NCBI GenBank assembly: GCA_938075585.1
Contig: CALJHG010000012.1
Coordinates: 12,673-76,672 of the forward strand
Direction: 5' to 3'
Length of the DNA stretch: 64,000 bases
Origin: an uncultured Gammaproteobacteria bacterium
Lineage (GTDB): Bacteria; Pseudomonadota; Gammaproteobacteria; Ga0077536
Shown here: positions 1-64,000 of the stretch, one piece after another
Position numbering within the stretch: the stretch's first letter is position 1
How the letters are laid out: the number at the start of each line of letters is the position of its first letter
Made by a program: the position numbers and the translations under genes
The notes under the pieces: model-generated
The model's database searches: none
What the model saw: only the letters and a program-made list of their open reading frames with translations
Told to the model about the DNA's origin: nothing

Positions 1-1298
1 ATGATAATCACACTATCTCCTTTTTCTGCCATATCAGTGACTTTTTGCACTATTGCCTCAGATTCTTCCGTAATAAATACTTGAGATAAAGTTTTTAAAG
101 CATCTGCTAAGTCCCATTTTAAACCACTCGGCTTCAAAATTAGGACTAGATCTGCGCTTTCAAGAGCTGCAGCTAATGTAGATTTATGCACTCCCATGAC
201 CATTGTATTTGACCTAAGTTCAAGTACCGCTATCAATTTCTTAGTATTTACATATTTTTTTATGGCAGTGAGCGACGACGCTATAGCCGACGGATGGTGT
301 GCAAAATCATCATAGACACGGATAGCACGAGGCGTTCCGATAAGCTGTAACCTTCTACTAGCATTAGCAAATAATGGAAGTTGATTGATTGTAGGTTGTA
401 AATCCCGTGTGACTAACGCGAGAGCCCCTACGGCCGCAGCGACGTTCCAGGCATTGTGTAATCCAAGTAGAGGTGTAGGAATTTTGAAAACGGTGCCGTC
501 TCTGGTGGTTAGTGTTATTTCCCCCCCCGACAACTCTTCGAAATTGACTACCCAAGTATCAGATTGTTTCGAACCAAATGTTTCCGTTTTTGACCAGCAC
601 CCTAATTTTATTAGCTGTTCTATCTCGGTGTATTCTGATGGAAATACGATCACCGAGTCGGCTGACATTGTTCTTATAAGATGATGAAATTGTCTGACTA
701 TATCTTGGAGGGAATCAAATATATCCGCATGGTCATACTCTAAATTGTTGATAATGAGGATATTCGGCTGGTAGTGTATAAATTTTGATCTTTTATCGAA
801 AAAAGCAGTATCGTATTCATCTGCTTCTATTATGAAGTAGTCTGATTGCCCTAATCGGGCACAAACGTCGAAGTTTTCGGGGACACCTCCGATAAGGAAA
901 CCTGGCTTTAATCCAGCAGTTTCGAACAGCCACGCAACAAGGCTCGATACGGTTGTCTTACCATGAGTCCCCGCGACAGCTATTACAAAACGGTCCTGCA
1001 GAATATTATTTTTTAGCCACTCGGGTCCAGAAATATAGGGTATCCGATTACTGAGCACATATTCGACTGCCAAGTTGCCTCTCGAAAGAGCGTTCCCAAT
1101 CACTACTAGGTCAGGACGGTCATCAAAGACGCTAACGTCGTACCCTTCGGCTACTTTGATACCCAGTTCATCAAGGATATCGCTCATGGGAGGATAAATC
1201 TTGTTGTCACTGCCAGTTACTTTGTGCCCTTTTGCTTTTGCTAGAGTGGCTATCCCTGCCATAAAGGTCCCACCGACACCTAGAATATGAATGTGCAT
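1..1298 (-). CDS. mpl: UDP-N-acetylmuramate:L-alanyl-gamma-D-glutamyl-meso-diaminopimelate ligase (Mpl); C-terminus cut by the window edge
   Basis: Not in the ORF track because it runs off the window. My minus-strand translation from ATG 1298-1296 reads MHIHILGVGGTFMAGIATLAKAKGHKVTGSDNK. Further on it reads FVIAVAGTHGKTTVSSLVAWLFETAGLKPG (Mur-ligase P-loop). The frame stays open to position 1 (..MAEKGDSVII) and is colinear with E. coli Mpl. Confidence 0.85.
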   Translation of the reverse strand, partial: MHIHILGVGGTFMAGIATLAKAKGHKVTGSDNKIYPPMSDILDELGIKVAEGYDVSVFDDRPDLVVIGNALSRGNLAVEYVLSNRIPYISGPEWLKNNILQDRFVIAVAGTHGKTTVSSLVAWLFETAGLKPGFLIGGVPENFDVCARLGQSDYFIIEADEYDTAFFDKRSKFIHYQPNILIINNLEYDHADIFDSLQDIVRQFHHLIRTMSADSVIVFPSEYTEIEQLIKLGCWSKTETFGSKQSDTWVVNFEELSGGEITLTTRDGTVFKIPTPLLGLHNAWNVAAAVGALALVTRDLQPTINQLPLFANASRRLQLIGTPRAIRVYDDFAHHPSAIASSLTAIKKYVNTKKLIAVLELRSNTMVMGVHKSTLAAALESADLVLILKPSGLKWDLADALKTLSQVFITEESEAIVQKVTDMAEKGDSVII

Positions 1299-1309
1299 AA
1301 ATTATCTCA

Positions 1310-1819
1310 CTAGACCACTATTTTAGAATAAAAGAAGGTGAGTATTTGCCATAGGCAAAAAGCATATCCGATCGCTATTAAAAAGGCTCGACCAAAGCCG
1401 ATTTCCGTAGCGTGGGTTAAGACTTTTGCCGTGGCGCTAAGATTCCAAATCAGGATAGCAGGCCGAAAAATAATGAGAAGGCTAGGTGGTAATACTACAA
1501 TTAACAGGTAGGCGAAAATACCTATGATCGCTCCTAGACCCATCAATGCTGAGAGCGTTTTGTTTAAGCGCTCATACTTCTTTGAGTAAAGTAAAATAGT
1601 TGCTGTTAAAACGATCAAAGTCAGACATTCGAGGAGGGACAGTACAGCTGCGAGAGAAATTTTTTCATAATTTAGATTTATCAACAAACTGACGAAAAAA
1701 TTTGCCGAAAGTGACGCCAAGAATATATTTCTTGAGCCCTTTAGAGCTTCTGGGGAAGCCTTCAAGCAAGCTATCGCCCAAAAGATACCGATAGTTTTCA
1801 ATGAGAAAATTTTAACCAC
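1310..1819 (-). CDS. hypothetical multi-pass membrane protein
   Basis: 169-aa ORF with four or five long hydrophobic segments, sitting between mpl and ispG on the same strand. I recognise no family motif. Confidence 0.45.
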   Translation of the reverse strand: MVKIFSLKTIGIFWAIACLKASPEALKGSRNIFLASLSANFFVSLLINLNYEKISLAAVLSLLECLTLIVLTATILLYSKKYERLNKTLSALMGLGAIIGIFAYLLIVVLPPSLLIIFRPAILIWNLSATAKVLTHATEIGFGRAFLIAIGYAFCLWQILTFFYSKIVV

Positions 1820-1914
1820 ATGTTTCTGAAACAGTTTTCTAATAGATAAGTCATGCTTATTTGACGTATCTTATAATTCATTCTCACTATTTATTATAGC
1901 TATCGTAAAGATTT

Positions 1915-3153
1915 TTAAGCGATCGTTTCAGAACGAAAGTTTTTTTTAATATATTCTTCAAGGAGCTGTTTGAATTCGCCGGCTATATTCTCTCCTCTAA
2001 GCGTCACATGTTTTTCGCCATCCACGAAAACCGGTGCGGATAAACCTTCTCCAGTGCCAGGCAGACTTATCCCAATATTCGCGTGTTTACTCTCTCCGGG
2101 ACCATTGACCACGCATCCCATTACGGCAAGACTTAAGTCTTCGACACCTGGGAATTTATTTTTCCAAATTGGCATTTGTGTTCTGATATATGCTTGGATA
2201 TCTTGGGCTAATTCTTGAAAAACGGTGCTGGTGGTTCTTCCGCAACCAGGACACGCTGTGACAAGTGGACTAAATGACCGAAGGCCCATAGTTTGCAGCA
2301 ATTCCTGGGCTACGATTACTTCTTGGGTTCGATCGCCGCCTGGCTCCGGTGTGAGAGAAATCCTAATTGTGTCGCCAATTCCTTGTTGCATCAGAATAGC
2401 CATAGCAGCTGATGACGCAACTATGCCTTTTGAACCCATGCCGGCCTCCGTTAGCCCAAGGTGTAATGGGTATTCGCATTCATCCGCTAGACGTTGGTAA
2501 ACTACGACTAAATCCTGAACATCACTGCATTTGCAAGAGAGGATAATTTTTTCCCTTGCTAGTCCAATTTTTTCGGCCTGTCGAGCGCTATCAATTGCCG
2601 AAAAAATCAGGGCGTCATAAGCAACTTCCTTAGCACTTTTGGGTTGCGGGAGTAAATTATTTTCGTCCATCATTTTAGCTACTAAAGCGGGATCTAAACT
2701 CCCATAATTGACTCCGATCCGCACGGGCTTATTATTTTCTATAGCAGTCTCTATTATCGTAGAAAATTGAACGTCTTTCTTTCGACCACGACCTACGTTT
2801 CCTGGATTTATTCGATACTTAGAAAGGACTTGGGCACACTCGGGATACTTTGTAAGCAATGTATGCCCGTTATAATGGAAGTCGCCGACAAGTGGCACAT
2901 AACAACCTGTTGCGTCGAGGAGCTCTCGTATTTTTGCAACTTTGCTAGCTGCTTTTTCTGTATCAACGGTAATCCGGACTAGTTCAGAGCCAGCGGCAGC
3001 GAGGGCTTGAACTTGTTTTGCCGTGGCGACAGCATCTGACGTGTCGGTGTTAGTCATGGATTGCACTACAATTGGTGCGCCGCCGCCTACAGCTACTTCC
3101 CCCACTTTTGTTTGGGATGACAATCTTCGGTGATTAGAGCCTATAATAGCCAC
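1915..3153 (-). CDS. ispG: 4-hydroxy-3-methylbut-2-en-1-yl diphosphate synthase (MEP pathway)
   Basis: [22 protein letters not shown] and a C-terminal 4Fe-4S cysteine set (CPGCGRT .. GCVVNGPGE). Colinear with IspG/GcpE, long form (412 aa). Confidence 0.93.
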
Positions 3154-3352
3154 ATTAATTCTCTTTGTATTACCAGCAAAAAAATGATGTTTCCTCTATT
3201 ATACACCTTGGCCGAACTGAATTACTAAAATAGACTGTAGATTCTGGTTGAAGGACGTAATATTTGCTCACAATTGTAGTTTTGGGTAAAAAATTTACGT
3301 ATCCTTAGTCAATTGAAGTTCTCGTGGTTTTAATTGTTTTTGGAATGTGTGT

Positions 3353-3748
3353 ATGAAGAAGAGATTTAGGACAGAAGAAGAGTGGAGAGAAATCCTATCT
3401 CCCGAGGCTTACCAAGTATGTAGACTGCAGGGGACAGAACCTCCATTTTCTGGTGAATATGACGGGTGTAAGATTGCGGGTGTATACCGGTGTATATGTT
3501 GCGATGCAGTGCTATTTGATTCAGAACATAAGTTTGATTCGGGTTCAGGATGGCCTAGTTTTTTTCGTGCAATTAGTAGCGACACAGTTGAGTTGAGAAA
3601 AGATGAAAGTCACGGAATGATTCGAGTGGAAGTAGTGTGCGCTAATTGTGAAGCCCACCTCGGACATGTTTTTAACGATGGCCCGCGACCGACTGGCCAG
3701 CGTTACTGCATCAATTCTGTCGCATTGAGCCTTGACTTGGAAGCTTAG
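3353..3748 (+). CDS. msrB: peptide-methionine (R)-S-oxide reductase
   Basis: Two CxxC zinc pairs (CICC.., CANC) and the catalytic RYCINS motif. I prefer ATG 3353 over the track's GTG 3347. Confidence 0.9.
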
Positions 3749-3772
3749 TTTTTTTACTCATGTTTTTAAATG

Positions 3773-4339
3773 CTAAGCCTTAGGGAGAGTTACCCCTATT
3801 TGACCTTGATATTTGCCACTTCTATCGGCGTACGAAGTTTCGCACGGGTCATCCGACTGCAAAAATATTAATTGGGCAACCCCCTCATTGGCGTAAATTT
3901 TTGCCGGCAGAGAGGTTGTATTGGAGAATTCTAATGTGATGTGGCCTTCCCACTCTGGTTCTAACGGAGTTACGTTCACAATTATTCCACATCGCGCATA
4001 AGTCGACTTACCGAGACAGATTGTCAGTATATCCCTGGGGATTCGAAAGTATTCTACGGTTCTGGCTAGTGCAAATGAGTTTGGAGGAATAACGCAGATG
4101 TCTCTGCTAACATCAATAAAATTTCCAGAGTCGAAATTTTTGGGATCTACCGTAGTTGAGTTTATGTTCGTGAAAACCTTGAATTCTGGAGCACATCGAA
4201 CATCGTACCCATAGCTAGACGTGCCGAAAGATATGATCTTCTCGTTGCGGACAGTCCGCACTTGGTTGGGCTCAAAAGGCTCTATCAGCTTTGCTGTTTG
4301 CGCCATTTTTCTTATCCACTTGTCCGACTTTATGGGCAA
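3773..4339 (-). CDS. dcd: dCTP deaminase
   Basis: 188 aa with an [20 protein letters not shown]-terminus and GHITLEFSN, typical of the 188-aa proteobacterial Dcd. Confidence 0.9.
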
Positions 4340-4360
4340 CTTTTTCTCCTGATAACTAGC

Positions 4361-5452
4361 TTAAGAATTTTCAATCACAATTTTAGGAAATTTTGCTGAA
4401 AAATCGCGAGCTCGTAGCGATAGTCGTGCACTCACTTTTCTTGCAATCTCTCTATAGCTGTCAGCAATTTTTGAATCTGGATCTATTGCAACCGTTGGTC
4501 GACCGTTGTCTGCCCCTTCGCGGATTGACATGTCTAGCGGCAAGGACCCTAGCATATCTACTTCATATTGCTTCGCCATAGAATCTCCTCCGCCTTCACC
4601 AAAGATATGTTCTTCATGCCCACAAGCGCTACAAATATGAACACTCATATTTTCTACTATCCCGAGGACAGGAACATTAACTTTTTCAAACATCTTGAGC
4701 CCCTTTCGCGCGTCTAGTAAAGCTATGTCCTGAGGAGTGGTAACTATGACGGCGCCACTTACAGGAATTTTTTGACATAAGGTAAGCTGTATATCACCCG
4801 TGCCTGGAGGAAGATCGACTATGAGGTAGTCGAGGCTAGCCCAGTTAGTATCATTTATCAGCTGCTCAAGTGCACCTGTTGCCATTGGACCACGCCATAT
4901 CATTGGGGTATCTTCCTCCACCAGGTTCCCGATCGACATAGTTTGCAGTTGATAACTTAATTTGGGTTCCATGGATTTCCCATCCTTACTTTCGGGACGT
5001 CCTTGGGTAGCAAGCATTCGTGTTTGGCTCGGCCCGTAAATATCAGCATCAAGGACACCGACGTTGGATCCCTCTTGCTGTAAAGCGAGCGCCAAGTTCG
5101 CAGTCGTAGTGGACTTTCCAACACCGCCTTTGCCAGATGCGACGGCGATAATATTTTTAACTTCCTTCAACGGCTTAGTACCCTTCTGAACCTCTCTAGA
5201 GAGAATTTTAGAGGATACTTCTATAGTGATTGAACCAATACTTAATTCTTTCAGTAGCAGCTCTATGCGATTTTTCAGGCTAATCGCGTATCTTTTGATA
5301 GGGAATCCAACCTCGATTTTTACGACTACACTATCATTATCAATGTCTATCGTAGAAAGCGCTCCCGCACTAATTAGATCAGTTCCGAGATACGGGTCAG
5401 TGTCTTGTCTCAATTTTTCTTCTATTTTTGTTTTAAGATTTTCCATGTGCAT
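4361..5452 (-). CDS. apbC: Fe-S cluster carrier ATPase ApbC/Mrp
   Basis: P-loop AVASGKGGVGKSTT and a CxxC (CSACGHEE) in the Mrp/NBP35 arrangement. It lies beside and divergent from metG, as in many proteobacteria. Confidence 0.9.
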   Translation of the reverse strand: MHMENLKTKIEEKLRQDTDPYLGTDLISAGALSTIDIDNDSVVVKIEVGFPIKRYAISLKNRIELLLKELSIGSITIEVSSKILSREVQKGTKPLKEVKNIIAVASGKGGVGKSTTTANLALALQQEGSNVGVLDADIYGPSQTRMLATQGRPESKDGKSMEPKLSYQLQTMSIGNLVEEDTPMIWRGPMATGALEQLINDTNWASLDYLIVDLPPGTGDIQLTLCQKIPVSGAVIVTTPQDIALLDARKGLKMFEKVNVPVLGIVENMSVHICSACGHEEHIFGEGGGDSMAKQYEVDMLGSLPLDMSIREGADNGRPTVAIDPDSKIADSYREIARKVSARLSLRARDFSAKFPKIVIENS

Positions 5453-5563
5453 ATTCTATGGGAAAGAGGATACATTTTACACTAATAGCGGTAATGGTTC
5501 GCGCCTACTATAATTGCGGGATGACATAGTGGTACATCAAGTTTTAAGGTGCGATTTTTTATC

Positions 5564-7576
5564 ATGAACAGCGAGCAGAGAAATATTTTAGTCACGAGCG
5601 CGTTACCCTACGCTAACGGACCTATTCATATAGGCCACTTAGTTGAGTATATTCAATGCGACATTTGGGTTCGCTTTCAGAAAATGTGTGGTAATCAGTG
5701 TATTTTTGTTTGTGCGGACGATGCGCATGGCACCCCGATCATGCTTAAAGCAGAGCAGGAAGGCTTACGCCCAGAAGATCTTGTCAGCGTGGTGAGTGAA
5801 GAACACCAGCGCGATTTCTTGAAATTTGGAGTTTGCTTTGATAACTACCATTCGACCCACTCGGAGGAAAATCGACAGATATCATGCGAAATATATACCA
5901 AATTAGTCGCAGGAGGCTATGTGTCGCGTAAGACAATAGAACAGGCATACGACTCCAGTAAGAAGATGTTTTTACCCGATCGTTTTGTGAAAGGTTCCTG
6001 TCCTAAATGTGGCGAGCCCGACCAATATGGCGATAGTTGTGAGAATTGCGGTGCCACGTATTCTCCCACTGATTTGATCGACCCTATTTCGGCGCTGTCG
6101 GGGGAACCTCCGGAAGTTAGAACTTCAGAACACATCTTTTTCGAACTAGGACAGTTTGAGAACGTGTTGAAAGAGTGGCTAAAACAAACTGATTTGCATC
6201 CTGGAGTTGTTAAAAAGCTGGATGATTGGTTTGAGAGTGGGTTACAGAATTGGGATATCTCACGCGATGAGCCATACTTCGGATTCGAAATTCCTGGAGA
6301 AAAAGGTAAATATTTTTATGTATGGCTTGATGCGCCAGTAGGCTATCTAGCGAGTTTTAAAAACTTTTGTGACCGCTCTGATGTAGATTTTAATACTTTT
6401 CTTAACAAGGAGTCTGATGCGGAGTTTTATCATTTCATTGGTAAAGACATAATGTATTTCCATACTTTGTTTTGGCCTGCGATGCTTGAAGGAGCAGGAT
6501 ATCGTTTGCCTACAAATGTTTTTGTCCATGGTTTTCTCACAGTTAATGGACAAAAAATGTCTAAATCGAGGGGTAGTTTTGTAAAAGCAAGCACTTACCT
6601 GTCACATTTAGAGCCTGCATATTTACGCTATTATTTTGCGGCGAAATTAGGTCCGGCGATTGAAGATATTGATCTAAGCTGGGAGGATTTTGAAGCGCGA
6701 GTCAACAGTGATTTAGTTGGTAAATTTGTTAATATTGGTAGCCGCTGTTCCAGCTTTATAGAGAAACGTTTTGACGGTATTTTATCTAATAAGGTGGATA
6801 GCCCTGAATTGTTGGAGACCTTTAAACTGGCTTCGGAAAATATAAGAGATCTTTATGAGTCGCGTGAGTTTGCAAAAGCGATGCGAGAAATCATGCTTCT
6901 GGCAGATTTAGCCAACCGTTATATTAATGATGAGAAACCATGGGTGATTGCAAAGGATCCGAATGGAGACGAACGGTTACATCAAGTAGCTACGATGGGC
7001 CTCGTGCTTTTTCGTATCATCGCAATTTATTTGAAACCTGTTATACCTAGTATAGTAAGTGAGATTGAAAAATTTTTTAATGAAGCTCCGTTTTGTTGGA
7101 ATTCGACAATATTGTCGCTTGCTAATCGACGTGTAAATCGATTTGTTCCTCTAATACGCAGAGTTGAATCTGGAAACATAAAAGCTATGGTAGAAGAAGT
7201 AAAAAACGAAGATGATCAACCAACGCTCAGCGGAAGTAATTCCGTGGAGGGTATTGTGTCTATTGAAGATTTTTCAAAAGTAGAACTCCGTGTCGGATTG
7301 GTTGAAGAAGCCAGTCATGTGGATGGGGCGGATAAGTTGTTAAAACTTCATGTTGACCTAGGCGACGAAAAACGCCAAATTTTTGCCGGTATTAAACAGG
7401 CCTATTCTCCGGAGTCGCTAGTCGGAAAGTTAGTTGTAGTCGTCGCAAACCTAGCACCGAGGAAAATGCGTTTTGGTGTTTCCGAAGGTATGGTACTAGC
7501 GGCTGGATCAGGCGGGAACGACGTGTTTTTGGTTGAGCCCAGTGAGGGTGCTGAACCTGGTATGTTGATAAAATAG
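5564..7576 (+). CDS. metG: methionine--tRNA ligase
   Basis: HIGH motif (PYANGPIHIGH), KMSKS (GQKMSKSRG), a zinc knuckle (CPKCG..CENCG) and a C-terminal tRNA-binding domain. Start placed at ATG 5564 (MNSEQRNILVTSALPY). Confidence 0.95.
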   Translation: MNSEQRNILVTSALPYANGPIHIGHLVEYIQCDIWVRFQKMCGNQCIFVCADDAHGTPIMLKAEQEGLRPEDLVSVVSEEHQRDFLKFGVCFDNYHSTHSEENRQISCEIYTKLVAGGYVSRKTIEQAYDSSKKMFLPDRFVKGSCPKCGEPDQYGDSCENCGATYSPTDLIDPISALSGEPPEVRTSEHIFFELGQFENVLKEWLKQTDLHPGVVKKLDDWFESGLQNWDISRDEPYFGFEIPGEKGKYFYVWLDAPVGYLASFKNFCDRSDVDFNTFLNKESDAEFYHFIGKDIMYFHTLFWPAMLEGAGYRLPTNVFVHGFLTVNGQKMSKSRGSFVKASTYLSHLEPAYLRYYFAAKLGPAIEDIDLSWEDFEARVNSDLVGKFVNIGSRCSSFIEKRFDGILSNKVDSPELLETFKLASENIRDLYESREFAKAMREIMLLADLANRYINDEKPWVIAKDPNGDERLHQVATMGLVLFRIIAIYLKPVIPSIVSEIEKFFNEAPFCWNSTILSLANRRVNRFVPLIRRVESGNIKAMVEEVKNEDDQPTLSGSNSVEGIVSIEDFSKVELRVGLVEEASHVDGADKLLKLHVDLGDEKRQIFAGIKQAYSPESLVGKLVVVVANLAPRKMRFGVSEGMVLAAGSGGNDVFLVEPSEGAEPGMLIK

Positions 7577-7606
7577 TCAAAAAAATTTTGTTTGGTGGGT
7601 GAATCA

Positions 7607-8215
7607 GTGGCAATTATCGAGGAAATTAATGATCTGCTCCCCCAGACTCAATGCAAGCTGTGTGGATATCAGAATTGTATGGGCTACGCTCAAGGAATTG
7701 TCGATGATGATGCCGCACTCGACCTTTGTCCGCCAGGAGGTGAGCCTACTCGGGTTAGCTTAGCTGCGAAAATGGGTATAACTCTCTCTAGTGAACGAGT
7801 GTTATTGCCTGTACCAAAAAGGTTCTTTGCGTTGATTGATGAGGGGAGCTGTATAGGTTGTACTAAGTGTTTAGCTGAGTGCCCGACAGACGCAATAATC
7901 GGTGCTAAGGCTCGAGTACATACAACTGTTGAAAAATGGTGCACTGGTTGTGGGCTGTGCGTTCCTGTTTGCCCGGTCGATTGTATAGAAATAAAAGATA
8001 AAAGCGATGTCGCTAAAAATTCCTTATCCTCAAAAACAGCGCGGCAACGTTACGAACGACATCTTCAAAGGTTAGAAAAAAAGTATGAAAATACTTTTGA
8101 GCAAACTTACGTCACCTTTGATCGCAGTTCGAAGGAAGAAATGCGATCAATTATTAAAGCTGCCGTTGCGAGAAAAAACACCAAAGAAGAGTCAGTGTAT
8201 GAGCCTGGCACGTGA
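7607..8215 (+). CDS. RnfB/RsxB-like 4Fe-4S ferredoxin-type protein
   Basis: N-terminal LPQTQCKLCGYQNC..LCPPGG motif followed by two CxxCxxCxxxCP ferredoxin motifs. The start is probably GTG 7607 (VAIIEEINDLLPQTQC). No other rnf genes are adjacent. Confidence 0.75.
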   Translation: MAIIEEINDLLPQTQCKLCGYQNCMGYAQGIVDDDAALDLCPPGGEPTRVSLAAKMGITLSSERVLLPVPKRFFALIDEGSCIGCTKCLAECPTDAIIGAKARVHTTVEKWCTGCGLCVPVCPVDCIEIKDKSDVAKNSLSSKTARQRYERHLQRLEKKYENTFEQTYVTFDRSSKEEMRSIIKAAVARKNTKEESVYEPGT

Positions 8216-8298
8216 TCTCTAGCGCTGGAGTTTGTGGAATTCCTTCGAATCTATAGGCAATAAAAAAATCTCGAGAAACACAGTCCTCGAGGGAGATA

Positions 8299-8760
8299 AT
8301 GACCATGTTTGCAGAGACGAGAGATGAAACGAGAAATTTTTTCCACACTGTTTGGCGTAAAATGTCTACGCCTGAAGTCCTTACTCCCTTGGAGACCATA
8401 GTTGCTGATGTCATCAAAAAGCACCCTGAGTATCATGGAATTTTAGATCCCATAGTGAATGATCCATTAGATTCAAAGCAGTCGAATGACTTCACAAATA
8501 TGGACAATCCTTTTTTGCACATGGGGCTACATATTGCACTTGTTGAGCAATTGCAGTCTGATAGGCCTAAGGGAGTTCGCAGGGTTTATTCACAAATAAT
8601 TGAGAACTTGGTCGCCGCGGATGCAAGTAGTCTCCATGAGGCCGAGCATGCAATAATGCAATGCTTGTCGGACAGTCTTTGGTTGGCCAGTAGGAACGGT
8701 CAGGCACCCGATGAAAACGTTTATTTAGAAAATTTACAAAAACTCATCCCAAAAAGATAA
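8299..8760 (+). CDS. DUF1841-like conserved hypothetical protein
   Basis: 153 aa. The N-terminus (MFAETRDETRNFFHTVWRK) and NPFLHMGLH resemble the DUF1841 family as I remember it. Confidence 0.55.
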   Translation: MTMFAETRDETRNFFHTVWRKMSTPEVLTPLETIVADVIKKHPEYHGILDPIVNDPLDSKQSNDFTNMDNPFLHMGLHIALVEQLQSDRPKGVRRVYSQIIENLVAADASSLHEAEHAIMQCLSDSLWLASRNGQAPDENVYLENLQKLIPKR

Positions 8761-8761
8761 G

Positions 8762-9088
8762 TTAACGCTCTAGCAGGTCTAATTTCCCTTTTTTACCTGC
8801 CCACTCTTCTGCGTCAGGTAGGGGCTCATCTGCCATCTCCGTAATGACAGGCCATTCTTTAGCAAGTTCAGCATTTAGCTCTAGAAATACATTTTCGTCA
8901 TCTGTTAAGTCATCTTCAGACTTAATCGCTTCCACAGGACATTCAGGTTCACACAAGGTACAGTCTATGCATTCATCAGGATCGATGACCAAGAAATTGG
9001 GTCCTTCATGGAAGCAATCCACAGGACACACTTCTACACAGTCGGTGTGTTTGCATTTAATACAGTCTTCTACAACTACGAAAGTCAT
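8762..9088 (-). CDS. fdxA: 7Fe ferredoxin (FdxA type)
   Basis: [25 protein letters not shown] ... [16 protein letters not shown]. It lies next to mutS, as in Pseudomonas and Azotobacter. Confidence 0.93.
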
Positions 9089-9158
9089 GGGTTATGGCCT
9101 ATCTTGTTAACACTTGTGATATATATTATACATTTGAAAAAGCGTGTTTCCCAATATT

Positions 9159-11699
9159 TTATTTCCGTTCATTAATCTTTTTAAGCATGTAAAGCTTTTC
9201 GAGGGCTTCACGGGGCGTCAAAGAATCTGGATCGATCTCAGAAATTAGTTTATCCGACTCATTTTCACATTCTCGATCAGATGTGTCGTTAGAAAGGGAG
9301 GCGTTTTCTAAAGAGTTTAGTATAGCCGTAGCTCTCTCCAACGATTGATCAGGAATCCCTGCTTGCTTGGCTACCGATAAGCCGTAGCTTTTATTTGCTG
9401 ATCCATCGGTTACCTGATGCAAGAATGTAATGTCATGATCTTGTACGATTGCTTCTAGTTTGACATTAGATATTTCAGGCACAGATTTCGCAAGTGAGGT
9501 TAGTTCGAAGAAGTGAGTAGAAAATAAAGTATAGGCCTTGATTCGAGATGCCAAGTATTCTGCGGAAGCACTTGCGATGGCTAATCCGTCATATGTACTG
9601 GTGCCGCGTCCAATTTCATCAATTAGTACCAGGCTATTTTTGGTTGCGTTATTCATGATATAGGCTAATTCTTTCATTTCTACCATAAACGTACTCTGTC
9701 CCGCGGCAAGATTATCGCTTGCACCGATCCGAGTATAAATTGCGTCGATTTCACCTATCAGCGCAGCTTTTGCAGGAACGAAAGAACCTATGTGTGCAAT
9801 CAGCACTATCAGGGCGTTTTGTCGCATATAGGTTGATTTTCCGCCCATATTAGGACCGGTTATGATCAGTAGTTTTCTTTCCTTGCGCAGGTATAAATCA
9901 TTCTTTACAAATTGTCGCTTTTGGTGCATCTCAACAGTGGGATGTCTTCCTTGCTCGATAGAAATTTTTTCAATCGAAGAAAGCTCGGGCCTGCACCATT
10001 GGAGAGTTTCGGCGCGTTCCGCGAACGTACTCAATACATCCAGAGTAGAAATGGAATTTGCCGTGGCAACCATTTTTTTGGTTTCGGAGGCTAATGACAT
10101 CACTAATTCATTAAAAACTTGTTTCTCCCTCAGCAATGCCTTTTCTTTAGCATTTAGTATCTCCGTTTCAAACGCCTGCAGCTCCTCTGTAATATAACGT
10201 TCTGTCGCTTTTAGAGTTTGTCGTCGCTGAAAAGAGCTTGGCACTAAATCGCTGTGTAATCGACTCGTTTCGATGTAATATCCGTGTACTCTGTTAAATC
10301 CTACTTTTAGGCTAGGGATCCCTGTTGCCTTTTTTTCGCGCGTTTCAATCGAGAGTAGTCTCTCATTAGCGTCAGAGAGAGTTAATCGAAGTTTGTCTAG
10401 AGCTTCGTCAAAGCCATTTGCTATAACGGACTGTTCTTTAATGGTTAAAGGCGGATTTTCGACTAGGGCTTCAGATAATAATTTAATTACATGGGGGAAC
10501 TCAGACGTATTAAAAATAATTTCATCTAATAAATTCGCGCATCCAAGTTTAAGGTGCTCTTTGACTGATGGTAATTTAGTGAGCGTTTTTCGAAGTGAGT
10601 TGAGCTCAGCTGGTTTGATAATGTTTATAGCGATTCTAGCAGCGGCTCGCTCTAAGTCTTTGATATCTTTTAAGTCATTTCTGAGTCCGCCAATATTGAT
10701 TCTACCTATGAGAGCGCTGACAGCCTCGTGTCTTTCGGTTAATTGTCGACCTTGTTTTAATGGTTTGGTGAGCCATCTTTTTAGGAGTCGGTTACCCATA
10801 GGGGTTTTTGTGGTATTAATTAGTGAAAAAATTGATGTTGAATTATTTTTCAAATATGGGTTTGAAATTTCGAGATTCTCTCGACTTTTTTGGTCGATTC
10901 GAATCGAGCTCTCTACGCTATCGATTTTTATCGTTGTAACATGAGCCGGTCGAGCGCCCTGCATTTTGGTGCAATAGATCAGGATTAAGCTAGAGGCAAT
11001 ATTGATGGCATGTGCAGCTACTAAACCAAGGTTTTGAAATGCATCGTGGTCTAAACTAAACTGATCGCATAGTATTTTTTTATGAATCTTTGGCTCTTTT
11101 ACGTAATCTTCTACAATTGTAATTAAATGAGACCATTTTTCGGGCAGCTCTATAATTGTACCGGCAGGTATTAATATTTCTGCGGGAGAAAGACGCTCAA
11201 TTTCGTCGATAACAAGATCGATAGAAGAAAGAAACATTGCCTCAAGCTGATTTCCGCAGGCGTCTAAAAACGCAATGGCATAGCCCGTTGAACTGTAACC
11301 AATGGCTAGGATCAGAGTCTCGCTGGTTTCATCCATTAGTGCCGCGTCTAGGACAGTTCCCGGGGTTATGATGCGCGTCACTTTTCTCTCTAAGGGTTCT
11401 TTGGATTCTCCTGGGAGACTGATTTGTTCGCATATGGCAACGCTCTCTCCCATAGCAATAAGCCTAGCAAGGTAAGTATCCGCGGCATGTGCAGGTACTC
11501 CAGCCATCGGGATAGGCGCTCCGCCAGCTTTACCTCTTGCGGTTAGAGTGATGTTCAGTAGCTCGGCTGCCCGCTTTGCATCTTCAAAAAATAACTCGTA
11601 AAAGTCGCCCATTCTATAAAATAAGAGCATATCCAAGTGTTCTTGCTTGATCTTTAGGTATTGCCTGATCATGGGCGTGTGCTGGTTTAGGTCATTCAT
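9159..11699 (-). CDS. mutS: DNA mismatch repair protein MutS
   Basis: 846 aa. N-terminus is [31 protein letters not shown], Walker A is [13 protein letters not shown], and it also has TFMVEM and [12 protein letters not shown]. Confidence 0.96.
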
Positions 11700-11864
11700 C
11701 CTAAGGAGAATTGTGACATCTTATGTGCCAATACTCCACGCTTTAGTCAGTCGTATTTTGCCTGAGGTATGTTCGAACGCTTCCTCAAAAAACTAAAGCG
11801 CAAATTGGCTCGGAGGTTTTTTCGTGAACCGTAAAATTGTACAATAGAGAAAGTATATTAAATT

Positions 11865-11892
11865 TTGACGAAAGAAATGCTTTCATTAGAAT
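11865..11892 (+). promoter_or_regulatory. candidate sigma70-type promoter upstream of htpG
   Basis: TTGACG (11865-11870), a 16-nt spacer, then TAGAAT (11887-11892), about 37 nt before the htpG ATG. Pattern match only. I saw no clear sigma32 box here. Confidence 0.3.
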
Positions 11893-11928
11893 AATGTGGC
11901 GCTAAATGAAGTAAGTAAAGGGACGATT

Positions 11929-13797
11929 ATGGCAGAAGGTAGTAATAAAGAAGAATTAGGGTTTGAGTCTGAAGTACAGCAGTTACTAGATTTAGTAATT
12001 AATTCTTTATACAGCAATAAGGAGATCTTTCTGAGAGAGCTTGTGTCGAACGCATCTGATGCGGTTGATAAGCTAAGATTTTCTGCGCTATCTGATGATG
12101 CTTTGTATGAAAGCGATCCAGACTTGAGCGTCATAATTGATTTTAATGAGAAAAAGAAAACTATTACCGTGAGCGATAACGGTATAGGGATGAATCGTGA
12201 AGATGTGATAGCGAATTTAGGCACTATAGCTAAGTCTGGAACTAGAGAATTCTTTGGCGCTCTTAGTGGAGATGAGACAAAAGACTCGCAATTAATAGGA
12301 CAGTTCGGGGTGGGGTTTTACGCGGCTTTTATTGTAGCTGAAAAAGTGGTTGTGACCTCGCGTAAGGCCGGCGATAAGGTTTCAAAAGGAGTACGTTGGG
12401 AATCAGAAGGCAAGGGCGACTATTCAGTAGAAAGTATTGATAAAGTTAAAAGAGGAACCGATGTCGTCTTATATCTAAAAAAAGAAGCCAAGGAATTTGC
12501 TTCAAATAACAAGATTCGGGAGATATGTAAGAAATATTCCGATCATATAGCAGTGCCTATCCGTATGATGCCTATTTCAGGTGAAGGTGACCACGAGGTC
12601 ATTAATGAGGCTACAGCTATTTGGAAGAAAGCTAAATCTGAAATTAGTGCTGACGATTACAAGGAGTTTTATCGACTTATTTCCAATGATTTTATGGAAC
12701 CGCTCAAGTGGGTCCATTCACAAGTTGAGGGTAAGTTGGAATATACCACTTTGTTCTATATCCCGCAGATGGCCCCGTTTGACCTTTGGGATCGTGATTC
12801 CAAGCAAGGTATTAAGCTTTATGTACAGCGTGTCTTTATTATGGACGACGCAGAGGAGCTCCTGCCACGTTACCTCCGTTTTGTAAAAGGGGTAATTGAT
12901 ACAAATGATTTGCCGTTAAATGTGTCGCGTGAGCTATTACAAAAGGATAAAGCGCTTGAAAAAATCAGTCTTGCGTCCATCAAAAAGATATTAGGATTGG
13001 TTGAGCGTTTGAGTAAGACTGATGATTATCAGAAATTTTGGACTACGTTTGGTCGGGTGCTTAAGGAAGGAATCGTAGAAGATGAGCCTCATCGTGAACG
13101 AATATCCAAGCTTCTACGATTTTCGAGTACTGTTGAAGGCGGCGATGAGCCTACGGTAGGTTTTTCAGATTATGTTTCTAGAATGAAGGAAGACCAGACT
13201 GACATTTTTTATATTACCGCCGACAGTTTTGCGACCGCAAAAAATAGCCCGCATATAGAATATTTTTTGTCGAAAGGAATTGAGGTTCTCCTGTTACACG
13301 ATCCGATCGACGAATGGGTTACTTCGCATTTAACCGAGTTTGATGGTAAAAAACTGAAATCCATTGTCCATGCTGATTTAGACGAAGAAAAAGATGGGGG
13401 TGCTGAGGAGGCAGAGGACAGTGAGGATGAAAAAGAGCATGGAGAATTTCTTGATAAGATGAAAACCTTATTATCAGATAAAGTTGCAGATGTCAGAGCT
13501 AGTAAGCGCCTGACATCATCTCCAGCCTGTTTGGTGTCTAGCGCAGCGTCTCCGAGCGCAAACATGGAGCGATTACTTCAAGCCGCCGGACAGCAAGTCC
13601 CAGAATCCAAGAGAATTTTAGAATTGAATATGGATCACCCTATTATTACGCTGATTCAAAAAGAGAAAAATGAAGATAAGATGAAATCTTGGTCAAATTA
13701 CTTATTCGGGCAGTCAATTGTAGCGGAGGGAGGCAAGTTGGATGACCCAGCGGCTTTCATTCAAAATATTAATCAAACGCTCCTTGATACGGCGTAG
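11929..13797 (+). CDS. htpG: molecular chaperone HtpG (Hsp90)
   Basis: FESEVQQLLDLVINSLYSNKEIFLRELVSNASDA and GQFGVGFY. Start placed at ATG 11929, with AAAGGGA upstream, rather than the track's GTG 11896. Confidence 0.95.
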   Translation: MAEGSNKEELGFESEVQQLLDLVINSLYSNKEIFLRELVSNASDAVDKLRFSALSDDALYESDPDLSVIIDFNEKKKTITVSDNGIGMNREDVIANLGTIAKSGTREFFGALSGDETKDSQLIGQFGVGFYAAFIVAEKVVVTSRKAGDKVSKGVRWESEGKGDYSVESIDKVKRGTDVVLYLKKEAKEFASNNKIREICKKYSDHIAVPIRMMPISGEGDHEVINEATAIWKKAKSEISADDYKEFYRLISNDFMEPLKWVHSQVEGKLEYTTLFYIPQMAPFDLWDRDSKQGIKLYVQRVFIMDDAEELLPRYLRFVKGVIDTNDLPLNVSRELLQKDKALEKISLASIKKILGLVERLSKTDDYQKFWTTFGRVLKEGIVEDEPHRERISKLLRFSSTVEGGDEPTVGFSDYVSRMKEDQTDIFYITADSFATAKNSPHIEYFLSKGIEVLLLHDPIDEWVTSHLTEFDGKKLKSIVHADLDEEKDGGAEEAEDSEDEKEHGEFLDKMKTLLSDKVADVRASKRLTSSPACLVSSAASPSANMERLLQAAGQQVPESKRILELNMDHPIITLIQKEKNEDKMKSWSNYLFGQSIVAEGGKLDDPAAFIQNINQTLLDTA

Positions 13798-13802
13798 CGA
13801 CA

Positions 13803-14663
13803 CTGAATGTTTTTGATCTTGTTAACTCAGCGGCTCTGCGCTTAGCTGCCGCTGATGTTTGTTTAGGTCACGGTATTGATAACGCTCAAGATGAGGCGCT
13901 TTTTCTAGTTTTACATGCCATCGGACTGTCTTATGATTCGCCGGACTTGGTCCTCAATGCCGAGCTGACTCTAGCTCAACTTAACGCGGTTGATCGGTTA
14001 ATTACTGAGCGAATAGAGAGTCGGGTGCCGTCCGCATATTTAACCGGTTATACATGGTTTTGTGGATACAAATTTCGTACTGATGACCGAGTTTTGGTTC
14101 CCAGGTCGCCGTTAGCTGAGTTGATTGTTAAAAAATTTCAGCCTTGGTGGTCTGAGACTGAGAACCCCACTGCTTTAGAAATCGGTACGGGCGGGGGATG
14201 CATAGCAATTAGTATGGCCTTGAATTTAGAAAACTTAGACGTAGAAGCTACCGACATAAGTGCAGATGCTATAAAAGTAGCTCGGGAAAATGCTCTTCTA
14301 CATTCTGTTGGGAGCCGAGTACGATTTTACCTAGCAGACTTATTCCCAGAGCAAAAACGTAAATATGATCTGATAATTTCGAATCCGCCTTATGTACCTT
14401 CCGCGCTGCATACTAGACTTCCCAAAGAGTATCAATATGAGCCTTTGAGTGCCCTAGTGAGCGGAGAGGATGGCATGGACTGTGTTCGTCGTATTCTTGA
14501 GCAAGCGGCGGATTACCTAGCTGATGGGGGCCTATTATTTATGGAAGTGGGAGAGATTTGGGAAGTCGTAGATAAGACATTTCCTAGCATAGACTTTACT
14601 TGGATAGATTTAGAATTCGGAGGTGAGGGCGTTCTTTTGGTATCGAGAGAACAGCTTTTATAA
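13803..14663 (+). CDS. prmB: 50S ribosomal protein L3 glutamine N5-methyltransferase (PrmB); start codon unresolved
   Basis: NPPY motif (IISNPPYV), VLVPRSP and GTGGGCIAI, lying upstream of aroC as in E. coli. The conserved N-terminal region (LGHGIDNAQDEALFLVLHA) is in frame upstream of the track's TTG 13947, but with no ATG/GTG/TTG. See the finding on this gene. Confidence 0.8.
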   Translation: MNVFDLVNSAALRLAAADVCLGHGIDNAQDEALFLVLHAIGLSYDSPDLVLNAELTLAQLNAVDRLITERIESRVPSAYLTGYTWFCGYKFRTDDRVLVPRSPLAELIVKKFQPWWSETENPTALEIGTGGGCIAISMALNLENLDVEATDISADAIKVARENALLHSVGSRVRFYLADLFPEQKRKYDLIISNPPYVPSALHTRLPKEYQYEPLSALVSGEDGMDCVRRILEQAADYLADGGLLFMEVGEIWEVVDKTFPSIDFTWIDLEFGGEGVLLVSREQLL

Positions 14664-14718
14664 ATTATTAGTCAAAATATTTTGGTTAAATAGTGTAGTA
14701 GCCTGATAGAATAGACAC

Positions 14719-15804
14719 ATGGCCGGAAATACATTTGGAAAATTGTTTAGCTTAACTACAGCGGGCGAAAGCCATGGTTTAGGTTACGTTGGAATTGTAG
14801 ATGGTTGTCCGCCAGGAATGGCGCTGGACGAGTCTGACTTACAATTAGAGCTAGATAGAAGAAAGCCAGGTCAATCTCGTCACACTACCCAACGAAGAGA
14901 ACCTGATCACGTTAAAATATTGTCAGGCCTTTTCGAGGGAAAAACGACAGGAACCCCGATAGGACTTTTAATAGAAAATGTGGACCAGAAATCGAAGGAC
15001 TATCAAAAGATACAGGGTAAATTTCGTCCTGGTCACGCTGACTACACATACTGGCATAAATATGGGATTCGGGACCCGAGAGGAGGGGGGCGCTCTTCGG
15101 CACGAGAGACCTGCATGCGAGTGGCCGCCGGCGCCGTAGCTAAAAAGTATCTGACTACGTACTATGGTATTTCTATTTATGCGTATCTGTCGGCAATCGG
15201 GCCGTTAGAATTTGATTTTAAAGATAGATCCGCGATTTTTGAAAATGATTTTTTTTGCGCCGACCCTAATCGGATTGATGAGATAGATACCTATATGACA
15301 GCTCTACGAAAAGAGGGAGAGTCAATTGGCGCTCGTATAAACGTTGTCGCTTCTGGTGCTCCCATAGGCTGGGGCGAACCAGTTTTTGATCGCATAGATG
15401 CTGATATAGCTAGCGCAATGATGAGTATAAATGCAGTCAAAGGTATCGAAATTGGGGATGGCTTTGAATCGGCTCGACAAAAAGGTACCGAGCATCGAGA
15501 CGAAATGGATGAGAATGGATTTCGAACTAATCATGCCGGAGGTGTGTTGGGAGGCATATCCACTGGGCAGGACCTCTTGGTTAGTATTGCACTGAAACCT
15601 ACTTCGAGCATCAGGATAGAAGGTGACACATTAGATACAGAGGGAAAAGCTACTAAAGTGTCTACGGGTGGGCGTCACGATCCTTGTGTTGGCATTCGCG
15701 CGGTTCCTATTGCGGAAGCAATGATGGCTCTCGTCTTAATGGATCATTGCCTGAGGCAGCGGGCGCAAAATCCCGAACGAGACAACTATTTACTATCTAC
15801 CTGA
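14719..15804 (+). CDS. aroC: chorismate synthase
   Basis: [20 protein letters not shown] and GGRSSARET. 361 aa. Confidence 0.96.
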
Positions 15805-15837
15805 ACTTTCTCGGACTTTCGATTTGTAGAGTTTTAG

Positions 15838-16611
15838 TTAATAGATCCTGAGGATGGCGGCGTCACCTTCGCCCTCAATATAGTCATCGAATTCATCACC
15901 CGGCGGGTTGCCGTCGTAAATTACATACTCTCTTTGTTGTCTCCATGCTTCCCTCACGAACGCATAGGGATCTAAGGCCGCTTGATCGACCATACGCGTG
16001 GCATCAAGTAAATTTGCTCTGGTATTAACTGCGCTGACAAGACTCGCAGGGATGGTAACTACAGCAGCTAGGTACGTGAGTGGATTTGTAAATACACCCA
16101 TAACTGGAGAACCAATGTCTCTATAGGAGCTAGGTCCCATCAGAGGAATAGTTAAGTAAGCTCCTTCATCAGCGCCCCATCTTCCAAGAGTTTGTCCTAA
16201 ATCTTCTTTCTTTTGAACTAATCCCATCGAGGTTGCAGGATCAAATAACCCGCCGATTCCAATAGTGCTATTGACAACAAACCGCCCGGTGCTTTTTGCA
16301 AAGTCCAGCCCTTTAGCTTGGAGAAGATCATTAGTCATTGTATTTAGTGAAGACACATTATCGAAGAAATTTGTAATTCCTTTTCTGACTACTTTGGGAG
16401 TTACCGCAACATACTTTTTGGCCACAGGTTCAACAAACGATTTATCTAACTTGTCATTAAACGCGTAGATTTTTCTATTCATCGATTCGTGCGGATCGCC
16501 ATTGCTATTATTGGAGGTTGATGCACAGCCAGCCATCAGTAATAAACATAGACCTCCTAGTAATCCTTTAATAAGTCCATTATTTAGTGACATTCTACGC
16601 TGCTCCATCAA
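15838..16611 (-). CDS. mlaA: MlaA/VacJ family outer-membrane lipoprotein
   Basis: Signal peptide with lipobox LLMAGC, then NRKIYAFNDKLDK..EPVAKKY and GPSSYRD, typical of MlaA. Confidence 0.85.
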   Translation of the reverse strand: MMEQRRMSLNNGLIKGLLGGLCLLLMAGCASTSNNSNGDPHESMNRKIYAFNDKLDKSFVEPVAKKYVAVTPKVVRKGITNFFDNVSSLNTMTNDLLQAKGLDFAKSTGRFVVNSTIGIGGLFDPATSMGLVQKKEDLGQTLGRWGADEGAYLTIPLMGPSSYRDIGSPVMGVFTNPLTYLAAVVTIPASLVSAVNTRANLLDATRMVDQAALDPYAFVREAWRQQREYVIYDGNPPGDEFDDYIEGEGDAAILRIY

Positions 16612-16680
16612 GTATTTTTTAATAAATATTACATTATTCTTAGGGTCATATACTACGACTTTTTATCTCATTTAGTCAGT

Positions 16681-17289
16681 TTATTGCAGATTCATGATTT
16701 TATCGTTTAGTTGACTGACCAAGCCCTTAAATCCATCTTTTTTTATCACGTAGGCGTATTCAGCCTGCTTGAGCGCTAAGTCTGACACTCCTTGCGCGAT
16801 CACATTGATTATCTGCCATCTGTCATCTTTTCGCGTGAGCAAATATCGCATCGAGATAGAGTTGTCGTCGACACTGCCGTTCAAAGGAATTAAGCGTGTA
16901 TCAACAATAGTCAATTTCTTTTTATCATTCACTCTTGTCACCAAAAATTTTTCACCGGAAAACTTTGAAAAATGATCCGCGTAAGTAGCTACACTAAGGC
17001 GTTGCAATGTATCCTGAAATACACTCCTCTGTTCGTTAGAGAGGGATCCCCACGAGTCACTAAGAATTATCCTAGCAATAGTCGGGAAGTCAAATGAGGC
17101 CTCTATTACCGGTTTCAGAGTTTCAATTCGTTTAGCGACGGAGGTTTTTTCTGGTAGCTGCATTGCGAGCAACAGTTCGGTATGCAGATTATTTACGGTA
17201 TCTTCAGCCGATACGCTCTTTGGTGCTGCAAATGCAGTTTGCCATAAAGTCAGGGCTACAGTCAGTAAAAGCGAACAAATTAAATTCAT
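16681..17289 (-). CDS. MlaC/Ttg2D-family periplasmic lipid-binding protein (HpnM-like)
   Basis: Cleavable signal peptide (..WQTAFAAP), about 200 aa, size and layout of Ttg2D/MlaC. It sits between mlaA and the hpn genes. The HpnM family of hopanoid clusters belongs to this fold. Confidence 0.65.
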   Translation of the reverse strand: MNLICSLLLTVALTLWQTAFAAPKSVSAEDTVNNLHTELLLAMQLPEKTSVAKRIETLKPVIEASFDFPTIARIILSDSWGSLSNEQRSVFQDTLQRLSVATYADHFSKFSGEKFLVTRVNDKKKLTIVDTRLIPLNGSVDDNSISMRYLLTRKDDRWQIINVIAQGVSDLALKQAEYAYVIKKDGFKGLVSQLNDKIMNLQ

Positions 17290-17352
17290 AATAGGTATTA
17301 TGTAATCGACTCGGCGATTTATACAATCCTTAATCTTTCCTCGGCATCATTT

Positions 17353-18462
17353 TTAAAGATTTCGATAGCTTCGCTCTTTCCATCGGGTACGTTCGCCGCG
17401 CCAACACCGGATGGCAGATGTCCATGTCATCGCAAGAAAAAGAGCACTTGCAAAAGGGAGGGTGAGTAACCAAAAAGCGGGTAAATTATAAAATTTCGTG
17501 ACGGGAAAATATGTGATTGTCATGCAGATGAAGGTGGTAAAGGCCACTAGGCCGATATAGGTATCTGCACTAAAGATCTGTATGAGTGGAATAACGAAAC
17601 ATATCACCATTAGTACCGTACACAGCATAAGCAATGCTAATGAGTAGTTGAGTTGAGTATATGCTGTCCGAGCGACCATATTCCAAATACTTTTAAGACT
17701 AGTGCTGGGTCGAGTAGAGGAGACCAATGTACTGAGTCCTAACCAAGTTTTTCCGCCTTTTTCTTTTATACGTTTTGCTAAAGTACAGTCGTCTATGATT
17801 GCATGCCTGAGACTTGCAAACCCCCCAATTTCTCTGAGTTTTCTAGTTTTTATCAGGATACATCCACCGGCTGCCGCCGCCACACTGGAGGTCCCTTTGT
17901 TTGACAGTGCAAAAGGATAGATAAGTTTGAAAAAATAAATAAAAGGCGGCAGGAGTAATTTTTCCCAGAAGGATTTCACATGAAGTGTTGCCATGACGGA
18001 GACTAAATCGTAATCGTGCTCTTTTTGCTTTTGTAGTAACGCTGCTAATGCACCACATTCTAACTGGATGTCTGCGTCGAGTAGGAGTAAAAGTTCACTA
18101 GAAATATTTGGCAGCCCCTGTTGCAGGGCCCATAGTTTCCCTGTCCAGCCGTCTGGTGGATCTTCTCCATTTACTATTGACACGTTGCTTAGACCAAGTG
18201 TCTCAACGATTGCTGCTGTGCCGTCGCTACTTTGATCGTCAATGACTGTGATATTTTCTAAGTATCCCTGAGATACCAGAGCTCTTAGCGTCCGCTCGAT
18301 ATGCTGCGATTCGTTTCGTGCAGGAATAAGGCCAGACACGGTTTGATGTTGCTTATTTGACGTTAGGTTACTTACCAAGCATTCTTTTGTTGACCATGGC
18401 CTCCATGGCAACAAAAGTAAGATTAACCAAATTAAAGCTGATAAAAAAGTGAGTCCGACCAT
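17353..18462 (-). CDS. hpnB: hopene-associated family-2 glycosyltransferase (HpnB-like)
   Basis: N-terminal TM helix, then IPARNES, DDQSSDGT, GWTGKLWAL, LLLDADI, AAAAGGCIL, IIDDCTLA, MVARTAYTQL and C-terminal TM helices. This matches my memory of the HpnB pattern rather than HpnI. Confidence 0.7.
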   Translation of the reverse strand: MVGLTFLSALIWLILLLLPWRPWSTKECLVSNLTSNKQHQTVSGLIPARNESQHIERTLRALVSQGYLENITVIDDQSSDGTAAIVETLGLSNVSIVNGEDPPDGWTGKLWALQQGLPNISSELLLLLDADIQLECGALAALLQKQKEHDYDLVSVMATLHVKSFWEKLLLPPFIYFFKLIYPFALSNKGTSSVAAAAGGCILIKTRKLREIGGFASLRHAIIDDCTLAKRIKEKGGKTWLGLSTLVSSTRPSTSLKSIWNMVARTAYTQLNYSLALLMLCTVLMVICFVIPLIQIFSADTYIGLVAFTTFICMTITYFPVTKFYNLPAFWLLTLPFASALFLAMTWTSAIRCWRGERTRWKERSYRNL

Positions 18463-18518
18463 ATTTTTTTAAGACCAGCAATCGGATTCATTGTCCGCTA
18501 TAATTCACCTAAGCTAAA

Positions 18519-19649
18519 CTACGCCACTCTTTTTTTGCTTGAACCCTTGTTAGGGGGGGTAAGTTTTTGAACAAGTTGCGGCTTATTTTCCGGCTCCTCA
18601 TCGTAATAAAAAGGTACCTCTGGAGCCATCGATCCCTTCAGTTTCGGTCCCTTAAGAAATACTTTTAGTGCTTTCAACGGGTTTACGAAAGTATCGTCTA
18701 CTGCAGTGGCCTCGTACCCTGAGTGAACCATACAATCGGCGCATTTAGGATTAACACCGGTACCGTACTTATTCCATTCGGTATCATTTATCAGTTCTTT
18801 AAATGTTTTCGCGTAGCCTTCTCCCACCAGCAGATAACAGGGCTTTTGCCAACCAAAAACATTGCGAGTAGGGTTGCCCCAAGGAGTGCAGTGATAGGTT
18901 TGATTCCCTGCCAGGAAGTCAAGATATAAAGTAGATTGGTTAAATCTCCACTTTTTACCTTTACCGACTTTAAATATATCTCTGAAAAGTTGCTTACTTC
19001 CCGTCTTTTTCAGAAAAACATCCTGCTTCGGAGCCCGCTCATATGAGTATCCGGGAGAAATCGTTACACCTTCAACCCCAAGTTCCATCATATTGTCCAT
19101 GAATTGACCTACTTCGTCAGCAGTCTCGCCTTGAAACAGCGTACAGTTCACTGTGACTCTAAACCCTCGGCCTAACGCCTTTTTTATCACTGCGATACAT
19201 TTATCGTAAACACCGGTTCTACAGACTGACGCATCGTGTCTTTCTCTGTCACCATCTAAATGAATCGAAAAGGTAAGATACTTTGAGGGCTCATACGAAT
19301 CCATGTGTTTGTCCAATAGGATCGCATTAGTACAAAGGTATACAAACTTTTTACGCTCTATGTAGCCCTCCACAATTTGGCGCATTTCCTTATGGATTAA
19401 AGGCTCCCCACCGGCAATTGAAACCATCGGAGCTCCGCATTCATCTACGGCCTTCATGCAGTCTTCGTAACTTAGTCTTTTGTTAAGTATCTCAGAGGGA
19501 TAATCTATCTTTCCGCAACCGGCGCATGCTAGATTACATCTGAAAAGCGGCTCTAGCATTAATACCAAGGGATATCTTTTGATTCTTTTTAATTTTTGTT
19601 CGAGTATGTATCTTCCCACGCGGTACTGCTGTATGAGTGGAACTGCCAT
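18519..19649 (-). CDS. hpnH: adenosyl-hopene transferase, radical SAM (HpnH)
   Basis: RYPLVLMLEPLFRCNLACAGCGKIDYP (CxxxCxxC), VSIAGGEPL, LDFLAGNQTYHCTPWGNPTRNVFGWQKPCYL and KCADCMVH. Colinear with characterised HpnH. Confidence 0.92.
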   Translation of the reverse strand: MAVPLIQQYRVGRYILEQKLKRIKRYPLVLMLEPLFRCNLACAGCGKIDYPSEILNKRLSYEDCMKAVDECGAPMVSIAGGEPLIHKEMRQIVEGYIERKKFVYLCTNAILLDKHMDSYEPSKYLTFSIHLDGDRERHDASVCRTGVYDKCIAVIKKALGRGFRVTVNCTLFQGETADEVGQFMDNMMELGVEGVTISPGYSYERAPKQDVFLKKTGSKQLFRDIFKVGKGKKWRFNQSTLYLDFLAGNQTYHCTPWGNPTRNVFGWQKPCYLLVGEGYAKTFKELINDTEWNKYGTGVNPKCADCMVHSGYEATAVDDTFVNPLKALKVFLKGPKLKGSMAPEVPFYYDEEPENKPQLVQKLTPPNKGSSKKRVA

Positions 19650-19832
19650 GTTTTAGTCCTATCTATTTATGGAAACTGGTTGAATTTTAGCGACTTGCGT
19701 CAACTATCACGATTGATTGTCACATTACTGCAATAAGCTTTAAAAGTACAGCATTAGCTACTTATTTCTAGGGAGATGATACGTTAATTTTAGCGGAGTG
19801 ATTTGCGCGGGAAATAAAATTACATACTTGAC

Positions 19833-19861
19833 TTGCAACCCTGGGTGCGGCTCTCCATAAT
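19833..19861 (+). promoter_or_regulatory. candidate sigma70-type promoter for dxs
   Basis: TTGCAA (19833-19838), a 17-nt spacer, then CATAAT (19856-19861), 46 nt before the dxs ATG. Pattern match only. Confidence 0.25.
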
Positions 19862-19907
19862 TCACGGGCTAGAGTTATCCCTTTAAAATTGAGATACTAA
19901 AAATAAT

Positions 19908-21773
19908 ATGACATCCGAAAAAATCTACCCTCTTCTGGACACTATCGCGAGCCCTTTCGACCTTAGGAAGTTGTCGGAGGAAAGTCTCCCACAAATCGCC
20001 GAGGAGGTGAGAGAGTTTTTGATAGACTGCATAAGTGGAGTGGGTGGTCATTTTGCGTCGGGTCTCGGCAGCGTGGAGCTCACGGTAGCGCTTCATTATC
20101 TTTATAACACTCCGGATGATCGGATTGTTTGGGATGTAGGTCATCAGGCTTATCCGCACAAGATACTAACCGGTCGTAAAGGTAAATTGCATACCATTCG
20201 ACAGTCGGAAGGATTGTCACCTTTCCCCAAAAGAGAAGAAAGTGATTACGATACTTTTGGCGTGGGCCATTCGAGTACTTCAATAAGTGCGGCGCTAGGT
20301 ATGGCGATCGCCGCCAAAATAAATAAAACGCGGCGTCGGTCTGTGGCGGTTATAGGAGATGGTGCCATGACTGCAGGTGTTGCGTTCGAGGCGTTAAATC
20401 ATGCGGGTGATATTGAAGCCGACATGCTAGTCATTTTAAATGACAATGATATGTCGATCTCGCCAAATGTTGGCGCGTTATCAAATAGGTTTGCGAAAAT
20501 CCTCTCCGGAAAGCTCTATTCGTCGGTCAGGGAGGGCAGTAAAAAGATGCTGTCTCAAATGCCTTCGATTTGGGAGTTGGCGAGACGGACTGAGGAGCAT
20601 GTCAAGGGGCTTATTGTCCCAGGAACCTTGTTTGAGGAGTTTGGCTTCAACTATATCGGACCGATCGATGGCCATGATTTACCAACTTTGATTGCCACTC
20701 TAAAGAATATTCAAAAATTGTCGGGGCCTCAGTTCCTGCATGTAATCACGAAGAAAGGTAAAGGGTATCCGCGCGCTGAGGAAGATCCAGTTAAGTATCA
20801 TGGGGTTAGTGCCTTTGATCCTGCGGTAGGCATACTTCGTTCGGCAGCCAAAAAGCGTCCGAATTATAGCGATATTTTTGGTGACTGGATTTGTGATATG
20901 GCGGCTAAGGATGACCTTTTGGTTGGGATTACACCAGCCATGAGAGAGGGCTCGGGTTTGGTTGAGTTTCAAAAATTATACCCAGAACGTTACTTTGATG
21001 TGGCGATCGCTGAACAGCACAGTGTTAACGTTGCGGCGGGAATGGCGTGCGATGGGTTAAAACCAGTTGTCGCGATTTATTCTACGTTTTTACAGCGCGG
21101 ATATGATCAAGTAATTCACGACGTATGTAATCAAAATCTTCCAGTGTTATTCGCGTTAGATAGAGCAGGCCTGGTCGGGGCTGACGGCCCTACGCACAAT
21201 GGAAGCTACGATTTAACTTTTTTAAGATGCTTACCCAATATGATGATCATGGCGCCCGCAGATGAAAACGAATGCCGCCAAATGTTATACACTGGCTTCC
21301 TTGGAGAGGGCCCCGCGGCGATTCGATACCCCAGAGGAACTGGACCTGGAGTAAATGTTGATGACGAAATGTATGAGCTGCCAATAGGTAAGGGCGCGGT
21401 GGTGTCAGATGGGCAAGAAGTGGCCATTTTATCTTTTGGTACGACACTTGAGATAGCTAAAGCTGTGGGTGATGATATCGGAGCAACAGTCGTAAATATG
21501 CGATTTGTGAAACCTATCGATGAGGAGTTAATTTTAGAAATTGCTAAAAGCCACCGCTTCATTTTCACCATCGAAGAAAATATGGTGGCAGGAGGAGCTG
21601 GCAGCGCGGTCAACGAAGTATTAGCAGAAAATAATGTAATAGTACGTGTCGCGAATTATGGGTTACCCGATCGACTAATACAACACGGATCACGAGATGA
21701 CATGCTCGTGGACGCTGGCCTCACAGAGACAGCATTTGCGTCATTCATTCAAGGACGTATTGCAGCCGATTGA
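19908..21773 (+). CDS. dxs: 1-deoxy-D-xylulose-5-phosphate synthase
   Basis: [26 protein letters not shown], ThDP motif [11 protein letters not shown], and IAEQH. 621 aa. Confidence 0.96.
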
Positions 21774-21774
21774 G

Positions 21775-22851
21775 TTAAGTTAGAGCTCTCTTCAACGCGC
21801 GCATTAATCGGTTGATATCTGTCTCGGAGATATCTCCCATCGGTGAAATTCTAAAGACTTCACTGGAAAATTTCCCTTGCCCCGCGTAAATAATAAAGCC
21901 AGAGCTTTTTAGTTCGTCATGTAGCTCCACGTATGTTTTTTTGGGAGGTAGTTTGAAACTAGCTAAAACACAAGAAGATTCCTCTCTATTAATCAACTCC
22001 TCTATACCGAGCCCGCTTAAGCAGCCCCTAATAGTGTTCATGCGATGTTGAAAAGTTGCGTTCCGTTGTCTCCAGCCACCGTGTTCAATAAACTCGTCAA
22101 GTGCCTCGTTTAGAGCGTAGAAGCATTGCACTGACTGAGTGAAAGGAGTTTCACCGCAATCTTGCTTGCTTAGATAAGTGGATAAATCCAGATAAACTGT
22201 TTTGGGAGGTCTAGCGGCGGCGAGAGCTGCCCGGTTGACCAATACAAAGGCAGCTCCGGGCACTCCGTGCAGACATTTATTAGCAGTAGCTGCGCACGCA
22301 TCAAGATTCCATTTTTCGAACTCAATATTCTCGCCGCCGAAACTGCTAACGCCATCTAGCAAAATACGCACCTCATGACGCTTACATATTTTCCCGAGCT
22401 GCTCAAGTTTGTTCAGGCGACCGGTTGTTGTTTCATGATGTACTAACGCAATGTGAGAAAACTGTTTTTGTTCCAGTATCGTTTCCAATTTATCGCCTTC
22501 TATAGCGTCAAGCCAGTCGGAATTTAAAACATCGTATTTTATTCCGTGAGCATGCGCAATTTTAGTCATGCGTTCGCCATACACCCCATTTTCCACAATC
22601 AAAATACGCTGATTTTCGGGTACAAGACTAGCAATCATCGCTTCTACTGCCGCAGTACCTGAGCCGGTGAGTAGAACACTCGCCCAGGTCGTAGCATCGA
22701 GATTATAGATTGAGATAAGTTTTTTTCTGATGGACTCCTGTAATAAACTGAACTCAGGCTCACGGTGGCAAAGATCCTCCTTGCCGAGCGCGTCACGTAC
22801 TCTCTTGGATAGCGATACCGGACCAGGATTTAGTAGGATTAATGGATTCAT
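21775..22851 (-). CDS. 2-aminoethylphosphonate:pyruvate aminotransferase (PhnW/AEPT type, class V PLP enzyme)
   Basis: LLNPGPVSLS, VHHETTTG, TANKCLHGVPGAAFV (PLP lysine) and FRISPMG. Colinear with Salmonella PhnW (SANKCIQGVPGFAFV, FRIGNIG). It is the last gene of the PepM operon. Confidence 0.85.
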   Translation of the reverse strand: MNPLILLNPGPVSLSKRVRDALGKEDLCHREPEFSLLQESIRKKLISIYNLDATTWASVLLTGSGTAAVEAMIASLVPENQRILIVENGVYGERMTKIAHAHGIKYDVLNSDWLDAIEGDKLETILEQKQFSHIALVHHETTTGRLNKLEQLGKICKRHEVRILLDGVSSFGGENIEFEKWNLDACAATANKCLHGVPGAAFVLVNRAALAAARPPKTVYLDLSTYLSKQDCGETPFTQSVQCFYALNEALDEFIEHGGWRQRNATFQHRMNTIRGCLSGLGIEELINREESSCVLASFKLPPKKTYVELHDELKSSGFIIYAGQGKFSSEVFRISPMGDISETDINRLMRALKRALT

Positions 22852-22867
22852 CTGAATTCTTATTTAT

Positions 22868-24028
22868 TTATAAATTGTTACTGTCGGTTGAGGCAATAGT
22901 GCGCATGAAACGTTGTAAAACTTCCGCTGGCTTAATCGCCGGTCTGGGTAAGTTCTCTATTGTGCCCGCTCGAATCTTTACGTGCATAAAATGACATCCC
23001 TTTTCAGTTTCATTACCAAGAAAATCGTCTAAGTACTTAAGTGAGTCGCTGCGCCAGACATGTTGGTAACCGCATGCCAATGCTATCTCAGAAAAGCCAG
23101 TTGCTCTAGATACGGTTTGCTGACCACCTGTAGAGTCATGCGCTTCATTATCAAGCAGCACATGTTTCAGATTACTAGGAGAATAAGCACCAATTGTGGC
23201 TAAATTGCCCATGCGCATGAGTGCAGCCCCGTCTCCATCGATAATTACAACTTTTAAGTCCGGCCTAGCTAATGCTAAACCTAGAGCTAGCGATGAGGCG
23301 CACCCCATCGAGCCAACCATATACAGATGGTTCGCACGATCGTTAATAGCGTAAAGCTCTCGTCCTGTATAACCAGTAGTCGCGATAAGAACTGTTTTCT
23401 CATCATTGGTTGCCTGAACAAGTTTTTTTAATACCTCGTGTCGCGTTAGTAGATTTGCGTGACTAGGTTCTTCAATAAATCTTTGGTTTTTCGCTGCTAT
23501 TGGTGCTGTCTGATCCTTTAACGTATACGGCGCCACAGATCCTTTTTCCATGATTAGAGCCTGTGGCAAACTACTTTCGTGCATGTTTGCCAACGCGGTT
23601 TCGATTGTTGTATTTATATTCTCTGACTTAGTTGGGAACCTAGCTACTGGAATACCAATAGTCTCAAATAATTTGCTCGTGATCTTACCCATAAGTTCAT
23701 GCTGTGGTTCGTCAGTAAGATTGGGTGCCCCGCGATGAGTGCAAATTATGAGTAATGGTATTTTGAAGGTATAAGTCAGCGATGTTAGTGGACTAATTGC
23801 GTTCCCTAAACCTGAATTCTGCATTATAGCAACGGAGGAGACTCCTCCAATTGCAGCTCCAGCCGCGGTAGCAACCGCATCGCCTTCGTTAGCGGCAGAA
23901 ATATATGTCAATGATCTTTCGTTAATCACATAGTTGATTAATGGTGTCAGAAATGAACATGGTACACCAGCATAAAAAGTAATATTTTTACTTTTCATTT
24001 CATCAATAAACTCTTTTGCGTCGATCAC
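22868..24028 (-). CDS. phosphonopyruvate decarboxylase
   Basis: N-terminal IDAKEFIDEMKSKNITFYAGVPCSFL and ThDP motif IIDGDGAALMRMGN..LLDNEAHDSTG. It lies immediately downstream of PepM. I place the start at GTG 24028 (M-IDAKEF), which removes the track's 41-nt overlap with PepM. Confidence 0.88.
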   Translation of the reverse strand: MIDAKEFIDEMKSKNITFYAGVPCSFLTPLINYVINERSLTYISAANEGDAVATAAGAAIGGVSSVAIMQNSGLGNAISPLTSLTYTFKIPLLIICTHRGAPNLTDEPQHELMGKITSKLFETIGIPVARFPTKSENINTTIETALANMHESSLPQALIMEKGSVAPYTLKDQTAPIAAKNQRFIEEPSHANLLTRHEVLKKLVQATNDEKTVLIATTGYTGRELYAINDRANHLYMVGSMGCASSLALGLALARPDLKVVIIDGDGAALMRMGNLATIGAYSPSNLKHVLLDNEAHDSTGGQQTVSRATGFSEIALACGYQHVWRSDSLKYLDDFLGNETEKGCHFMHVKIRAGTIENLPRPAIKPAEVLQRFMRTIASTDSNNL

Positions 24029-24038
24029 TTTATGACTC

Positions 24039-25682
24039 TTACTTGTGATTAGTCCCGGCAAAGGCGCTCGCCCTGTCAAGATCTGTTATTGAATTAACAT
24101 CGATCCAGTGTCCGTGAATATATATGACGCGAATAGGATTTCCGTCACTCAATATCTGGTTGATAAGATGTCGAAGGCTTAATTCGTTAAAATTTTGCTT
24201 TTCCTTTAACTTTTTCAGCGCATTTGTCAGCCATTCGCGACCGATCCCTTTAACTCTCAACATACCAATCCACCTCCCATCGGCTTGCTTTTCATTGAGG
24301 GTATCGTCAGTGCTTAGGTGCTCTAGCAAAATATCTTGTCCCCATAGGGTCCTATCGTCTGAAGCGGAGCAATACGCCAGATCCGGCACTCCTGAGCCTT
24401 CGTCAGATTTACTTTGGGAATCAACAACTATTGTCATCTCTCTATCCGATTCGAGTAAACTCCTGAGAACATATCCCCTAAAAAGTAAGTCACCATAAAT
24501 CACTACCATATCGTCACAAAAGCTAGCACTAGCGGTTAGCAATGAACTTAATTCACCACTGTTTGCATATTCATGATTGACTATTAAGTCGATTTTTTCT
24601 GTTGGGATCGTATCCGCTTTGTAACCCCCTACTATCGTCACAGCATCAACACCTTGTCTCTTACAACGCTCTACAAGTCTCGACAATAATGGTTTGCCAT
24701 TTACGGGAATCATTGCTTTAGGTCGATCTTTAGTTAGTTCGTCTAGCCCTTGCCCTCGCGAAGCTGCAAGAATTATAGCCTTTGTTCCTTTTCTCGCACC
24801 AAGAAAATATTGTCTTTCAGCCTCAGCTAATTCCTGGGCACCTTGAAGTCTAAATATTTCTTTAACACTTGCTATATCATCTTCTACTTCTGTGAGATTT
24901 TCTTGCTCTTTGATCTTAAAAGCACATTCTTGCATCGCGGTAATAGCACTTCTTATCAGGTGGTTAGCCCAGATGATTAGGTTGACGTTAGCATCGCGGA
25001 AAACCTGCGTTGGAGTGCTGTAATACTTTGTGGGCACTATAACTAGCGGCGCCCGAGACGCCCACTCTTTAGTAAATTCAAGAATTTGATCTGGTCGCGA
25101 CAAAGCGCTGTGGATTAAAATCGCGTCCGCGCCAGCCTTGTGATAGGCCTCTGCGCGACGAATCGCTTCTTTAGTTTCCCATCCCGCGATATAGGCCTCC
25201 ACTCGCGCCACGATACAAAAATCAGGGTCTAGATGGGAGTCTTTACCAGCAGCTATTTTCCCACAAAACTCATCGACGTCTGCTAGTTCTTGCTTCTCAC
25301 CATTTATGAAACTATTTTTTTTTGGAAATAATTTGTCTTCAATACAAACGCCCGCTACTCCGCGTTGTTCCAATTTACGCACTAGGCGTCTCATGTTATT
25401 GAAGTTACCGTACCCTGTATCTCCATCAAGCAATATCGGAACACTGGTTACATCTGCCATGAATTCTACCATGTCAACGATTTGCGTCCAGCTAGCTTCA
25501 TTATTGTCCCTGACACCAAACTGAGCTGATAGAGCCAATCCACTAGCCCAAATACCATTGAACCCTGCCTCTTCCGCAATACGCGCGCTGATACCGTTGT
25601 GCGCTTCAATAATAAAGTCTAATTCTTGCGTTTTAAGGAGATTTTTTAATTTGGAGGTTTTAGACATCATCTTTGTTTTCAC
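24039..25682 (-). CDS. phosphoenolpyruvate mutase (PepM) fused to a C-terminal nucleotidyltransferase domain
   Basis: Residues 1-290 or so carry [44 protein letters not shown] and the PepM-diagnostic EDKxxxxxNS ([13 protein letters not shown], residues 115-124). Residues 300-547 or so carry [28 protein letters not shown], an NTP-transferase fold. The start is GTG 25682 or ATG 25670. Confidence 0.9.
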
Positions 25683-26419
25683 TCGGCCAGAATTCTAGGT
25701 AATATTTCAGTTTTCGCTCTCGTGACGTCTTCGGGATAATCAATTTCTATCCACGGCAAGTTGGTTATATCTTCTACGCCGATATTATAGCGTTCAATCG
25801 AAATAAGTTCTCTCAATGCTTCCTCGTGCGGCAGATGATGCTGGCCGTCACTCAACAGTTCAGAGATAATTGTCTCTAGTTTTCTGCACAGGTCAGTTGA
25901 AAATTTGAAAAAACCAACAGACTCGCCGATTTCATCGTAAGAGGTTCCTTTCGGTAGCTTTTTTCGAAATTCAACAATCTGTCGCTTTTTTAGACATATC
26001 TTTACGGGTTCGTCGCCTTCTATAAAATTTTTATCAATTAGAAAGCAGTTAGAAAACGGACTTTTAATAAGTCGTTTCAAAATAGCAGGGTGGTATAAAA
26101 CATCTGCATCCATCAAGATGATTTCACTGCCACCCGTTAACACGGCTCTGGTTGTCCAAAGGCTAACTAACGAACCGAGTCGAAACAGTGGATTGAAATG
26201 GAAAGCTACGTTTGGTGCACGAATAGATTGGATAAAGCGGCGAATTTCATGGGACATATGTCCCAGACAAAGATGAATTTCTGAAATTCCCTCCGCATTT
26301 AGGTTTTTAAGATGGTTTTCTAAAAGAGTACTCCCACCGAATTCAAGGAGACATTTCACCGATGGATGTGAACTGCCAAGCCGAGAACCTACCCCCGCTG
26401 CTAAAATAATGGCTTTCAT
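25679..26419 (-). CDS. LicC-like nucleotidyl(cytidylyl)transferase
   Basis: [15 protein letters not shown] glycine-rich NTP loop, about 245 aa, LicC/phosphocholine-cytidylyltransferase-like layout. Start placed at ATG 26419, which overlaps the upstream stop as ATGA. Confidence 0.75.
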
Positions 26420-27165
26420 TGTTTTCGCCCAATTAGTCGTTTCCACAATTCCGCGAAACCGAAGTAGGCGATAGCATCTTTCATATCAGATACAAAGCGC
26501 AGATAAGGGGACATGTTTGTGGAGGTTACATATTCCATGGTAAGCGCCACACGTTTTTCATTTACGCCACTAGGGGTGACTCGGTGTCTTACTTTGTCAC
26601 CGTTAAAAAACACAAGCTCGCCAGGCATCAATTTTATACTTTTCATAACAGTCTTAGCACCCTTTATCTTCGTGTAAAGTTCACACTCCAGTCTACAGGA
26701 AGAATTATCCTGCAGGCCGACTAACGCAGTGTATCTTGATTCGGAGTAGTACGAGGTATCGTAGTGGAATCCTATGTGATCTCCTTTTCGGGTATAGAGA
26801 TACAAGGCATATGCATGTGCGTCATTAGGGGGACAAGTTAATAATTTTTTATCCGTGATTTGAGAAAAGAGGTTTAAGCTAGATTTTGAGAAATAGACTT
26901 CTTTAAATGGCGGCGCATGCTCTTCTAAGCGAAAGCGAGAAACACTACCCCCGCTTTTATGTTTTGGGAGGTAGCTCCTGTGGACGTAAGGTTCAACTTC
27001 CGGCAGTATTTCTAACAATTGATTTGTTATACTCGCGGGCAAGAAGTCTGGAATGCGAATGAACTCGTCTGCTTTGAGAAAATCATCTCGCAAAATTCGG
27101 CCGTCAAATTGATTAATATGGGACGCTATTTCGTTTTCTATTTTAGTTTTGGATAGTGATTCCAT
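26416..27165 (-). CDS. Fe(II)/2-oxoglutarate-dependent oxygenase superfamily protein
   Basis: HxD...H facial triad candidates (GFHYDTS, then DKVRHRVTP) followed by RVALTMEY (a 2OG-binding Arg position). 249 aa. It is the first gene of the phosphonate operon. Confidence 0.6.
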   Translation of the reverse strand: MESLSKTKIENEIASHINQFDGRILRDDFLKADEFIRIPDFLPASITNQLLEILPEVEPYVHRSYLPKHKSGGSVSRFRLEEHAPPFKEVYFSKSSLNLFSQITDKKLLTCPPNDAHAYALYLYTRKGDHIGFHYDTSYYSESRYTALVGLQDNSSCRLECELYTKIKGAKTVMKSIKLMPGELVFFNGDKVRHRVTPSGVNEKRVALTMEYVTSTNMSPYLRFVSDMKDAIAYFGFAELWKRLIGRKQ

Positions 27166-27307
27166 ATCAGTATGATACTAAAATTTCTCGTTAATAGGTC
27201 TCTGTTGAGAGATCGTTGTTCGGCGAATTTGGTAGCAACTCGAATTTCGAGATTTTCCAAGGTTTAACGGTTATATCGATCAGGTTGGGGTAGTACAAAG
27301 AGAATCC

Positions 27308-28318
27308 ATGTCTAAGAGCATAAAAGTGTTATTTCTGTTACTAGGTGTTGCATTGTTGCTTCTAGTCATACGAGAAACAGACATTGAGAAATTGTGGCAG
27401 CACGTTACTTCTGTCGGTTTCTCAGGTATTTGTTTAATACTAATCGTGTATTTTTTCTATTTTGGGTCCGACGTCTTAAGTTGGCAAGTAGTACTAATTA
27501 AGTCCAGATTAAGTTTCCGCTGGTTCCTCCGACTTTATGCAGCTCGAATGGTTGGCGAAGCTTATAATAACATCACTCCTACTGCCTCTCTGGGCGGGGA
27601 GCCAATAAAGGCATGGCTGATGAAGGCGAACTGGGGCGTTCCGCTCCGCGATTCTGCTTCGTCTTTAGTCATCACTAAGACCGCTAGTATGTTATCCCTG
27701 AGTATTTTTGGGGCGATCGGTATTTTCTTGATGCTAGGCGAGGCCGTGTTCACAGTCACAGAAAAGAATGCAGCTATAGCCAGTGTGGTTTTCGTGATTT
27801 TTTCCACGATTGTGTTTTTTTTGATGCAGTATTTCCGGTTTTCCTCTTCTATTACTAAAAAGTTAGGACGCTTTGAATTTGCTAAAAATCTTACTAGTTC
27901 GTTCGCGGCTGTGGAAGACATTGATGATCAGTTCGTATCGTTCTACCAACGACATTACGTACTAGCATTTTTTTCGTGCTTGGCTGCAATGTGTAGTTGG
28001 CTATTCGGTGTTTTGGAAATATATGTCATTCTTTATCTGATAGGCTTTCCTTTAAGTATCCAAGAAGTATTTATTGTTGAGAGTGTTGTCCAGTTGGTGA
28101 GAGTCGTTACATTCTTCATACCAGCGGGGCTCGGGACTCAAGAAGGTGCTTTTTTGTTCACAATAGGCGCTCTTACCGGTTTGCCGGCATTGGGGGTTGC
28201 GACGGCTTTGCTCAGACGTTTCAGAGATTTTATTTGGATTGCTGGTAGCTTAGTGCTTGCCTCATTTTATTCTATCAAACCATGGTCTTCGTCGATTAAT
28301 TCTGTCGAAGACGGGTGA
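27308..28318 (+). CDS. UPF0104/LPG-synthase-TM (flippase-like) membrane protein, HpnL-like
   Basis: About 8 TM helices, with the family-typical SLGGEPIKA and IPAGLGTQEGAF motifs. It is located between the phosphonate operon and hpnA. Confidence 0.65.
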   Translation: MSKSIKVLFLLLGVALLLLVIRETDIEKLWQHVTSVGFSGICLILIVYFFYFGSDVLSWQVVLIKSRLSFRWFLRLYAARMVGEAYNNITPTASLGGEPIKAWLMKANWGVPLRDSASSLVITKTASMLSLSIFGAIGIFLMLGEAVFTVTEKNAAIASVVFVIFSTIVFFLMQYFRFSSSITKKLGRFEFAKNLTSSFAAVEDIDDQFVSFYQRHYVLAFFSCLAAMCSWLFGVLEIYVILYLIGFPLSIQEVFIVESVVQLVRVVTFFIPAGLGTQEGAFLFTIGALTGLPALGVATALLRRFRDFIWIAGSLVLASFYSIKPWSSSINSVEDG

Positions 28319-28330
28319 TTCTAGTTGTAG

Positions 28331-29320
28331 CTATTTCGATACAAAGTCATCAAACCACTTTGTGGCGTCTTCTATTGCTGTGACTGCTGATCTGCTCTTG
28401 TAATTGAGTTCTCGTCGAGCTTTGTCCGAGCTAAAGTACATTTGATAGGCAGCCATTTTTAAGCCCTCCACAGTAGCTTGTGGGGCTGGTCCATTAGTTA
28501 ACCAAGCCCAAAATTCAGAGATATAGGCTATTGGAAATATTAATTGCCTTGGTAAACAGATCCTCGGAGGTCTGCCGCCGCTAGCCTTAGCGACATAAAA
28601 TAAGATCTCCTTTAGTGTTAAGTCCTCGCCACCGAGTATGTATCTTTCTCCCACAGCACCACGCTGAAACGCTAGTATGTGTCCAGTTGCTATGTCATCC
28701 ACATGCGCAATATTCAATCCAGTATTCACGTAGGCAGGCATACGTCCATTTATTGCGTCTAAAATAATTCTGCCTGTGGGAGTCGGTTTTGCATCTCGAG
28801 GGCCAATGGGGGTCGAAGGATTTACAATAACGGCAGGCAAACCCTCGGTTCGGATTAATCGATCTACTTCTTTTTCGGCTAAAAATTTGGACCTCTTATA
28901 ATGTCCAATCATGTCAGAAAGCTTCGATTGGGTGGATTCGTCCGATACTGCGCCATCCTTTGTCACGCCTATAGTAGCGACACTACTAGTGTAGACTACA
29001 CGCTCAATACCACCCTCAAGCGCTCCTAACATGATATTTTTTGTTCCTAAAACATTGTTATCATATAAATCCTTGGAGCGGCGTGCCCATAGTCGGTAAT
29101 CCGCCGCCACATGATATAGGTGATTGCAGCCGCGGAGTGCATTTTTTATTGATGAAGGATCTTGTATATCTCCCACGAATTTTTCCGCTTCAATATCTTG
29201 AATTGTGCTTGTGTTACTGCTCTTCCGAATTAGTAATTTAATTTCGGCACCAGTTTTTTGTAGTGCACGGGCGATCGAGTTTCCGAGGAAACCGGTAGCC
29301 CCGGTGATTAATGTCTTCAT
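28331..29320 (-). CDS. hpnA: hopanoid-associated NAD-dependent sugar epimerase/SDR (HpnA)
   Basis: MKTLITGATGFLGNSIARAL Rossmann motif and YxxxK (YKRSK). 329 aa. It is the last gene of the sqs-hpnG-hpnN operon. Confidence 0.75.
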   Translation of the reverse strand: MKTLITGATGFLGNSIARALQKTGAEIKLLIRKSSNTSTIQDIEAEKFVGDIQDPSSIKNALRGCNHLYHVAADYRLWARRSKDLYDNNVLGTKNIMLGALEGGIERVVYTSSVATIGVTKDGAVSDESTQSKLSDMIGHYKRSKFLAEKEVDRLIRTEGLPAVIVNPSTPIGPRDAKPTPTGRIILDAINGRMPAYVNTGLNIAHVDDIATGHILAFQRGAVGERYILGGEDLTLKEILFYVAKASGGRPPRICLPRQLIFPIAYISEFWAWLTNGPAPQATVEGLKMAAYQMYFSSDKARRELNYKSRSAVTAIEDATKWFDDFVSK

Positions 29321-29322
29321 TA

Positions 29323-29919
29323 TTACCAGCTGCCTCCTACTACACTTCGGTACTGTTTATAGACGATAATGGCGCCAACAGGGGCGCCGATTGTTGCAGC
29401 GTACAAGAACAGTTGCAGTCCTTCGCACATTGTTACTATCGGTAAAAGATATAGAACATCTTCCGCCTCAAGCCCCGCCAAACTTGGTTGTTTAGTACCA
29501 ACCTTACCTATAGTGTCTTCAATTAGATAACGTAAATGGAAAATAAATGCCACCGAAAATCCTGCCAACATACCACCCAGTAGGTTAGACATTTGAACTG
29601 AGCTACTCAAGCCATATCCTATACTGACAAACAATAGTATCGTCACAATCCCGTCGGAAACTAGATCGAACAGATGCCCAAAACGAGTTGCTTTCTCGCC
29701 TATTCGGGCTAGTTCTCCATCCATGTGATCGATGAAGTTAGATAGCGCTATCATGAATGCAGCGGTGTTAATATGATCAGAAAAGGCAAATAGCCAACAA
29801 CCCATAACACCAATTAGCAGGCGCAGTGATGTGAAGTGGTTTGGTTGAACTGCTGTCGAAGATGCGAAAGGTGTGACAAGCCAAGCTGCTAACCGAGCAT
29901 CCCACGGTTTATTTCTCAT
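29323..29919 (-). CDS. CDP-alcohol phosphatidyltransferase family protein
   Basis: Exact signature D(x)2DG(x)2AR(x)8G(x)3D(x)3D in DHMDGELARIGEKATRFGHLFDLVSD. 198 aa, about 5 TM helices. Its ATG lies 11 nt inside the 3' end of hpnN, and its stop is 2 nt from the hpnA start. Confidence 0.85.
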   Translation of the reverse strand: MRNKPWDARLAAWLVTPFASSTAVQPNHFTSLRLLIGVMGCWLFAFSDHINTAAFMIALSNFIDHMDGELARIGEKATRFGHLFDLVSDGIVTILLFVSIGYGLSSSVQMSNLLGGMLAGFSVAFIFHLRYLIEDTIGKVGTKQPSLAGLEAEDVLYLLPIVTMCEGLQLFLYAATIGAPVGAIIVYKQYRSVVGGSW

Positions 29920-32530
29920 AATTTGTTGTCCTGGGTCGCATAAAATATTCTAATAGATGGGGTAGAAGAATTAAGGAACAGATTAAATTAATAATCAGAC
30001 CAATTGATAGCAGTACCCCCATACTAGCCGTCCCAGCATGTGGGGAAAACGCTAGATTACCGAAGCTCGCTCCTGTTGTCAGCGCACTCAAAAAAACAGC
30101 TTTAGCCGTGCCCGTTCTAAGAAAGTGTTCATCTTTTTGTTGCATACGCTTGTATCGATAAAGCACATGAAGCGTGCTGTCTACACTTATCCCGACTAGG
30201 AGAGGTAGTGCAATAATGTTCGCAAAATTGAACGATATGTCTAGTGCGACTAGAATCGCAACCGTGAAAACACATCCGATGACTAAAGGAGTCATAACGA
30301 CTAACAGCTGTTTAAGATGTCTAGTTGATAGCCAAACTACAGCCGTTACAACGGCTATCGCGAATAAGAATGCCTGCGTAAACGAGGTTATCACTGCCTG
30401 GCTAGCCTCAGCATTTATGATCGGGACACCTGTCGCGTTTTGTCCGACGATTTCGCGAACCTTATTTATAAAGAGCACTATTTTTTCATTGGTATCTAAA
30501 ATATTTTTCGGAATGATTTCGAGGCGATAACTACCGTCATTGCTTACCCAGCGTTCCTTCAATGTTTTAGGTAAAGATTGTAGGCTGATTTTCTCGGCTT
30601 CGGTCCCAGCATTAATCTGTGAAATCAGTGTGGGGAAATGACGCATAATATGTGAGTCTAATTGGCGGTAGAATTTTCTTTTCTCGTGATCATCAAGATT
30701 CATATTCGCTTGTTTTAACCTATTAAGCGTTTTAGAAAACGCAAGCGTCTGAAATGTTGGATTATCGATATCTTTAATTGTGTCCAAATTCCTACTGATA
30801 TTTTTCTCTAAAAGGAGAGGGTCATTGTCGGGTGAGCCGATTTCGATATCACCGCCCAGTGACCACATCATATTTTCGATGATTTTTAATTTTTCATCTT
30901 GGTCATTCGGGATAAAATTTTGCAGTGTTCTGACTTCTTTAACCTCAGGTAACATCATCAACTCGGATGCCAGACTATGAGATTCTTGCTCGTTTTTAGC
31001 TATAAAATTAATTGAGTCTATAGCCACTATCCCGTCCAAAGAAAGGTCATTGAGTGTTGTAACCGACTCAGCTTCCGGATTGTTTAAATGGATTGGGTTT
31101 ATATCAAATTCAGCTTGCTTTGCTATATTCAGTCCCCCAAGGAAAATTAAAGCTGAGACAATCAAAAATGATTTTCTTGAGAGAGCGAGTAGGGGTTTAT
31201 TCTTTTTGTGGGTATTTTTTCGATATTTATGTAATGGTACTTTCGGAAAAATTGAGATCATTGCGGGTAAAATAGTAAAGCTGGATAAAAGTCCAACGAT
31301 CATTCCGGCGCCCGCGATTAACCCTAACTCTGCAACGCCTTTGTAAGTCGTCGGAATAAAGGCTAAAAATCCTATGCTTGTCGTAAATGCGCAAAGAGAT
31401 AATGGTGCAATATTGTGCGCCGTTGCTCTATCAAGTGCTTTCGCTTGGGGTTTTTTGATACTTTCTTCCACATATGTGGAGTAAAAATGGATTGCGAAGT
31501 CCGCAGCCAGTCCCACGTAGAGCACTGAGAAAGCGATGGAAATCATATTAAAACTTCCTATCGCTATTGCTGCGAAAGCAGAGGTATAAGTTAGGCCAAG
31601 GATAACTACAAACATTATTGAAAAAACTGCTGACGGCGATTTAAGTCCGATACTTAAAACCAGTAATATGGCAGTCAATGCTAAAATTCCTGCTTGGCCC
31701 GCACCCTGTATCACACTGTTTAATTCGTCATACCCAAGTGCTGCTTGGCCCGTTAGTCGCACATTAACGTTAGGCCATTTCTCAGCAGAGATGGAATCAG
31801 AGATGCCCCTTATACGATCGATTAACTTTGACCCAGGTAGCAATTCGTCAAACTTAAGGTCTGGTTGGATCGTAAACAGTACCCGATGATCATGCAGAAC
31901 ATCACGCTCACTATTTAACAAGCTCTGCCAAGACATCGGAGTATTAGCTCCAGACATGAAAGAATCCAAAGAATTAGTTAAAGAATCTACGAATGACCTA
32001 CTTCCTTCAATATTTTGGTTGGTATTCTTGTTATGGATTAAATTAGTAATATCCAACAAACCTAAAACACTAGGATCTTGAGCAAGCATTCCAAGCAGAG
32101 CTTGAGATTGAGTAAGAGTGTCTGCTACAGCTACTAATTTATCTGGGGCTAGGTAGAGGAATTTATTTTGTCGAAAAAAATCTTCTGATTCAGGAAAGAA
32201 AATGTTCTCTGGATTGACGCCGAAGTTGACGATTTCTTTCCGAAAATAGGAGCTTGCTTCGAGGGTTAACTCGGCGGTTGGTCCTTCAACAACTACAATG
32301 ATCGTGTCTGAAAAAAACGGAAATTTTTCTTTGTAGTTACTGTGAGCGATACGCCAATCAAGTTGGTCTGAAAGCATATTTTCTGTATTGGTATCAATTC
32401 GAGCATACTGGATCGTTATCCATGTACTTAATACAGAAGCAAGGATTGCTGTAACGACGACCAGGTATTTTTTACTGATACTAAATTGCACCAGACCAGA
32501 GAGACATTGATTGACGCAGTTTGAAATCAC
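29909..32530 (-). CDS. hpnN: RND/MMPL-type hopanoid transporter (HpnN)
   Basis: 873 aa with two 6-TM bundles and two large periplasmic loops (MMPL/RND architecture), flanked by hpnG and hpnA. Confidence 0.8.
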   Translation of the reverse strand: MISNCVNQCLSGLVQFSISKKYLVVVTAILASVLSTWITIQYARIDTNTENMLSDQLDWRIAHSNYKEKFPFFSDTIIVVVEGPTAELTLEASSYFRKEIVNFGVNPENIFFPESEDFFRQNKFLYLAPDKLVAVADTLTQSQALLGMLAQDPSVLGLLDITNLIHNKNTNQNIEGSRSFVDSLTNSLDSFMSGANTPMSWQSLLNSERDVLHDHRVLFTIQPDLKFDELLPGSKLIDRIRGISDSISAEKWPNVNVRLTGQAALGYDELNSVIQGAGQAGILALTAILLVLSIGLKSPSAVFSIMFVVILGLTYTSAFAAIAIGSFNMISIAFSVLYVGLAADFAIHFYSTYVEESIKKPQAKALDRATAHNIAPLSLCAFTTSIGFLAFIPTTYKGVAELGLIAGAGMIVGLLSSFTILPAMISIFPKVPLHKYRKNTHKKNKPLLALSRKSFLIVSALIFLGGLNIAKQAEFDINPIHLNNPEAESVTTLNDLSLDGIVAIDSINFIAKNEQESHSLASELMMLPEVKEVRTLQNFIPNDQDEKLKIIENMMWSLGGDIEIGSPDNDPLLLEKNISRNLDTIKDIDNPTFQTLAFSKTLNRLKQANMNLDDHEKRKFYRQLDSHIMRHFPTLISQINAGTEAEKISLQSLPKTLKERWVSNDGSYRLEIIPKNILDTNEKIVLFINKVREIVGQNATGVPIINAEASQAVITSFTQAFLFAIAVVTAVVWLSTRHLKQLLVVMTPLVIGCVFTVAILVALDISFNFANIIALPLLVGISVDSTLHVLYRYKRMQQKDEHFLRTGTAKAVFLSALTTGASFGNLAFSPHAGTASMGVLLSIGLIINLICSLILLPHLLEYFMRPRTTNYEK

Positions 32531-32539
32531 GCTTTTCGC

Positions 32540-33217
32540 CTATTTAATAAGCAAATCAGCACTGGAGCTGAGTGTTTTTAATGCTTTACGAAAATGAAAC
32601 GATAGTTCGATTAGACTTTTTAGTTCCTTTGGTCTGTACGCTAACTGTTTTAGTACTTTGAACATTACTTGATTCCCTTGAGAGTCCATGCCGGCAAGCG
32701 CTGAAGATGGTATTTCAAAATTTCCGCTATCAACGATAGCTCTTATGGACAGAAAGCCGCAGCTGTTTTTTTTGGCTATTTTTGCTATAGCAATAGATTC
32801 CATGTCTACTGCATCGGCACTACTGGCATCGTGTAATTTTGATTTTTCTGCCGGTGAAATTATCGGTTTTTCGCTAGAGGTAATTCGGCCCAGAATTGGA
32901 TTTAGCGGGTTTAGCTCATCAATAACTCGTTTTCCAAGATCACTAGTAAAATCCAGTGTTTGGTCAGAAATAGTTTCGACCTGCTGACTTATCAATAGCC
33001 TTCCTGGTTGTAGTGACTGATTTAGTCCTCCACCGACGCCCCAACTTATGAAAAAATCATGTCCCTCCGATAAAAGTTGCTTGGCGGCTTTTTCAGCATA
33101 TTTCAAGCCTGGACTCGCCATACGCACAGTAAACGGAATTTCTCCTAACAATTGGCCAATTTTATTTTCCAGAGCTTTCGCTTCAGAGGCCATAGCCACA
33201 ATGATTCCAATTTTCAT
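32540..33217 (-). CDS. hpnG: hopanoid-associated nucleoside phosphorylase (HpnG)
   Basis: PNP_UDP_1-type N-terminus MKIGIIVAMASEAKAL and DMES. Start taken at ATG 33217; the track's TTG 33226 would overlap sqs by 4 nt. Confidence 0.8.
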   Translation of the reverse strand: MKIGIIVAMASEAKALENKIGQLLGEIPFTVRMASPGLKYAEKAAKQLLSEGHDFFISWGVGGGLNQSLQPGRLLISQQVETISDQTLDFTSDLGKRVIDELNPLNPILGRITSSEKPIISPAEKSKLHDASSADAVDMESIAIAKIAKKNSCGFLSIRAIVDSGNFEIPSSALAGMDSQGNQVMFKVLKQLAYRPKELKSLIELSFHFRKALKTLSSSADLLIK

Positions 33218-33222
33218 TGTGC

Positions 33223-34302
33223 TCAAGTATCTTGTGAGTCTACAAGGTCGCTAATACTTCTAATTGGGACAGTCACCGGAGTGACGCGCAAACTTTTAGT
33301 TCCCAGTTTGAATAAAATATTTAAGTACTGGTTCGAGCGAGATAGAAAGCTCGTAGCTCCAATTGTCGCTGTGACCCAACGTCTCGAAATTTTTACCTCT
33401 GAGCCACTTTTAAAAGACGGATTCTTATTTATTTTTACAAGAGTGAGTATCGCCATTCCAAGTGCCCATAAACAAAATCGTCTTATCCCAGGTTGATTGC
33501 GCGGTAGCATTAGAGTGAATTTTAGAGCATTTTTCAAATGGCCGGCGGCTAGAGCGACTAGATCTTGTAATCCTAACTCGAATTGAGTCCCTTCTTCTCC
33601 TGGGATGACTTTACTTAATTCAACATTGTAGTTTAGAAAGGTTTGTTGTGGGAGCCAGCAAACCCCCCGTTCCTTGTCGGTCCAAATATCCTTTAGGATA
33701 TTCGTCATCTGTAAGCCTTGCCCAAAAGAGACCGAAAGTTGGAGGAGGTAATTTTTTTTATCAGATAGCTCTGGGCAATAATCACAAAAAATGTGAGTTA
33801 ACATTTCACCAACAACACCCGCTACGAAATAGCAATATTGGTCCATCTCATCTTGGTCGAGAAGTCCTTCTGAGGACTCGTGACCCTGGTACATCATCAT
33901 GCCTTTTGCCATTTTAGTCACACACTTGATGATAGCGTCTTTCTGTTCAGGCTTAAGGTCGTGAGTAATTCTCGTGACCTTGTCAGTTGACTCGATAAGC
34001 TTGAGTTCATCTCGGGGTGTATCCACTGACAAGTTCTTTACTAAGGCTTCCGAAAAAAGCTGTGCGTCACCATCACTTGCTATTACCCGCACAAATTGAC
34101 GTGACAGGTCGGACTTTATTTCTAGCGATAAGTCGGGGTCATCCTCGATCGTATCTTGTATGCGGCAAAGTAGATATGCGTTACCGACAGCACGCTCTAA
34201 TATTGGTGGTAGTTGTGGAATAGTGAGGGCGAAAGTTCTCGAGACACCAAATAGAATGTCCTTTTGAAAGTACTCATCTTCTAGAGTTGGTGCGTTGACC
34301 AT
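33223..34302 (-). CDS. sqs: squalene synthase (farnesyl-diphosphate farnesyltransferase, single-enzyme SQS type)
   Basis: SRTFALTIPQLP..AYLLCRIQDTIEDD (first Asp-rich region) and YCYFVAGVVGEML, resembling SQS (SRSFAAVI..RALDTLEDD). 359 aa with a C-terminal hydrophobic tail. Confidence 0.8.
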   Translation of the reverse strand: MVNAPTLEDEYFQKDILFGVSRTFALTIPQLPPILERAVGNAYLLCRIQDTIEDDPDLSLEIKSDLSRQFVRVIASDGDAQLFSEALVKNLSVDTPRDELKLIESTDKVTRITHDLKPEQKDAIIKCVTKMAKGMMMYQGHESSEGLLDQDEMDQYCYFVAGVVGEMLTHIFCDYCPELSDKKNYLLQLSVSFGQGLQMTNILKDIWTDKERGVCWLPQQTFLNYNVELSKVIPGEEGTQFELGLQDLVALAAGHLKNALKFTLMLPRNQPGIRRFCLWALGMAILTLVKINKNPSFKSGSEVKISRRWVTATIGATSFLSRSNQYLNILFKLGTKSLRVTPVTVPIRSISDLVDSQDT

Positions 34303-34579
34303 TTAGACTTAATCGCCTTCGTTAAATAAAGGTCTTATTTTACACATATCAAACCTGCAATTCGCTAATAAAATAAAAATTATGTGCGAAAAATCGTTTA
34401 ATTGTGTTTTTTTGAGTGTTTAGCTTTGCCACCAATTCGCATTAACCATTCAGTCTTGTAGCTTTTTATGTTGCGGTGCAATACAATGCGTTTATCACGG
34501 TGCAATCTGCTTAAGCCAACCTTCCGTTTATCCGCTTGCCGTAGCGCGGTCCATAGAACCAAATTGAACAATCAGAAAA

Positions 34580-36475
34580 ATGCAAATATTTGACGGCGTA
34601 ATGCCACCCTTATGCGAAGCGTTATCGAAACGTGAATATTCTACCTTAACCCCTGTGCAAGAATCTGTATTGGATCCTAGTTTGTTAAATTCAGACCTAC
34701 TTGTGTCCTCCCAGACTGGCTCTGGGAAGACTGTAGCATTTGGCCTCGCGATAGCACCGACTATCTTGGGTGAAAAAGAGGTTTTTGAATTAAGTGGCCC
34801 GCCGGTTGCAATTGTTATCGCGCCGACGCGAGAATTGGCCTTACAGGTGAAAACTGAATTATCTTGGCTATATAAACTTACCAAAGCTTCTATCGTATCA
34901 TGCGTGGGGGGCATGGATATGCGCGCCGAACAAAGGGCACTTAGAGGCAATGCCCATATCGTAGTTGGTACACCCGGCCGTTTGAAAGATCACATCGAGA
35001 GAGGATCTTTGAAATTGCAGCATGTTAAGGGGGTAGTATTGGACGAAGCCGATGAAATGCTCGACATGGGTTTTCGAGATGACTTGGAATTTATTCTAGA
35101 CACTACGCCTGTCGAAAGACGGACACTCATGTTCTCGGCAACTGTACCCAAGCCAATAGTATCTCTCGCGAAGCGCTATCAACGTGATGCTGTTCGGATA
35201 AGTACCAAGGGGGAGGGTAAGCAGCATGCAGACATAGACTATTTTGCTTATTCTGTCACTGCAAAAAATAGAGAGGCTGCCATAGCAAATGTATTGCGCT
35301 ATTACGACGCTAAGAATGCGCTAGTATTTTGTGGCACCCGGGTGGCTGTCAATGATATGACGTCGCGATTCAATTCTAGGGGCTTCTCAGTGGTTGCATT
35401 ATCTGGAGAATTGAGCCAAAAGGAGCGAACGAATGCATTGCAGGCACTCCGGAATGGTAATGCTCGGATTTGCATCGCCACTGACGTCGCCGCGCGAGGT
35501 TTGGACTTGCCGAATCTAGAGCTCGTAGTGCATGCTGATATACCTCGCAGCAGTCAGATTCTACTTCACAGGAGTGGCCGCACAGGTCGTGCAGGTCGCA
35601 GAGGCGTCACAGCACTTATGGTGACAAAAAATGCTCGGAGGAGGACCGAGACACTTTTCCAGCATGCTAAAATCAAAGCAAAATGGCTTGAGCCACCTAC
35701 TCAAGAACAAATTTTATCGCGCGACAATGAACGTATTATTGATCACCAGCTTCTCTTAGAAGAGGTGCGGCAAGAAGACTTAAGTGTTGTACAACGTATA
35801 TTGGAGGCACACAGTGCCGAGAAAATAGCTGCTGCGTTTGTTCGGTCATGCCGAATCGGAGAGGTTATTCCTTCAGATAATGCTTTTGAGGAAGTTGATC
35901 AGCCTTCTCGCCACATGGGACGTGTCAGGGGTGATAACAGTAAACACATCCGTCAGGAAGGGTCATGGTTTGTTTTATCTTCTGGCCGTAAAGATGGGGT
36001 CGAAGCCCGGTGGCTTCTGCCCATGTTATGCAGGGTTGGTAAATTAAATCACGGTGAAGTTGGGAAAATCCTGATAAGCAGTGATCAAACTAGGGTTGAG
36101 ATTTCTAAAGAAGCCGAGAACCGATTTTTACAAGCGGTTGGTCCTGATTGCATGCTGGAGAAAGGTATAAAAATATCTCCCGCTAACAAGTCCGCGAGGG
36201 GACGTCCAAATTTTGAAGGATCGAGAGGCAAGAGGAGAGACAGTAAGAGGGTAGGGCGGTTAGAGGAATCCCGAGTAAATAGGCACCCAGAACGTGAAGC
36301 CAATATAGTAGAGTTGTCTGAGTATAAATCTGCAAGTTCAGACAAAATTAATTCTAAGAGCAAAAAGAAAAAATTGGCTGTAAAGCAGAAAAACTCAAAA
36401 TCGCGTGGTGCACCTAGTCATAAAAAGCCTAGAACTACTTTTGAAAAGCGTAAAAGAAATTCGCCAAAGAGATAG
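34580..36475 (+). CDS. DEAD-box ATP-dependent RNA helicase (DeaD/CsdA-like) with a basic C-terminal tail
   Basis: TPVQ, SQTGSGKT, PTRELA, VLDEADEML, SAT and HRSGRTGRAG. The C-terminal 120 aa or so are Lys/Arg rich. Confidence 0.88.
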   Translation: MQIFDGVMPPLCEALSKREYSTLTPVQESVLDPSLLNSDLLVSSQTGSGKTVAFGLAIAPTILGEKEVFELSGPPVAIVIAPTRELALQVKTELSWLYKLTKASIVSCVGGMDMRAEQRALRGNAHIVVGTPGRLKDHIERGSLKLQHVKGVVLDEADEMLDMGFRDDLEFILDTTPVERRTLMFSATVPKPIVSLAKRYQRDAVRISTKGEGKQHADIDYFAYSVTAKNREAAIANVLRYYDAKNALVFCGTRVAVNDMTSRFNSRGFSVVALSGELSQKERTNALQALRNGNARICIATDVAARGLDLPNLELVVHADIPRSSQILLHRSGRTGRAGRRGVTALMVTKNARRRTETLFQHAKIKAKWLEPPTQEQILSRDNERIIDHQLLLEEVRQEDLSVVQRILEAHSAEKIAAAFVRSCRIGEVIPSDNAFEEVDQPSRHMGRVRGDNSKHIRQEGSWFVLSSGRKDGVEARWLLPMLCRVGKLNHGEVGKILISSDQTRVEISKEAENRFLQAVGPDCMLEKGIKISPANKSARGRPNFEGSRGKRRDSKRVGRLEESRVNRHPEREANIVELSEYKSASSDKINSKSKKKKLAVKQKNSKSRGAPSHKKPRTTFEKRKRNSPKR

Positions 36476-36620
36476 CGATTTGGTCTTTTGGCAGACTCTC
36501 ACAAGATAGAAATTTAGCTCACTCTTAAGACACGTTAAGTGAGTGAAACATATCGATCCAAATGGTGCTATCCGGCGTAAAGAAGTGTATGTTTAAAACA
36601 AACACAAGAAGGTTGAACTT

Positions 36621-37067
36621 ATGAGAATACTGACTATCTTTCTAACTGTCTTTTTTAGTTATGTCCCTCAATCATGGGCTGAAAACTGTGCTGTCGAGAT
36701 AAGTGGATCCGACTCCATGATGTTTGATGCGAAGGAAATTAGTGTGGGTAGTGCGTGCACTGATTTCACACTTACTTTGACCCATACGGGGGGACTTCCA
36801 GCAAACATCATGGGACATAATGTCGTTATAGTGAAAGAGGCTGATTTTAAGGGTGTAGTGGGGGCGATAAACATGAGTCATGGCGCCGCCGAGGGTTATC
36901 TGTCGCCGCAGTCACCCGTACTTGCGAAGACTGCCTTGATTGGTGGTGGCGAAACTACCAAAGTCACGGTTGATGCAAGTGTTTTCGAAAAAGGAGAATC
37001 GTATACATTTTTTTGCAGTTTCCCTGGGCATTACACAATGATGAAGGGCTCATTTTCTATTAATTAG
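36621..37067 (+). CDS. azu: azurin (blue copper protein)
   Basis: Signal peptide, then copper ligands in the azurin arrangement: GHNVVI and FFCSFPGHYTMMKG (Cys, His, Met). Confidence 0.9.
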   Translation: MRILTIFLTVFFSYVPQSWAENCAVEISGSDSMMFDAKEISVGSACTDFTLTLTHTGGLPANIMGHNVVIVKEADFKGVVGAINMSHGAAEGYLSPQSPVLAKTALIGGGETTKVTVDASVFEKGESYTFFCSFPGHYTMMKGSFSIN

Positions 37068-37242
37068 GCAAACATTTTTGTGATCTCTGCTGCAGAGTTG
37101 CGATGTCTTTAAAACAACTAATTATGGTTTTTATATTTTTTGGGGACTACCGATTGTCGGTCCGAGATTTGTAATTCAGCTAGCTGTTCTGACTGAAACC
37201 GTGTAAGATGATTGGTGGTATAAATCGGGAGAAATTACTGCG

Positions 37243-38145
37243 ATGTTTAAACTTACGATGGCGTCAGTCGGGTTTTTTGTTTTAGTGGGTACGGGTGTGA
37301 GTGCCGAAACCGAGACGGCATGTGAGAGGGTAGATGGAGCCATAAAAATTTATGAAATTGGCGAAAATCCGGTTAAAGATACTGAAGGCAATGCTGGAGA
37401 TGCATGTAAAGAGCTCCCGGACAATTATAAGATAAATATTTTTCGTTTTGGCCTGTGTACGGCCTCTCCCTACAATGCTACTAACAATCTCGATAGCTGC
37501 TCTTTTCTTGTTAATTCCGATACAGGTGTATCGCATGAAATTGCTTATCCGGCCAAGGCGGACGTAACCACGAATAGTAAGATGGCAATAGGTTCTTACG
37601 ACCACATGGTGTTGGTCTTGGAAAATAAACTGGGCATTAAACATACCGAGGAGTTTGATACTGCAATTTATGGGGCTACTGGTTCCGGAAAGAAATGCTG
37701 GACCATCGATAGCACAACCGCTTACGCGGGGCAGAGATCAGGAGTTTTACAAGCTAGCCCTAGTACTCCAGCGATGGATTGTGGTGACACCCCGGCGCCC
37801 GCATATTCGTATGAGATCTTTGACTCTATGGGCGAAGGTGGAGATAGTCCAGTTTTCAAAGCGGAAGATGGTGGCGGCTTTGAGGTAGCAGGTGGTACCA
37901 TGCGCGCTAAGCTACTTAAATCTAACTTAACTACGGCTACCAATTTTGAGGATGCTGATCGCATGTTGGTCGCCATGCAGCTAAAAAGTTCCAAAACTAT
38001 TAGTGAATCTACCACCGGATTTGAAATCAGGTTTAAGATGACTGATTCTGTTAGCGTTGACTTGGCTTATGATGAAGGGGCAGACCGACTTTATGCTGTA
38101 AAAAATGGTGCTGATCCGTTCCAAATAGATCTTATCGTGAAGTAA
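37243..38145 (+). CDS. hypothetical secreted protein
   Basis: Signal peptide (..LVGTGVSAETE), 300 aa, six cysteines in the mature part. I recognise no family. Confidence 0.5.
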   Translation: MFKLTMASVGFFVLVGTGVSAETETACERVDGAIKIYEIGENPVKDTEGNAGDACKELPDNYKINIFRFGLCTASPYNATNNLDSCSFLVNSDTGVSHEIAYPAKADVTTNSKMAIGSYDHMVLVLENKLGIKHTEEFDTAIYGATGSGKKCWTIDSTTAYAGQRSGVLQASPSTPAMDCGDTPAPAYSYEIFDSMGEGGDSPVFKAEDGGGFEVAGGTMRAKLLKSNLTTATNFEDADRMLVAMQLKSSKTISESTTGFEIRFKMTDSVSVDLAYDEGADRLYAVKNGADPFQIDLIVK

Positions 38146-38175
38146 ATAATATAGTTTTTTGGCTTTGTCTGGCCG

Positions 38176-39234
38176 ATGAAGTTAGAAACTTTATTACCTT
38201 TAGGCAAAGTTGACCCCGGTCTTCGAGAGCCTGAAGTTGCGTTCGATCTGCAAACTATTAGCGGTGAAGCACTGAAAGTAGAATCGCTTGGTTATGACAA
38301 CGTCATGTTTGAAGAGACGAAACACGATCCTTACATTGCAATGGCACTAGCTGCGAATGCTACTCAGACCGTTGGGATAGGTACTGCGGTAGCTATCGCG
38401 TTTCCTAGAAGCCCAGCAGTGACCGCAATGAGTGCGTGGACAATTCAAGCATTGTCGGGCGGACGTTTTACGTTAGGCCTCGGTACTCAGGTTCGCGCTC
38501 ATATCGAGCGTCGCTTTGGGCTTAAATGGTCCGCGGCAGGCCCCTGGATCCGTGAATATGTTCTTGCGCTTAGGGAGATCTGGCGGGCCTGGCAGTGCTC
38601 TGAGCAACCTAATTTCTCAGGGGAGCATTATAATATTAACCTTTCTGTACCACTGTTTGATCCAGGGCCGATAGAATTTCCTGATATCCCGATACATCTT
38701 GCTGCTGTTAAACCTTTCATGTGCCAGGTTGCGGGAGAAGTAGCGGATGGTCTAAGACCACACCCAGTTTGTACTGCAGACTATATTCAGAAGGTGATGT
38801 GGCCTGCTGTTAGAAAGGGTGTAACACTTGGAAATCGGATTGATAAAGAGTTTTCGATGAGTATTAAGCCACTTATCGCTACTGCACGAGATGAGGAGCA
38901 GTTGCAGCAGAAAATTCGCGACATTAGAGCAAGAGTTGCATTTTATGCTTCAACTCCCGCGTATCGTAACGCTTTCGCTCATCATGGGTTAGGTGACTTA
39001 GCGGATAAGCTAAAGTTATTGTCGCGAGCGCAGAAGTGGGAAGAGATGCCTAAATTTATTTCTGACGAGATATTAAATCAGTATGCTTGTGTAGGAACTT
39101 ACGATGAGATTACGGATATACTGGCAGACCGTTATAAGGATGTAGTCACTCACTGTGAATTTAGCATTCCGGTTTCGACTCCTGAAGACCACAGTATTTT
39201 AAAAAAAATGATTGCTGTTCTGCGAAACGATTAG
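38176..39234 (+). CDS. luciferase-like (LLM class) oxidoreductase, F420-dependent-like subgroup
   Basis: LLM fold features (GIGTAVAIAFPRSP, GRFTLGLGTQVR). 352 aa. The cofactor cannot be decided from sequence alone. Confidence 0.6.
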   Translation: MKLETLLPLGKVDPGLREPEVAFDLQTISGEALKVESLGYDNVMFEETKHDPYIAMALAANATQTVGIGTAVAIAFPRSPAVTAMSAWTIQALSGGRFTLGLGTQVRAHIERRFGLKWSAAGPWIREYVLALREIWRAWQCSEQPNFSGEHYNINLSVPLFDPGPIEFPDIPIHLAAVKPFMCQVAGEVADGLRPHPVCTADYIQKVMWPAVRKGVTLGNRIDKEFSMSIKPLIATARDEEQLQQKIRDIRARVAFYASTPAYRNAFAHHGLGDLADKLKLLSRAQKWEEMPKFISDEILNQYACVGTYDEITDILADRYKDVVTHCEFSIPVSTPEDHSILKKMIAVLRND

Positions 39235-39503
39235 GCATAAAACTGAGAGATTAATTTCAATTTTTTTGCTCTACTTAACTTCTTTATAGCAGCTTCTCTT
39301 TTCGCCGCGCTACTTTTGCTATGAAAATTTTCAGTATGCAGTAGGTCGAGTGGCGCCCTACCTCTGGTGTATTTAGCACCTTTGCCAGTTTGATGAGCTA
39401 GAAGGCGGTGTTCTAAGTTATTTGTGATTCCAGTGTATAAAGTTTGGTCCGAGCACTTCAAGATATAAAGTACCCAATTCGAATTACTGTCTACGCTTGC
39501 CAT
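39231..39503 (-). CDS. GIY-YIG domain protein (UPF0213/YhbQ-like)
   Basis: YILKCSDQTLYTGITNNLEHRLLAHQTGKGAKYTRGR, the GIY-YIG signature. 90 aa. Confidence 0.8.
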   Translation of the reverse strand: MASVDSNSNWVLYILKCSDQTLYTGITNNLEHRLLAHQTGKGAKYTRGRAPLDLLHTENFHSKSSAAKREAAIKKLSRAKKLKLISQFYA

Positions 39504-39530
39504 AAATAGTTTGAACTCTCTTTCAAAGGC

Positions 39531-40505
39531 TTACGATTTACGAACAGTGGAAAACAATGCTAATTCTTTAAGAGCCATCTTAAATAGGCTGTCTGGCAGA
39601 ACTTCTAACGCCGCCAGACCGAGGGTAGCTTCTGATTGAGCTAGCTTTAAAGTATATCGAACAGCCCCCGTCGATTTAATGGCATCTTTGATTTCATGTA
39701 AGTGTTGTAAACCGCCCGAAATTATTGTTTCGCGAATAATGGTTGATTCTTGCTCAGTTCCATTCCACATTGCATACAAAAGCGGGAGAGTTGGCTTCCC
39801 TTCGGCTAAGTCGTCTCCGATGTTTTTCCCGAGGGTCTCTGACGAGGATTCGTAGTCGAGTGCGTCATCTATAAGCTGGAAAGCCGTTCCTATGTGTCGA
39901 CCATACGCATTCATCGATAAGATTTTATCTTCACAATTCCCTGCTATTATCGCCCCTAAACCTGCGGCTGCCTCAAAAAGTTTAGCAGTCTTATGCTGGA
40001 TCGTATTAAGGTATTGTTTCTCAGTTGTTTCTGGATCATTACAACTGAGTAGCTGCATGACCTCGCCCTCCGCAATGACGTTAGTAGCGTCTGCCAACAC
40101 CTCGAGTACGAGATTATTTTCGAGAGCGACCATTAATTGGAACGCTTTGGAATAAAGGAAATCACCTACAAGCACACTGGCAGGGCTTCCCCATAAAATA
40201 TTTGCTGTCTTGCGCCCGCGCCTCATTTTTGAATCATCAACAACATCATCGTGTAAAAGTGTTGCTGTATGTACCAGCTCTAAAATCGCCGCAATATCAA
40301 TATGTTGACTACCCGCGTAGCCGCACGCTCTAGCACTTAACAGTGCGATAAGTGGGCGTATTCTTTTTCCACCGCTGGTAATTACGTATTGCGCAAGCTG
40401 ATTGATAAAAGGTACATTGGATGATAATTTTGCGCTAATCAGACCGTCAACTTTCTTACTGTCGTTTGCTACTAGGTCCCTTAGTTTTTCGATTTTGTCT
40501 TCGAT
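39531..40505 (-). CDS. ispB: octaprenyl/all-trans polyprenyl diphosphate synthase (IspB); start codon unresolved
   Basis: The track ORF starts mid-protein (MRRGRKTAN..). My in-frame upstream translation gives IEDKIEKLRDLV..FINQLAQYVITSGGKRIRPLIALLSA..LVHTATLLHDDVVDDSKMRRG (first DDxxD), and the second DDxxD is FQLIDDALD. No ATG/GTG/TTG lies between stop 40520-40518 and ATG 40226. I listed the end at ATC 40505 provisionally. Confidence 0.85.
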   Translation of the reverse strand: MEDKIEKLRDLVANDSKKVDGLISAKLSSNVPFINQLAQYVITSGGKRIRPLIALLSARACGYAGSQHIDIAAILELVHTATLLHDDVVDDSKMRRGRKTANILWGSPASVLVGDFLYSKAFQLMVALENNLVLEVLADATNVIAEGEVMQLLSCNDPETTEKQYLNTIQHKTAKLFEAAAGLGAIIAGNCEDKILSMNAYGRHIGTAFQLIDDALDYESSSETLGKNIGDDLAEGKPTLPLLYAMWNGTEQESTIIRETIISGGLQHLHEIKDAIKSTGAVRYTLKLAQSEATLGLAALEVLPDSLFKMALKELALFSTVRKS

Positions 40506-40685
40506 AAGATATGCTCGCTAGTTACTTTATTTGCTTTTCTGTTCCCTAGATTATGACTTTGCCAATTGAATTGGTAAAAAGCTATGCTAATTCTACAATT
40601 TTCCTTGTGTCCTATCCATGATTTACGTAAAATCTCGCCTTCGCCATGAAGTTAGTTACTTAAATTTTAATGGATATTGATGATT

Positions 40686-41000
40686 ATGCATGCAGTTATT
40701 AAGACCGGGGGTAAACAGTATAAGGTTAGTCCTGGTGACAAACTTAATGTTGAGACGCTATCATTCGGATCCGGTGAGGACGTCGTTTTTGATGAAGTAC
40801 TGTTAATAAATGATGGTTCGAACGTAGACGTTGGAGAGCCTTTATTGGCTGGGGCGAAAGTAACCGCAAAAGTAATCGAGCATGGGCGCGGTGACAAAAT
40901 TAGAATTATAAAGTTCAAAAGACGCAAGCATTATAAACGTCAAATGGGACACAGACAAAATTATACTCGAGTGGAAATAACTGGCGTAGAGAAAGGGTAG
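40686..41000 (+). CDS. rplU: 50S ribosomal protein L21
   Basis: [14 protein letters not shown], colinear with E. coli MYAVFQSGGKQHRV. Start placed at ATG 40686. Confidence 0.95.
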
Positions 41001-41007
41001 AGATAGC

Positions 41008-41265
41008 ATGGCACATAAAAAAGCAGGTGGAAGTACTCGCAATGGTCGCGACTCGGAATCGAAGCGGCTGGGCGTGAAAAGATTTGGCGGTGAACAAGTT
41101 GCGGCTGGGAATATCTTAGTGCGCCAAAGAGGAACCCATTTTCATCCGGGGAATAACGTAGGCTGTGGAAAAGATCATACATTGTTTGCTACGAGCGGTG
41201 GTCAGGTACTTTTTCAGAGAAAAGGCAGACTGAATCGAAGGGTAGTTAGTGTTGTAACTGAGTAG
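41008..41265 (+). CDS. rpmA: 50S ribosomal protein L27
   Basis: [33 protein letters not shown]. Confidence 0.96.
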
Positions 41266-41292
41266 TCTCAATAATCGAGCTCACCGCATTTA

Positions 41293-41318
41293 AACCCCGC
41301 ATCAGACGGGGTTTTTTG
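41293..41318 (+). terminator. rho-independent terminator after rpmA
   Basis: Stem CCCCG (41295-41299), 7-nt loop, CGGGG (41307-41311), followed by TTTTTT (41312-41317). Confidence 0.7.
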
Positions 41319-41348
41319 TATTTGATATGTTTTTAACACTAGAAATAG

Positions 41349-42382
<1,034 letters not shown>

Positions 42383-42383
<1 letters not shown>

Positions 42384-43525
42384 TGGAAAAGGAGCATAGT
42401 TTGCGAAAGCGGTTAGGTGATTCTCGTAGGTGGGTCATCAAGATTGGGAGTGCGTTAAGTACCAATGAAGGGGTTGGCTTAAATCACTCAGCCATAGAGA
42501 CATGGTCGCAACAGATTGTTACCTTAATGTCGGCCGGTCATCAAGTTGTTTTAGTAACGTCAGGATCTGTCGCGGAGGGAGCCATTCGGCTGGGATGGAG
42601 AGAACGTCCCCATTCGTTACCTCAGTTACAGGCCGCTGCTGCAATAGGACAAATGGGACTGGTTAGAGGGTGGGATCTGGCTTTTGAAAAAGCTGCCTTA
42701 AAAGCAGCCCAAGTTTTACTGACTCACGATGATCTATCTGATCGTACTCGATATTTGAATGCGCGTAGTACTCTTTCGACGCTATTAGAGCTAGGTGTGG
42801 TTCCGGTGATTAATGAAAACGATACTGTAGCCACAGCCGAGTTAAACTTAGGAGATAACGATACCTTGGCAGGTCTAGTTAGTAATTTAGTCGAGGCTGA
42901 TCTCATGGTCATTCTGACAGATCAGTCTGGGATTATGACCGCTGACCCGCGGTTGCAAAGCGACGCAAAACTAGTTGAGTATGCGAACGTTGACGACCCC
43001 GAATTAGACGGTCGAGCCGGTTCTGGCGGTGCTTGGGGGCGCGGCGGAATGAGGACTAAGCTTAGGGCTGCTAGGCTGGCCGCTCGGTCTGCTACCTCTA
43101 CAATTATTGCGGATGGACGAGTTGAGGATGTCTTGTTAAGTATCCACCAAGGCGTCGGTATAGGAACGTTATTGCATTCAAAACAAGAAAAAGTTGCGGC
43201 AAGAAAACAGTGGCTTGCAGGCTCGCTGCGTCCTTCAGGCAGCTTAATACTCGATGAGGGCGCTTGTAATGCATTAGTAAGGCAGGGGAAAAGTCTTCTA
43301 GGGATAGGGGTTTTGAACGCTCGCGGTGATTTTGGTCGGGGCGATTTGGTGCAGCTTTTTGACCCTAATGGACTCGAGATCGGGAGGGGCCTTGTGAATT
43401 ATACGTCTTTAGAGTGCCGAAAAATAATAGGCGTTCCCTCGAGTGCAATCGAAGACATCTTAGGTTTTGCGCATGAGTCTGAATTGATACACCGAGACAA
43501 CTTACTAGTCGAGAGTCTTAATTGA
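42383..43525 (+). CDS. proB: glutamate 5-kinase (with PUA domain)
   Basis: RRWVIKIGSAL, VTSGSVAEG and INENDTVA. The ATG at 42383 overlaps the obg stop as TGATG. The track's upstream extension has no homology to ProB. Confidence 0.92.
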
Positions 43526-43544
43526 CTGAATATCGCCCATTCAG
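43526..43544. terminator. short hairpin between convergent proB and rpsT
   Basis: CTGAAT-ATCGCCC-ATTCAG (6-bp stem, 7-nt loop) with no clear U-tract. Weak candidate for a bidirectional terminator. Confidence 0.25.
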
Positions 43545-43551
43545 CCTCTTA

Positions 43552-43812
43552 CTACATATTTTTTATGCGGGCGTGAAGTCTCGATTTATGCCGAGCAGCC
43601 TTGTTCCCATGAATTATTTTGGTACCAGCCATCTTATCTATGACAGGCATCGCTAGTCGGTATGCGGCTTCAGCTGACGATTTGTCGCCAGATTCAATAG
43701 CCTTGATTACATTTTTAATACGTGTTCTTAGTAAGGATCTTTGCCCAGTATTACTTTGACGTCTTTTTTCAGATTGACGTGCGCGTTTTTTCGCTTGAGC
43801 TGTGTTAGCCAA
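43552..43812 (-). CDS. rpsT: 30S ribosomal protein S20
   Basis: (M)ANTAQAKKRARQSEKRRQSN, colinear with E. coli MANIKSAKKRAIQSEK. Start placed at the second in-frame TTG (43812). E. coli rpsT also uses UUG. Confidence 0.9.
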   Translation of the reverse strand: MANTAQAKKRARQSEKRRQSNTGQRSLLRTRIKNVIKAIESGDKSSAEAAYRLAMPVIDKMAGTKIIHGNKAARHKSRLHARIKNM

Positions 43813-43962
43813 TTCAAATTTCTCCAAAAATCGTAAGTGAAGGCGCGAAACTATGCTGTTTTATGGAGGAATTGTCAATGGAAAATATGCTCCGCAACAA
43901 TAATCCAAAAGGTATATTACTATATAAGGTATCAAACAGGATTATTTTTGCAGAAAAAATGG

Positions 43963-45498
43963 ATGAGTAATAAACTTTTAAGACCGCTCGCTGTGATAGG
44001 AAATTTAACCTTTATCTCAAGGATATTGGGCTATATTCGTGATGTATTGTTCGCGACCATATTTGGTGCTGGTGTAACCGCAGATGCGTTTTTCATAGCG
44101 TTTAAGATACCAAATTTTTTTCGCCGGATATTTGCGGAGGGCGCCATGTCCCAAGCTTTCATTCCGGTATTAGCTGAATCCAGGAGAAATGACGAAAAAT
44201 CTACTGCAGACTTAATTAGAGCGGTAAGTGGGGCTCTCGCAGTTACTGTTTTTGGTATTGTATTACTTGGGATTTTGTCTGCGCCATTCATCATATATGT
44301 GTTTGCGCCAGGTTTCGTGGCGACACCCGAAAAAGCAGCGCTCACCGCTGATTTGCTTAGAATAATGTTTCCTTATCTGGGCCTAATATCTATTTGTGCA
44401 CTGACATGGGGAATAATGAATAGTTACAATAAATTTGCTGTGCCTGCGCTTTGTGCAGTGCTTTTTAACTTAGTGCTAATCTCAGCATTACTGCTCATGA
44501 CTGACTATTTTGAGAAACCTATTATGGCATTAGCTGCAGCGGTTACACTGGGGGGACTGATGCAATTGGTGTTTTCGGTGTGGGGAATTAATCGGTTAGG
44601 ATTTTCTTTGAGACCAAAATTAAATTGGAAGCATCCTGGCGTCACAAAAATCCTTCATCTAATGGCGCCGGCAGCACTTGCGGCGTCGATCGTGCAGGTT
44701 AATTTGATGATTGATCTAGCGATAGCATCATTTCTAGAGACGGGAAGTATTTCCTGGTTATATTACTCTAACAGGCTTGTAGAATTCCCTTTAGGCGTTT
44801 TCGGGGTTGCGCTGGCTACCGTCCTTCTTCCTAATTTATCAACCGCCGCTGCTGAGGGCGATGTGCGAAAGTTTTCTTCTACTATCGATTGGGCTTTAAG
44901 GTGGGCGACGATGCTCGGGCTTCCAGCGGTAGCTGGTTTGATAATATTATCTGACGAGATGATTTTAACATTGTTTGGCTATGGTGCGATTACAGAGAGA
45001 GATGTTTTAATGAGTAGTCATAGCCTATCTGCTTATTCTATGGGTTTATTCGCTTTCATTATGATTAAAATATTTGGCCCTGGCTATTACGCGAGACAGG
45101 ACATGCGAACACCTGTAAAATTCGGGTTAATAGCTATTGGGATTAATTTGGTTTTTAATTTATTGCTCGCAGGTCCCTTAGGGCACACTGGCCTAGCATT
45201 GGCTACTGCCGTGGCAGCAAATGCTAATGCTTTAATGTTGTGGCGCGGATTACGCAAAGAAAACATATATGCGCCCACTGAGGGCTGGTTATACTTTTTG
45301 ATAAGAATTTTTATTGCCGTCTTGGCTATGGTGGGCTTTTTAATTTATGTAGCGTCACCATTATCTGCTTGGATAGATTGGTCTTTTGGCTCTAGATTTT
45401 ATCATCTTTTCTCATTTGTTTTAGGCAGCGGTTGTGTGTATTTTATGGCTTTACTATTCGTAGGAATGAGGAAGAAGCATGTTGGAAAATTTGGGTAA
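43963..45498 (+). CDS. murJ: lipid II flippase MurJ (MviN)
   Basis: MSNKLLRPLAVIGNLTFISRILGYIRDVLFATIFGAG and 14-TM MOP-family architecture. Start placed at ATG 43963. Divergent from rpsT, as in Pseudomonas. Confidence 0.92.
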   Translation: MSNKLLRPLAVIGNLTFISRILGYIRDVLFATIFGAGVTADAFFIAFKIPNFFRRIFAEGAMSQAFIPVLAESRRNDEKSTADLIRAVSGALAVTVFGIVLLGILSAPFIIYVFAPGFVATPEKAALTADLLRIMFPYLGLISICALTWGIMNSYNKFAVPALCAVLFNLVLISALLLMTDYFEKPIMALAAAVTLGGLMQLVFSVWGINRLGFSLRPKLNWKHPGVTKILHLMAPAALAASIVQVNLMIDLAIASFLETGSISWLYYSNRLVEFPLGVFGVALATVLLPNLSTAAAEGDVRKFSSTIDWALRWATMLGLPAVAGLIILSDEMILTLFGYGAITERDVLMSSHSLSAYSMGLFAFIMIKIFGPGYYARQDMRTPVKFGLIAIGINLVFNLLLAGPLGHTGLALATAVAANANALMLWRGLRKENIYAPTEGWLYFLIRIFIAVLAMVGFLIYVASPLSAWIDWSFGSRFYHLFSFVLGSGCVYFMALLFVGMRKKHVGKFG

Positions 45499-45541
45499 AA
45501 TGAATGGTATTTACAACTTTTAATTGGGCGCTTAAGCCAAC

Positions 45542-46477
45542 ATGAAAATAATTCGCGGATTAAATAATATAAAAAGTGAACATTTTGGTTGCGTCGCGAC
45601 GATCGGCAATTTCGACGGGGTGCATCTGGGGCACGCCGAAATTCTTAAAAGGTTGAAAATTAAATCACATCAACTGAATGTTCCCAGTGTAGTAATTGTG
45701 TTTGAACCACAACCGGCTGAATATTTCCGAAGGGGCAGAGTACCTGCGAGATTGTCTCGATTGACTGAAAAAGCACAATTAATAAGAGACAAAGAAATTG
45801 ACTTCCTTTTGGTCCTTCGTTTTTCTAAAGAACTTTCTAGCTATACACCGGAGGAATTTGTCCAGAATATATTGGTTAGTAGGCTAGGCATAAAGGCACT
45901 CATTATCGGAGATGATTTTCGGTTTGGGTCTGGTAGGGGCGGAGATTTTAGTTTGCTTTCCTCTCTTGCAAATTTTCATAATTTTACAATTGAACAAACC
46001 CCGCCGTTTCTATTCATTGGGAAAAGAATTTCTAGCACCTATATTAGATATCTGCTCCGTCATGGCTATATGCGTGAGGCTGAACGGATGTTAGGTCACC
46101 GTTATTGTATAGAGGGTCATGTGGTACATGGTCATAAGCAAGGGCGAGAATGGGGATTCCCCACTGCGAATTTAAATTTGTATCGAGCTACTTGCCCAAT
46201 TTCAGGAATCTTTTCAGCTCGAGTTCATGGTTTGAAGTCAACACCCCTGATGGGGGTTGCGTATGCTGGTTCTAGGCCGATTATTGATGATCCTCGTTAT
46301 GTTTTAGAGGTGCACATGTTTGATTATGATGAGGATTGTTACGGAGCTAAAATCAGCGTGGAATTTTGCGACAGGATAAGAGACGATATGGAATTTCACT
46401 CCTTTTCAGCGATGGCTGATCAAATAAAGAGAGATTGTGAAATCGCGAGGAGGAAATTAACGTTTGACTACTCGTAA
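45542..46477 (+). CDS. ribF: bifunctional riboflavin kinase/FAD synthetase
   Basis: ATIGNFDGVHLGH, and a C-terminal kinase domain with GFPTANL and EVHMFD. Confidence 0.95.
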   Translation: MKIIRGLNNIKSEHFGCVATIGNFDGVHLGHAEILKRLKIKSHQLNVPSVVIVFEPQPAEYFRRGRVPARLSRLTEKAQLIRDKEIDFLLVLRFSKELSSYTPEEFVQNILVSRLGIKALIIGDDFRFGSGRGGDFSLLSSLANFHNFTIEQTPPFLFIGKRISSTYIRYLLRHGYMREAERMLGHRYCIEGHVVHGHKQGREWGFPTANLNLYRATCPISGIFSARVHGLKSTPLMGVAYAGSRPIIDDPRYVLEVHMFDYDEDCYGAKISVEFCDRIRDDMEFHSFSAMADQIKRDCEIARRKLTFDYS

Positions 46478-46487
46478 TTACGATCTG

Positions 46488-46949
46488 ATGAAATGGATCG
46501 GCTTTGCCGTAATTATCGCTTTTACTGATCAGATAACTAAGTATCTTGCCACTACTAATCTCGTATATGGATATCCCCATGCGCTTATCCCTGGTATAAA
46601 TTTGACTTTGTTCCATAATACCGGAGCAGCGTTTAGCTTTTTAGCTGATCAAGGCGGTTGGCAACGATGGTTCTTTGCAATACTAGCAACAATGATTTCT
46701 GTCGGTTTGATAGTTTGGCTTAAACTTTTGTCTCATAAGGAAAAGGCAACTCGAATAGCGATTTGTTTAATTCTAGGCGGCGCAATTGGGAATTTGTTCG
46801 ATAGACTAACATGGGGCTATGTAATTGATTTTATTCAATTATATTATTCTAGTTGGTACTGGCCTATATTTAATGTCGCTGATGCTTCCATTACAATCGG
46901 GGCCGTATTATTGATCTTCGCAGGCAGGCATTTTGAGAAAGCGGTCTAA
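46488..46949 (+). CDS. lspA: lipoprotein signal peptidase II
   Basis: NTGAAFSF and FNVADASI, with four TM helices. Start is ATG 46488, or TTG 46464 overlapping ribF. Confidence 0.9.
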   Translation: MKWIGFAVIIAFTDQITKYLATTNLVYGYPHALIPGINLTLFHNTGAAFSFLADQGGWQRWFFAILATMISVGLIVWLKLLSHKEKATRIAICLILGGAIGNLFDRLTWGYVIDFIQLYYSSWYWPIFNVADASITIGAVLLIFAGRHFEKAV

Positions 46950-47029
46950 AATGACGGGAAAAAGCCTAATTTAATGAGTAGAATAATAGAGTATAATCTT
47001 CATTTAATTATTAGGAACAGCTTTTAGAC

Positions 47030-47992
47030 ATGCAAATTCATCTCGCTAATCCTCGTGGCTTTTGTGCTGGCGTTGACCGAGCCATTGGTATTGTAGAACA
47101 CGCGTTGGACCTTTTTGGTGCTCCAGTTTACGTTCGCCATGAGGTTGTACATAACAAGTATGTTGTAGATGGTCTTAGAAAAAAAGGTGCTATTTTTGTT
47201 GAAGAATTAGATGAAGTTCCGGACGATGCTACTGTGATTTTTAGCGCTCATGGGGTAGCGAAGGCTGTGAGAGAAGAAGCAGCGCGTAGAAAACTTAGAG
47301 TGTTTGATGCCATTTGTCCTTTAGTCACAAAAGTCCATATGGAGGTGGGGCTTTATCAGAAAGAGGGAAGAGAATGTATATTGATTGGTCATGCTGGACA
47401 TCCTGAAGTAGAGGGCACTCTTGGACAGTATAAAAAATCAGAAAGCGGAGCTGGTGGAATGTATCTGGTGGAGTCTGTTCAAGATGTTTGGAACTTAGTG
47501 GTGAAGCAGCCTAATTTTTTGGCGTTTGTAACACAAACCACTTTATCGATGGATGATACCGCCGTGGTGATAGACGCTCTACGAGAAAGATTCCCGAACA
47601 TTTCTGGTCCCAAAAAAGAAGATATTTGTTACGCTACCCAGAATAGGCAGGATGGTGTAAAGAACATGGTGAGCCACTGCGATTTGATCTTGGTCGTGGG
47701 CTCGCAAACCAGTTCTAACTCCATGCGTTTGAAAGAAATTGCCGAGAAAAAAGGTATTGCAGCTTATTTGATCGATAGTGCTGACGAAATCGTACCGGAG
47801 TGGCTTGAAGGGAAAAATGCTGTAGGAGTTACCGCCGGGGCTTCGGCACCGGAAATTTTAGTTGAGCAAGTAATACAAACTCTGCGAGATAGAGGTGGTT
47901 TAAAGGTGACTGAGGTGCCTGGGATTGAGGAAAAAGTAGTTTTTAGTATGCCACGAGAGCTAGTAATTGCCGGGAAGTCAAAAATCGCCTGA
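47030..47992 (+). CDS. ispH: 4-hydroxy-3-methylbut-2-enyl diphosphate reductase
   Basis: [32 protein letters not shown] and ATQNRQ. Confidence 0.96.
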
Positions 47993-48074
47993 GAATTAGT
48001 TTTTGAAATCAGTAAATGCTAATTATTCGCATTTATGCTAGACACAGTCTAAATGTTGGATATACTTGTTGGTT

Positions 48075-48503
48075 ATGAAAACTTCCAATGTCATTCCTCC
48101 GGTTGCCAAAAGCGACATCCCTAATGTTTTGCGAGGAGCCGGTATATCTATTACCCCGCAACGCGTCGAGATTGCTAATATTCTTTTATCTAAAACCCAA
48201 CATTTGTCAGCCGACCATATTAGGAAAACGCTAAAAAGCAACAATATGAACGTGTCTAAGGCTACTGTATACAATACACTAGGACTTTTTGTCGCACGGG
48301 GCGTGGTCCGAGAGTTGATCGTAGACGGCGTATGTAGTTTCTATGATTCGAATACTGAGCCGCACCACCACTTTTACGATACCGATAAGTCCGAGTTAAT
48401 TGATTTCTCTGCGAATGATACACAAATCAAAAATCTTCCCGAATTACCTCCCGGAACTGAAATGGACAGTGTTGATTTGGTGGTTCGCCTGCGTCGTCGA
48501 TAG
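48075..48503 (+). CDS. Fur-family transcriptional regulator, Irr-like
   Basis: Winged helix TPQRVEI..SKATVYNTL, an HHH motif (EPHHHFYD), and the C-terminus NLPELPPGTEMDSVDLVVRLRRR. It has no CxxC pairs. This resembles Bradyrhizobium Irr as I recall it. Confidence 0.7.
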   Translation: MKTSNVIPPVAKSDIPNVLRGAGISITPQRVEIANILLSKTQHLSADHIRKTLKSNNMNVSKATVYNTLGLFVARGVVRELIVDGVCSFYDSNTEPHHHFYDTDKSELIDFSANDTQIKNLPELPPGTEMDSVDLVVRLRRR

Positions 48504-48539
48504 CGTTATTAAAAGAAATACTTGCCCTTAGACTCTTTA

Positions 48540-48616
48540 GCCGGAGTAGCTCAGTCGGTAGAGCAGTTCACTCGTAATGAAAAGGTCGGGGGGTTCGATC
48601 CCTCTCTTCGGCACCA
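48540..48616 (+). tRNA. tRNA-Thr (anticodon CGU), CCA encoded
   Basis: GCCGGAGTAGCTCAGTCGGTAGAGCAGTTCACTCGTAATGAAAAGGTCGGGGGGTTCGATCCCTCTCTTCGGCACCA. Cloverleaf folded by hand: the acceptor GCCGGAG pairs with CTTCGGC, the anticodon loop is CTCGTAA, and the T-loop is TTCGATC. Closely parallels E. coli thrW. Confidence 0.9.
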
Positions 48617-48790
48617 AAGAAAGTCCTTTGCGACACCAGGCCGTGCTACTTTCTGTCTGGACTGGATAGCGTCTCAAAAGTCCGTCATCAATTTAAAGTT
48701 GCTTCAATAAGTGTTTGACGTTAACAATACTACTGGCAAATTGGCGCTTGGTATTTAAACTTTCTAGACTGTTCCGTATTGGAAAGACAG

Positions 48791-49492
48791 ATGACAGATA
48801 TAACGCTTTATACCGCTCCTACGGCGAATGGCTTTAAGATATCGGTTGCCCTCGAGGAGATGGCAATTTCTTATTCGGTTCGTCACCTTGACTTTCAGAA
48901 GAATGAACATAAAACCCCTGAATATTTGGCGTTAAATCCGAATGGACGAATTCCTGTAATTGTTGATCATCAAAATAATGAATACGTATTGTCGGAGTCC
49001 GGCGCAATTCTTCTTTACTTAGCGGAGCGCAGTGGGATGTTATTTCCCGAGCCTCTTGAGGCAAGATACGAAGTAATGCAGTGGCTGATGTTTCAAATGA
49101 GCGGAGTTGGTCCGATGATGGGGCAAGCGATGTTCTTTCAGAGAATCGCTGCCCCAAAAGGTATAGTAGACGAATATGCGACTAAACGATACGTCGAGGA
49201 GTCACGCAGATTGCTATCTATAGTAAACGAGAGGTTGTCTGGAAGAGACTACTTGTGCGGGGACTACAGTATCGCTGACATAGCGATGTTCCCATGGGCA
49301 AGAGCCTACAGGTGGGGAAACATTGATATCGATGAGTTAGTGAACCTTAGAGAGTGGTTCGAGCGCATAGAAAGTCGAGATGCCGTACAAAGAGGGATCC
49401 GAGTTCCTACCGGGGAAATTCCCATTGCCTATAGCAGTGATAGTGATTTGTCGGAAGCTACTCGCCAAAATGCAAATAAGTACGATGCTTGA
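48791..49492 (+). CDS. glutathione S-transferase family protein (YfcG/Nu-like)
   Basis: LYTAPTANGFKISVALEE..NPNGRIPVIVDH..ESGAILLYLAE, a thioredoxin-like GST N-domain. Start placed at ATG 48791. Confidence 0.8.
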   Translation: MTDITLYTAPTANGFKISVALEEMAISYSVRHLDFQKNEHKTPEYLALNPNGRIPVIVDHQNNEYVLSESGAILLYLAERSGMLFPEPLEARYEVMQWLMFQMSGVGPMMGQAMFFQRIAAPKGIVDEYATKRYVEESRRLLSIVNERLSGRDYLCGDYSIADIAMFPWARAYRWGNIDIDELVNLREWFERIESRDAVQRGIRVPTGEIPIAYSSDSDLSEATRQNANKYDA

Positions 49493-49574
49493 ATCAACGC
49501 GCACGAGATGTGCTGGAATTTGTCTTTGATATCATTCTGGATATTAGTAGCATTAAGAATTAAATATTGAGGAA

Positions 49575-50219
49575 ATGAAAAGTATGGAGCCTTCGTTAGA
49601 CCTATTTCATATTATGAAAACAATGCGCCCGATGAGGCGCTTAAAACCCGATGATGTGCCAGATGATTTATTAGAGGAAGTTTTAGATGCGGCAGTCTGC
49701 GCCCCGAACAGCTTAAACTCCCAACCTTACAATTTTATTGTCGTTCGCGACAAGGTGACTAAGAGTCTTTTTGGCGAAAAATATGATCAGGCAATGCGTC
49801 AACGCTTTGCGAAGTATGTTCCCGAGTCGGGTGATAATTCGGCATTTGCGCGTAATTTCCGAACGGCGATGGCGTTTGGGAAACATCTGCCTGATGTCCC
49901 TGTGCTCTTGTTTGTTTGTGGCGAGCGAGACTGGCCTTTAGCGGTCGCCGATGAGGCCCGTATTGGACTGGCGCCTCCGTCCTATGGTTCAGTTTTCCCT
50001 TGTGTTCAAAATATTTTACTTGGTTGCCGAGCCAAAGGGCTAGGAGCGAGTCTAACAACTATGCACCAAGTATTTGAAGCTGAGCTGATTGATCTTTTAA
50101 GAATGCCAGACTCACATGGTATCGTCGCTGTTATACCGATTGGATATCCCAAAGGAAACTTTGGTCCTGTAACTAGAAAGCCCTCTAGTTCTATCACTTT
50201 TTTAGAGCGGTGGGGCTAG
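49575..50219 (+). CDS. nitroreductase family protein
   Basis: MRPMRRLKPDDVPDDLLEEVLDAAVCAPNSLNSQPYNFIVV, typical of the nitroreductase fold. Confidence 0.75.
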   Translation: MKSMEPSLDLFHIMKTMRPMRRLKPDDVPDDLLEEVLDAAVCAPNSLNSQPYNFIVVRDKVTKSLFGEKYDQAMRQRFAKYVPESGDNSAFARNFRTAMAFGKHLPDVPVLLFVCGERDWPLAVADEARIGLAPPSYGSVFPCVQNILLGCRAKGLGASLTTMHQVFEAELIDLLRMPDSHGIVAVIPIGYPKGNFGPVTRKPSSSITFLERWG

Positions 50220-50317
50220 TTTAATACTATTATTTTATGCGCTTTTAAAACAATACTGTGGTCGATTAAGTTTGATACACTGCTATTGAGAGGCATTCGT
50301 TTCTAAGGAGAGTCTAT

Positions 50318-51292
50318 TTGCGAATTGGTTTCTGTGTCCGAGGTTTCACCGGCATTCTGAAGATCTTGAGAGAACTGCTGCCCGAAGATGAAGTGTTCGA
50401 GTGTGATCAATCTGAGTTAGCAATGCTAGCGCCTACCGCAGACGTCCTTATACCAACAATATGCCCAATTCCGGCTTCAATTTTTGCTGGTGGAAGATTG
50501 AAATTAATACAACAATATGGAGTTGGTTTAGATAGTATTGATATCCAGACTGCGACAACGGTAGGTGTGCCCGTTTGTAATGTCCCAAGTGTCGGTACTG
50601 GAAATGCCGAGTCCGTCGCGGAACTGGCTATTGCACATCTTCTGATGCTATCCCGAGATATTCCCGATGCTGTTCGGCAATTTAAGCTTAAAAAAGTAGG
50701 CGCTCCTCTCGGTCGTTGTTTGTGGGGTAGCACCGTTTGTATCGTGGGTTACGGTGGCGTCGGAGAAGAAATAGCGAGACGTCTTCAGGGTTTTGGAGTT
50801 CGTATTGTAGCGGTTTCTAAAACTGGGCCTAACGGAAGTCGCGCGCGTGACTCAACCATCAGGATTGATTTACACGTTGATCAATCTTCATTGCTCGATG
50901 CTGTGGCAGAAGCTGATTTTGTGATAGTGGGTGCGCCTGCCACGACTGAAAATAGAGGCCTAGTTGGCTGGTCAGTTTTGTCTAGTATGAAATCTACTGC
51001 CTATATCGTTAACGTCGCTCGTGGTCCGGTAATAGATTACAAAGCCCTCAAAAAATCTCTAGAAGAGGGTAAAATTGCGGGCGCAGGGCTAGATGTTTTT
51101 TGGAATGAACCTTTCGATCCTCATGATCCGATTTTCAGGAAAAATGTGATTGCGACTCCGCATATTGGTGGCTCCACCGAGCGCAGCCTATTGGGTATCG
51201 GTCGCGCTGTCGCCTGCAATATCGACCGCCTTCGAAATGGTGAGACTCTTATGGACTGTGCGAATCCTGGTGCGATCAGTGGTGGAATTTGA
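50318..51292 (+). CDS. D-isomer-specific 2-hydroxyacid dehydrogenase family protein
   Basis: NAD motif VGYGGVGEEIARRL, NVARGPVID and TPHIGGST (catalytic His). TTG start. Confidence 0.8.
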   Translation: MRIGFCVRGFTGILKILRELLPEDEVFECDQSELAMLAPTADVLIPTICPIPASIFAGGRLKLIQQYGVGLDSIDIQTATTVGVPVCNVPSVGTGNAESVAELAIAHLLMLSRDIPDAVRQFKLKKVGAPLGRCLWGSTVCIVGYGGVGEEIARRLQGFGVRIVAVSKTGPNGSRARDSTIRIDLHVDQSSLLDAVAEADFVIVGAPATTENRGLVGWSVLSSMKSTAYIVNVARGPVIDYKALKKSLEEGKIAGAGLDVFWNEPFDPHDPIFRKNVIATPHIGGSTERSLLGIGRAVACNIDRLRNGETLMDCANPGAISGGI

Positions 51293-51442
51293 TTAGCTGT
51301 TTTGTATGTTCTTTGGCCATTAGTACTCAGTGAACAATCGTTCTTGAAACATGAGGAGTGGACTATTAAAGTTGACACCGTGCTGATACTCCACGTCTCG
51401 GTTATTAGTACATTGCGAGTGTCTGATTACGGAGAGCTATAG

Positions 51443-53077
51443 ATGAGTGACTTAGATGATGGTGTACAACAAGAATTTGACGTAGTGGTTGTAGGCGCGG
51501 GCTTTGCTGGTATGTATATGCAACATCGGGTACAACAAAGAGGCTTGTCGGTAAGGTTGTACGAGGCTGGCAGCGGAGTGGGCGGTACTTGGTACTGGAA
51601 TCGATATCCAGGAGCTAGAGTCGATGTTGAAAGCGTTGAGTATTCTTACTCATTTGATGAAGAACTTCAGCAAGAATGGTCGTGGTCTGAGCGATACGCG
51701 TCTCAGCCAGAATTGATAAAATATTGTAACCATGTTGCCGATCGTTTTGACCTTCGGAAAAACATGCAATTTGATACAAAAGTCGTTTCCGCACATTATG
51801 ATGGAAAAATGCGGCGCTGGATAATAAAAACTAGCAAGCAGGATACAGTGAGTGCTAAATATTGCGTGCTTGCGACCGGGTTTCTTTCCAGTGGCAGTGT
51901 TCCAGATTTTAACGGGGTACAGGATTACCTAGGCAATAAGTACCTTACGTCAAAATGGCCTAAGGAAGAAGTTAATTTTGATGGGCAGCGAGTCGCCATA
52001 ATTGGTACCGGCTCGTCGGCGGTGCAATCAATTCCGATTATAGCCGAGCAGGTCGAGCACCTTTATGTGTTTCAGAGAACGCCATCTTTTTCTATACCCG
52101 CTCGTAACGGCCCACTCGACCGAGAGTACGAAAAGCGGGTTAAAGCAAATTATCGTGATTGGAGGAAGCGACAGCGCGAGTCGAGAGGAGGGTTTATCTC
52201 AGTAAATTTCCAGCCTACGAAGGCCAACCCCAAGTCAGCTATGCAAGTCAGTGCGGAGGAGCGTCTCGCGGACTACGAAATGAGGTGGAAATCTGGTGGG
52301 TTATGTTTCTACTCGTCTTTTGCGGACTTATTTACAAATCAGGAAGCCAATGACACTCTGGCTGACTTCGTCCGTGAGAAAACCAAAGCACGCGTCAATG
52401 ATCCGGAAACGGCCGAGTTATTGCTCCCGAAAGATTACCCCATAATGGGCAAGCGGCTCTGTGCGGATACGAATTATTTTGAAACTTATAACCGTGATAA
52501 TGTAACGTTGGTCTCTATCAAAGATTCCCCTATCGAAAAGTTAACGACGGCAGGCCTACAAGTTAAAGGCCACGAGTATGAGGTCGATAGTATCATCTTT
52601 GCTACTGGGTTTGATGCGGTCACTGGAGCGATAAAAAACATAGAGGTTTGTGGGCGTGACGGTAAAATGCTGCAAGAACATTGGGAAGGGGCGCCACGGG
52701 CTTATTTAGGGTTAATGAGTAGCGGATTCCCAAATTTATTCTTTTTAGACGGTCCTTGTGCCAACGGAGCGTTAGTCAGTCCTATGTTATTGTCGGAATA
52801 TCAGGTAGAGTGGGTAGACAAGTGTATCGATGATATAGGTGTGGCGGAATCTGCTAGTCTTGAACCTTCACTGATTGCCGAAGATGAATGGATGGAGCAC
52901 ATGAATGAGGTTGGTAAGGATAGTTTAATGCACCTAGCTAACAGTTGGTATATGGGGGCTAACATTCCGGGGAAACCGCGCGCCTTATTGTCCTATCTCG
53001 GTGGTTTAGAGACTTATCGTCAACAGTGTCAGGCTGGTCGAGAAAACAACTATGAGAGATTCATTAAAAATATCTAA
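51443..53077 (+). CDS. Baeyer-Villiger-type flavin monooxygenase (class B FMO)
   Basis: VVVGAGFAG, GVGGTWYWNRYPGARVD and a second Rossmann motif IIGTGSSAVQ. The fingerprint region reads YLGNKYLTSKWP instead of FxGxxxHxxxWP (see finding). Confidence 0.8.
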   Translation: MSDLDDGVQQEFDVVVVGAGFAGMYMQHRVQQRGLSVRLYEAGSGVGGTWYWNRYPGARVDVESVEYSYSFDEELQQEWSWSERYASQPELIKYCNHVADRFDLRKNMQFDTKVVSAHYDGKMRRWIIKTSKQDTVSAKYCVLATGFLSSGSVPDFNGVQDYLGNKYLTSKWPKEEVNFDGQRVAIIGTGSSAVQSIPIIAEQVEHLYVFQRTPSFSIPARNGPLDREYEKRVKANYRDWRKRQRESRGGFISVNFQPTKANPKSAMQVSAEERLADYEMRWKSGGLCFYSSFADLFTNQEANDTLADFVREKTKARVNDPETAELLLPKDYPIMGKRLCADTNYFETYNRDNVTLVSIKDSPIEKLTTAGLQVKGHEYEVDSIIFATGFDAVTGAIKNIEVCGRDGKMLQEHWEGAPRAYLGLMSSGFPNLFFLDGPCANGALVSPMLLSEYQVEWVDKCIDDIGVAESASLEPSLIAEDEWMEHMNEVGKDSLMHLANSWYMGANIPGKPRALLSYLGGLETYRQQCQAGRENNYERFIKNI

Positions 53078-53107
53078 TTGAAAAAAGTAACTAGCTTTTG
53101 CGCAAAT

Positions 53108-53293
53108 CTAGGCGTTTTGCTGTTCTGCAGAGAAATTAATTACGCTCCTATTTTCGACAGTATAGGCGATTTCTAAAGGCTGACAGCAGACCTCACAGTC
53201 TTCGGTATATTGTTGGGACGTCTCTGATAATTCTAGGATTACGGAGATTAGCTCCCCGCAGTAAGCGCAGTTAAAAAATTGCTCTTTTATCAT
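53108..53293 (-). CDS. CPXCG-motif cysteine-rich small protein
   Basis: CAYCGE..CEVCCQP, two Cys pairs, about 61 aa from ATG 53293. The track's longer start would run into the ibpA promoter region. Confidence 0.6.
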   Translation of the reverse strand: MIKEQFFNCAYCGELISVILELSETSQQYTEDCEVCCQPLEIAYTVENRSVINFSAEQQNA

Positions 53294-53331
53294 AAAGCCA
53301 CCTCTAAATTTGTTATAAAACCTGAATATCA

Positions 53332-53359
53332 CTTGAAAAATAAGTAGGTACCCTAATGT
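53332..53359 (+). promoter_or_regulatory. candidate sigma32 (RpoH) heat-shock promoter of ibpA
   Basis: CTTGAAA (53332-53338), 12 nt, then CCCTAATGT (53351-53359), compared with the consensus CTTGAAA-N13-17-CCCCATNT. It lies about 80 nt upstream of the sHSP gene. Confidence 0.4.
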
Positions 53360-53440
53360 ATGTATGGGTAAGCGTCGCGTCTATTTTATGTCAGAGCGGC
53401 GCTAAATATAAAACGTATTGCTTCTTAAGGAGAATGTGTA

Positions 53441-53872
53441 ATGAATACAATTGATTTTAGCCCCTTTTATAGAAACACTATCGGCTTTGATAGGTTTGTG
53501 TCCCTACTTGATAACACCCTGCATTCAGGAGCAAGGACACAAAGTTATCCACCATACAACATCGAGAGTATTGCCGACGACAAATATGCGATCACATTAG
53601 CTATCGCAGGATTTGAGGAAAAAGAACTTGAGATAGAAGTCGAAAATAGTGTGTTGACTGTGAGAGGAAAGAGGATGAAAGTAGAAAATACTTCTACTTT
53701 CCTGCATCAAGGAATAGCCAATCGGTCTTTTTGTCGGACATTTAGTCTGGCCGAATATGTGGAAGTGAGTTCGGCGAAACTGGCTAATGGTATTTTGACC
53801 ATCAATTTGGTCAAGAATGTACCCGAGGCCATGCTGCCCAAGACCATTCCTATTCAGTCTGTCGCTCTTTGA
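53441..53872 (+). CDS. ibpA: small heat shock protein IbpA (Hsp20 family)
   Basis: FSPFYRNTIGFDRF..YPPYNIE..YAITLAIAGF..LEIEVENSVLTVRGK, colinear with E. coli IbpA. Confidence 0.92.
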   Translation: MNTIDFSPFYRNTIGFDRFVSLLDNTLHSGARTQSYPPYNIESIADDKYAITLAIAGFEEKELEIEVENSVLTVRGKRMKVENTSTFLHQGIANRSFCRTFSLAEYVEVSSAKLANGILTINLVKNVPEAMLPKTIPIQSVAL

Positions 53873-53902
53873 TAGAATAGTTTAAGTAGGGTGAGGAAAC
53901 GG

Positions 53903-53931
53903 CAGCGAATCTAAGTAGCATTAATTCGCTG
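53903..53931. terminator. hairpin between convergent ibpA and the LLM gene
   Basis: CAGCGAAT (53903-53910) pairs with ATTCGCTG (53924-53931), with a 13-nt loop and only a weak T-tract (CTCTTT) after it. Confidence 0.3.
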
Positions 53932-53947
53932 TCGCTCTTTCGATAAC

Positions 53948-55174
53948 CTAAATGTAGTGAGGCAAGATCTCTTCACCAATTTTTCTAATATTGCGTTTAA
54001 CCTCTTCAATAGGAAGCAAACCTTGATCTCCCTGCCAAACGAACCATTCAGGATTTCCTGCCTCAATTAATGCATCCATCTGTCTTCTAATATCAGAGTT
54101 TTTCCCCGCCAACGCCCAGCCTGCATCGATCATCCTATCGGCGGTGCATTCACTGACTGGCAGAGGTTGGTCTCCATATTTTTCATTATCGTTTTCATTT
54201 CTAAATCCTTCGGTGAATCCAAAATGGTGAAAGAAATTCTGAAAGGGATATAGGATTCCGTTTTTCATGGCTTTTTTGGCTAGATGGAGATCATTTGCCC
54301 CATATATGGTGCGTAGTACCCCCATCGATTGTCCCAGCTCCAGGTCACGACCCGCCTTAGCAGCTTCCGCTTTATGAGCTTCTGCAAAGTGTCGTACCTG
54401 CGCCGGATCGGCAGTAAATAAAGTTGGGATAATCGTCTCTCTGGCACACCATCGGACTGTTTCTTCGCTCATCGAAAATGCCTGAAATAGCAAAGGGTGC
54501 GGTTTTTGGAAAGGCTTAGGGACGATATCGATAGCTTGGATCATTCCTTTTTCGTCAAGCTCGCCGATCGCGCCCGCTTCCCTAGTCCACTCGTGTGCAG
54601 CCCATGGTGTTCCGGTTTCATAGGGGAACGGGTACTGGTAATGCTTTCCTTTAAAGCGGAAGGGCTCATCTTTCCAAGCGAGTTTTAATATTTGGAACAC
54701 TTCTTCGAAGACTTCACGATTCCTCGCGTCTAACTCTCCCTGATTCGTGACAGTTGCACTGACGTGCACTTTTTGCGCCATTTGATTTAACCATCTAGAC
54801 TGATAGCCACGCGCAAAGCCAACATGCGTTCGTCCTTTTGTAAGTTGGTCTAGCCAAGCAATTTCTAGCGCCAATCTTAGAGGATTCCATCCGGGGAGTA
54901 CGTAACCTATCGGACCAACTTTCAGCGTTGAAGTATTATGGATCACGTGTTGTGTTAATACTGGAAGACTACCCATCTCCATGCCTTCCGTATGGAGGTG
55001 ATGCTCAGGAAAAGCAACTCCGGTAAAGCCAAGATCTTCGACCATTCTAGAAATTTCAGTAACCTCAGAGATCATTTTTTGCCAACGATCTGTGTGATAT
55101 GCGATCGGTTTTAGCGCTTTCCTCTCAGCATCGGTCGCCGGCAGAGCAGGCAAGAAAAAATACATAAACTTCAC
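53948..55174 (-). CDS. LLM-class flavin-dependent oxidoreductase (luciferase-like monooxygenase)
   Basis: 408 aa. FPEHHL, GWNPLRLALEIAWLDQLTKGR and VGFARGY are typical of the LLM fold. Confidence 0.7.
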   Translation of the reverse strand: MKFMYFFLPALPATDAERKALKPIAYHTDRWQKMISEVTEISRMVEDLGFTGVAFPEHHLHTEGMEMGSLPVLTQHVIHNTSTLKVGPIGYVLPGWNPLRLALEIAWLDQLTKGRTHVGFARGYQSRWLNQMAQKVHVSATVTNQGELDARNREVFEEVFQILKLAWKDEPFRFKGKHYQYPFPYETGTPWAAHEWTREAGAIGELDEKGMIQAIDIVPKPFQKPHPLLFQAFSMSEETVRWCARETIIPTLFTADPAQVRHFAEAHKAEAAKAGRDLELGQSMGVLRTIYGANDLHLAKKAMKNGILYPFQNFFHHFGFTEGFRNENDNEKYGDQPLPVSECTADRMIDAGWALAGKNSDIRRQMDALIEAGNPEWFVWQGDQGLLPIEEVKRNIRKIGEEILPHYI

Positions 55175-55217
55175 TATTTACTCTCCTTATAATTAGGTAT
55201 GTGGGGTGTGAGTTCGA

Positions 55218-55985
55218 TCAAGATTCCTCGTAGGCGATGGCCTCATCAGCTATTTGCCATATTTTATATCCCGCTGGTTCAGACTGTTCTTCGTATATGT
55301 GCCCCACTAGTCCAGCACATCTGGCTATAATATTAAAACCTCGGGCAATGGAGGGGGGCATGGACGCCTCTAAAAGCACTGCGCCGATGGTTGCGTTTAC
55401 GTTGATTACGATATTCTTGCCACTGATTTCCTTTATTGCATCGCCTAGCAGGTACATTGCGTCTATATACTCGCCATTTGCACCATTTTCTTTTGCGATA
55501 GTTGCGAGGGCATCGACTCGTGGATCTCCATTAATATGAATAGGATGGCCGTAGCCCGGTAGGAATTTTTTAGCGTCATGATGCTCTTTTGCAATTTCTT
55601 TTGCCTTATTTTTACGTTCACTATCGGGTTGTTTTACGATATCTTGTAATAGAACCGCCGCTTGATCAGCAGTTCCGACAAACCGACTTCCAGCGCCTAA
55701 AAGGCCAGCGGCGACCGCCCCTTGCAGAGATTCGGGAGCACCTAAGTAGGTGACTCGACTTGCGATAGCTGAGGGAGTCATACCATGTTCCATAATACAC
55801 ACTAAAACTGCGTCTACGACCGCGCGTTGAAGAGAGGTGGGTTCCTTCCCTAAGAAATGAAAAATAATGAAATCGCTAAAGCACATTTTACCCATTAGGT
55901 CGTCACATAGGTTTCTGCCTCTAATTGTTATAGAGTCCACATCGCTAGTGCAAAGATGCGTGACAGGGTTTTCTTTTTTATACAT
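55218..55985 (-). CDS. citryl-CoA lyase-like protein (citrate synthase superfamily, short form)
   Basis: 255 aa. It has LPGYGHPIHINGDPR, which corresponds to the citrate-synthase GHAVLR..DPR catalytic His region, and VGHIYEE. Confidence 0.65.
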   Translation of the reverse strand: MYKKENPVTHLCTSDVDSITIRGRNLCDDLMGKMCFSDFIIFHFLGKEPTSLQRAVVDAVLVCIMEHGMTPSAIASRVTYLGAPESLQGAVAAGLLGAGSRFVGTADQAAVLLQDIVKQPDSERKNKAKEIAKEHHDAKKFLPGYGHPIHINGDPRVDALATIAKENGANGEYIDAMYLLGDAIKEISGKNIVINVNATIGAVLLEASMPPSIARGFNIIARCAGLVGHIYEEQSEPAGYKIWQIADEAIAYEES

Positions 55986-56018
55986 AGTTTATCGCCTTCG
56001 TAGTAATGATGATGCTTA

Positions 56019-56783
56019 TTAACAGTTATCAGGATCTGTAATCTGATTTAGTGTCATGTGGTACTCGAAATATTCAGGCTGATGGGCTGAGCGAGCGACT
56101 TCTATCAAACCACCTCGTTCATCAATAAAACGTCGCTCAATCGCCATAACTGCCGTACCTTGTTTGACGTTTAGATCTGAAGCTTCTTCTTCTGTTGCAT
56201 ACGCGACCGAAAAAGTTTGCTCTACTCTTGCAATTTCATGCAGGTATTCTTTTTGCATTATAGAAAATAAGGGGAGTGCACTTTTAGTCAATTTCGAAAC
56301 AGCACTTTCAAAGTATCGCGGTACGTATATAGTAGAAGATGCGACAACTGTCCCATCAGACTTTTGTTGCCTTTTGGTCCGGATCTTCCACCACTTATAT
56401 CCTTGTGGGCAGTTAAGCCAATGACTGAGACTTTCATTTAATAATACTAGGTTGGTTGTTAAAACGGTTCTTGACGTTGTTTTAGCGTATTGAACTAGAC
56501 TTTGAAGTGTACTGAAGGTTGATTGATACAAGGGTTGCTTTGGCAATTTTTGAACTATCGTACCTTTACCTTGCTTGCTAATAACTAGCCCTCGTTCATA
56601 TAGGGTTCTGAGAGCAACTCTAATAGTATGTCGGCTGCAATTGAAACGTTTTTGGAGGATCGCTTCTGTTGGCAACAACTCGCCTGGCGCAAACTTACCG
56701 CGCTTTAGGTCGGCTATTAGGTTCCTACTTATCTGCGCATGTTTTGGATTAGGTAACACGCCTCTTACTCCATTAGAGCGCAT
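56019..56783 (-). CDS. GntR-family transcriptional regulator (HutC/UTRA subfamily)
   Basis: N-terminal winged helix (LPTEAILQKRFNCSRHTIRVALRTLYERGLVISKQGKGTIV) plus a UTRA-sized C-terminal domain of about 170 aa. Confidence 0.85.
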   Translation of the reverse strand: MRSNGVRGVLPNPKHAQISRNLIADLKRGKFAPGELLPTEAILQKRFNCSRHTIRVALRTLYERGLVISKQGKGTIVQKLPKQPLYQSTFSTLQSLVQYAKTTSRTVLTTNLVLLNESLSHWLNCPQGYKWWKIRTKRQQKSDGTVVASSTIYVPRYFESAVSKLTKSALPLFSIMQKEYLHEIARVEQTFSVAYATEEEASDLNVKQGTAVMAIERRFIDERGGLIEVARSAHQPEYFEYHMTLNQITDPDNC

Positions 56784-56817
56784 CTAGTGGCCTCCTTTCA
56801 CTCTTGCAAATTCAAAC

Positions 56818-56829
56818 TTGTACGTACAA
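56818..56829. promoter_or_regulatory. candidate GntR/HutC operator (perfect 12-bp palindrome)
   Basis: TTGTACGTACAA at 56818-56829, 35 nt upstream of the GntR start. A second copy of TACGTACAA lies at 56884-56892. GT..AC inverted repeats are typical GntR operators. Confidence 0.35.
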
Positions 56830-57133
56830 ACATATCGTTAAACTGATTGAAATACTAACTTTAATTGATAAATGAAAGATTCATACGTACAAATTTTTAA
56901 AATAAAGGTAATATACCATCAATGACTGTTTAGGTATTTGAGGGGCTTTAAGGAAGTGAAGAGATGGTGATAACTATAATGGTTTCACTCACTTTCATTT
57001 GAAGGCAACAATACTTATACTTCATCCACTTTTGTCAAATGCATGGTCGCGTAGCGACTATGAGACTGATAACCACGATATATCTCTGACTAGTTCTCGG
57101 GCTAAGTAACCGATATTTCTTATAGGAAAAAAT

Positions 57134-58396
57134 ATGAAGTTTAATGAACTAGGTCTGCAGGAGGCTCTTCTAAAGGCCACGCAGAATCGAGGTTATGAGC
57201 ATGCGACCCCAATTCAGCGCGAGGCCATCCCCAAAATATTGCGTGGTAGAGATATTTTAGCCGGCGCACAAACCGGAACTGGTAAGACTGCGGCGTTCGC
57301 ATTACCTATTCTACAACAGCTACTTGATCTCAGAGATACCTCTGATAGGGAAAAACTTAGGGTATTGGTGCTCACACCTACTCGCGAGCTCGCAGCACAA
57401 GTTAGAACAAGTTTTTGTGACTATGGTGCTAACTTACCTTTTCGAAGTACAGCAATATATGGCGGGGTAAACATTAACCCTCAGAAAAAGGATTTGAAGA
57501 AGGGACTGAGTATAGTAGTAGCGACCCCAGGTCGTCTGCTCGATCATTTGCAGCAGGGGACGATAGATTTAGATGACTTAAAAACGCTTGTTTTAGATGA
57601 AGCCGATCGAATGCTGGATATGGGTTTTATTCGAGATATTAAAAAAATAATAAAACTCGTGCCTAAGCGGCGGCAAAATTTATTATTTTCGGCAACTTAC
57701 TCAGATGAAGTGCGTGATTTAGCAAATCAGTTACTAGATAATCCGATATTAATCGAGGTGTCGCCTCGCAATGAGCCTACAGAAAATGTCCGGCAAAGCG
57801 TATACTTTATTGATAAAGAGGACAAAAGATACCTTCTAGCCCGACTCATTAAAAATTCGAACTGGTATCAGGTATTAGTTTTCGCGCGAACTAAGTATGG
57901 AGCAGATCGTCTAGCAAAGCAGTTAACTAAGATGGGCGTTGTGGCTGAGGCTATTCACGGGAACAAATCGCAAAATGTGAGAACTCGAGTTTTACGTCGT
58001 TTCAAGGATGGGGATCTTCCAGTTTTGGTGGCAACAGATATAGCAGCCAGAGGGCTAGATATAGAAAGCTTACCGTACGTAGTAAATTACGAGCTGCCTA
58101 ACGTTCCGGAAGATTATGTGCACCGTATTGGTCGAACAGGACGAGCCGGAGAGAAAGGCGAAGCAATTTCGTTAGTAGCGCCCGAGGATAAAAAGCTATT
58201 AAAAAATATTGAGAGAATGCTGAAAAAATCTTTGAACGTAATGCCGCTGCCTATTGATAGCGATCTAAATGGACGTCAATTTCATTCCGCGCGGGATAAA
58301 AGGGTGAAAAGTAGCCAGACGACGAGAGTAGGACAAAAGAGGCCTTTCACTAAAAACAGGTCAGGGAGAAAAAAGAAGAGCGCAGGAACTGTATAA
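57134..58396 (+). CDS. rhlE: ATP-dependent RNA helicase RhlE (DEAD-box)
   Basis: F..LGL, TPIQ, AQTGTGKT, PTRELA, VLDEADRMLDMGF, SAT and HRIGRTGRAG, with a basic C-terminal tail. Confidence 0.9.
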   Translation: MKFNELGLQEALLKATQNRGYEHATPIQREAIPKILRGRDILAGAQTGTGKTAAFALPILQQLLDLRDTSDREKLRVLVLTPTRELAAQVRTSFCDYGANLPFRSTAIYGGVNINPQKKDLKKGLSIVVATPGRLLDHLQQGTIDLDDLKTLVLDEADRMLDMGFIRDIKKIIKLVPKRRQNLLFSATYSDEVRDLANQLLDNPILIEVSPRNEPTENVRQSVYFIDKEDKRYLLARLIKNSNWYQVLVFARTKYGADRLAKQLTKMGVVAEAIHGNKSQNVRTRVLRRFKDGDLPVLVATDIAARGLDIESLPYVVNYELPNVPEDYVHRIGRTGRAGEKGEAISLVAPEDKKLLKNIERMLKKSLNVMPLPIDSDLNGRQFHSARDKRVKSSQTTRVGQKRPFTKNRSGRKKKSAGTV

Positions 58397-58475
58397 AAGC
58401 CGATGATCACGTGGTGATTAAATCAGTTCGGGTTGTAAATGGGGAGGATGAAATTTTTACTGAAGGAGTAATTTT

Positions 58476-58808
58476 ATGATTTTGACCATGCTACAAGCGA
58501 AAATCCACCGTGTACCAGTCACAGAATGTGATCTCAATTATAATGGCTCAATCTCTATTGACGGAGAATGGCTGGCTGAGGCAGGAATGTTACCAAATCA
58601 GCAGGTGGATGTGTTAAATATCAATAATGGCGCGAGATTTACCACTTATGTCATTGAAGCGCCACACCACTCGCAGATTATTGGGATTAATGGCGCAGCA
58701 GCTCGATTGGCGCAAATTGGCGATTTGGTGATCATCATTGCTTATGCGCAACTGTCAAGGGATGATGCCAGGCAACATGTTCCTAGCATCATCTGTCCTT
58801 TCGATTAG
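58476..58808 (+). CDS. panD: aspartate 1-decarboxylase proenzyme
   Basis: MILTMLQAKIHRVPVTECDLNYNGSISID, colinear with E. coli [29 protein letters not shown]. The G-S self-cleavage site is present. At 110 aa it is slightly short at the C-terminus. Confidence 0.9.
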   Translation: MILTMLQAKIHRVPVTECDLNYNGSISIDGEWLAEAGMLPNQQVDVLNINNGARFTTYVIEAPHHSQIIGINGAAARLAQIGDLVIIIAYAQLSRDDARQHVPSIICPFD

Positions 58809-58818
58809 CGGTTATCAA

Positions 58819-58944
58819 TTATAAAACCAGCGTTCCTATCAATACTTGGCCTACTACGACCAAAGTGAGGCAGGTTGACGCAGAAATTAATGTTCCGACA
58901 GCGGTTCGACTGGATCCTTGGTTATTACTATTTGTGTTAGTCAT
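58819..58944 (-). CDS. possible 41-aa small membrane protein
   Basis: MTNTNSNNQGSSRTAVGTLISASTCLTLVVVGQVLIGTLVL. The ATG at 58944 is preceded by AAGGAA about 8 nt upstream, and there is one C-terminal TM helix. No homology recognised. Confidence 0.3.
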   Translation of the reverse strand: MTNTNSNNQGSSRTAVGTLISASTCLTLVVVGQVLIGTLVL

Positions 58945-58984
58945 GGCAAATTCCTTATATTTAGATTTTGATGAAACTATTTTT

Positions 58985-59227
58985 TTAAACTGTAGCTTTA
59001 TAATGCGCTGCAGCATTATTTAAATCTCCTACCGAAAAAATTGACGCTTGGATGTGTCGTTCGGTGTCACAAAGACAACGATTCTGCGTATTTTTTAAAG
59101 TAACTCTGTGTTGAGCCCGAGGCAGATCGTGTGCTTGCAATATCGATAGGACACAACCAGATAAAACCAATAAAATGAGTACATTTTTCAGTATTTCTTG
59201 ACTAATTTTTGTGCTAAAAGTTATCAT
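58985..59227 (-). CDS. possible small lipoprotein
   Basis: From ATG 59227 it reads MITFSTKISQEILKNVLILLVLSGC.., with a lipobox-like LSGC, 80 aa. No homology recognised. Confidence 0.3.
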   Translation of the reverse strand: MITFSTKISQEILKNVLILLVLSGCVLSILQAHDLPRAQHRVTLKNTQNRCLCDTERHIQASIFSVGDLNNAAAHYKATV

Positions 59228-59622
59228 TTTAATTATCACTTCTGTTCGGATATTTTGTTGTTCGTAAGGTTTTATTAAATGTAGCATCAATAATTATTAA
59301 CGCGCTTTTGTTCAATTGGCGTTACTATATTGCACCGCAATATAAATGGGTAGTGAGCCGTTTCGAAAAACAGCTTTTCCTTTTTCGCCTATTCATTGGT
59401 CCGAAATGGAACATGAAATGCACCCAAAATGAGATTATTTAGTAGCTGGAATCGGTTATGGGGTGTTTATCGGCAGTGCAAGGTGAAAAATGTGATTAAA
59501 TTGATGTGATAGGCATCTGGTGTTGTTTCGGTTTAAAGGCAGCTGTAGTAACTTATGGGTTTCGATATACATGAATAGCATAGGAAACATATGAATACTT
59601 TTTTCAAAAGGGGCATCTAGCG

Positions 59623-60570
59623 GTGGGAATGCTCAACGGAGGAGTATGGCAAAAAGACGATATTTCAGACTTCAAACGGGATGGGAAAAATGTCCGGTTT
59701 AAATCAGGATTTGAAGAGAGGATTAGAAAAGATGGTATCAGTCGTTTCTCCCCAGAACTGGGCCGGTACATAGTTTATTGTAATTGGACATGCCCTTGGT
59801 CGCACCGGGTTTTGCTCGCACGACAGCTAAAGGGACTCTCGGATGCGATAGATTTGGTATTACTGGATCCAGTTATGGGACCTGAGTCGTGGTGGTTTGG
59901 GTCTTCGGGAGACTATTTTGACCCTGAGATCAAGGCGACGCACCTGCATCAACTTTATTCTAAGTCGGACTTAAAGTTTACTGGAAGAGTATCAATTCCA
60001 ATTCTTTGGGATAGAGAATTAAAAACTATAGTGAATAACGATTCTGGTGCCATTGCTCGAATGCTAAATGATGAGTTTAATCACGTTGCTAAACGCCCTG
60101 AGGCTAATTATTGCCCATCTGAGATAAGGGCCGAGGTCGATGACTTGAACTCATATATAGGTGAGCGGGTCATGGATGGAGTATATCGTTGTTTGTTAGC
60201 TGCGAATCAGCAAGATTTTGATTATGCATTTGGGCAGCTGTTTAATGCGTTAGATTTTCTCGATCAAAAGCTTGATAGCTCTCGATACTTGCTAGGTTCA
60301 GACCCAACTGAGCCTGACTGGCGTCTTTTCGCCTGCCTTGTGCGCTTTGATACTATTTACTATGGACTTTATCGATGCAATTGGAAACGTATTGTCGACT
60401 ACCGAAACCTATGGGACTACACGCGGGACCTTTTTCAATACGAGGATGCTCGAAAGACTGTCGATCTTGATGCAATGAAACGAGGTTATTACGGGATTGT
60501 GAGCCCAGGAAGCTTTATACCCCAAGGACCCGAGCTAGACTTTTTAGCACCTCATTGCCGAAATTTATAA
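59623..60570 (+). CDS. yqjG: glutathionyl-hydroquinone reductase (Xi-class GST, YqjG-like)
   Basis: (M)GMLNGGVW, CPWSHRVLLARQLKGL (CPW[A/S]HR catalytic Cys), GRVSIPILWD and LVRFDTIYY. Colinear with E. coli YqjG. GTG start. Confidence 0.88.
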   Translation: MGMLNGGVWQKDDISDFKRDGKNVRFKSGFEERIRKDGISRFSPELGRYIVYCNWTCPWSHRVLLARQLKGLSDAIDLVLLDPVMGPESWWFGSSGDYFDPEIKATHLHQLYSKSDLKFTGRVSIPILWDRELKTIVNNDSGAIARMLNDEFNHVAKRPEANYCPSEIRAEVDDLNSYIGERVMDGVYRCLLAANQQDFDYAFGQLFNALDFLDQKLDSSRYLLGSDPTEPDWRLFACLVRFDTIYYGLYRCNWKRIVDYRNLWDYTRDLFQYEDARKTVDLDAMKRGYYGIVSPGSFIPQGPELDFLAPHCRNL

Positions 60571-60634
60571 TGCAAATGATTATGGAGATTTTTATATTTT
60601 GTGATACGGCGTCTCGTCAATTTAGGAGTGGGCG

Positions 60635-61516
60635 ATGTTAAATCAAGTGAGAAAAAGCGCCCTTCTGCCGGAGGAAAAGGCTGGGCAATGGGTAAAGTCT
60701 GGAATGACTATTGCGATTGGCGAGCCTGCTCCTATGGGTCTACTGCGATGGATCATCAGGAATAAGATTACGGATTTGACGGTGATCGGTAGCGGAATGG
60801 CATTAGATTATTTAATTGCTGGTGGCTGCGTGCGTAAGGTTGTTACCTACTACGCCGGATCGCCGGACACAGCTGTAATGCCGGCATTTCGATCGGAGGC
60901 CGAAAATGGTTCGCTCGAAGTATGGGAATGCGAAGAGGGCATACTGACTAGCGGTCTGGAAGCGGCCGGAAAGGGCCTGCCGTTTATGCCTTGGAGAGGG
61001 GGAGTTGGAACTTCGCTACCAGACATCAACGCCGATCTCAAAGTAATACGCGACCCGATAGGTGGCGAGGTTTTAATCGCAGTGCCGGCAATAGATATCG
61101 ACATAACATTACTGCACGCATCAATTTCTGATTCTTATGGAAATGTGCAGCATTGTCGGGGCACCGGCTGGTTAGATATGTTTCTTTATCGTGCCGCCGA
61201 TCGTGTAATTGTTCAGGTGGAGAAAATAGTGTCGAATGAAGAGATCCGATCTAAGCCATGGGAAACGACCATTTCGAACGCCGATGCTATCGTGCTATCA
61301 CCATATGGAGCACATCCTTTTTACAGTCGAGGCTACTACGTTCAAGATCAAGAGTACATTCAAGCCTATTTAGAAGCGATCAAGGCTGCCTACAGTAAAG
61401 GTAGCAGGGATGACAAAGATGATTATTTCGAGACACATTGTAATCGATTTCAAAGCCATGCTGAGTATCTAGATGCGATAGGTATGGGACATTTAATATC
61501 GTTGAGTGAATATTAG
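60635..61516 (+). CDS. CoA-transferase subunit A (glutaconate/3-oxoacid CoA-transferase family)
   Basis: 293 aa. It has KSGMTIAIGEP. The adjacent subunit-B-like gene starts 6 nt downstream. Confidence 0.7.
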   Translation: MLNQVRKSALLPEEKAGQWVKSGMTIAIGEPAPMGLLRWIIRNKITDLTVIGSGMALDYLIAGGCVRKVVTYYAGSPDTAVMPAFRSEAENGSLEVWECEEGILTSGLEAAGKGLPFMPWRGGVGTSLPDINADLKVIRDPIGGEVLIAVPAIDIDITLLHASISDSYGNVQHCRGTGWLDMFLYRAADRVIVQVEKIVSNEEIRSKPWETTISNADAIVLSPYGAHPFYSRGYYVQDQEYIQAYLEAIKAAYSKGSRDDKDDYFETHCNRFQSHAEYLDAIGMGHLISLSEY

Positions 61517-61521
61517 TCAGA

Positions 61522-62313
61522 ATGTCTTCCCCTGCGACCATCAAAGAACTAATGGCGGTAGTACTTTCGCGCGAGTTGGAAGATGGTGATCATTTGCAAG
61601 TAGGTGTGGCACTGCCTGTCCCTGAAGTGGCAGTCCGATTAGCGCACATTATGCATGGGCCGAACATGCAGTTAATTTTTCTTGGAGCTCGTATGAATGT
61701 GCATCATTTAGAATCGATTCCTCTACCCACTTTCGGTTGGGATAGTCGATCTGTTCGGTGGGCCGAGTCCTACAGTGATCGCGGCCATCGATTTGATCAG
61801 GTAAAAGCATGGCACAAAAGAGTGTTTTTTGTTGGCGGCCTTCAAGTGGACAAGTTTGGTAATATAAATTTGATAGGTATTGGCGATGATCCAAAAAAAT
61901 TAAAGTTTCGTGGCCCTGCTTCGGTGGGTACTCCAACTTTAACAACTCATGTGGGACGCTATTACATAGTGCTAAATAATCACACCTCAAGAGTCCTTGT
62001 GTCTGAATGCGACTACGTGAGTGCTGTTGGCTGGCATGAGGGAGGTACCGATGCTAGGAAGAAACTTGGCATTCCAGGTGGGGGCCCCAAATTATGCGTT
62101 ACACCCTTATGCGTGATGGACTTTACTGAAATTGAAAAGAGGATGCGACTGGTATCTTTGCATCCGGGAGTGACTCTAGATGAAGTAAAAGCAAATACGG
62201 GCTTTGAACTGGTAATACCGGATATAGTTCCTACCACTCTAGTTCCCACGGAAGACGAGCTGACTATTTTGCGCAGTAGAGTGGACCTCAGCGGGCTACT
62301 TCGCTCCCGATAA
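61522..62313 (+). CDS. CoA-transferase subunit B
   Basis: 263 aa. It has GGLQVDKFGNINL, typical of the beta subunit of family I CoA-transferases. Confidence 0.7.
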   Translation: MSSPATIKELMAVVLSRELEDGDHLQVGVALPVPEVAVRLAHIMHGPNMQLIFLGARMNVHHLESIPLPTFGWDSRSVRWAESYSDRGHRFDQVKAWHKRVFFVGGLQVDKFGNINLIGIGDDPKKLKFRGPASVGTPTLTTHVGRYYIVLNNHTSRVLVSECDYVSAVGWHEGGTDARKKLGIPGGGPKLCVTPLCVMDFTEIEKRMRLVSLHPGVTLDEVKANTGFELVIPDIVPTTLVPTEDELTILRSRVDLSGLLRSR

Positions 62314-62409
62314 GTTAGCAAGCAATTTTTTTCTAGGTTAAATATAATTTAAGTGTAAACTATTAATGCTAAAAAAAAACAATTAGAAAGTTAGGAGCGT
62401 AGAAATTCA

Positions 62410-62922
62410 ATGAGCAACAATGGCAATGGATCTTTAGTAGCAATTGTGATGGGCAGCAAGTCAGATTTGGGTGTAATGCAGCCTGCGCTCGATAGACTGG
62501 CAAGTCTCAATATTTCTTACGAAGTTGATATTATGTCGGCGCACCGGAGTCCTGGAAGAGTGTCCGAATATGCGTCCAATCTTCACAAACGCGGCGTGAT
62601 GGCTATCATAGCTGGCGCAGGTAGTGCTGCTCACCTAGCTGGCGTTATTGCAGCGCATACCATCATACCTGTGATTGGTGTGCCTGTGGCCGCGACGAAA
62701 TTAAATGGCATGGACTCTTTATTATCCGTTGTACAAATGCCCGCAGGTATTCCTGTTGCCACCGTTGGTATTGATAACGCGGACAATGCAGCTTTGTTGG
62801 CCGCGCAAATAGTAGCGTTTAAATTGCCAGGCTTAAGCGATCGGTTATACGCACACAAGACGGCGATGGAAGAAAAAGTTAATGCCGCATCCAAAGAAGC
62901 TGCTAAGAGCGAACAATTTTAG
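62410..62922 (+). CDS. purE: 5-(carboxyamino)imidazole ribonucleotide mutase
   Basis: VAIVMGSKSD, SAHRSP, IAGAGSAAHLAGV, and PVIGVPV..L.G.DSLLS.VQMP.G.PVATV. Confidence 0.95.
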   Translation: MSNNGNGSLVAIVMGSKSDLGVMQPALDRLASLNISYEVDIMSAHRSPGRVSEYASNLHKRGVMAIIAGAGSAAHLAGVIAAHTIIPVIGVPVAATKLNGMDSLLSVVQMPAGIPVATVGIDNADNAALLAAQIVAFKLPGLSDRLYAHKTAMEEKVNAASKEAAKSEQF

Positions 62923-63295
62923 GCTTCAATTGGGATAGATTGAGCGATATGTGTAACAAGTCCCTGTAATTTTTCTATGAATTATAGGATGGTTCGTCAC
63001 AACAAATTAAAACAGTATCATTAACTGTGAATAATTTGGATTTACACTATCGTGTTCCTTTTCGAAGCGGAATTATAAAATTAAGAGATACTTTTTGCCT
63101 TCGCCATCTAACAAGTATTTGGTAAACACGAGATCTGGATTTCATCTGCGAACTCTATCTTAGTATTCTTGTTCTCTCTGACTGTTTGCGTCCACTCGTA
63201 AAATCCATGATTTTGGCAGAATTGTGTCCGTGTACTAATTTTTAGACTCTTTAGCTTCTTCTGGCCGGGGAAATTGCACTGCTATTACTTAATTT

Positions 63296-63673
63296 TTACA
63301 AGGCATTTGCTCCCATTGTCGCTATAAGCCCATCTTCTGAAGATTTCACACCACTTACTCCTATCGCACCTACAATGTCTCCGTCGTATATTAAAGGCAC
63401 GCCTCCTTCAATCGGGAGCATTCCCGGCATTGCTAAGTAGCCGTGACGTCCTTCTGCGACTGTATCTTCCCAAAATTTAGTAGGCCGCCTAAAGGTTAAA
63501 GCTACTTTTGCTTTCGTTATAGCAACTTCGATTGAGCCTAGCTGTACTTTTTCGCGCTGGAGATACATTAGGTGCCCCCCATCATCGACGATCGCGATGA
63601 CAACATTCCATCCATTTTTCTCTGCTTCGGACTCCGCGGCGCCAGCAACACGTTTCACATCTTCTAGGCTCAT
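63296..63673 (-). CDS. GlcG/HbpS-like heme-binding (DUF336) protein
   Basis: MSLEDVKRVAGAAESEAEKNGWNVVIAIVDDGGHLMYLQR..GGVPLIYDGDIVGAIGVSG. Start taken at ATG 63673. Confidence 0.8.
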   Translation of the reverse strand: MSLEDVKRVAGAAESEAEKNGWNVVIAIVDDGGHLMYLQREKVQLGSIEVAITKAKVALTFRRPTKFWEDTVAEGRHGYLAMPGMLPIEGGVPLIYDGDIVGAIGVSGVKSSEDGLIATMGANAL

Positions 63674-64000
63674 TATTTTTTTTTCGTACAATTTGTCGAC
63701 CTCTTGAGTATTGAAAATCACTGCTACCATCGATTGCAGTAGAACCATAATAGTGTATGTTGATTATAAGAAATAAGACATAGTGATTGAGCGTTTTCAC
63801 GCTGTGAATTAAATTGTGGTTTTTTTGTAGGTTGTCGAGTTAGCTAGCGGTCCATGTGAGGACGAAGTGTTGTGAAAAAAAATTTATTACTAGAAAATAT
63901 GGTAGAAATGGTTAAGCGCGGAAATGGTTCTAACAATATCATGTCACCTGTAAATCTAGGGATTTAGGATGGCTGTATCTAAGAATTTTAAAGGCAAGCT

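Follow-up and report, generated by a model that had tools for sequence, protein, structure and literature searches.

A locus in which genes for 2-aminoethylphosphonate (AEP) lie among hopanoid genes raises the question of which lipid, if any, receives the phosphonate. The window, meaning the whole stretch of 64,000 nucleotides analysed here, comes from an uncultured marine gammaproteobacterium. The seven genes of its phosphonate module do not form one run but are interspersed with genes for the hopanoid side chain (hpnH, hpnG-like, hpnA, hpnB-like, sqs and dxs) and for transport (hpnN, hpnM and mlaA-like). All 16 open reading frames checked in the window were found where expected, and the gene assignments and positions of the original prediction are right. 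That prediction also placed AEP on a hopanoid, and here it is partly supported: the assignments, the chemistry and the recurrence of the pairing stand, the novelty was overstated, and the attachment itself is an inference.

The phosphonate cassette and its published relatives

The three enzymes of AEP synthesis (PepM, Ppd and PhnW/AepZ) were judged by NCBIfam equivalog cut-offs, and all three pass. The genes are on the minus strand. The AEP aminotransferase AEPT, of the PhnW/AepZ type (21775-22851), matches TIGR03301 with 384.4 bits against a cut-off of 360.8, and the phosphonopyruvate decarboxylase Ppd (22868-24079) matches TIGR03297 with 437.8 against 312.5. The Ppd alignment begins at residue 32, and translation probably starts further downstream than the listed TTG. 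PEP mutase (24039-25682; TIGR02320, 387 bits against 319.6), with the ten residues of its EDKxxxxxNS motif at residue 115, is fused to a C-terminal PF12804 nucleotidyltransferase (NTase) domain of the PntC type that matches LicC 1jyk and PntC 6pd1. A standalone PntC-like cytidylyltransferase (25679-26446, minus strand) has its best PDB match in 6pd1 (Tde1415 PntC, E 4.4e-9) and its best NCBIfam match in the IPCT half of IPCT/DIPPS. Its probable start is the ATG at 26419, which gives an ATGA overlap with the stop of the 2OG gene.

This last gene (26416-27165, minus strand) encodes a 2OG/Fe(II) oxygenase of 249 amino acids with a BesD/Hal fold and matches to PF23169 and PF13640. The AF2 model has a pLDDT of 92, and the top Foldseek hits are HalB/HalD/HalA and the lysine hydroxylase 7jsd (TM about 0.70). 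H134, D136 and H194, the same in all 37 sequences compared, form an HxD...H triad of the hydroxylase type; the enzyme is predicted to hydroxylate AEP or CMP-AEP. Homologues with about 51% identity occur on their own in one cyanobacterium and one acidobacterium. The tight operon junctions that had been claimed were read directly: ATGA between the 2OG and NTase genes, GTGA between NTase and PepM, and a 16-nt gap between Ppd and AEPT.

Two module genes lie outside this operon. Across a divergent intergenic region of 142 bp (27166-27307) from the 2OG-led operon is the seventh gene (27308-28318, plus strand), which encodes an HpnL-like protein akin to the MprF flippase domain (PF03706, 103 bits). 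The head-group transferase is a CDP-alcohol phosphotransferase (CDP-OH) of 198 amino acids (29323-29919, minus strand) that matches PF01066, bears the full DxxDGxxAR(x8)GxxxDxxxD signature (D64-D89) and shares 50% identity with its counterpart in the Burkholderia module. Its best PDB matches are AF2299 and IPCT-DIPPS. The predicted chemistry, from PEP to AEP to CMP-AEP and transfer by a CDP-alcohol phosphotransferase, holds with these assignments.

Judged by sequence, the cassette is the seven-gene core published as "Group 1 phosphonolipid / Burkholderiales_CDP-OH", made up of the PepM-NTase fusion, Ppd, AEPT, the 2OG oxygenase, a second PntC, the CDP-OH transferase and an LPG-synthase-TM protein, which is the place of HpnL. 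With tblastn all seven genes are found in B. cenocepacia, Cupriavidus, Mycetohabitans and Pandoraea with 42-60% identity, except HpnL with 24-29%. The family is a ppm gene-neighbourhood group from Yu et al. 2013, cited in Li et al. 2022 (PMC8942020), with a phosphonolipid and two "phospholipid biosynthesis" genes predicted and a product so far uncharacterised. The assembly of AEP genes and transferase is therefore not new. The window differs from the family in that the core is not a single co-directional seven-gene run: hpnN and hpnA share an operon with the transferase gene, hpnA interrupts the module and the HpnL-like gene is read from the other strand, in a marine gammaproteobacterial host. 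The published passages on the family, for their part, hold no link to hopanoids or to TIGR03476 HpnL.

The idea of joining phosphonate and terpene is also already in print. A phosphonate-terpene product has been suggested in passing for Nitrosococcus (GCF 731, PMC8942020; NOC_RS07100-RS07285, PMC7285500) and for Roseomonas, where shc-pepM hybrids occur in Roseomonas/Belnapia (PMC8776678). As in the window, AEP genes lie beside squalene or hopanoid genes, but these reports are one-line antiSMASH or BiG-SCAPE remarks without gene-by-gene analysis. The layout in Roseomonas marmotae was confirmed directly; it differs from the window in having no 2OG gene and HpnCDE in place of a single squalene synthase. 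Among the papers searched, none pairs hopanoid with aminoethylphosphonate or phosphonolipid. No phosphorus-bearing hopanoid has been reported, and the term "phosphon" does not occur in two recent papers on bacteriohopanepolyol (BHP) and hopanoid genomics (PMC12324291, PMC12583986).

The hopanoid side of the locus

Profile searches bear out the hpn assignments in part: HpnH, HpnA, HpnN and HpnM are above their cut-offs, while HpnB, HpnG and HpnL are best matches below them. HpnH (18519-19649, minus strand), the radical-SAM adenosyl-hopene transferase whose reaction opens the synthesis of the C35 side chain, has 553.7 bits to TIGR03470 (cut-off 225). The HpnB-like GT2 glycosyltransferase (17353-18462, minus strand) has 376.3 bits to TIGR03469, just below 379.25. 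HpnA, a hopanoid-associated SDR/epimerase (28331-29320, minus strand), matches TIGR03466 with 463 bits (cut-off 368). The HpnG-like nucleosidase/phosphorylase (32540-33226, minus strand), for the step from adenosylhopane to ribosylhopane, has TIGR03468 as best match with 154 bits against 187; its position after the squalene synthase gene is conserved, and the two genes meet in a TTGA overlap. That squalene synthase (33223-34302, minus strand) is a single enzyme of the eukaryote type (PF00494, 178 bits), with TIGR01559 as best NCBIfam match below cut-off. The Dxs gene for DXP synthase (19908-21773, plus strand; TIGR00204, 907 bits) is convergent with the AEP operon and accompanies the module in several lineages, 3' of AEPT in Type A loci, Mycetohabitans and Pandoraea. 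The shc gene is absent from the 64-kb window and from 10 kb past its 3' end, so hopanoid synthesis is deduced from hpnH, hpnN and sqs only.

The transport genes are on the minus strand. HpnN, the RND-type inner-membrane hopanoid transporter (29909-32530), has 778.5 bits to TIGR03480 (cut-off 751.85) and 593 against 1100 for the stricter NF052374. HpnM (16681-17289), a periplasmic lipid carrier like MlaC, has 163.5 bits to TIGR03481 (cut-off 160.1). The MlaA/VacJ-like lipoprotein (15838-16611; PF04333, 234 bits) keeps its position in loci L001 and L008; it is named "HpnS" in a 2025 preprint (PMC12324291) and is proposed to be the outer-membrane end of hopanoid transport. As predicted, the CDP-alcohol transferase gene lies inside the hopanoid operon, with an 11-nt overlap with hpnN and a 2-nt gap to hpnA. 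In the gene calls of loci L005 and L006 it overlaps both neighbours by 4 nt.

Recurrence of the pairing

Gene clustering in general can mean co-regulation or co-export, and not covalent linkage. The neighbourhood survey that had been called for finds five gene orders, in the Alpha-, Beta- and Gammaproteobacteria, in which the module adjoins hpn genes or lies among them; the juxtaposition is conserved and recurrent, not unique. The orders are Type A, Type C (with shc), Type D, Mycetohabitans/Pandoraea and Roseomonas; by source, they come from the clade of the window, two soil metagenome types and these named genera. In Type A and Type C clusters hpnA adjoins the transferase gene, and in Roseomonas six module genes lie between hpnN and ispH-hpnH-hpnG-shc. 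The order in the window is kept in relatives with 70% identity in AroC and about 40% in HpnN, and in many metagenome contigs, so the layout is not due to chance.

The flanking aroC and mlaA are also syntenic in the lineage of the window, and the conservation is therefore partly vertical. This could favour the view that the synteny is neutral, the AEP module having entered an hpn island or been passed down next to one, and that a glycan, LPS or some other target receives the AEP. The finding of the PepM-Ppd-AEPT trio in unrelated contexts (a Streptomyces NRPS cluster and Oceanispirochaeta) could favour it too. Such a lack of any functional link is very unlikely, however, with five different gene orders in three classes, a transferase gene translationally coupled to hpnN and hpnA, HpnL as a shared component, and domain fusions. 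Of the metagenome contigs, 40 are informative in that they reach 5 kb or more upstream of the transferase gene; 17 of these carry hpn genes, compared with a rough estimate of less than 1% for a random locus. These 17 are spread over several separate places in the transferase tree; the other 23 have no hpn gene, with a view downstream of the module of only about 3.4 kb.

The original prediction had named as signs against itself a core that recurs without hpn genes and a unique, unconserved juxtaposition. The five gene orders contradict the second, but the core does stand far from hpn genes in Burkholderia and many soil contigs. The main rival explanation builds on this: the module might make an ordinary phosphonolipid, a C-P counterpart of phosphatidylethanolamine (PE) in which diacylglycerol, or some other lipid outside the hopanoids, has received (hydroxy)AEP from CMP-AEP. 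The hpn linkage would then reflect co-regulation of two outer-membrane lipids or their shared HpnN/HpnM/MlaA-like route. Diacylglycerol is the classical acceptor of Kennedy-type CDP-alcohol phosphotransferases. Four Burkholderia species have the module and hpnH on one replicon, 1-2 Mb apart. The module has no hpn gene within 20 kb in Cupriavidus sp. P-10 and stands alone in many soil contigs; in some Type B loci an Omp85 gene takes the place of hpn genes upstream. A phosphonolipid is also the published prediction for the family, from its two "phospholipid biosynthesis" genes (PMC8942020). On the other hand, this explanation does not account for a transferase gene wedged between hpnN and hpnA, or between hpnA/hpnG and the module, in independent arrangements, or for the constant presence in the module of HpnL, a family tied to BHP producers. 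Nor has a phosphonolipid of this kind turned up in the well-studied Burkholderia (PMC8942020), although a 1-hydroxy-AEP lipid, being isobaric with PE, would be easy to miss. An ordinary phosphonolipid is a serious but less probable explanation than transfer to a hopanoid.

HpnL deserves attention here. The only NCBIfam match of the protein in the window is TIGR03476, with 145 bits below a cut-off of 196, but its counterparts at the same position of the module pass (Burkholderia 371, Mycetohabitans 330, Roseomonas 260). TIGR03476 HpnL is regarded by hopanoid researchers as confined to BHP producers, and HpnL is reported to be absent from alphaproteobacterial genomes without hpnH (PMC12583986). 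A bona fide HpnL is also present in a Methylobacterium hpn cluster without phosphonate genes.

Proposed head-group transfer and the candidate acceptor

The preferred reading, held at about even confidence, is that an extended hopanoid receives its head group from CMP-(hydroxy)AEP and would then be flipped by HpnL and exported by HpnN, HpnM and the MlaA-like protein. PEP would be converted to phosphonopyruvate, phosphonoacetaldehyde and AEP, and a PntC would make CMP-AEP; AEP or CMP-AEP would be hydroxylated by the 2OG enzyme, probably at C1. At the cytoplasmic face the membrane transferase would esterify the phosphonyl group to a lipid alcohol with release of CMP, most likely on an extended hopanoid polyol such as bacteriohopanetetrol (BHT). 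The zwitterionic product would be flipped by HpnL, a predicted flippase, and taken to the outer membrane by HpnN, HpnM and the MlaA-like protein. The expected [M+H]+ is 654.486 for AEP-BHT and 670.481 for hydroxy-AEP-BHT.

The donor logic comes from IPCT/DIPPS and Kennedy-type enzymes (LicC/PntC), where the small polar head group is first activated by a cytidylyltransferase and then handed to an alcohol by a PF01066 membrane enzyme. The NTase and the transferase resemble the two halves of IPCT/DIPPS, and matches in the window cover both halves as well as PntC and LicC; the donor would here be a CMP-phosphonate, and the proteins are separate. Most bacterial PF01066 enzymes (PgsA, PssA, PIP synthase) instead use CDP-diacylglycerol and a small alcohol. 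With roles reversed in this way, the 2OG enzyme would supply the acceptor, the hydroxyl of 1-hydroxy-AEP, and the product would be phosphatidyl-hydroxy-AEP with a free phosphonate. The best NCBIfam matches of the transferase, archaetidylinositol-P and PIP synthases, agree with this, as does a fusion of transferase and 2OG enzyme that is recurrent in Pandoraea. However, the Roseomonas module has the transferase, PntC and HpnL but no 2OG gene and thus no acceptor hydroxyl, two PntC-type cytidylyltransferases would be left without a role, and a fusion of the transferase to a PntC-like NTase follows the IPCT/DIPPS pattern, with an activated head group as donor. Reversed roles are very unlikely.

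For transfer to a hopanoid, other systems offer partial parallels. In MprF (lysyl-PG synthase and flippase) a head-group enzyme is coupled to a PF03706 flippase-like domain, as in the module, and fusions of the CDP-OH transferase and HpnL, found in both domain orders, mimic this architecture. A fusion of the transferase to full-length HpnN was seen once, on a single 3.6-kb contig, and is possibly a frameshift merge. HpnI/J/K provide a precedent for polar, amine-bearing groups on C-35 of BHT. Unlike MprF and HpnI/J/K, the chemistry would be phosphonyl transfer and not aminoacylation or glycosylation, with HpnL as a putative flippase. Among bacterial lipids, a (hydroxy)AEP head group has been proven by structure only in the 1-hydroxy-2-aminoethylphosphonate sphingophosphonolipid of Bacteriovorax stolpii, from an AEPT-type cluster (PMC8942020); it differs in its sphingoid acceptor, its gene cluster family (GCF 761) and the lack of hpn genes. 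The recurrence of this pairing of module and hpn genes, with five gene orders in three classes of Proteobacteria, suggests that a phosphonate-capped hopanoid awaits discovery.

The cassette and its hopanoid flanks

The 2-aminoethylphosphonate (AEP) operon runs on the minus strand from 27165 down to 21775 and encodes five proteins: a 2OG/Fe(II) oxygenase of 249 aa, a standalone nucleotidyltransferase (NTase) of 255 aa, PepM fused to an NTase domain, Ppd and the AEP transaminase (AEPT). ORF listing and profile searches bear out all the gene identities and coordinates named in the original prediction, and its tight junctions can be read in the sequence as TTGA, ATGA and GTGA overlaps. PepM scores 387 bits against TIGR02320 (cut-off 319.6) and carries the EDKxxxxxNS motif at residue 115; its fused PF12804 domain is placed by Pfam at residues 302-419. 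Ppd (TIGR03297, 438 bits) and AEPT of the PhnW/AepZ type (TIGR03301, 384 bits) both exceed the NCBIfam equivalog cut-off. The closest solved structure to the standalone NTase is PntC Tde1415, an AEP cytidylyltransferase (6pd1, E 4.4e-9), and the domain fused to PepM matches 1jyk (E 2.4e-10) and 6pd1 (E 5.6e-8) in a PDB sequence search. A role for the standalone NTase as activator of phosphoribosyl-hopane was considered and dropped, because the protein resembles PntC and accompanies modules that lie far from any hpn gene.

Hopanoid genes lie on both sides of the operon: MlaA-like, HpnM, HpnB-like and HpnH together with dxs on one flank, and HpnL-like, HpnA, a CDP-OH transferase, HpnN, HpnG-like and squalene synthase on the other, the whole block spanning 15838-34302. 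The predicted hpn assignments hold above the profile cut-off for HpnH (TIGR03470, 553.7 bits against 225), HpnN (778.5 against 751.85), HpnA (463 against 368) and HpnM (163.5 against 160.1), while the HpnL-, HpnG- and HpnB-like proteins fall below it. For HpnG-like (154 against 187 bits) and HpnB-like (376.3 against 379.25) the profile is nevertheless the best match, and their positions are conserved. No squalene-hopene cyclase gene (shc), nor any shc-sized or shc-like ORF, is found in the 64-kb window or in the 10 kb past its 3' end. Further isoprenoid genes in the window include ispG at 1915-3153 (-) and a polyprenyl synthase gene at 39531-40226 (-). A 300-aa ORF at 37243-38145 (+) has no Pfam match and is found beside a luciferase-like monooxygenase gene. 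Three genes, for a radical SAM/DUF3641 protein, a GT2 glycosyltransferase and a DUF2064 protein, lie together just past the 3' end of the window (L103:7485-9780). A promoter/terminator scan gave fewer promoter-like sites than in shuffles, and the sole match in an Rfam scan is one tRNA, at 48540-48613 (+) and outside the block.

The CDP-OH transferase has the full D(x)2DG(x)2AR(x)8G(x)3D(x)3D signature, DHMDGELARIGEKATRFGHLFDLVSD at residue 64, in which the D, G, A and R positions show no or almost no variation among 17 homologues. Its gene is overlapped by hpnN by 11 nt and is separated from hpnA by 2 nt; in two other loci (L005 and L006) the gene calls overlap both hpnN and hpnA by 4 nt. The subfamily is small, with 21 clusters at 50% identity and E up to 1e-30. 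The 5.3-Mb gammaproteobacterial genome of locus L005 has a second CDP-OH_P_transf gene (L005:912-2440), divergent from an epimerase-family gene and some 9 kb upstream of the main cluster. Two TARA contigs (L052 and L055) carry two to three tandem CDP-OH paralogues and, over 20 kb, nothing else from the module and no hpn gene.

The Group 1 phosphonolipid family

A tblastn search of chromids finds the same seven genes in one co-directional run, in the order CDP-OH, 2OG, HpnL, NTase, PepM-NTase, Ppd and AEPT, in Burkholderia cenocepacia, B. multivorans, B. arboris, B. stagnalis, Cupriavidus sp. P-10 and Mycetohabitans, and also in Pandoraea. The 2OG, second PntC and CDP-OH proteins of the window show 46-48%, 42-44% and 49-51% tblastn identity, respectively, to those of B. 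cenocepacia, Cupriavidus and Mycetohabitans, at full length and in module order, and the HpnL-like gene shows 24-29% identity to the Burkholderia module gene. The run corresponds to the family that Li et al. (2022) call Burkholderiales_CDP-OH and Yu et al. (2013) call Group 1 phosphonolipids (PMC8942020). This family has a seven-gene core with a predicted 1-hydroxy-AEP phosphonolipid product. No other ppm neighbourhood family in RefSeq is as common (36% of the neighbourhoods analysed). The family is uncharacterised in product even for its type members, and hopanoids go unmentioned for it (PMC8942020). Judged by gene content and identity, the window cassette is a member of this known, chemically unsolved cluster family. 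The window set matches the published seven genes; the CDP-OH and HpnL-like genes are part of the cassette and not of the hopanoid gene set. The Group 1 core is contiguous and co-directional, whereas in the window hpnA and the reverse-strand HpnL-like gene separate CDP-OH from 2OG. The CDP-OH gene sits instead in the hpnN operon, which is true of all loci with a window-like layout (Type A).

The window HpnL-like protein matches PF03706 (103 bits), and its sole NCBIfam match is TIGR03476 at 145 bits, below the cut-off of 195.65. The LPG-synthase-TM gene of the module exceeds that cut-off in B. cenocepacia (371 bits), Mycetohabitans (330) and Roseomonas (260). The flippase-like gene of the module is by these profile scores HpnL, and the window protein a divergent member of the same family; a PDB sequence search with HpnL gave no match. 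HpnL is described as a protein of unknown function enriched near shc (PMC12324291) and is reported absent from alphaproteobacterial genomes without hpnH (PMC12583986); neither paper mentions phosphonates. A family tied to producers of bacteriohopanepolyols (BHPs) is in this way an obligatory part of the module, even of modules unlinked to hpn genes, and this is the main argument for an extended hopanoid as the lipid substrate of the module. HpnL also occurs apart from it. In Methylobacterium bullatum (NZ_LR743510.1, L100:6297-26548) a bona fide HpnL (337 bits) lies beside hpnM, then hpnI, in a complete hpn cluster of dxs, hpnA, hpnC, hpnD, hpnE, shc, hpnG, hpnH, hpnN, hpnI and hpnM that contains no phosphonate genes, and in Paraburkholderia a bona fide HpnL stands alone. 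The position beside hpnM-hpnI hints that HpnL may handle amine-bearing BHPs in general. Mycetohabitans megaplasmid records (NC_014718.1, M. rhizoxinica pBRH01, and eight others) have two HpnL-like matches each.

The AlphaFold2 model of the 2OG enzyme (pLDDT 92) resembles the BesD/HalA-D free-amino-acid halogenases and hydroxylases in Foldseek, with a TM-score of about 0.70 at 14-18% identity. A Pfam match to HalD prompted the possibility of a halogenase, which is ruled out by the invariant HxD at the iron site, where halogenases carry HxG/A. With H134, D136 and H194 all invariant (motif H134-Y-D136), the conserved residues make the enzyme a hydroxylase-type member of the BesD/Hal fold. A phosphonate hydroxylase of the PhnY*/TauD type was also rejected, since Pfam gives only HalD and 2OG-FeII_Oxy_3 and no PhyH or TauD; NCBIfam and a PDB sequence search gave no match for the enzyme. 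The modelled fold would suit action on a small amine, for example AEP or CMP-AEP. The substrate assignment is the weakest step, because 2OG homologues stand alone in a Symploca sp. and an acidobacterium, and the family may have a substrate other than AEP. These two homologues (L010:10001-10750 in Symploca sp. and L012:10001-10774 in an Acidobacteriota MAG) have 51-52% identity and no pepM or hpn gene within 10 kb. Both adjoin ECF sigma factor genes; also adjacent are a Cupin_7 gene in Symploca and a PDZ-domain gene in the acidobacterium.

Linkage and fusion with hopanoid genes

Uncultured Gammaproteobacteria of the same lineage as the window retain the whole gene order, at 70% identity for AroC and about 40% for HpnN. 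The order reads squalene synthase, HpnG, (HpnN), CDP-OH, HpnA, HpnL (reversed), 2OG, NTase, PepM, Ppd, AEPT, dxs (reversed), HpnH, HpnB, HpnM and MlaA, and this Type A layout belongs to the window clade. In Type C, found on five contigs, HpnH, squalene synthase, SHC, HpnG and HpnA precede the seven-gene run. A single locus (L062, Type D) has SHC, HpnG, HpnH, IspH, HpnN, the run, MlaA and HpnM. The layout in Burkholderiaceae is represented by Mycetohabitans, with the run followed by dxs, HpnN, HpnM, IspH, HpnH, HpnA, HpnB, HpnG, SHC and HpnD, and by Pandoraea, with the run, dxs and HpnN. In Roseomonas marmotae six module genes, without 2OG, lie between hpnN/mlaA and ispH-hpnH-hpnG-shc-hpnEDC-hpnB-hpnA, so the 2OG enzyme is an optional tailoring step. 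An shc gene is present in the Type C and Type D loci, in Mycetohabitans and in Roseomonas. Neutral synteny, in which the neighbourhood would have no functional meaning, is a possible explanation of the linkage that the existence of five gene orders speaks against.

A metagenome scan with the CDP-OH alignment gave 80 loci, in which hpn genes were scored by a tblastn panel, and 31 of these have at least one core hpn gene. Where at least 5 kb is available upstream of CDP-OH, hpn genes are found in 17 of 40 loci and none in 23, some of these negatives being uninformative as the visible sequence in unlinked loci reaches just about 3.4 kb past the downstream end of the module. In a rough neighbour-joining tree of CDP-OH the linked layouts are scattered over several separate places among the unlinked ones. 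Four Burkholderia species have the module and hpnH on one replicon, 1-2 Mb apart, and no hpn gene occurs in Cupriavidus sp. P-10 within 20 kb of the module. The original prediction had named a cassette recurring without hpn genes, combined with a unique juxtaposition, as evidence against a hopanoid connection. The outcome is mixed: the cassette does recur without them, but the juxtaposition is neither unique nor restricted to a single lineage. In a rival reading the acceptor is diacylglycerol and the hpn linkage reflects co-regulation or co-export. Ten soil loci within a single subclade of the unlinked (Type B) modules share an Omp85-superfamily gene; it is directly upstream of CDP-OH in L083 (4374-6020), and the other loci are L036, L057, L060, L061, L069, L078, L086, L092 and L095.

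The CDP-OH domain is also found in fusions. It is joined to HpnL in both domain orders in three singleton sequences (metagenome proteins P0430, P0513 and P0519), to the PntC-like NTase in an arrangement that mirrors IPCT/DIPPS (P0411/P0538), and to 2OG in a protein of 473 aa (P0394/P0545, L107:10001-11422) that is recurrent in Pandoraea assemblies (Pandoraea iniqua). A fusion to full-length HpnN (P0465, L106:176-3445; 806 bits against a cut-off of 752) was found once. This one could be the product of merged gene calls and is taken as evidence of adjacency only, because it lies on a single 3.6-kb contig and has no linker.

A phosphonate-bearing hopanoid as candidate product

PepM, Ppd and AEPT make AEP, and PF01066 enzymes take a substituted phosphoryl group off a CDP-activated donor and pass it to an alcohol. 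PntC makes CMP-AEP (PMC6697681). In the proposed pathway the donor would be CMP-(hydroxy)AEP and the acceptor a polyol of the bacteriohopanetetrol (BHT) type built via HpnH and HpnG; HpnL would act as flippase of the product, and HpnN, HpnM and the MlaA-like protein would export it. The predicted [M+H]+ values are 654.4857 for AEP-BHT and 670.4806 for hydroxy-AEP-BHT. The reverse chemistry, with CDP-diacylglycerol as donor and hydroxy-AEP as acceptor, would also use a CDP-OH transferase; the Roseomonas module without 2OG and the presence of two PntCs argue against it. 1-Hydroxy-AEP is an isomer of phosphoethanolamine, so on chemical reasoning such lipids could pass for phosphoethanolamine species.

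The clustering on which the original prediction was built is confirmed, and its phosphonate-hopanoid interpretation is partly supported: we regard a hopanoid acceptor as having an even chance of being correct. A wider proposal is put forward tentatively, with confidence somewhat short of even. It holds that the Group 1/CDP-OH neighbourhood is a hopanoid-tailoring and not a glycerophosphonolipid pathway, in which AEP or 1-hydroxy-AEP caps the BHP side chain and HpnL flips these and other amine-bearing BHPs.

Passing suggestions of a phosphonate-terpene product have been made for Nitrosococcus oceani (PMC7285500), for Nitrosococcus GCF 731 (PMC8942020) and for Roseomonas and Belnapia (PMC8776678). 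Within open-access text, no paper was found that pairs a hopanoid with aminoethylphosphonate or a phosphonolipid, and no phosphorus-bearing BHP is described. The additions made here are the breadth of the hpn linkage, the identity of the flippase-like gene of the module as HpnL and the fusion evidence.

The phosphonate field has a seven-gene "phosphonolipid" cluster that is abundant but has never been matched to a product, and in the hopanoid field HpnL, HpnA and HpnB are without function and no phosphorus-containing BHP is on record. The two problems are joined by HpnL in the module, by the repeated embedding among hpn genes and by a transferase coupled to hpnN and hpnA. Both questions are testable in culturable and partly tractable Burkholderia, Mycetohabitans, Nitrosococcus oceani and Roseomonas. 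Should the lipid prove diacylglycerol-based, the cassette would be ordinary for its cluster family, which is already known, and unusual in its genomic setting. If the hopanoid-tailoring proposal is true, both HpnL and the module would acquire a function, and marine Gammaproteobacteria would have an additional lipid-bound source of phosphonate. A phosphono-hopanoid would be a new class of membrane lipid, a possible biomarker and a phosphatase-resistant component of the outer membrane, and would feed into marine phosphonate pools.

What the first reader, a model, noticed from the sequence alone, without database searches (positions are those of the whole stretch)
29323..29919. CDP-alcohol phosphatidyltransferase translationally nested between hpnN and hpnA
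Seen: a 198-aa membrane protein carries the exact signature DHMDGELARIGEKATRFGHLFDLVSD. Its ATG (29919-29917) lies 11 nt inside the end of hpnN (..TAT GAG AAA TAA read in the other frame), and its stop is 2 nt from the hpnA start. So it is co-transcribed, and probably translationally coupled, with the hopanoid transporter. Known: this family transfers a phospho-alcohol or phosphonyl head group from a CDP- or CMP-activated donor to a lipid or polyol hydroxyl. Eukaryotic ethanolamine phosphotransferases accept CMP-AEP. Inference: this is the best candidate for the enzyme joining the phosphonate head group (CMP-AEP from the neighbouring operon) to its lipid acceptor. The acceptor could be a bacteriohopanetetrol-type polyol.
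Basis: partly seen in the sequence, partly recalled or inferred. Interest (0 to 1): 0.7.

Follow-up and report, generated by a model that had tools for sequence, protein, structure and literature searches.

The report
Phosphonate head-group transferase inside hopanoid operon
This small membrane enzyme most likely attaches a carbon-phosphorus (phosphonate) head group to a membrane lipid; it belongs to a gene set already described but never characterised, and its repeated placement inside hopanoid gene clusters makes a "phosphono-hopanoid" lipid a testable idea.

Summary
ORF 29323-29919(-) encodes a 198-aa CDP-alcohol phosphotransferase with the exact signature motif. It overlaps the end of hpnN by 11 nt and stops 2 nt before hpnA.

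It is not a housekeeping PgsA or PssA. It is the orthologue (about 50% identity, full length) of the CDP-OH transferase in the published but uncharacterised "Group 1 phosphonolipid" / "Burkholderiales_CDP-OH" seven-gene core: Ppm-PntC, Ppd, AEPT, 2OG oxygenase, a second PntC, a CDP-OH transferase and HpnL. All seven genes are in the window, but they are split and interleaved with hopanoid genes.

- Of 37 related loci with at least 5 kb on both sides, 35 carry phosphonate genes next to it and 22 carry hopanoid genes.
- The module lies within or beside hopanoid loci in alpha-, beta- and gammaproteobacteria, in different gene orders.
- Its membrane partner belongs to TIGR03476 (HpnL), a family also found in a hopanoid locus with no phosphonate genes.

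A CMP-(hydroxy)AEP donor is well supported. A hopanoid polyol acceptor is plausible (about 0.45) but unproven, and diacylglycerol remains a rival. Three genome-mining papers have already speculated about a "terpene-phosphonate". I therefore rate this a new member of a known kind, of moderate to high interest because it is testable in cultured strains.

The parts
29323..29919 (-). CDP-alcohol phosphotransferase (198 aa), predicted phosphonyl head-group transferase. This is the finding.
   Evidence: ORF. PF01066 E 2.6e-13. 50% full-length identity to the Burkholderia and Cupriavidus cluster genes. AF2 pLDDT 91.6, with AF2299/DIPPS the best fold matches.
29653..29730 (-). Catalytic signature DHMDGELARIGEKATRFGHLFDLVSD (D63, D66, D84 and D88 are the metal and diphosphate ligands of this superfamily).
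   Evidence: The regex scan finds it once in the window. These residues are invariant in the 31-sequence family alignment.
29909..32530 (-). HpnN, the RND/MMPL hopanoid transporter. Its last 11 nt overlap the target's start.
   Evidence: TIGR03480 778.5 bits, above the 751.85 cutoff. Overlap seen.
28331..29320 (-). HpnA, hopanoid-associated SDR ('sugar epimerase'). It starts 2 nt after the target's stop.
   Evidence: TIGR03466 463.4 bits, above the 367.65 cutoff.
32540..33226 (-). HpnG-like phosphorylase (adenosylhopane to ribosylhopane step).
   Evidence: TIGR03468 154.4 bits, below the 187.1 cutoff; PF01048. Syntenic in all type-A loci.
33223..34302 (-). Squalene synthase (SQS type), first gene of the SQS-hpnG-hpnN-target-hpnA run.
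   Evidence: PF00494 E 3.7e-52. Best NCBIfam hit is TIGR01559, below its cutoff.
27308..28318 (+). HpnL-like LPG_synthase_TM (flippase-like) membrane protein, a core member of the phosphonate module.
   Evidence: PF03706 E 2.1e-29. TIGR03476 145 bits, below the 195.65 cutoff. The genes at the equivalent position in L045, Mycetohabitans and Roseomonas score 304, 330 and 260 bits.
26416..27165 (-). 2OG-Fe(II) oxygenase (HalD-like). The literature predicts it makes 1-hydroxy-AEP.
   Evidence: PF23169 E 3.1e-10. Seven-gene core member.
25679..26446 (-). Stand-alone PntC-like cytidylyltransferase (predicted CMP-AEP synthase).
   Evidence: PF12804. Best PDB match is 6pd1, T. denticola PntC, E 4.4e-9 over the full length. 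Also matches the IPCT half of IPCT/DIPPS at 3.3e-20.
24039..25682 (-). PEP mutase fused to a C-terminal nucleotidyltransferase (Ppm-PntC).
   Evidence: TIGR02320 387 bits, above the 319.55 cutoff; PF12804 at residues 302-419. PDB 1m1b E 5e-120.
22868..24079 (-). Phosphonopyruvate decarboxylase. The true start is probably downstream of the listed TTG.
   Evidence: TIGR03297 437.8 bits, above the 312.5 cutoff, matching residues 32-394.
21775..22851 (-). Class-V aminotransferase, predicted 2-AEP transaminase.
   Evidence: PF00266. 51-52% identical to the Mycetohabitans gene annotated as AEP aminotransferase and to its B. cenocepacia counterpart.
19908..21773 (+). Dxs (MEP pathway entry). It is adjacent to the module in the gamma and beta loci (next to AEPT) and lies between the module and HpnN in Roseomonas.
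   Evidence: PF13292 E 6.9e-122. The same adjacency is seen in Mycetohabitans and Roseomonas.
18519..19649 (-). HpnH-type radical SAM enzyme (adenosylhopane synthase).
   Evidence: PF04055 plus DUF3463. 62% identical to the M. bullatum hpnH region.
17353..18462 (-). HpnB-like GT2 glycosyltransferase.
   Evidence: TIGR03469 376.3 bits, just under the 379.25 cutoff.
15838..17289 (-). MlaA/VacJ-like lipoprotein (15838-16611) and HpnM, a MlaC-like protein (16681-17289). Predicted hopanoid trafficking pair.
   Evidence: PF04333 and PF05494. TIGR03481 163.5 bits, above the 160.1 cutoff.

Best explanation
The gene encodes the head-group transferase of a conserved phosphonate-lipid module.

Proposed pathway (inferred from homology):
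1. PEP is converted to phosphonopyruvate by PepM.
2. Phosphonopyruvate is converted to phosphonoacetaldehyde by Ppd.
3. Phosphonoacetaldehyde is converted to 2-AEP by the aminotransferase.
4. The 2OG oxygenase may hydroxylate C1 of AEP. Whether and when this happens is unknown.
5. The PntC-like cytidylyltransferases activate the phosphonate as CMP-(hydroxy)AEP.
6. The 198-aa, six-TM enzyme acts at the cytoplasmic face of the inner membrane. It uses its D-x2-DG-x2-AR...G-x3-D-x3-D metal site to let a lipid hydroxyl attack the phosphonate phosphorus, releasing CMP.
7. The HpnL-type flippase-like protein would move the product across the inner membrane, and HpnN, HpnM and MlaA-like proteins would carry it outward.

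In this lineage the acceptor is most likely a C35 hopanepolyol (BHT-type) made by HpnH, HpnG and possibly HpnA. The product would then be a phosphono-hopanoid.

Shown here by computation: family membership, orthology to the published seven-gene core, obligate pairing with the phosphonate genes, and recurrent placement within or beside hopanoid loci.

Inferred: the donor (about 0.8), the hopanoid acceptor (about 0.45), and the roles of HpnL and HpnN.
For: Family and fold.

Not housekeeping: all PgsA, PssA, Cls, PIPS and AIPS equivalog scores lie far below their cutoffs.

Donor:
- The neighbouring NTP transferase's best solved relative is PntC, crystallised with CMP-AEP.
- The transferase and the NTP transferase each resemble one half of IPCT-DIPPS, in which the NTP domain makes the soluble CDP-alcohol donor.
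- A CDP-OH::NTP_transf_3 fusion is seen on two independent contigs.
- There is a eukaryotic precedent, CMP-AEP + DAG via EPT1.

Module membership:
- 35 of 37 well-flanked loci have phosphonate genes adjacent.
- Stand-alone seven-gene operons occur in L045, B. cenocepacia and Cupriavidus.
- In PLSDB, carriers of this family and of the full-length PepM-NTP fusion are the same 15 records.
- The literature describes the same seven-gene core.

Hopanoid link:
- 22 of 37 loci carry hpn genes within 10 kb.
- Different arrangements occur in gamma (the window and L001-L037), in unidentified metagenome clades (L047, L053, L070), in beta (Mycetohabitans: core-dxs-x-x-HpnN-HpnM-ispH) and in alpha (Roseomonas marmotae: the module sits between hpnA-B-C-D-E-shc-hpnG/hpnH-ispH and HpnN-VacJ).
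- In L067 a bona fide HpnI lies two genes upstream, and the intervening radical-SAM gene overlaps the start of the transferase.
- On the family tree, hopanoid adjacency occurs in several separate clades.
- The module's membrane protein belongs to TIGR03476 (HpnL), the same subfamily found beside HpnI in the M. bullatum hopanoid locus, which has no phosphonate genes.
- One CDP-OH::HpnN fusion protein exists.
Against: - No biochemical or lipid data exist for any member. The literature states that no phosphonolipid has been characterised from this cluster family.
- 13 of the 35 well-flanked loci with phosphonate genes have no hopanoid gene within 10 kb. In Burkholderia sensu stricto the module lies more than 1 Mb from hpnN, so linkage is frequent but not obligatory.
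- Co-localisation could reflect shared export or regulation of two outer-membrane lipids rather than covalent joining.
- The only known enzymatic precedent for CMP-AEP transfer uses diacylglycerol.
- The CDP-OH::HpnN fusion is a singleton on one 3.6-kb contig. The CDP-OH::oxygenase 'fusions' in Pandoraea are called as separate genes in RefSeq.
- The loci are not phylogenetically independent, and most come from metagenomes.
- No squalene-hopene cyclase gene lies in the window.
- To my knowledge, published bacteriohopanepolyol inventories list no phosphorus-containing hopanoid (own knowledge; searches found none).
Confidence: 0.45

Rival explanations
1. Same donor, ordinary acceptor. The enzyme transfers (hydroxy)AEP from the CMP-activated phosphonate to sn-1,2-diacylglycerol, giving a phosphonate analogue of phosphatidylethanolamine. 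On this view the hopanoid genes are neighbours because both lipid types are co-regulated or co-exported during outer-membrane remodelling.
For: - This is the only biochemically known reaction of this type (EPT1 with CMP-AEP + DAG).
- The literature labels the cluster a 'phosphonolipid' cluster.
- Self-contained seven-gene operons without nearby hpn genes exist (L045, L050, L091, L095).
- Modules lacking PepM are flanked by Omp85-family genes rather than hpn genes (L086).
Against: - It does not explain why the module is embedded in hopanoid loci in three proteobacterial classes in different gene orders.
- It does not explain why the dedicated membrane protein is an HpnL-subfamily member.
- It does not explain why the gene is coupled to hpnN and hpnA here.
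- No phosphonolipid has been characterised from this cluster family despite its abundance in Burkholderia. In my own judgement, AEP-DAG would be easy to spot in routine lipidomics.
- The enzyme is closer to AF2299, DIPPS and PIPS than to the DAG-using CPT/CEPT enzymes.
Confidence: 0.3
2. Same donor, other acceptor. The phosphonyl group goes onto a non-hopanoid, non-DAG hydroxyl, for example a sugar or cyclitol of a glycolipid, lipid A/LPS core, a sphingoid base, or a soluble polyol as in DIPPS.
For: - The closest characterised relatives (DIPPS, AIPS, PIPS) use inositol-phosphate acceptors.
- The family has an invariant polar stretch (R129, E133, G137-K138, Q143, E150, E152-D153) that suits a polar acceptor.
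- HpnI or HpnB-type glycosyltransferases are nearby in L067 and in the window.
- 1-Hydroxy-AEP is known on a sphingolipid in Bacteriovorax.
Against: - No inositol-phosphate synthase or sphingolipid gene was seen in the examined neighbourhoods.
- A flippase-like partner and an RND lipid transporter point to a lipid product.
- If the sugar or cyclitol belongs to a composite hopanoid, this reading merges with the best explanation.
Confidence: 0.12
3. Housekeeping or CDP-diacylglycerol-dependent enzyme (PgsA-, PssA-, Cls- or PIPS-like). It would use CDP-DAG as donor and a soluble alcohol, possibly 1-hydroxy-AEP, as acceptor. Its position would be incidental, or it would make a phosphatidyl-hydroxyAEP.
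For: - The superfamily signature is shared with these enzymes.
- JGI auto-annotations call relatives 'phosphatidylglycerophosphate synthase'.
- The 2OG oxygenase could create a hydroxyl on AEP.
Against: - All equivalog models score far below their cutoffs: PgsA 23.9 against 109.1, PssA 25 against 107, ClsA 30.9 against 240, PIPS 30.2 against 170.
- The gene is strictly paired with PepM-NTP and PntC genes, which would be pointless if the phosphonate were not CMP-activated.
- At least one related genome has a separate PgsA-like paralogue nearby (L009).
Confidence: 0.05

Closest known systems
CDP-OH transferase of the 'Group 1 phosphonolipid' cluster (Yu et al. 2013), also called the 'Burkholderiales_CDP-OH' seven-gene core (Li & Horsman 2022, PMC8942020)
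   Same: About 50% identity over the full length to the Burkholderia, Cupriavidus and Mycetohabitans genes. All seven core genes are present in the window with 42-60% identity; the HpnL-like gene is the exception at about 24-29%. The predicted role is the same: attaching (hydroxy)AEP to a lipid.
   Different: Here the core is not one colinear operon. The transferase has been moved into an SQS-hpnG-hpnN-X-hpnA operon, the HpnL-like gene is inverted and divergent (145 bits, below the TIGR03476 cutoff), and the other five genes sit between it and dxs/hpnH. The reference family itself has no characterised product.
IPCT-DIPPS and AF2299 of Archaeoglobus fulgidus (PDB 4mnd, 4o6m, 4q7c)
   Same: These are the best sequence and fold matches (E 1e-7 and 6e-5; TMq 0.66-0.76). 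The logic is also shared: a cognate cytidylyltransferase makes a soluble CDP-alcohol donor for the membrane transferase. The window's stand-alone NTP transferase matches the IPCT half.
   Different: Only 18-22% identity. The two activities are on separate proteins here. The NF041135 score is 40.8 against a 580 cutoff. The donor is predicted to be a CMP-phosphonate rather than CDP-inositol, and the acceptor is predicted to be a lipid.
Eukaryotic ethanolamine/choline phosphotransferases (EPT1, CEPT1, CHPT1) acting on CMP-AEP
   Same: The predicted chemistry is the same: CMP-AEP plus a lipid hydroxyl gives a phosphonolipid plus CMP. The catalytic signature is the same.
   Different: The structural match is weak (E 0.017-0.39). 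The eukaryotic enzymes are about 360-390 residues in the matched chains, against 198 here. This is a 'works like', not a 'member of', relationship.
Hopanoid-associated Hpn proteins (TIGRFAM HpnA-HpnN set), especially HpnL (TIGR03476)
   Same: The gene is embedded in and overlaps hpn genes. Its module partner is an HpnL-family protein.
   Different: No Hpn model covers this protein. Hopanoid loci exist without it (M. bullatum; Caballeronia, C. metallidurans and Azospirillum replicons carry HpnN but no homologue). It also occurs in operons with no hpn gene nearby.

Membership tests
CDP-alcohol phosphotransferase superfamily (PF01066) | Signature D-x2-DG-x2-AR-x8-G-x3-D-x3-D | tested here: met
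   DHMDGELARIGEKATRFGHLFDLVSD at residues 63-88. These residues are invariant across the family alignment.
CDP-alcohol phosphotransferase superfamily (PF01066) | Profile score above Pfam's gathering threshold | tested here: met
   51.1 bits against 22, E 2.6e-13.
CDP-alcohol phosphotransferase superfamily (PF01066) | N-terminal interfacial helix plus a six-TM-helix core fold | tested here: met
   The AF2 model (pLDDT 91.6) has seven helices, H5-17 plus six long ones. The top 28 Foldseek PDB hits are all CDP-alcohol phosphotransferases.
CDP-alcohol phosphotransferase superfamily (PF01066) | Catalysis: transfer of a substituted phosphate from a CDP-alcohol with release of CMP | not testable with these tools
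   Needs an enzyme assay.
Group 1 phosphonolipid / Burkholderiales_CDP-OH seven-gene core | Orthology of the transferase to the Burkholderiales cluster gene | tested here: met
   47.6-51% identity over 96-98% of the length, with one place per record. It is the only CDP-OH gene in the window. A reciprocal best-hit test was not run.
Group 1 phosphonolipid / Burkholderiales_CDP-OH seven-gene core | Co-occurrence with Ppm-PntC fusion, Ppd, AEPT, 2OG oxygenase, a second PntC and an LPG_synthase_TM protein | tested here: met
   All six partners lie within 21775-28318 of the window. Each has a match in the same order in B. cenocepacia, Mycetohabitans and Cupriavidus.
Group 1 phosphonolipid / Burkholderiales_CDP-OH seven-gene core | Seven genes colinear in one operon | tested here: not met
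   In the window the transferase sits in the hpnN-hpnA operon, and the HpnL-like gene is on the opposite strand. This split order is conserved in the gammaproteobacterial clade.
Housekeeping PgsA / PssA | Score above the NCBIfam equivalog cutoffs | tested here: not met
   TIGR00560 pgsA 23.9 against 109.1. TIGR00473 pssA 25 against 107. PRK10832 21.7 against 304.
Archaetidylinositol-P / phosphatidylinositol-P synthases and DIPPS | Score above the NCBIfam equivalog cutoffs | tested here: not met
   NF040950 56.7 against 180. NF045883 30.2 against 170. NF041135 40.8 against 580. These are nevertheless the nearest characterised relatives.
Eukaryotic EPT/CPT (CMP-AEP-accepting) | Close sequence or fold similarity and the larger architecture of about 360-390 residues | tested here: not met
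   Foldseek E 0.017-0.39 to 8ero, 9uet, 8gyw and 8ul9. The query is 198 aa.
Hopanoid biosynthesis gene set (Hpn) | Presence tied to hopanoid loci or genomes | tested here: inconclusive
   22 of 37 well-flanked loci have hpn genes within 10 kb. 14 of 15 PLSDB replicons with the gene also carry HpnN. However, stand-alone operons exist, and a genome-wide shc profile could not be run.

The most novel reading that the evidence does not exclude
The module makes a lipid class not yet described: a bacteriohopanepolyol (BHT-type C35 side chain, or the sugar/cyclitol of a composite hopanoid) esterified with 2-aminoethylphosphonate or 1-hydroxy-2-AEP. This enzyme would be the CMP-AEP:hopanepolyol phosphonotransferase. 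HpnL would be the flippase for charged-head-group hopanoids, and HpnN/HpnM/MlaA-like proteins would export the product. That would at once assign a product to the most abundant ppm neighbourhood family in RefSeq (318 of 882 neighbourhoods), give HpnL a function, and add a phosphorus-bearing hopanoid to marine and soil lipid inventories.
Probability: 0.4. Interest if true: 0.8.

Novelty: new member of a known kind. Interest (0 to 1): 0.58.

Why it matters
- The seven-gene 'CDP-OH' phosphonate cluster accounts for about a third of the ppm neighbourhoods surveyed in RefSeq (318 of 882), yet has no known product.
- HpnL is still listed as 'function unknown' in hopanoid biology.
- This window, together with the loci gathered here, shows that the two puzzles concern the same genes. 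The module's membrane protein is an HpnL, and the module repeatedly sits within or beside hopanoid loci in alpha-, beta- and gammaproteobacteria.
- That turns a passing speculation ('phosphonoterpene') into a concrete hypothesis that can be tested in cultured strains such as Roseomonas marmotae, Mycetohabitans rhizoxinica, B. cenocepacia and Nitrosococcus.
- If true, it would add a phosphorus-containing hopanoid that standard acetylation-based hopanoid analyses would miss. That is relevant to marine phosphonate budgets and to biomarker interpretation.
- If false, and the product is AEP-DAG, the cluster's product would still be settled.

Tried and rejected
1. Housekeeping PgsA/PssA reading: rejected on NCBIfam cutoffs and on strict pairing with phosphonate genes.

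2. 'HpnL is specific to the phosphonate module': I held this briefly. I rejected it after finding TIGR03476 members in a hopanoid locus with no phosphonate genes (M. bullatum, 337.5 bits) and as a stand-alone gene (Paraburkholderia, 298 bits).

3. Gene fusions as strong evidence: downgraded.
   - CDP-OH::HpnN (P0188) and CDP-OH::LPG_synthase_TM (P0147) are singletons on contigs of 3.6 kb and 3.3 kb.
   - The Pandoraea CDP-OH::oxygenase calls are split into separate genes in RefSeq.
   - Only CDP-OH::NTP_transf_3 is seen on two contigs.

4. The promoter and terminator scan of 19000-35000 gave counts at or below shuffled expectation. It says nothing about operon boundaries.

5. The PDB sequence search for the 2OG oxygenase gave only chance-level hits. 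The '1-hydroxy-AEP' step therefore rests on the literature's prediction alone.

6. The genome-contig scan with the single protein returned only 3 close relatives, because its patterns were too specific.

7. L067 radical-SAM gene as HpnJ: rejected (54 bits against a 577.6 cutoff). It looks more like a B12 rSAM methyltransferase.

8. Literature searches for any characterised hopanoid-phosphonate lipid, or for Nitrosococcus hopanoid inventories, found none.

9. The Rfam scan of the window found only one tRNA.
Full report
**1. Observation**

- 29323..29919 on the minus strand, ATG start, 198 aa.
- The hpnN frame reads AAT TAT GAG AAA TAA across the target's ATG, so the two genes share 11 nt.
- The target ends TGG TAA. 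Two bases later the hpnA ATG follows, with AGGAGG about 14 nt upstream.
- The peptide carries DHMDGELARIGEKATRFGHLFDLVSD, a perfect D-x2-DG-x2-AR-x8-G-x3-D-x3-D signature. It is the only one in the 64-kb window.
- Pfam PF01066 scores 51.1 bits against a cutoff of 22.
- 506 homologues were found, and their conserved MxxKPWDA N-terminus confirms the start codon.
- AlphaFold2 on a 31-sequence alignment gives pLDDT 91.6 and pTM 0.86, with an N-terminal helix plus six long helices.
- Every significant Foldseek hit in the PDB is a CDP-alcohol phosphotransferase.
- The neighbours pass the curated cutoffs for HpnN and HpnA.
- The overlapping junctions persist in relatives at 83%, 55% and 53% identity.

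**2. The neighbourhood**

Reading the minus strand from 34302 down:
- Squalene synthase, HpnG-like, HpnN, the target and HpnA form one tightly packed run, with overlaps or gaps of at most 9 nt.
- An LPG_synthase_TM protein lies on the plus strand (27308-28318; best hit HpnL, below cutoff).
- A second minus-strand run follows: 2OG oxygenase, a stand-alone nucleotidyltransferase, a PEP mutase-nucleotidyltransferase fusion, phosphonopyruvate decarboxylase and a class-V aminotransferase.
- Then come dxs (plus strand), HpnH, an HpnB-like GT2, HpnM and a MlaA-like lipoprotein.

No squalene-hopene cyclase lies in the window, and the right half of the window is housekeeping.

**3. What the gene is**

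It is not a housekeeping phospholipid synthase. PgsA, PssA, ClsA, PIPS, AIPS and DIPPS equivalog models all score far below their cutoffs. By sequence and by fold its nearest solved relatives are AF2299 and the IPCT-DIPPS bifunctional enzyme. PIP synthases come next, and PgsA, PSS and CPT/CEPT are weaker.

A tblastn search against PLSDB found full-length matches of 47.6-51% identity in four Burkholderia, one Cupriavidus and nine Mycetohabitans replicons. In those replicons the gene heads a colinear operon: CDP-OH transferase, 2OG oxygenase, LPG_synthase_TM, PntC-like, PepM-NTP, Ppd, AEPT.

This is the 'Burkholderiales_CDP-OH' seven-gene core of Li & Horsman 2022. It equals the Group 1 phosphonolipid cluster of Yu et al. 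2013.
- It makes up 318 of 882 RefSeq ppm neighbourhoods.
- It is predicted to make a 1-hydroxy-AEP lipid.
- No product has been characterised.

All seven genes are in the window, so the target is this module's transferase.

**4. How tight is the pairing with phosphonate genes?**

A metagenome scan with the family alignment, plus look-ups of individual homologues, gave 95 loci. I ran tblastn with 16 window proteins against the 91 loci that encode the transferase.
- Among the 37 with at least 5 kb on both sides, 35 have phosphonate genes adjacent.
- The two exceptions are near-identical TARA contigs in a metal-resistance context.
- In PLSDB, 116 records carry a PepM. Only 15 carry the full-length PepM-NTP fusion, and they are exactly the 15 that carry this transferase family.

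**5. Donor**

- The stand-alone nucleotidyltransferase's best solved relative is T. denticola PntC (6pd1/6pd2). That enzyme was crystallised with its product CMP-AEP.
- The PepM-fused domain also matches LicC and PntC.
- The transferase and the nucleotidyltransferase each resemble one half of IPCT-DIPPS, in which the NTP domain makes the soluble donor.
- A CDP-OH::NTP_transf_3 fusion occurs on two contigs.
- Eukaryotic EPT1 using CMP-AEP with diacylglycerol is the chemical precedent.

I put the CMP-(hydroxy)AEP donor at about 0.8. Why there are two cytidylyltransferases, and when the oxygenase acts, remain unexplained.

**6. Acceptor: the hopanoid link**

22 of the 37 well-flanked loci carry hopanoid genes within 10 kb. 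The arrangements differ between lineages.

| Lineage or locus | Arrangement |
|---|---|
| Gammaproteobacterial clade (the window) | SQS-hpnG-hpnN-X-hpnA |
| Sister clade | Same, without hpnN |
| Two metagenome subclades | hpnH...SQS...hpnG-hpnA-X-oxygenase-HpnL-... |
| Mycetohabitans (beta) | Core followed by dxs, two unknown genes, an equivalog-level HpnN (1244 bits), HpnM-like and ispH |
| Roseomonas marmotae (alpha; transferase 32% identical) | Module without the oxygenase, between hpnA-B-C-D-E-shc-hpnG/hpnH-ispH and dxs-HpnN-VacJ |
| L067 | HpnI (374 bits, cutoff 310) and a B12 radical-SAM gene lie just upstream; the radical-SAM gene overlaps the start of the transferase |

On a neighbour-joining tree of the family, hopanoid adjacency appears in the basal branches, across the whole gamma clade, and in several subclades of the other main clade, which is otherwise mostly stand-alone.

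The module's membrane protein is also informative.
- The copies in L045, Mycetohabitans and Roseomonas score 304, 330 and 260 bits on TIGR03476 HpnL (cutoff 196).
- The same model scores 337.5 bits on a gene in the M. bullatum hopanoid locus, two genes from HpnI. That locus has no phosphonate genes.
- A 2025 preprint on hopanoid loci still lists HpnL as unknown and does not mention phosphonates.

One CDP-OH::HpnN fusion protein passes the HpnN cutoff. It is a singleton on a 3.6-kb contig, so it is weak evidence.

**7. Evidence against a hopanoid acceptor**

- 13 of the 35 well-flanked loci with phosphonate genes show no hpn gene nearby.
- In Burkholderia the module and hpnN are more than 1 Mb apart on the same chromid.
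- Four loci have only transferase-oxygenase-HpnL-PntC, or part of that set, with no PepM within reach. In L086 an Omp85-family gene follows.
- Adjacency could reflect shared export or regulation.
- The only known CMP-AEP transferases use diacylglycerol.
- No phosphorus-bearing hopanoid turned up in the literature.

On the other hand, no phosphonolipid of any kind has been reported from this abundant cluster family. That is mildly easier to explain if the product escapes routine glycerolipid and acetylation-based hopanoid methods. This last point is my inference.

**8. Mechanism proposed**

1. PEP is converted to PnPy, then PnAA, then 2-AEP, possibly followed by 1-hydroxylation.
2. The phosphonate is activated as a CMP-phosphonate.
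3. A lipid hydroxyl attacks at the transferase's dinuclear metal site (D63, D66, D84, D88) and CMP is released.
4. HpnL flips the product.
5. HpnN, HpnM and a MlaA-like protein export it.

Acceptor probabilities: hopanepolyol about 0.45, DAG about 0.30, other hydroxyl about 0.12, and a CDP-DAG-dependent reading about 0.05.

**9. Comparison with known systems, and novelty**

The gene is a member of the CDP-alcohol phosphotransferase superfamily and of the published seven-gene phosphonate cluster family. It works like EPT1 with CMP-AEP but is not a member of that family.

The terpene-phosphonate idea has appeared three times as a one-line remark:
- an antiSMASH hybrid call in Nitrosococcus;
- Acetobacteraceae genome mining;
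- Li & Horsman.

The finding is therefore a new member of a known kind. The added value here has four parts:
- the transferase and 'hpnL' of this window are identified as the split halves of that module;
- the pairing statistics;
- the embedding in three classes of Proteobacteria;
- the link to the HpnL family.

Together these make the hypothesis directly testable in cultured strains.

**10. Limits**

- There are no experiments.
- The loci are related to one another, not independent.
- Most are metagenomic, with no organism assigned.
- tblastn thresholds define 'presence'.
- A genome-wide shc profile could not be run.
- The fusion evidence is thin.

Noticed in passing
window 39531-40520 (-): The IspB-like polyprenyl synthetase ORF is called from an internal ATG (231 aa). 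However, 97 further in-frame codons upstream (40227-40517) encode the conserved N-terminus, including the first DDxxD region, and contain no ATG, GTG or TTG. The first plausible start is ATC at 40505-40503. This suggests a non-canonical start codon or a sequence error.
   Followed up: partly
window 27308-28318 (+): The window's HpnL-like gene scores only 145 bits on TIGR03476 (cutoff 196) and is about 24-29% identical to the module HpnLs of Burkholderiales. In this clade it is inverted relative to the rest of the module. It is either a divergent orthologue or a replacement.
   Followed up: partly
L086 10001-14627; also L026, L068, L077: Some metagenome loci carry only transferase-oxygenase-HpnL-PntC, or part of that set, with no PepM, Ppd or AEPT within the available flank. 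In L086 an Omp85-family gene follows; L045 also has an Omp85 gene after its complete module. These organisms may scavenge AEP or use another head group.
   Followed up: partly
L067 8340-9986 (+): A B12-binding radical-SAM protein with DUF4070 overlaps the start of the transferase. Its best hit is the PhpK family of P-methyltransferases, far below cutoff, and it is not HpnJ. It sits between HpnI and the transferase and may indicate a methylated phosphonate or hopanoid variant.
   Followed up: partly
L067 4702-5922 (-): An IscB-like RNA-guided endonuclease ORF (108.5 bits against a 175 cutoff) lies just upstream of the HpnI/phosphonate cluster.
   Followed up: no
L009 912-1526 (-): A second, unrelated CDP-alcohol phosphotransferase (204 aa, motif DVFDGLIARRRQQASKLGTMLDHGSD) lies next to an NAD-binding epimerase-like gene, 9 kb upstream of the cluster in a 5.3-Mb genome. 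It shows that these genomes keep separate CDP-OH enzymes.
   Followed up: partly
L092 23524-25369 (Roseomonas marmotae p1318-3): The dxs gene between the phosphonate module and HpnN matches in three pieces and has no CDS listed in the PLSDB table, which omits pseudogenes. It may be a frameshifted pseudogene. A dxs gene lies beside or near the phosphonate module in the alpha, beta and gamma representatives examined.
   Followed up: no
window 15838-17289 (-); L092 25460-28872: A MlaA/VacJ-like lipoprotein sits beside HpnM in the window and beside HpnN in Roseomonas. This fits the Mla-like hopanoid trafficking route proposed in a 2025 preprint.
   Followed up: no
window 22868-24079 (-): The listed TTG start of the phosphonopyruvate decarboxylase overlaps PepM-NTP by 41 nt, and the family model matches only from residue 32. 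The real start is probably an internal codon.
   Followed up: no
window 17353-18462 (-): The GT2 next to HpnH scores 376.3 bits on HpnB, against a cutoff of 379.25. It is a borderline HpnB whose function, like that of HpnA, is unknown.
   Followed up: no
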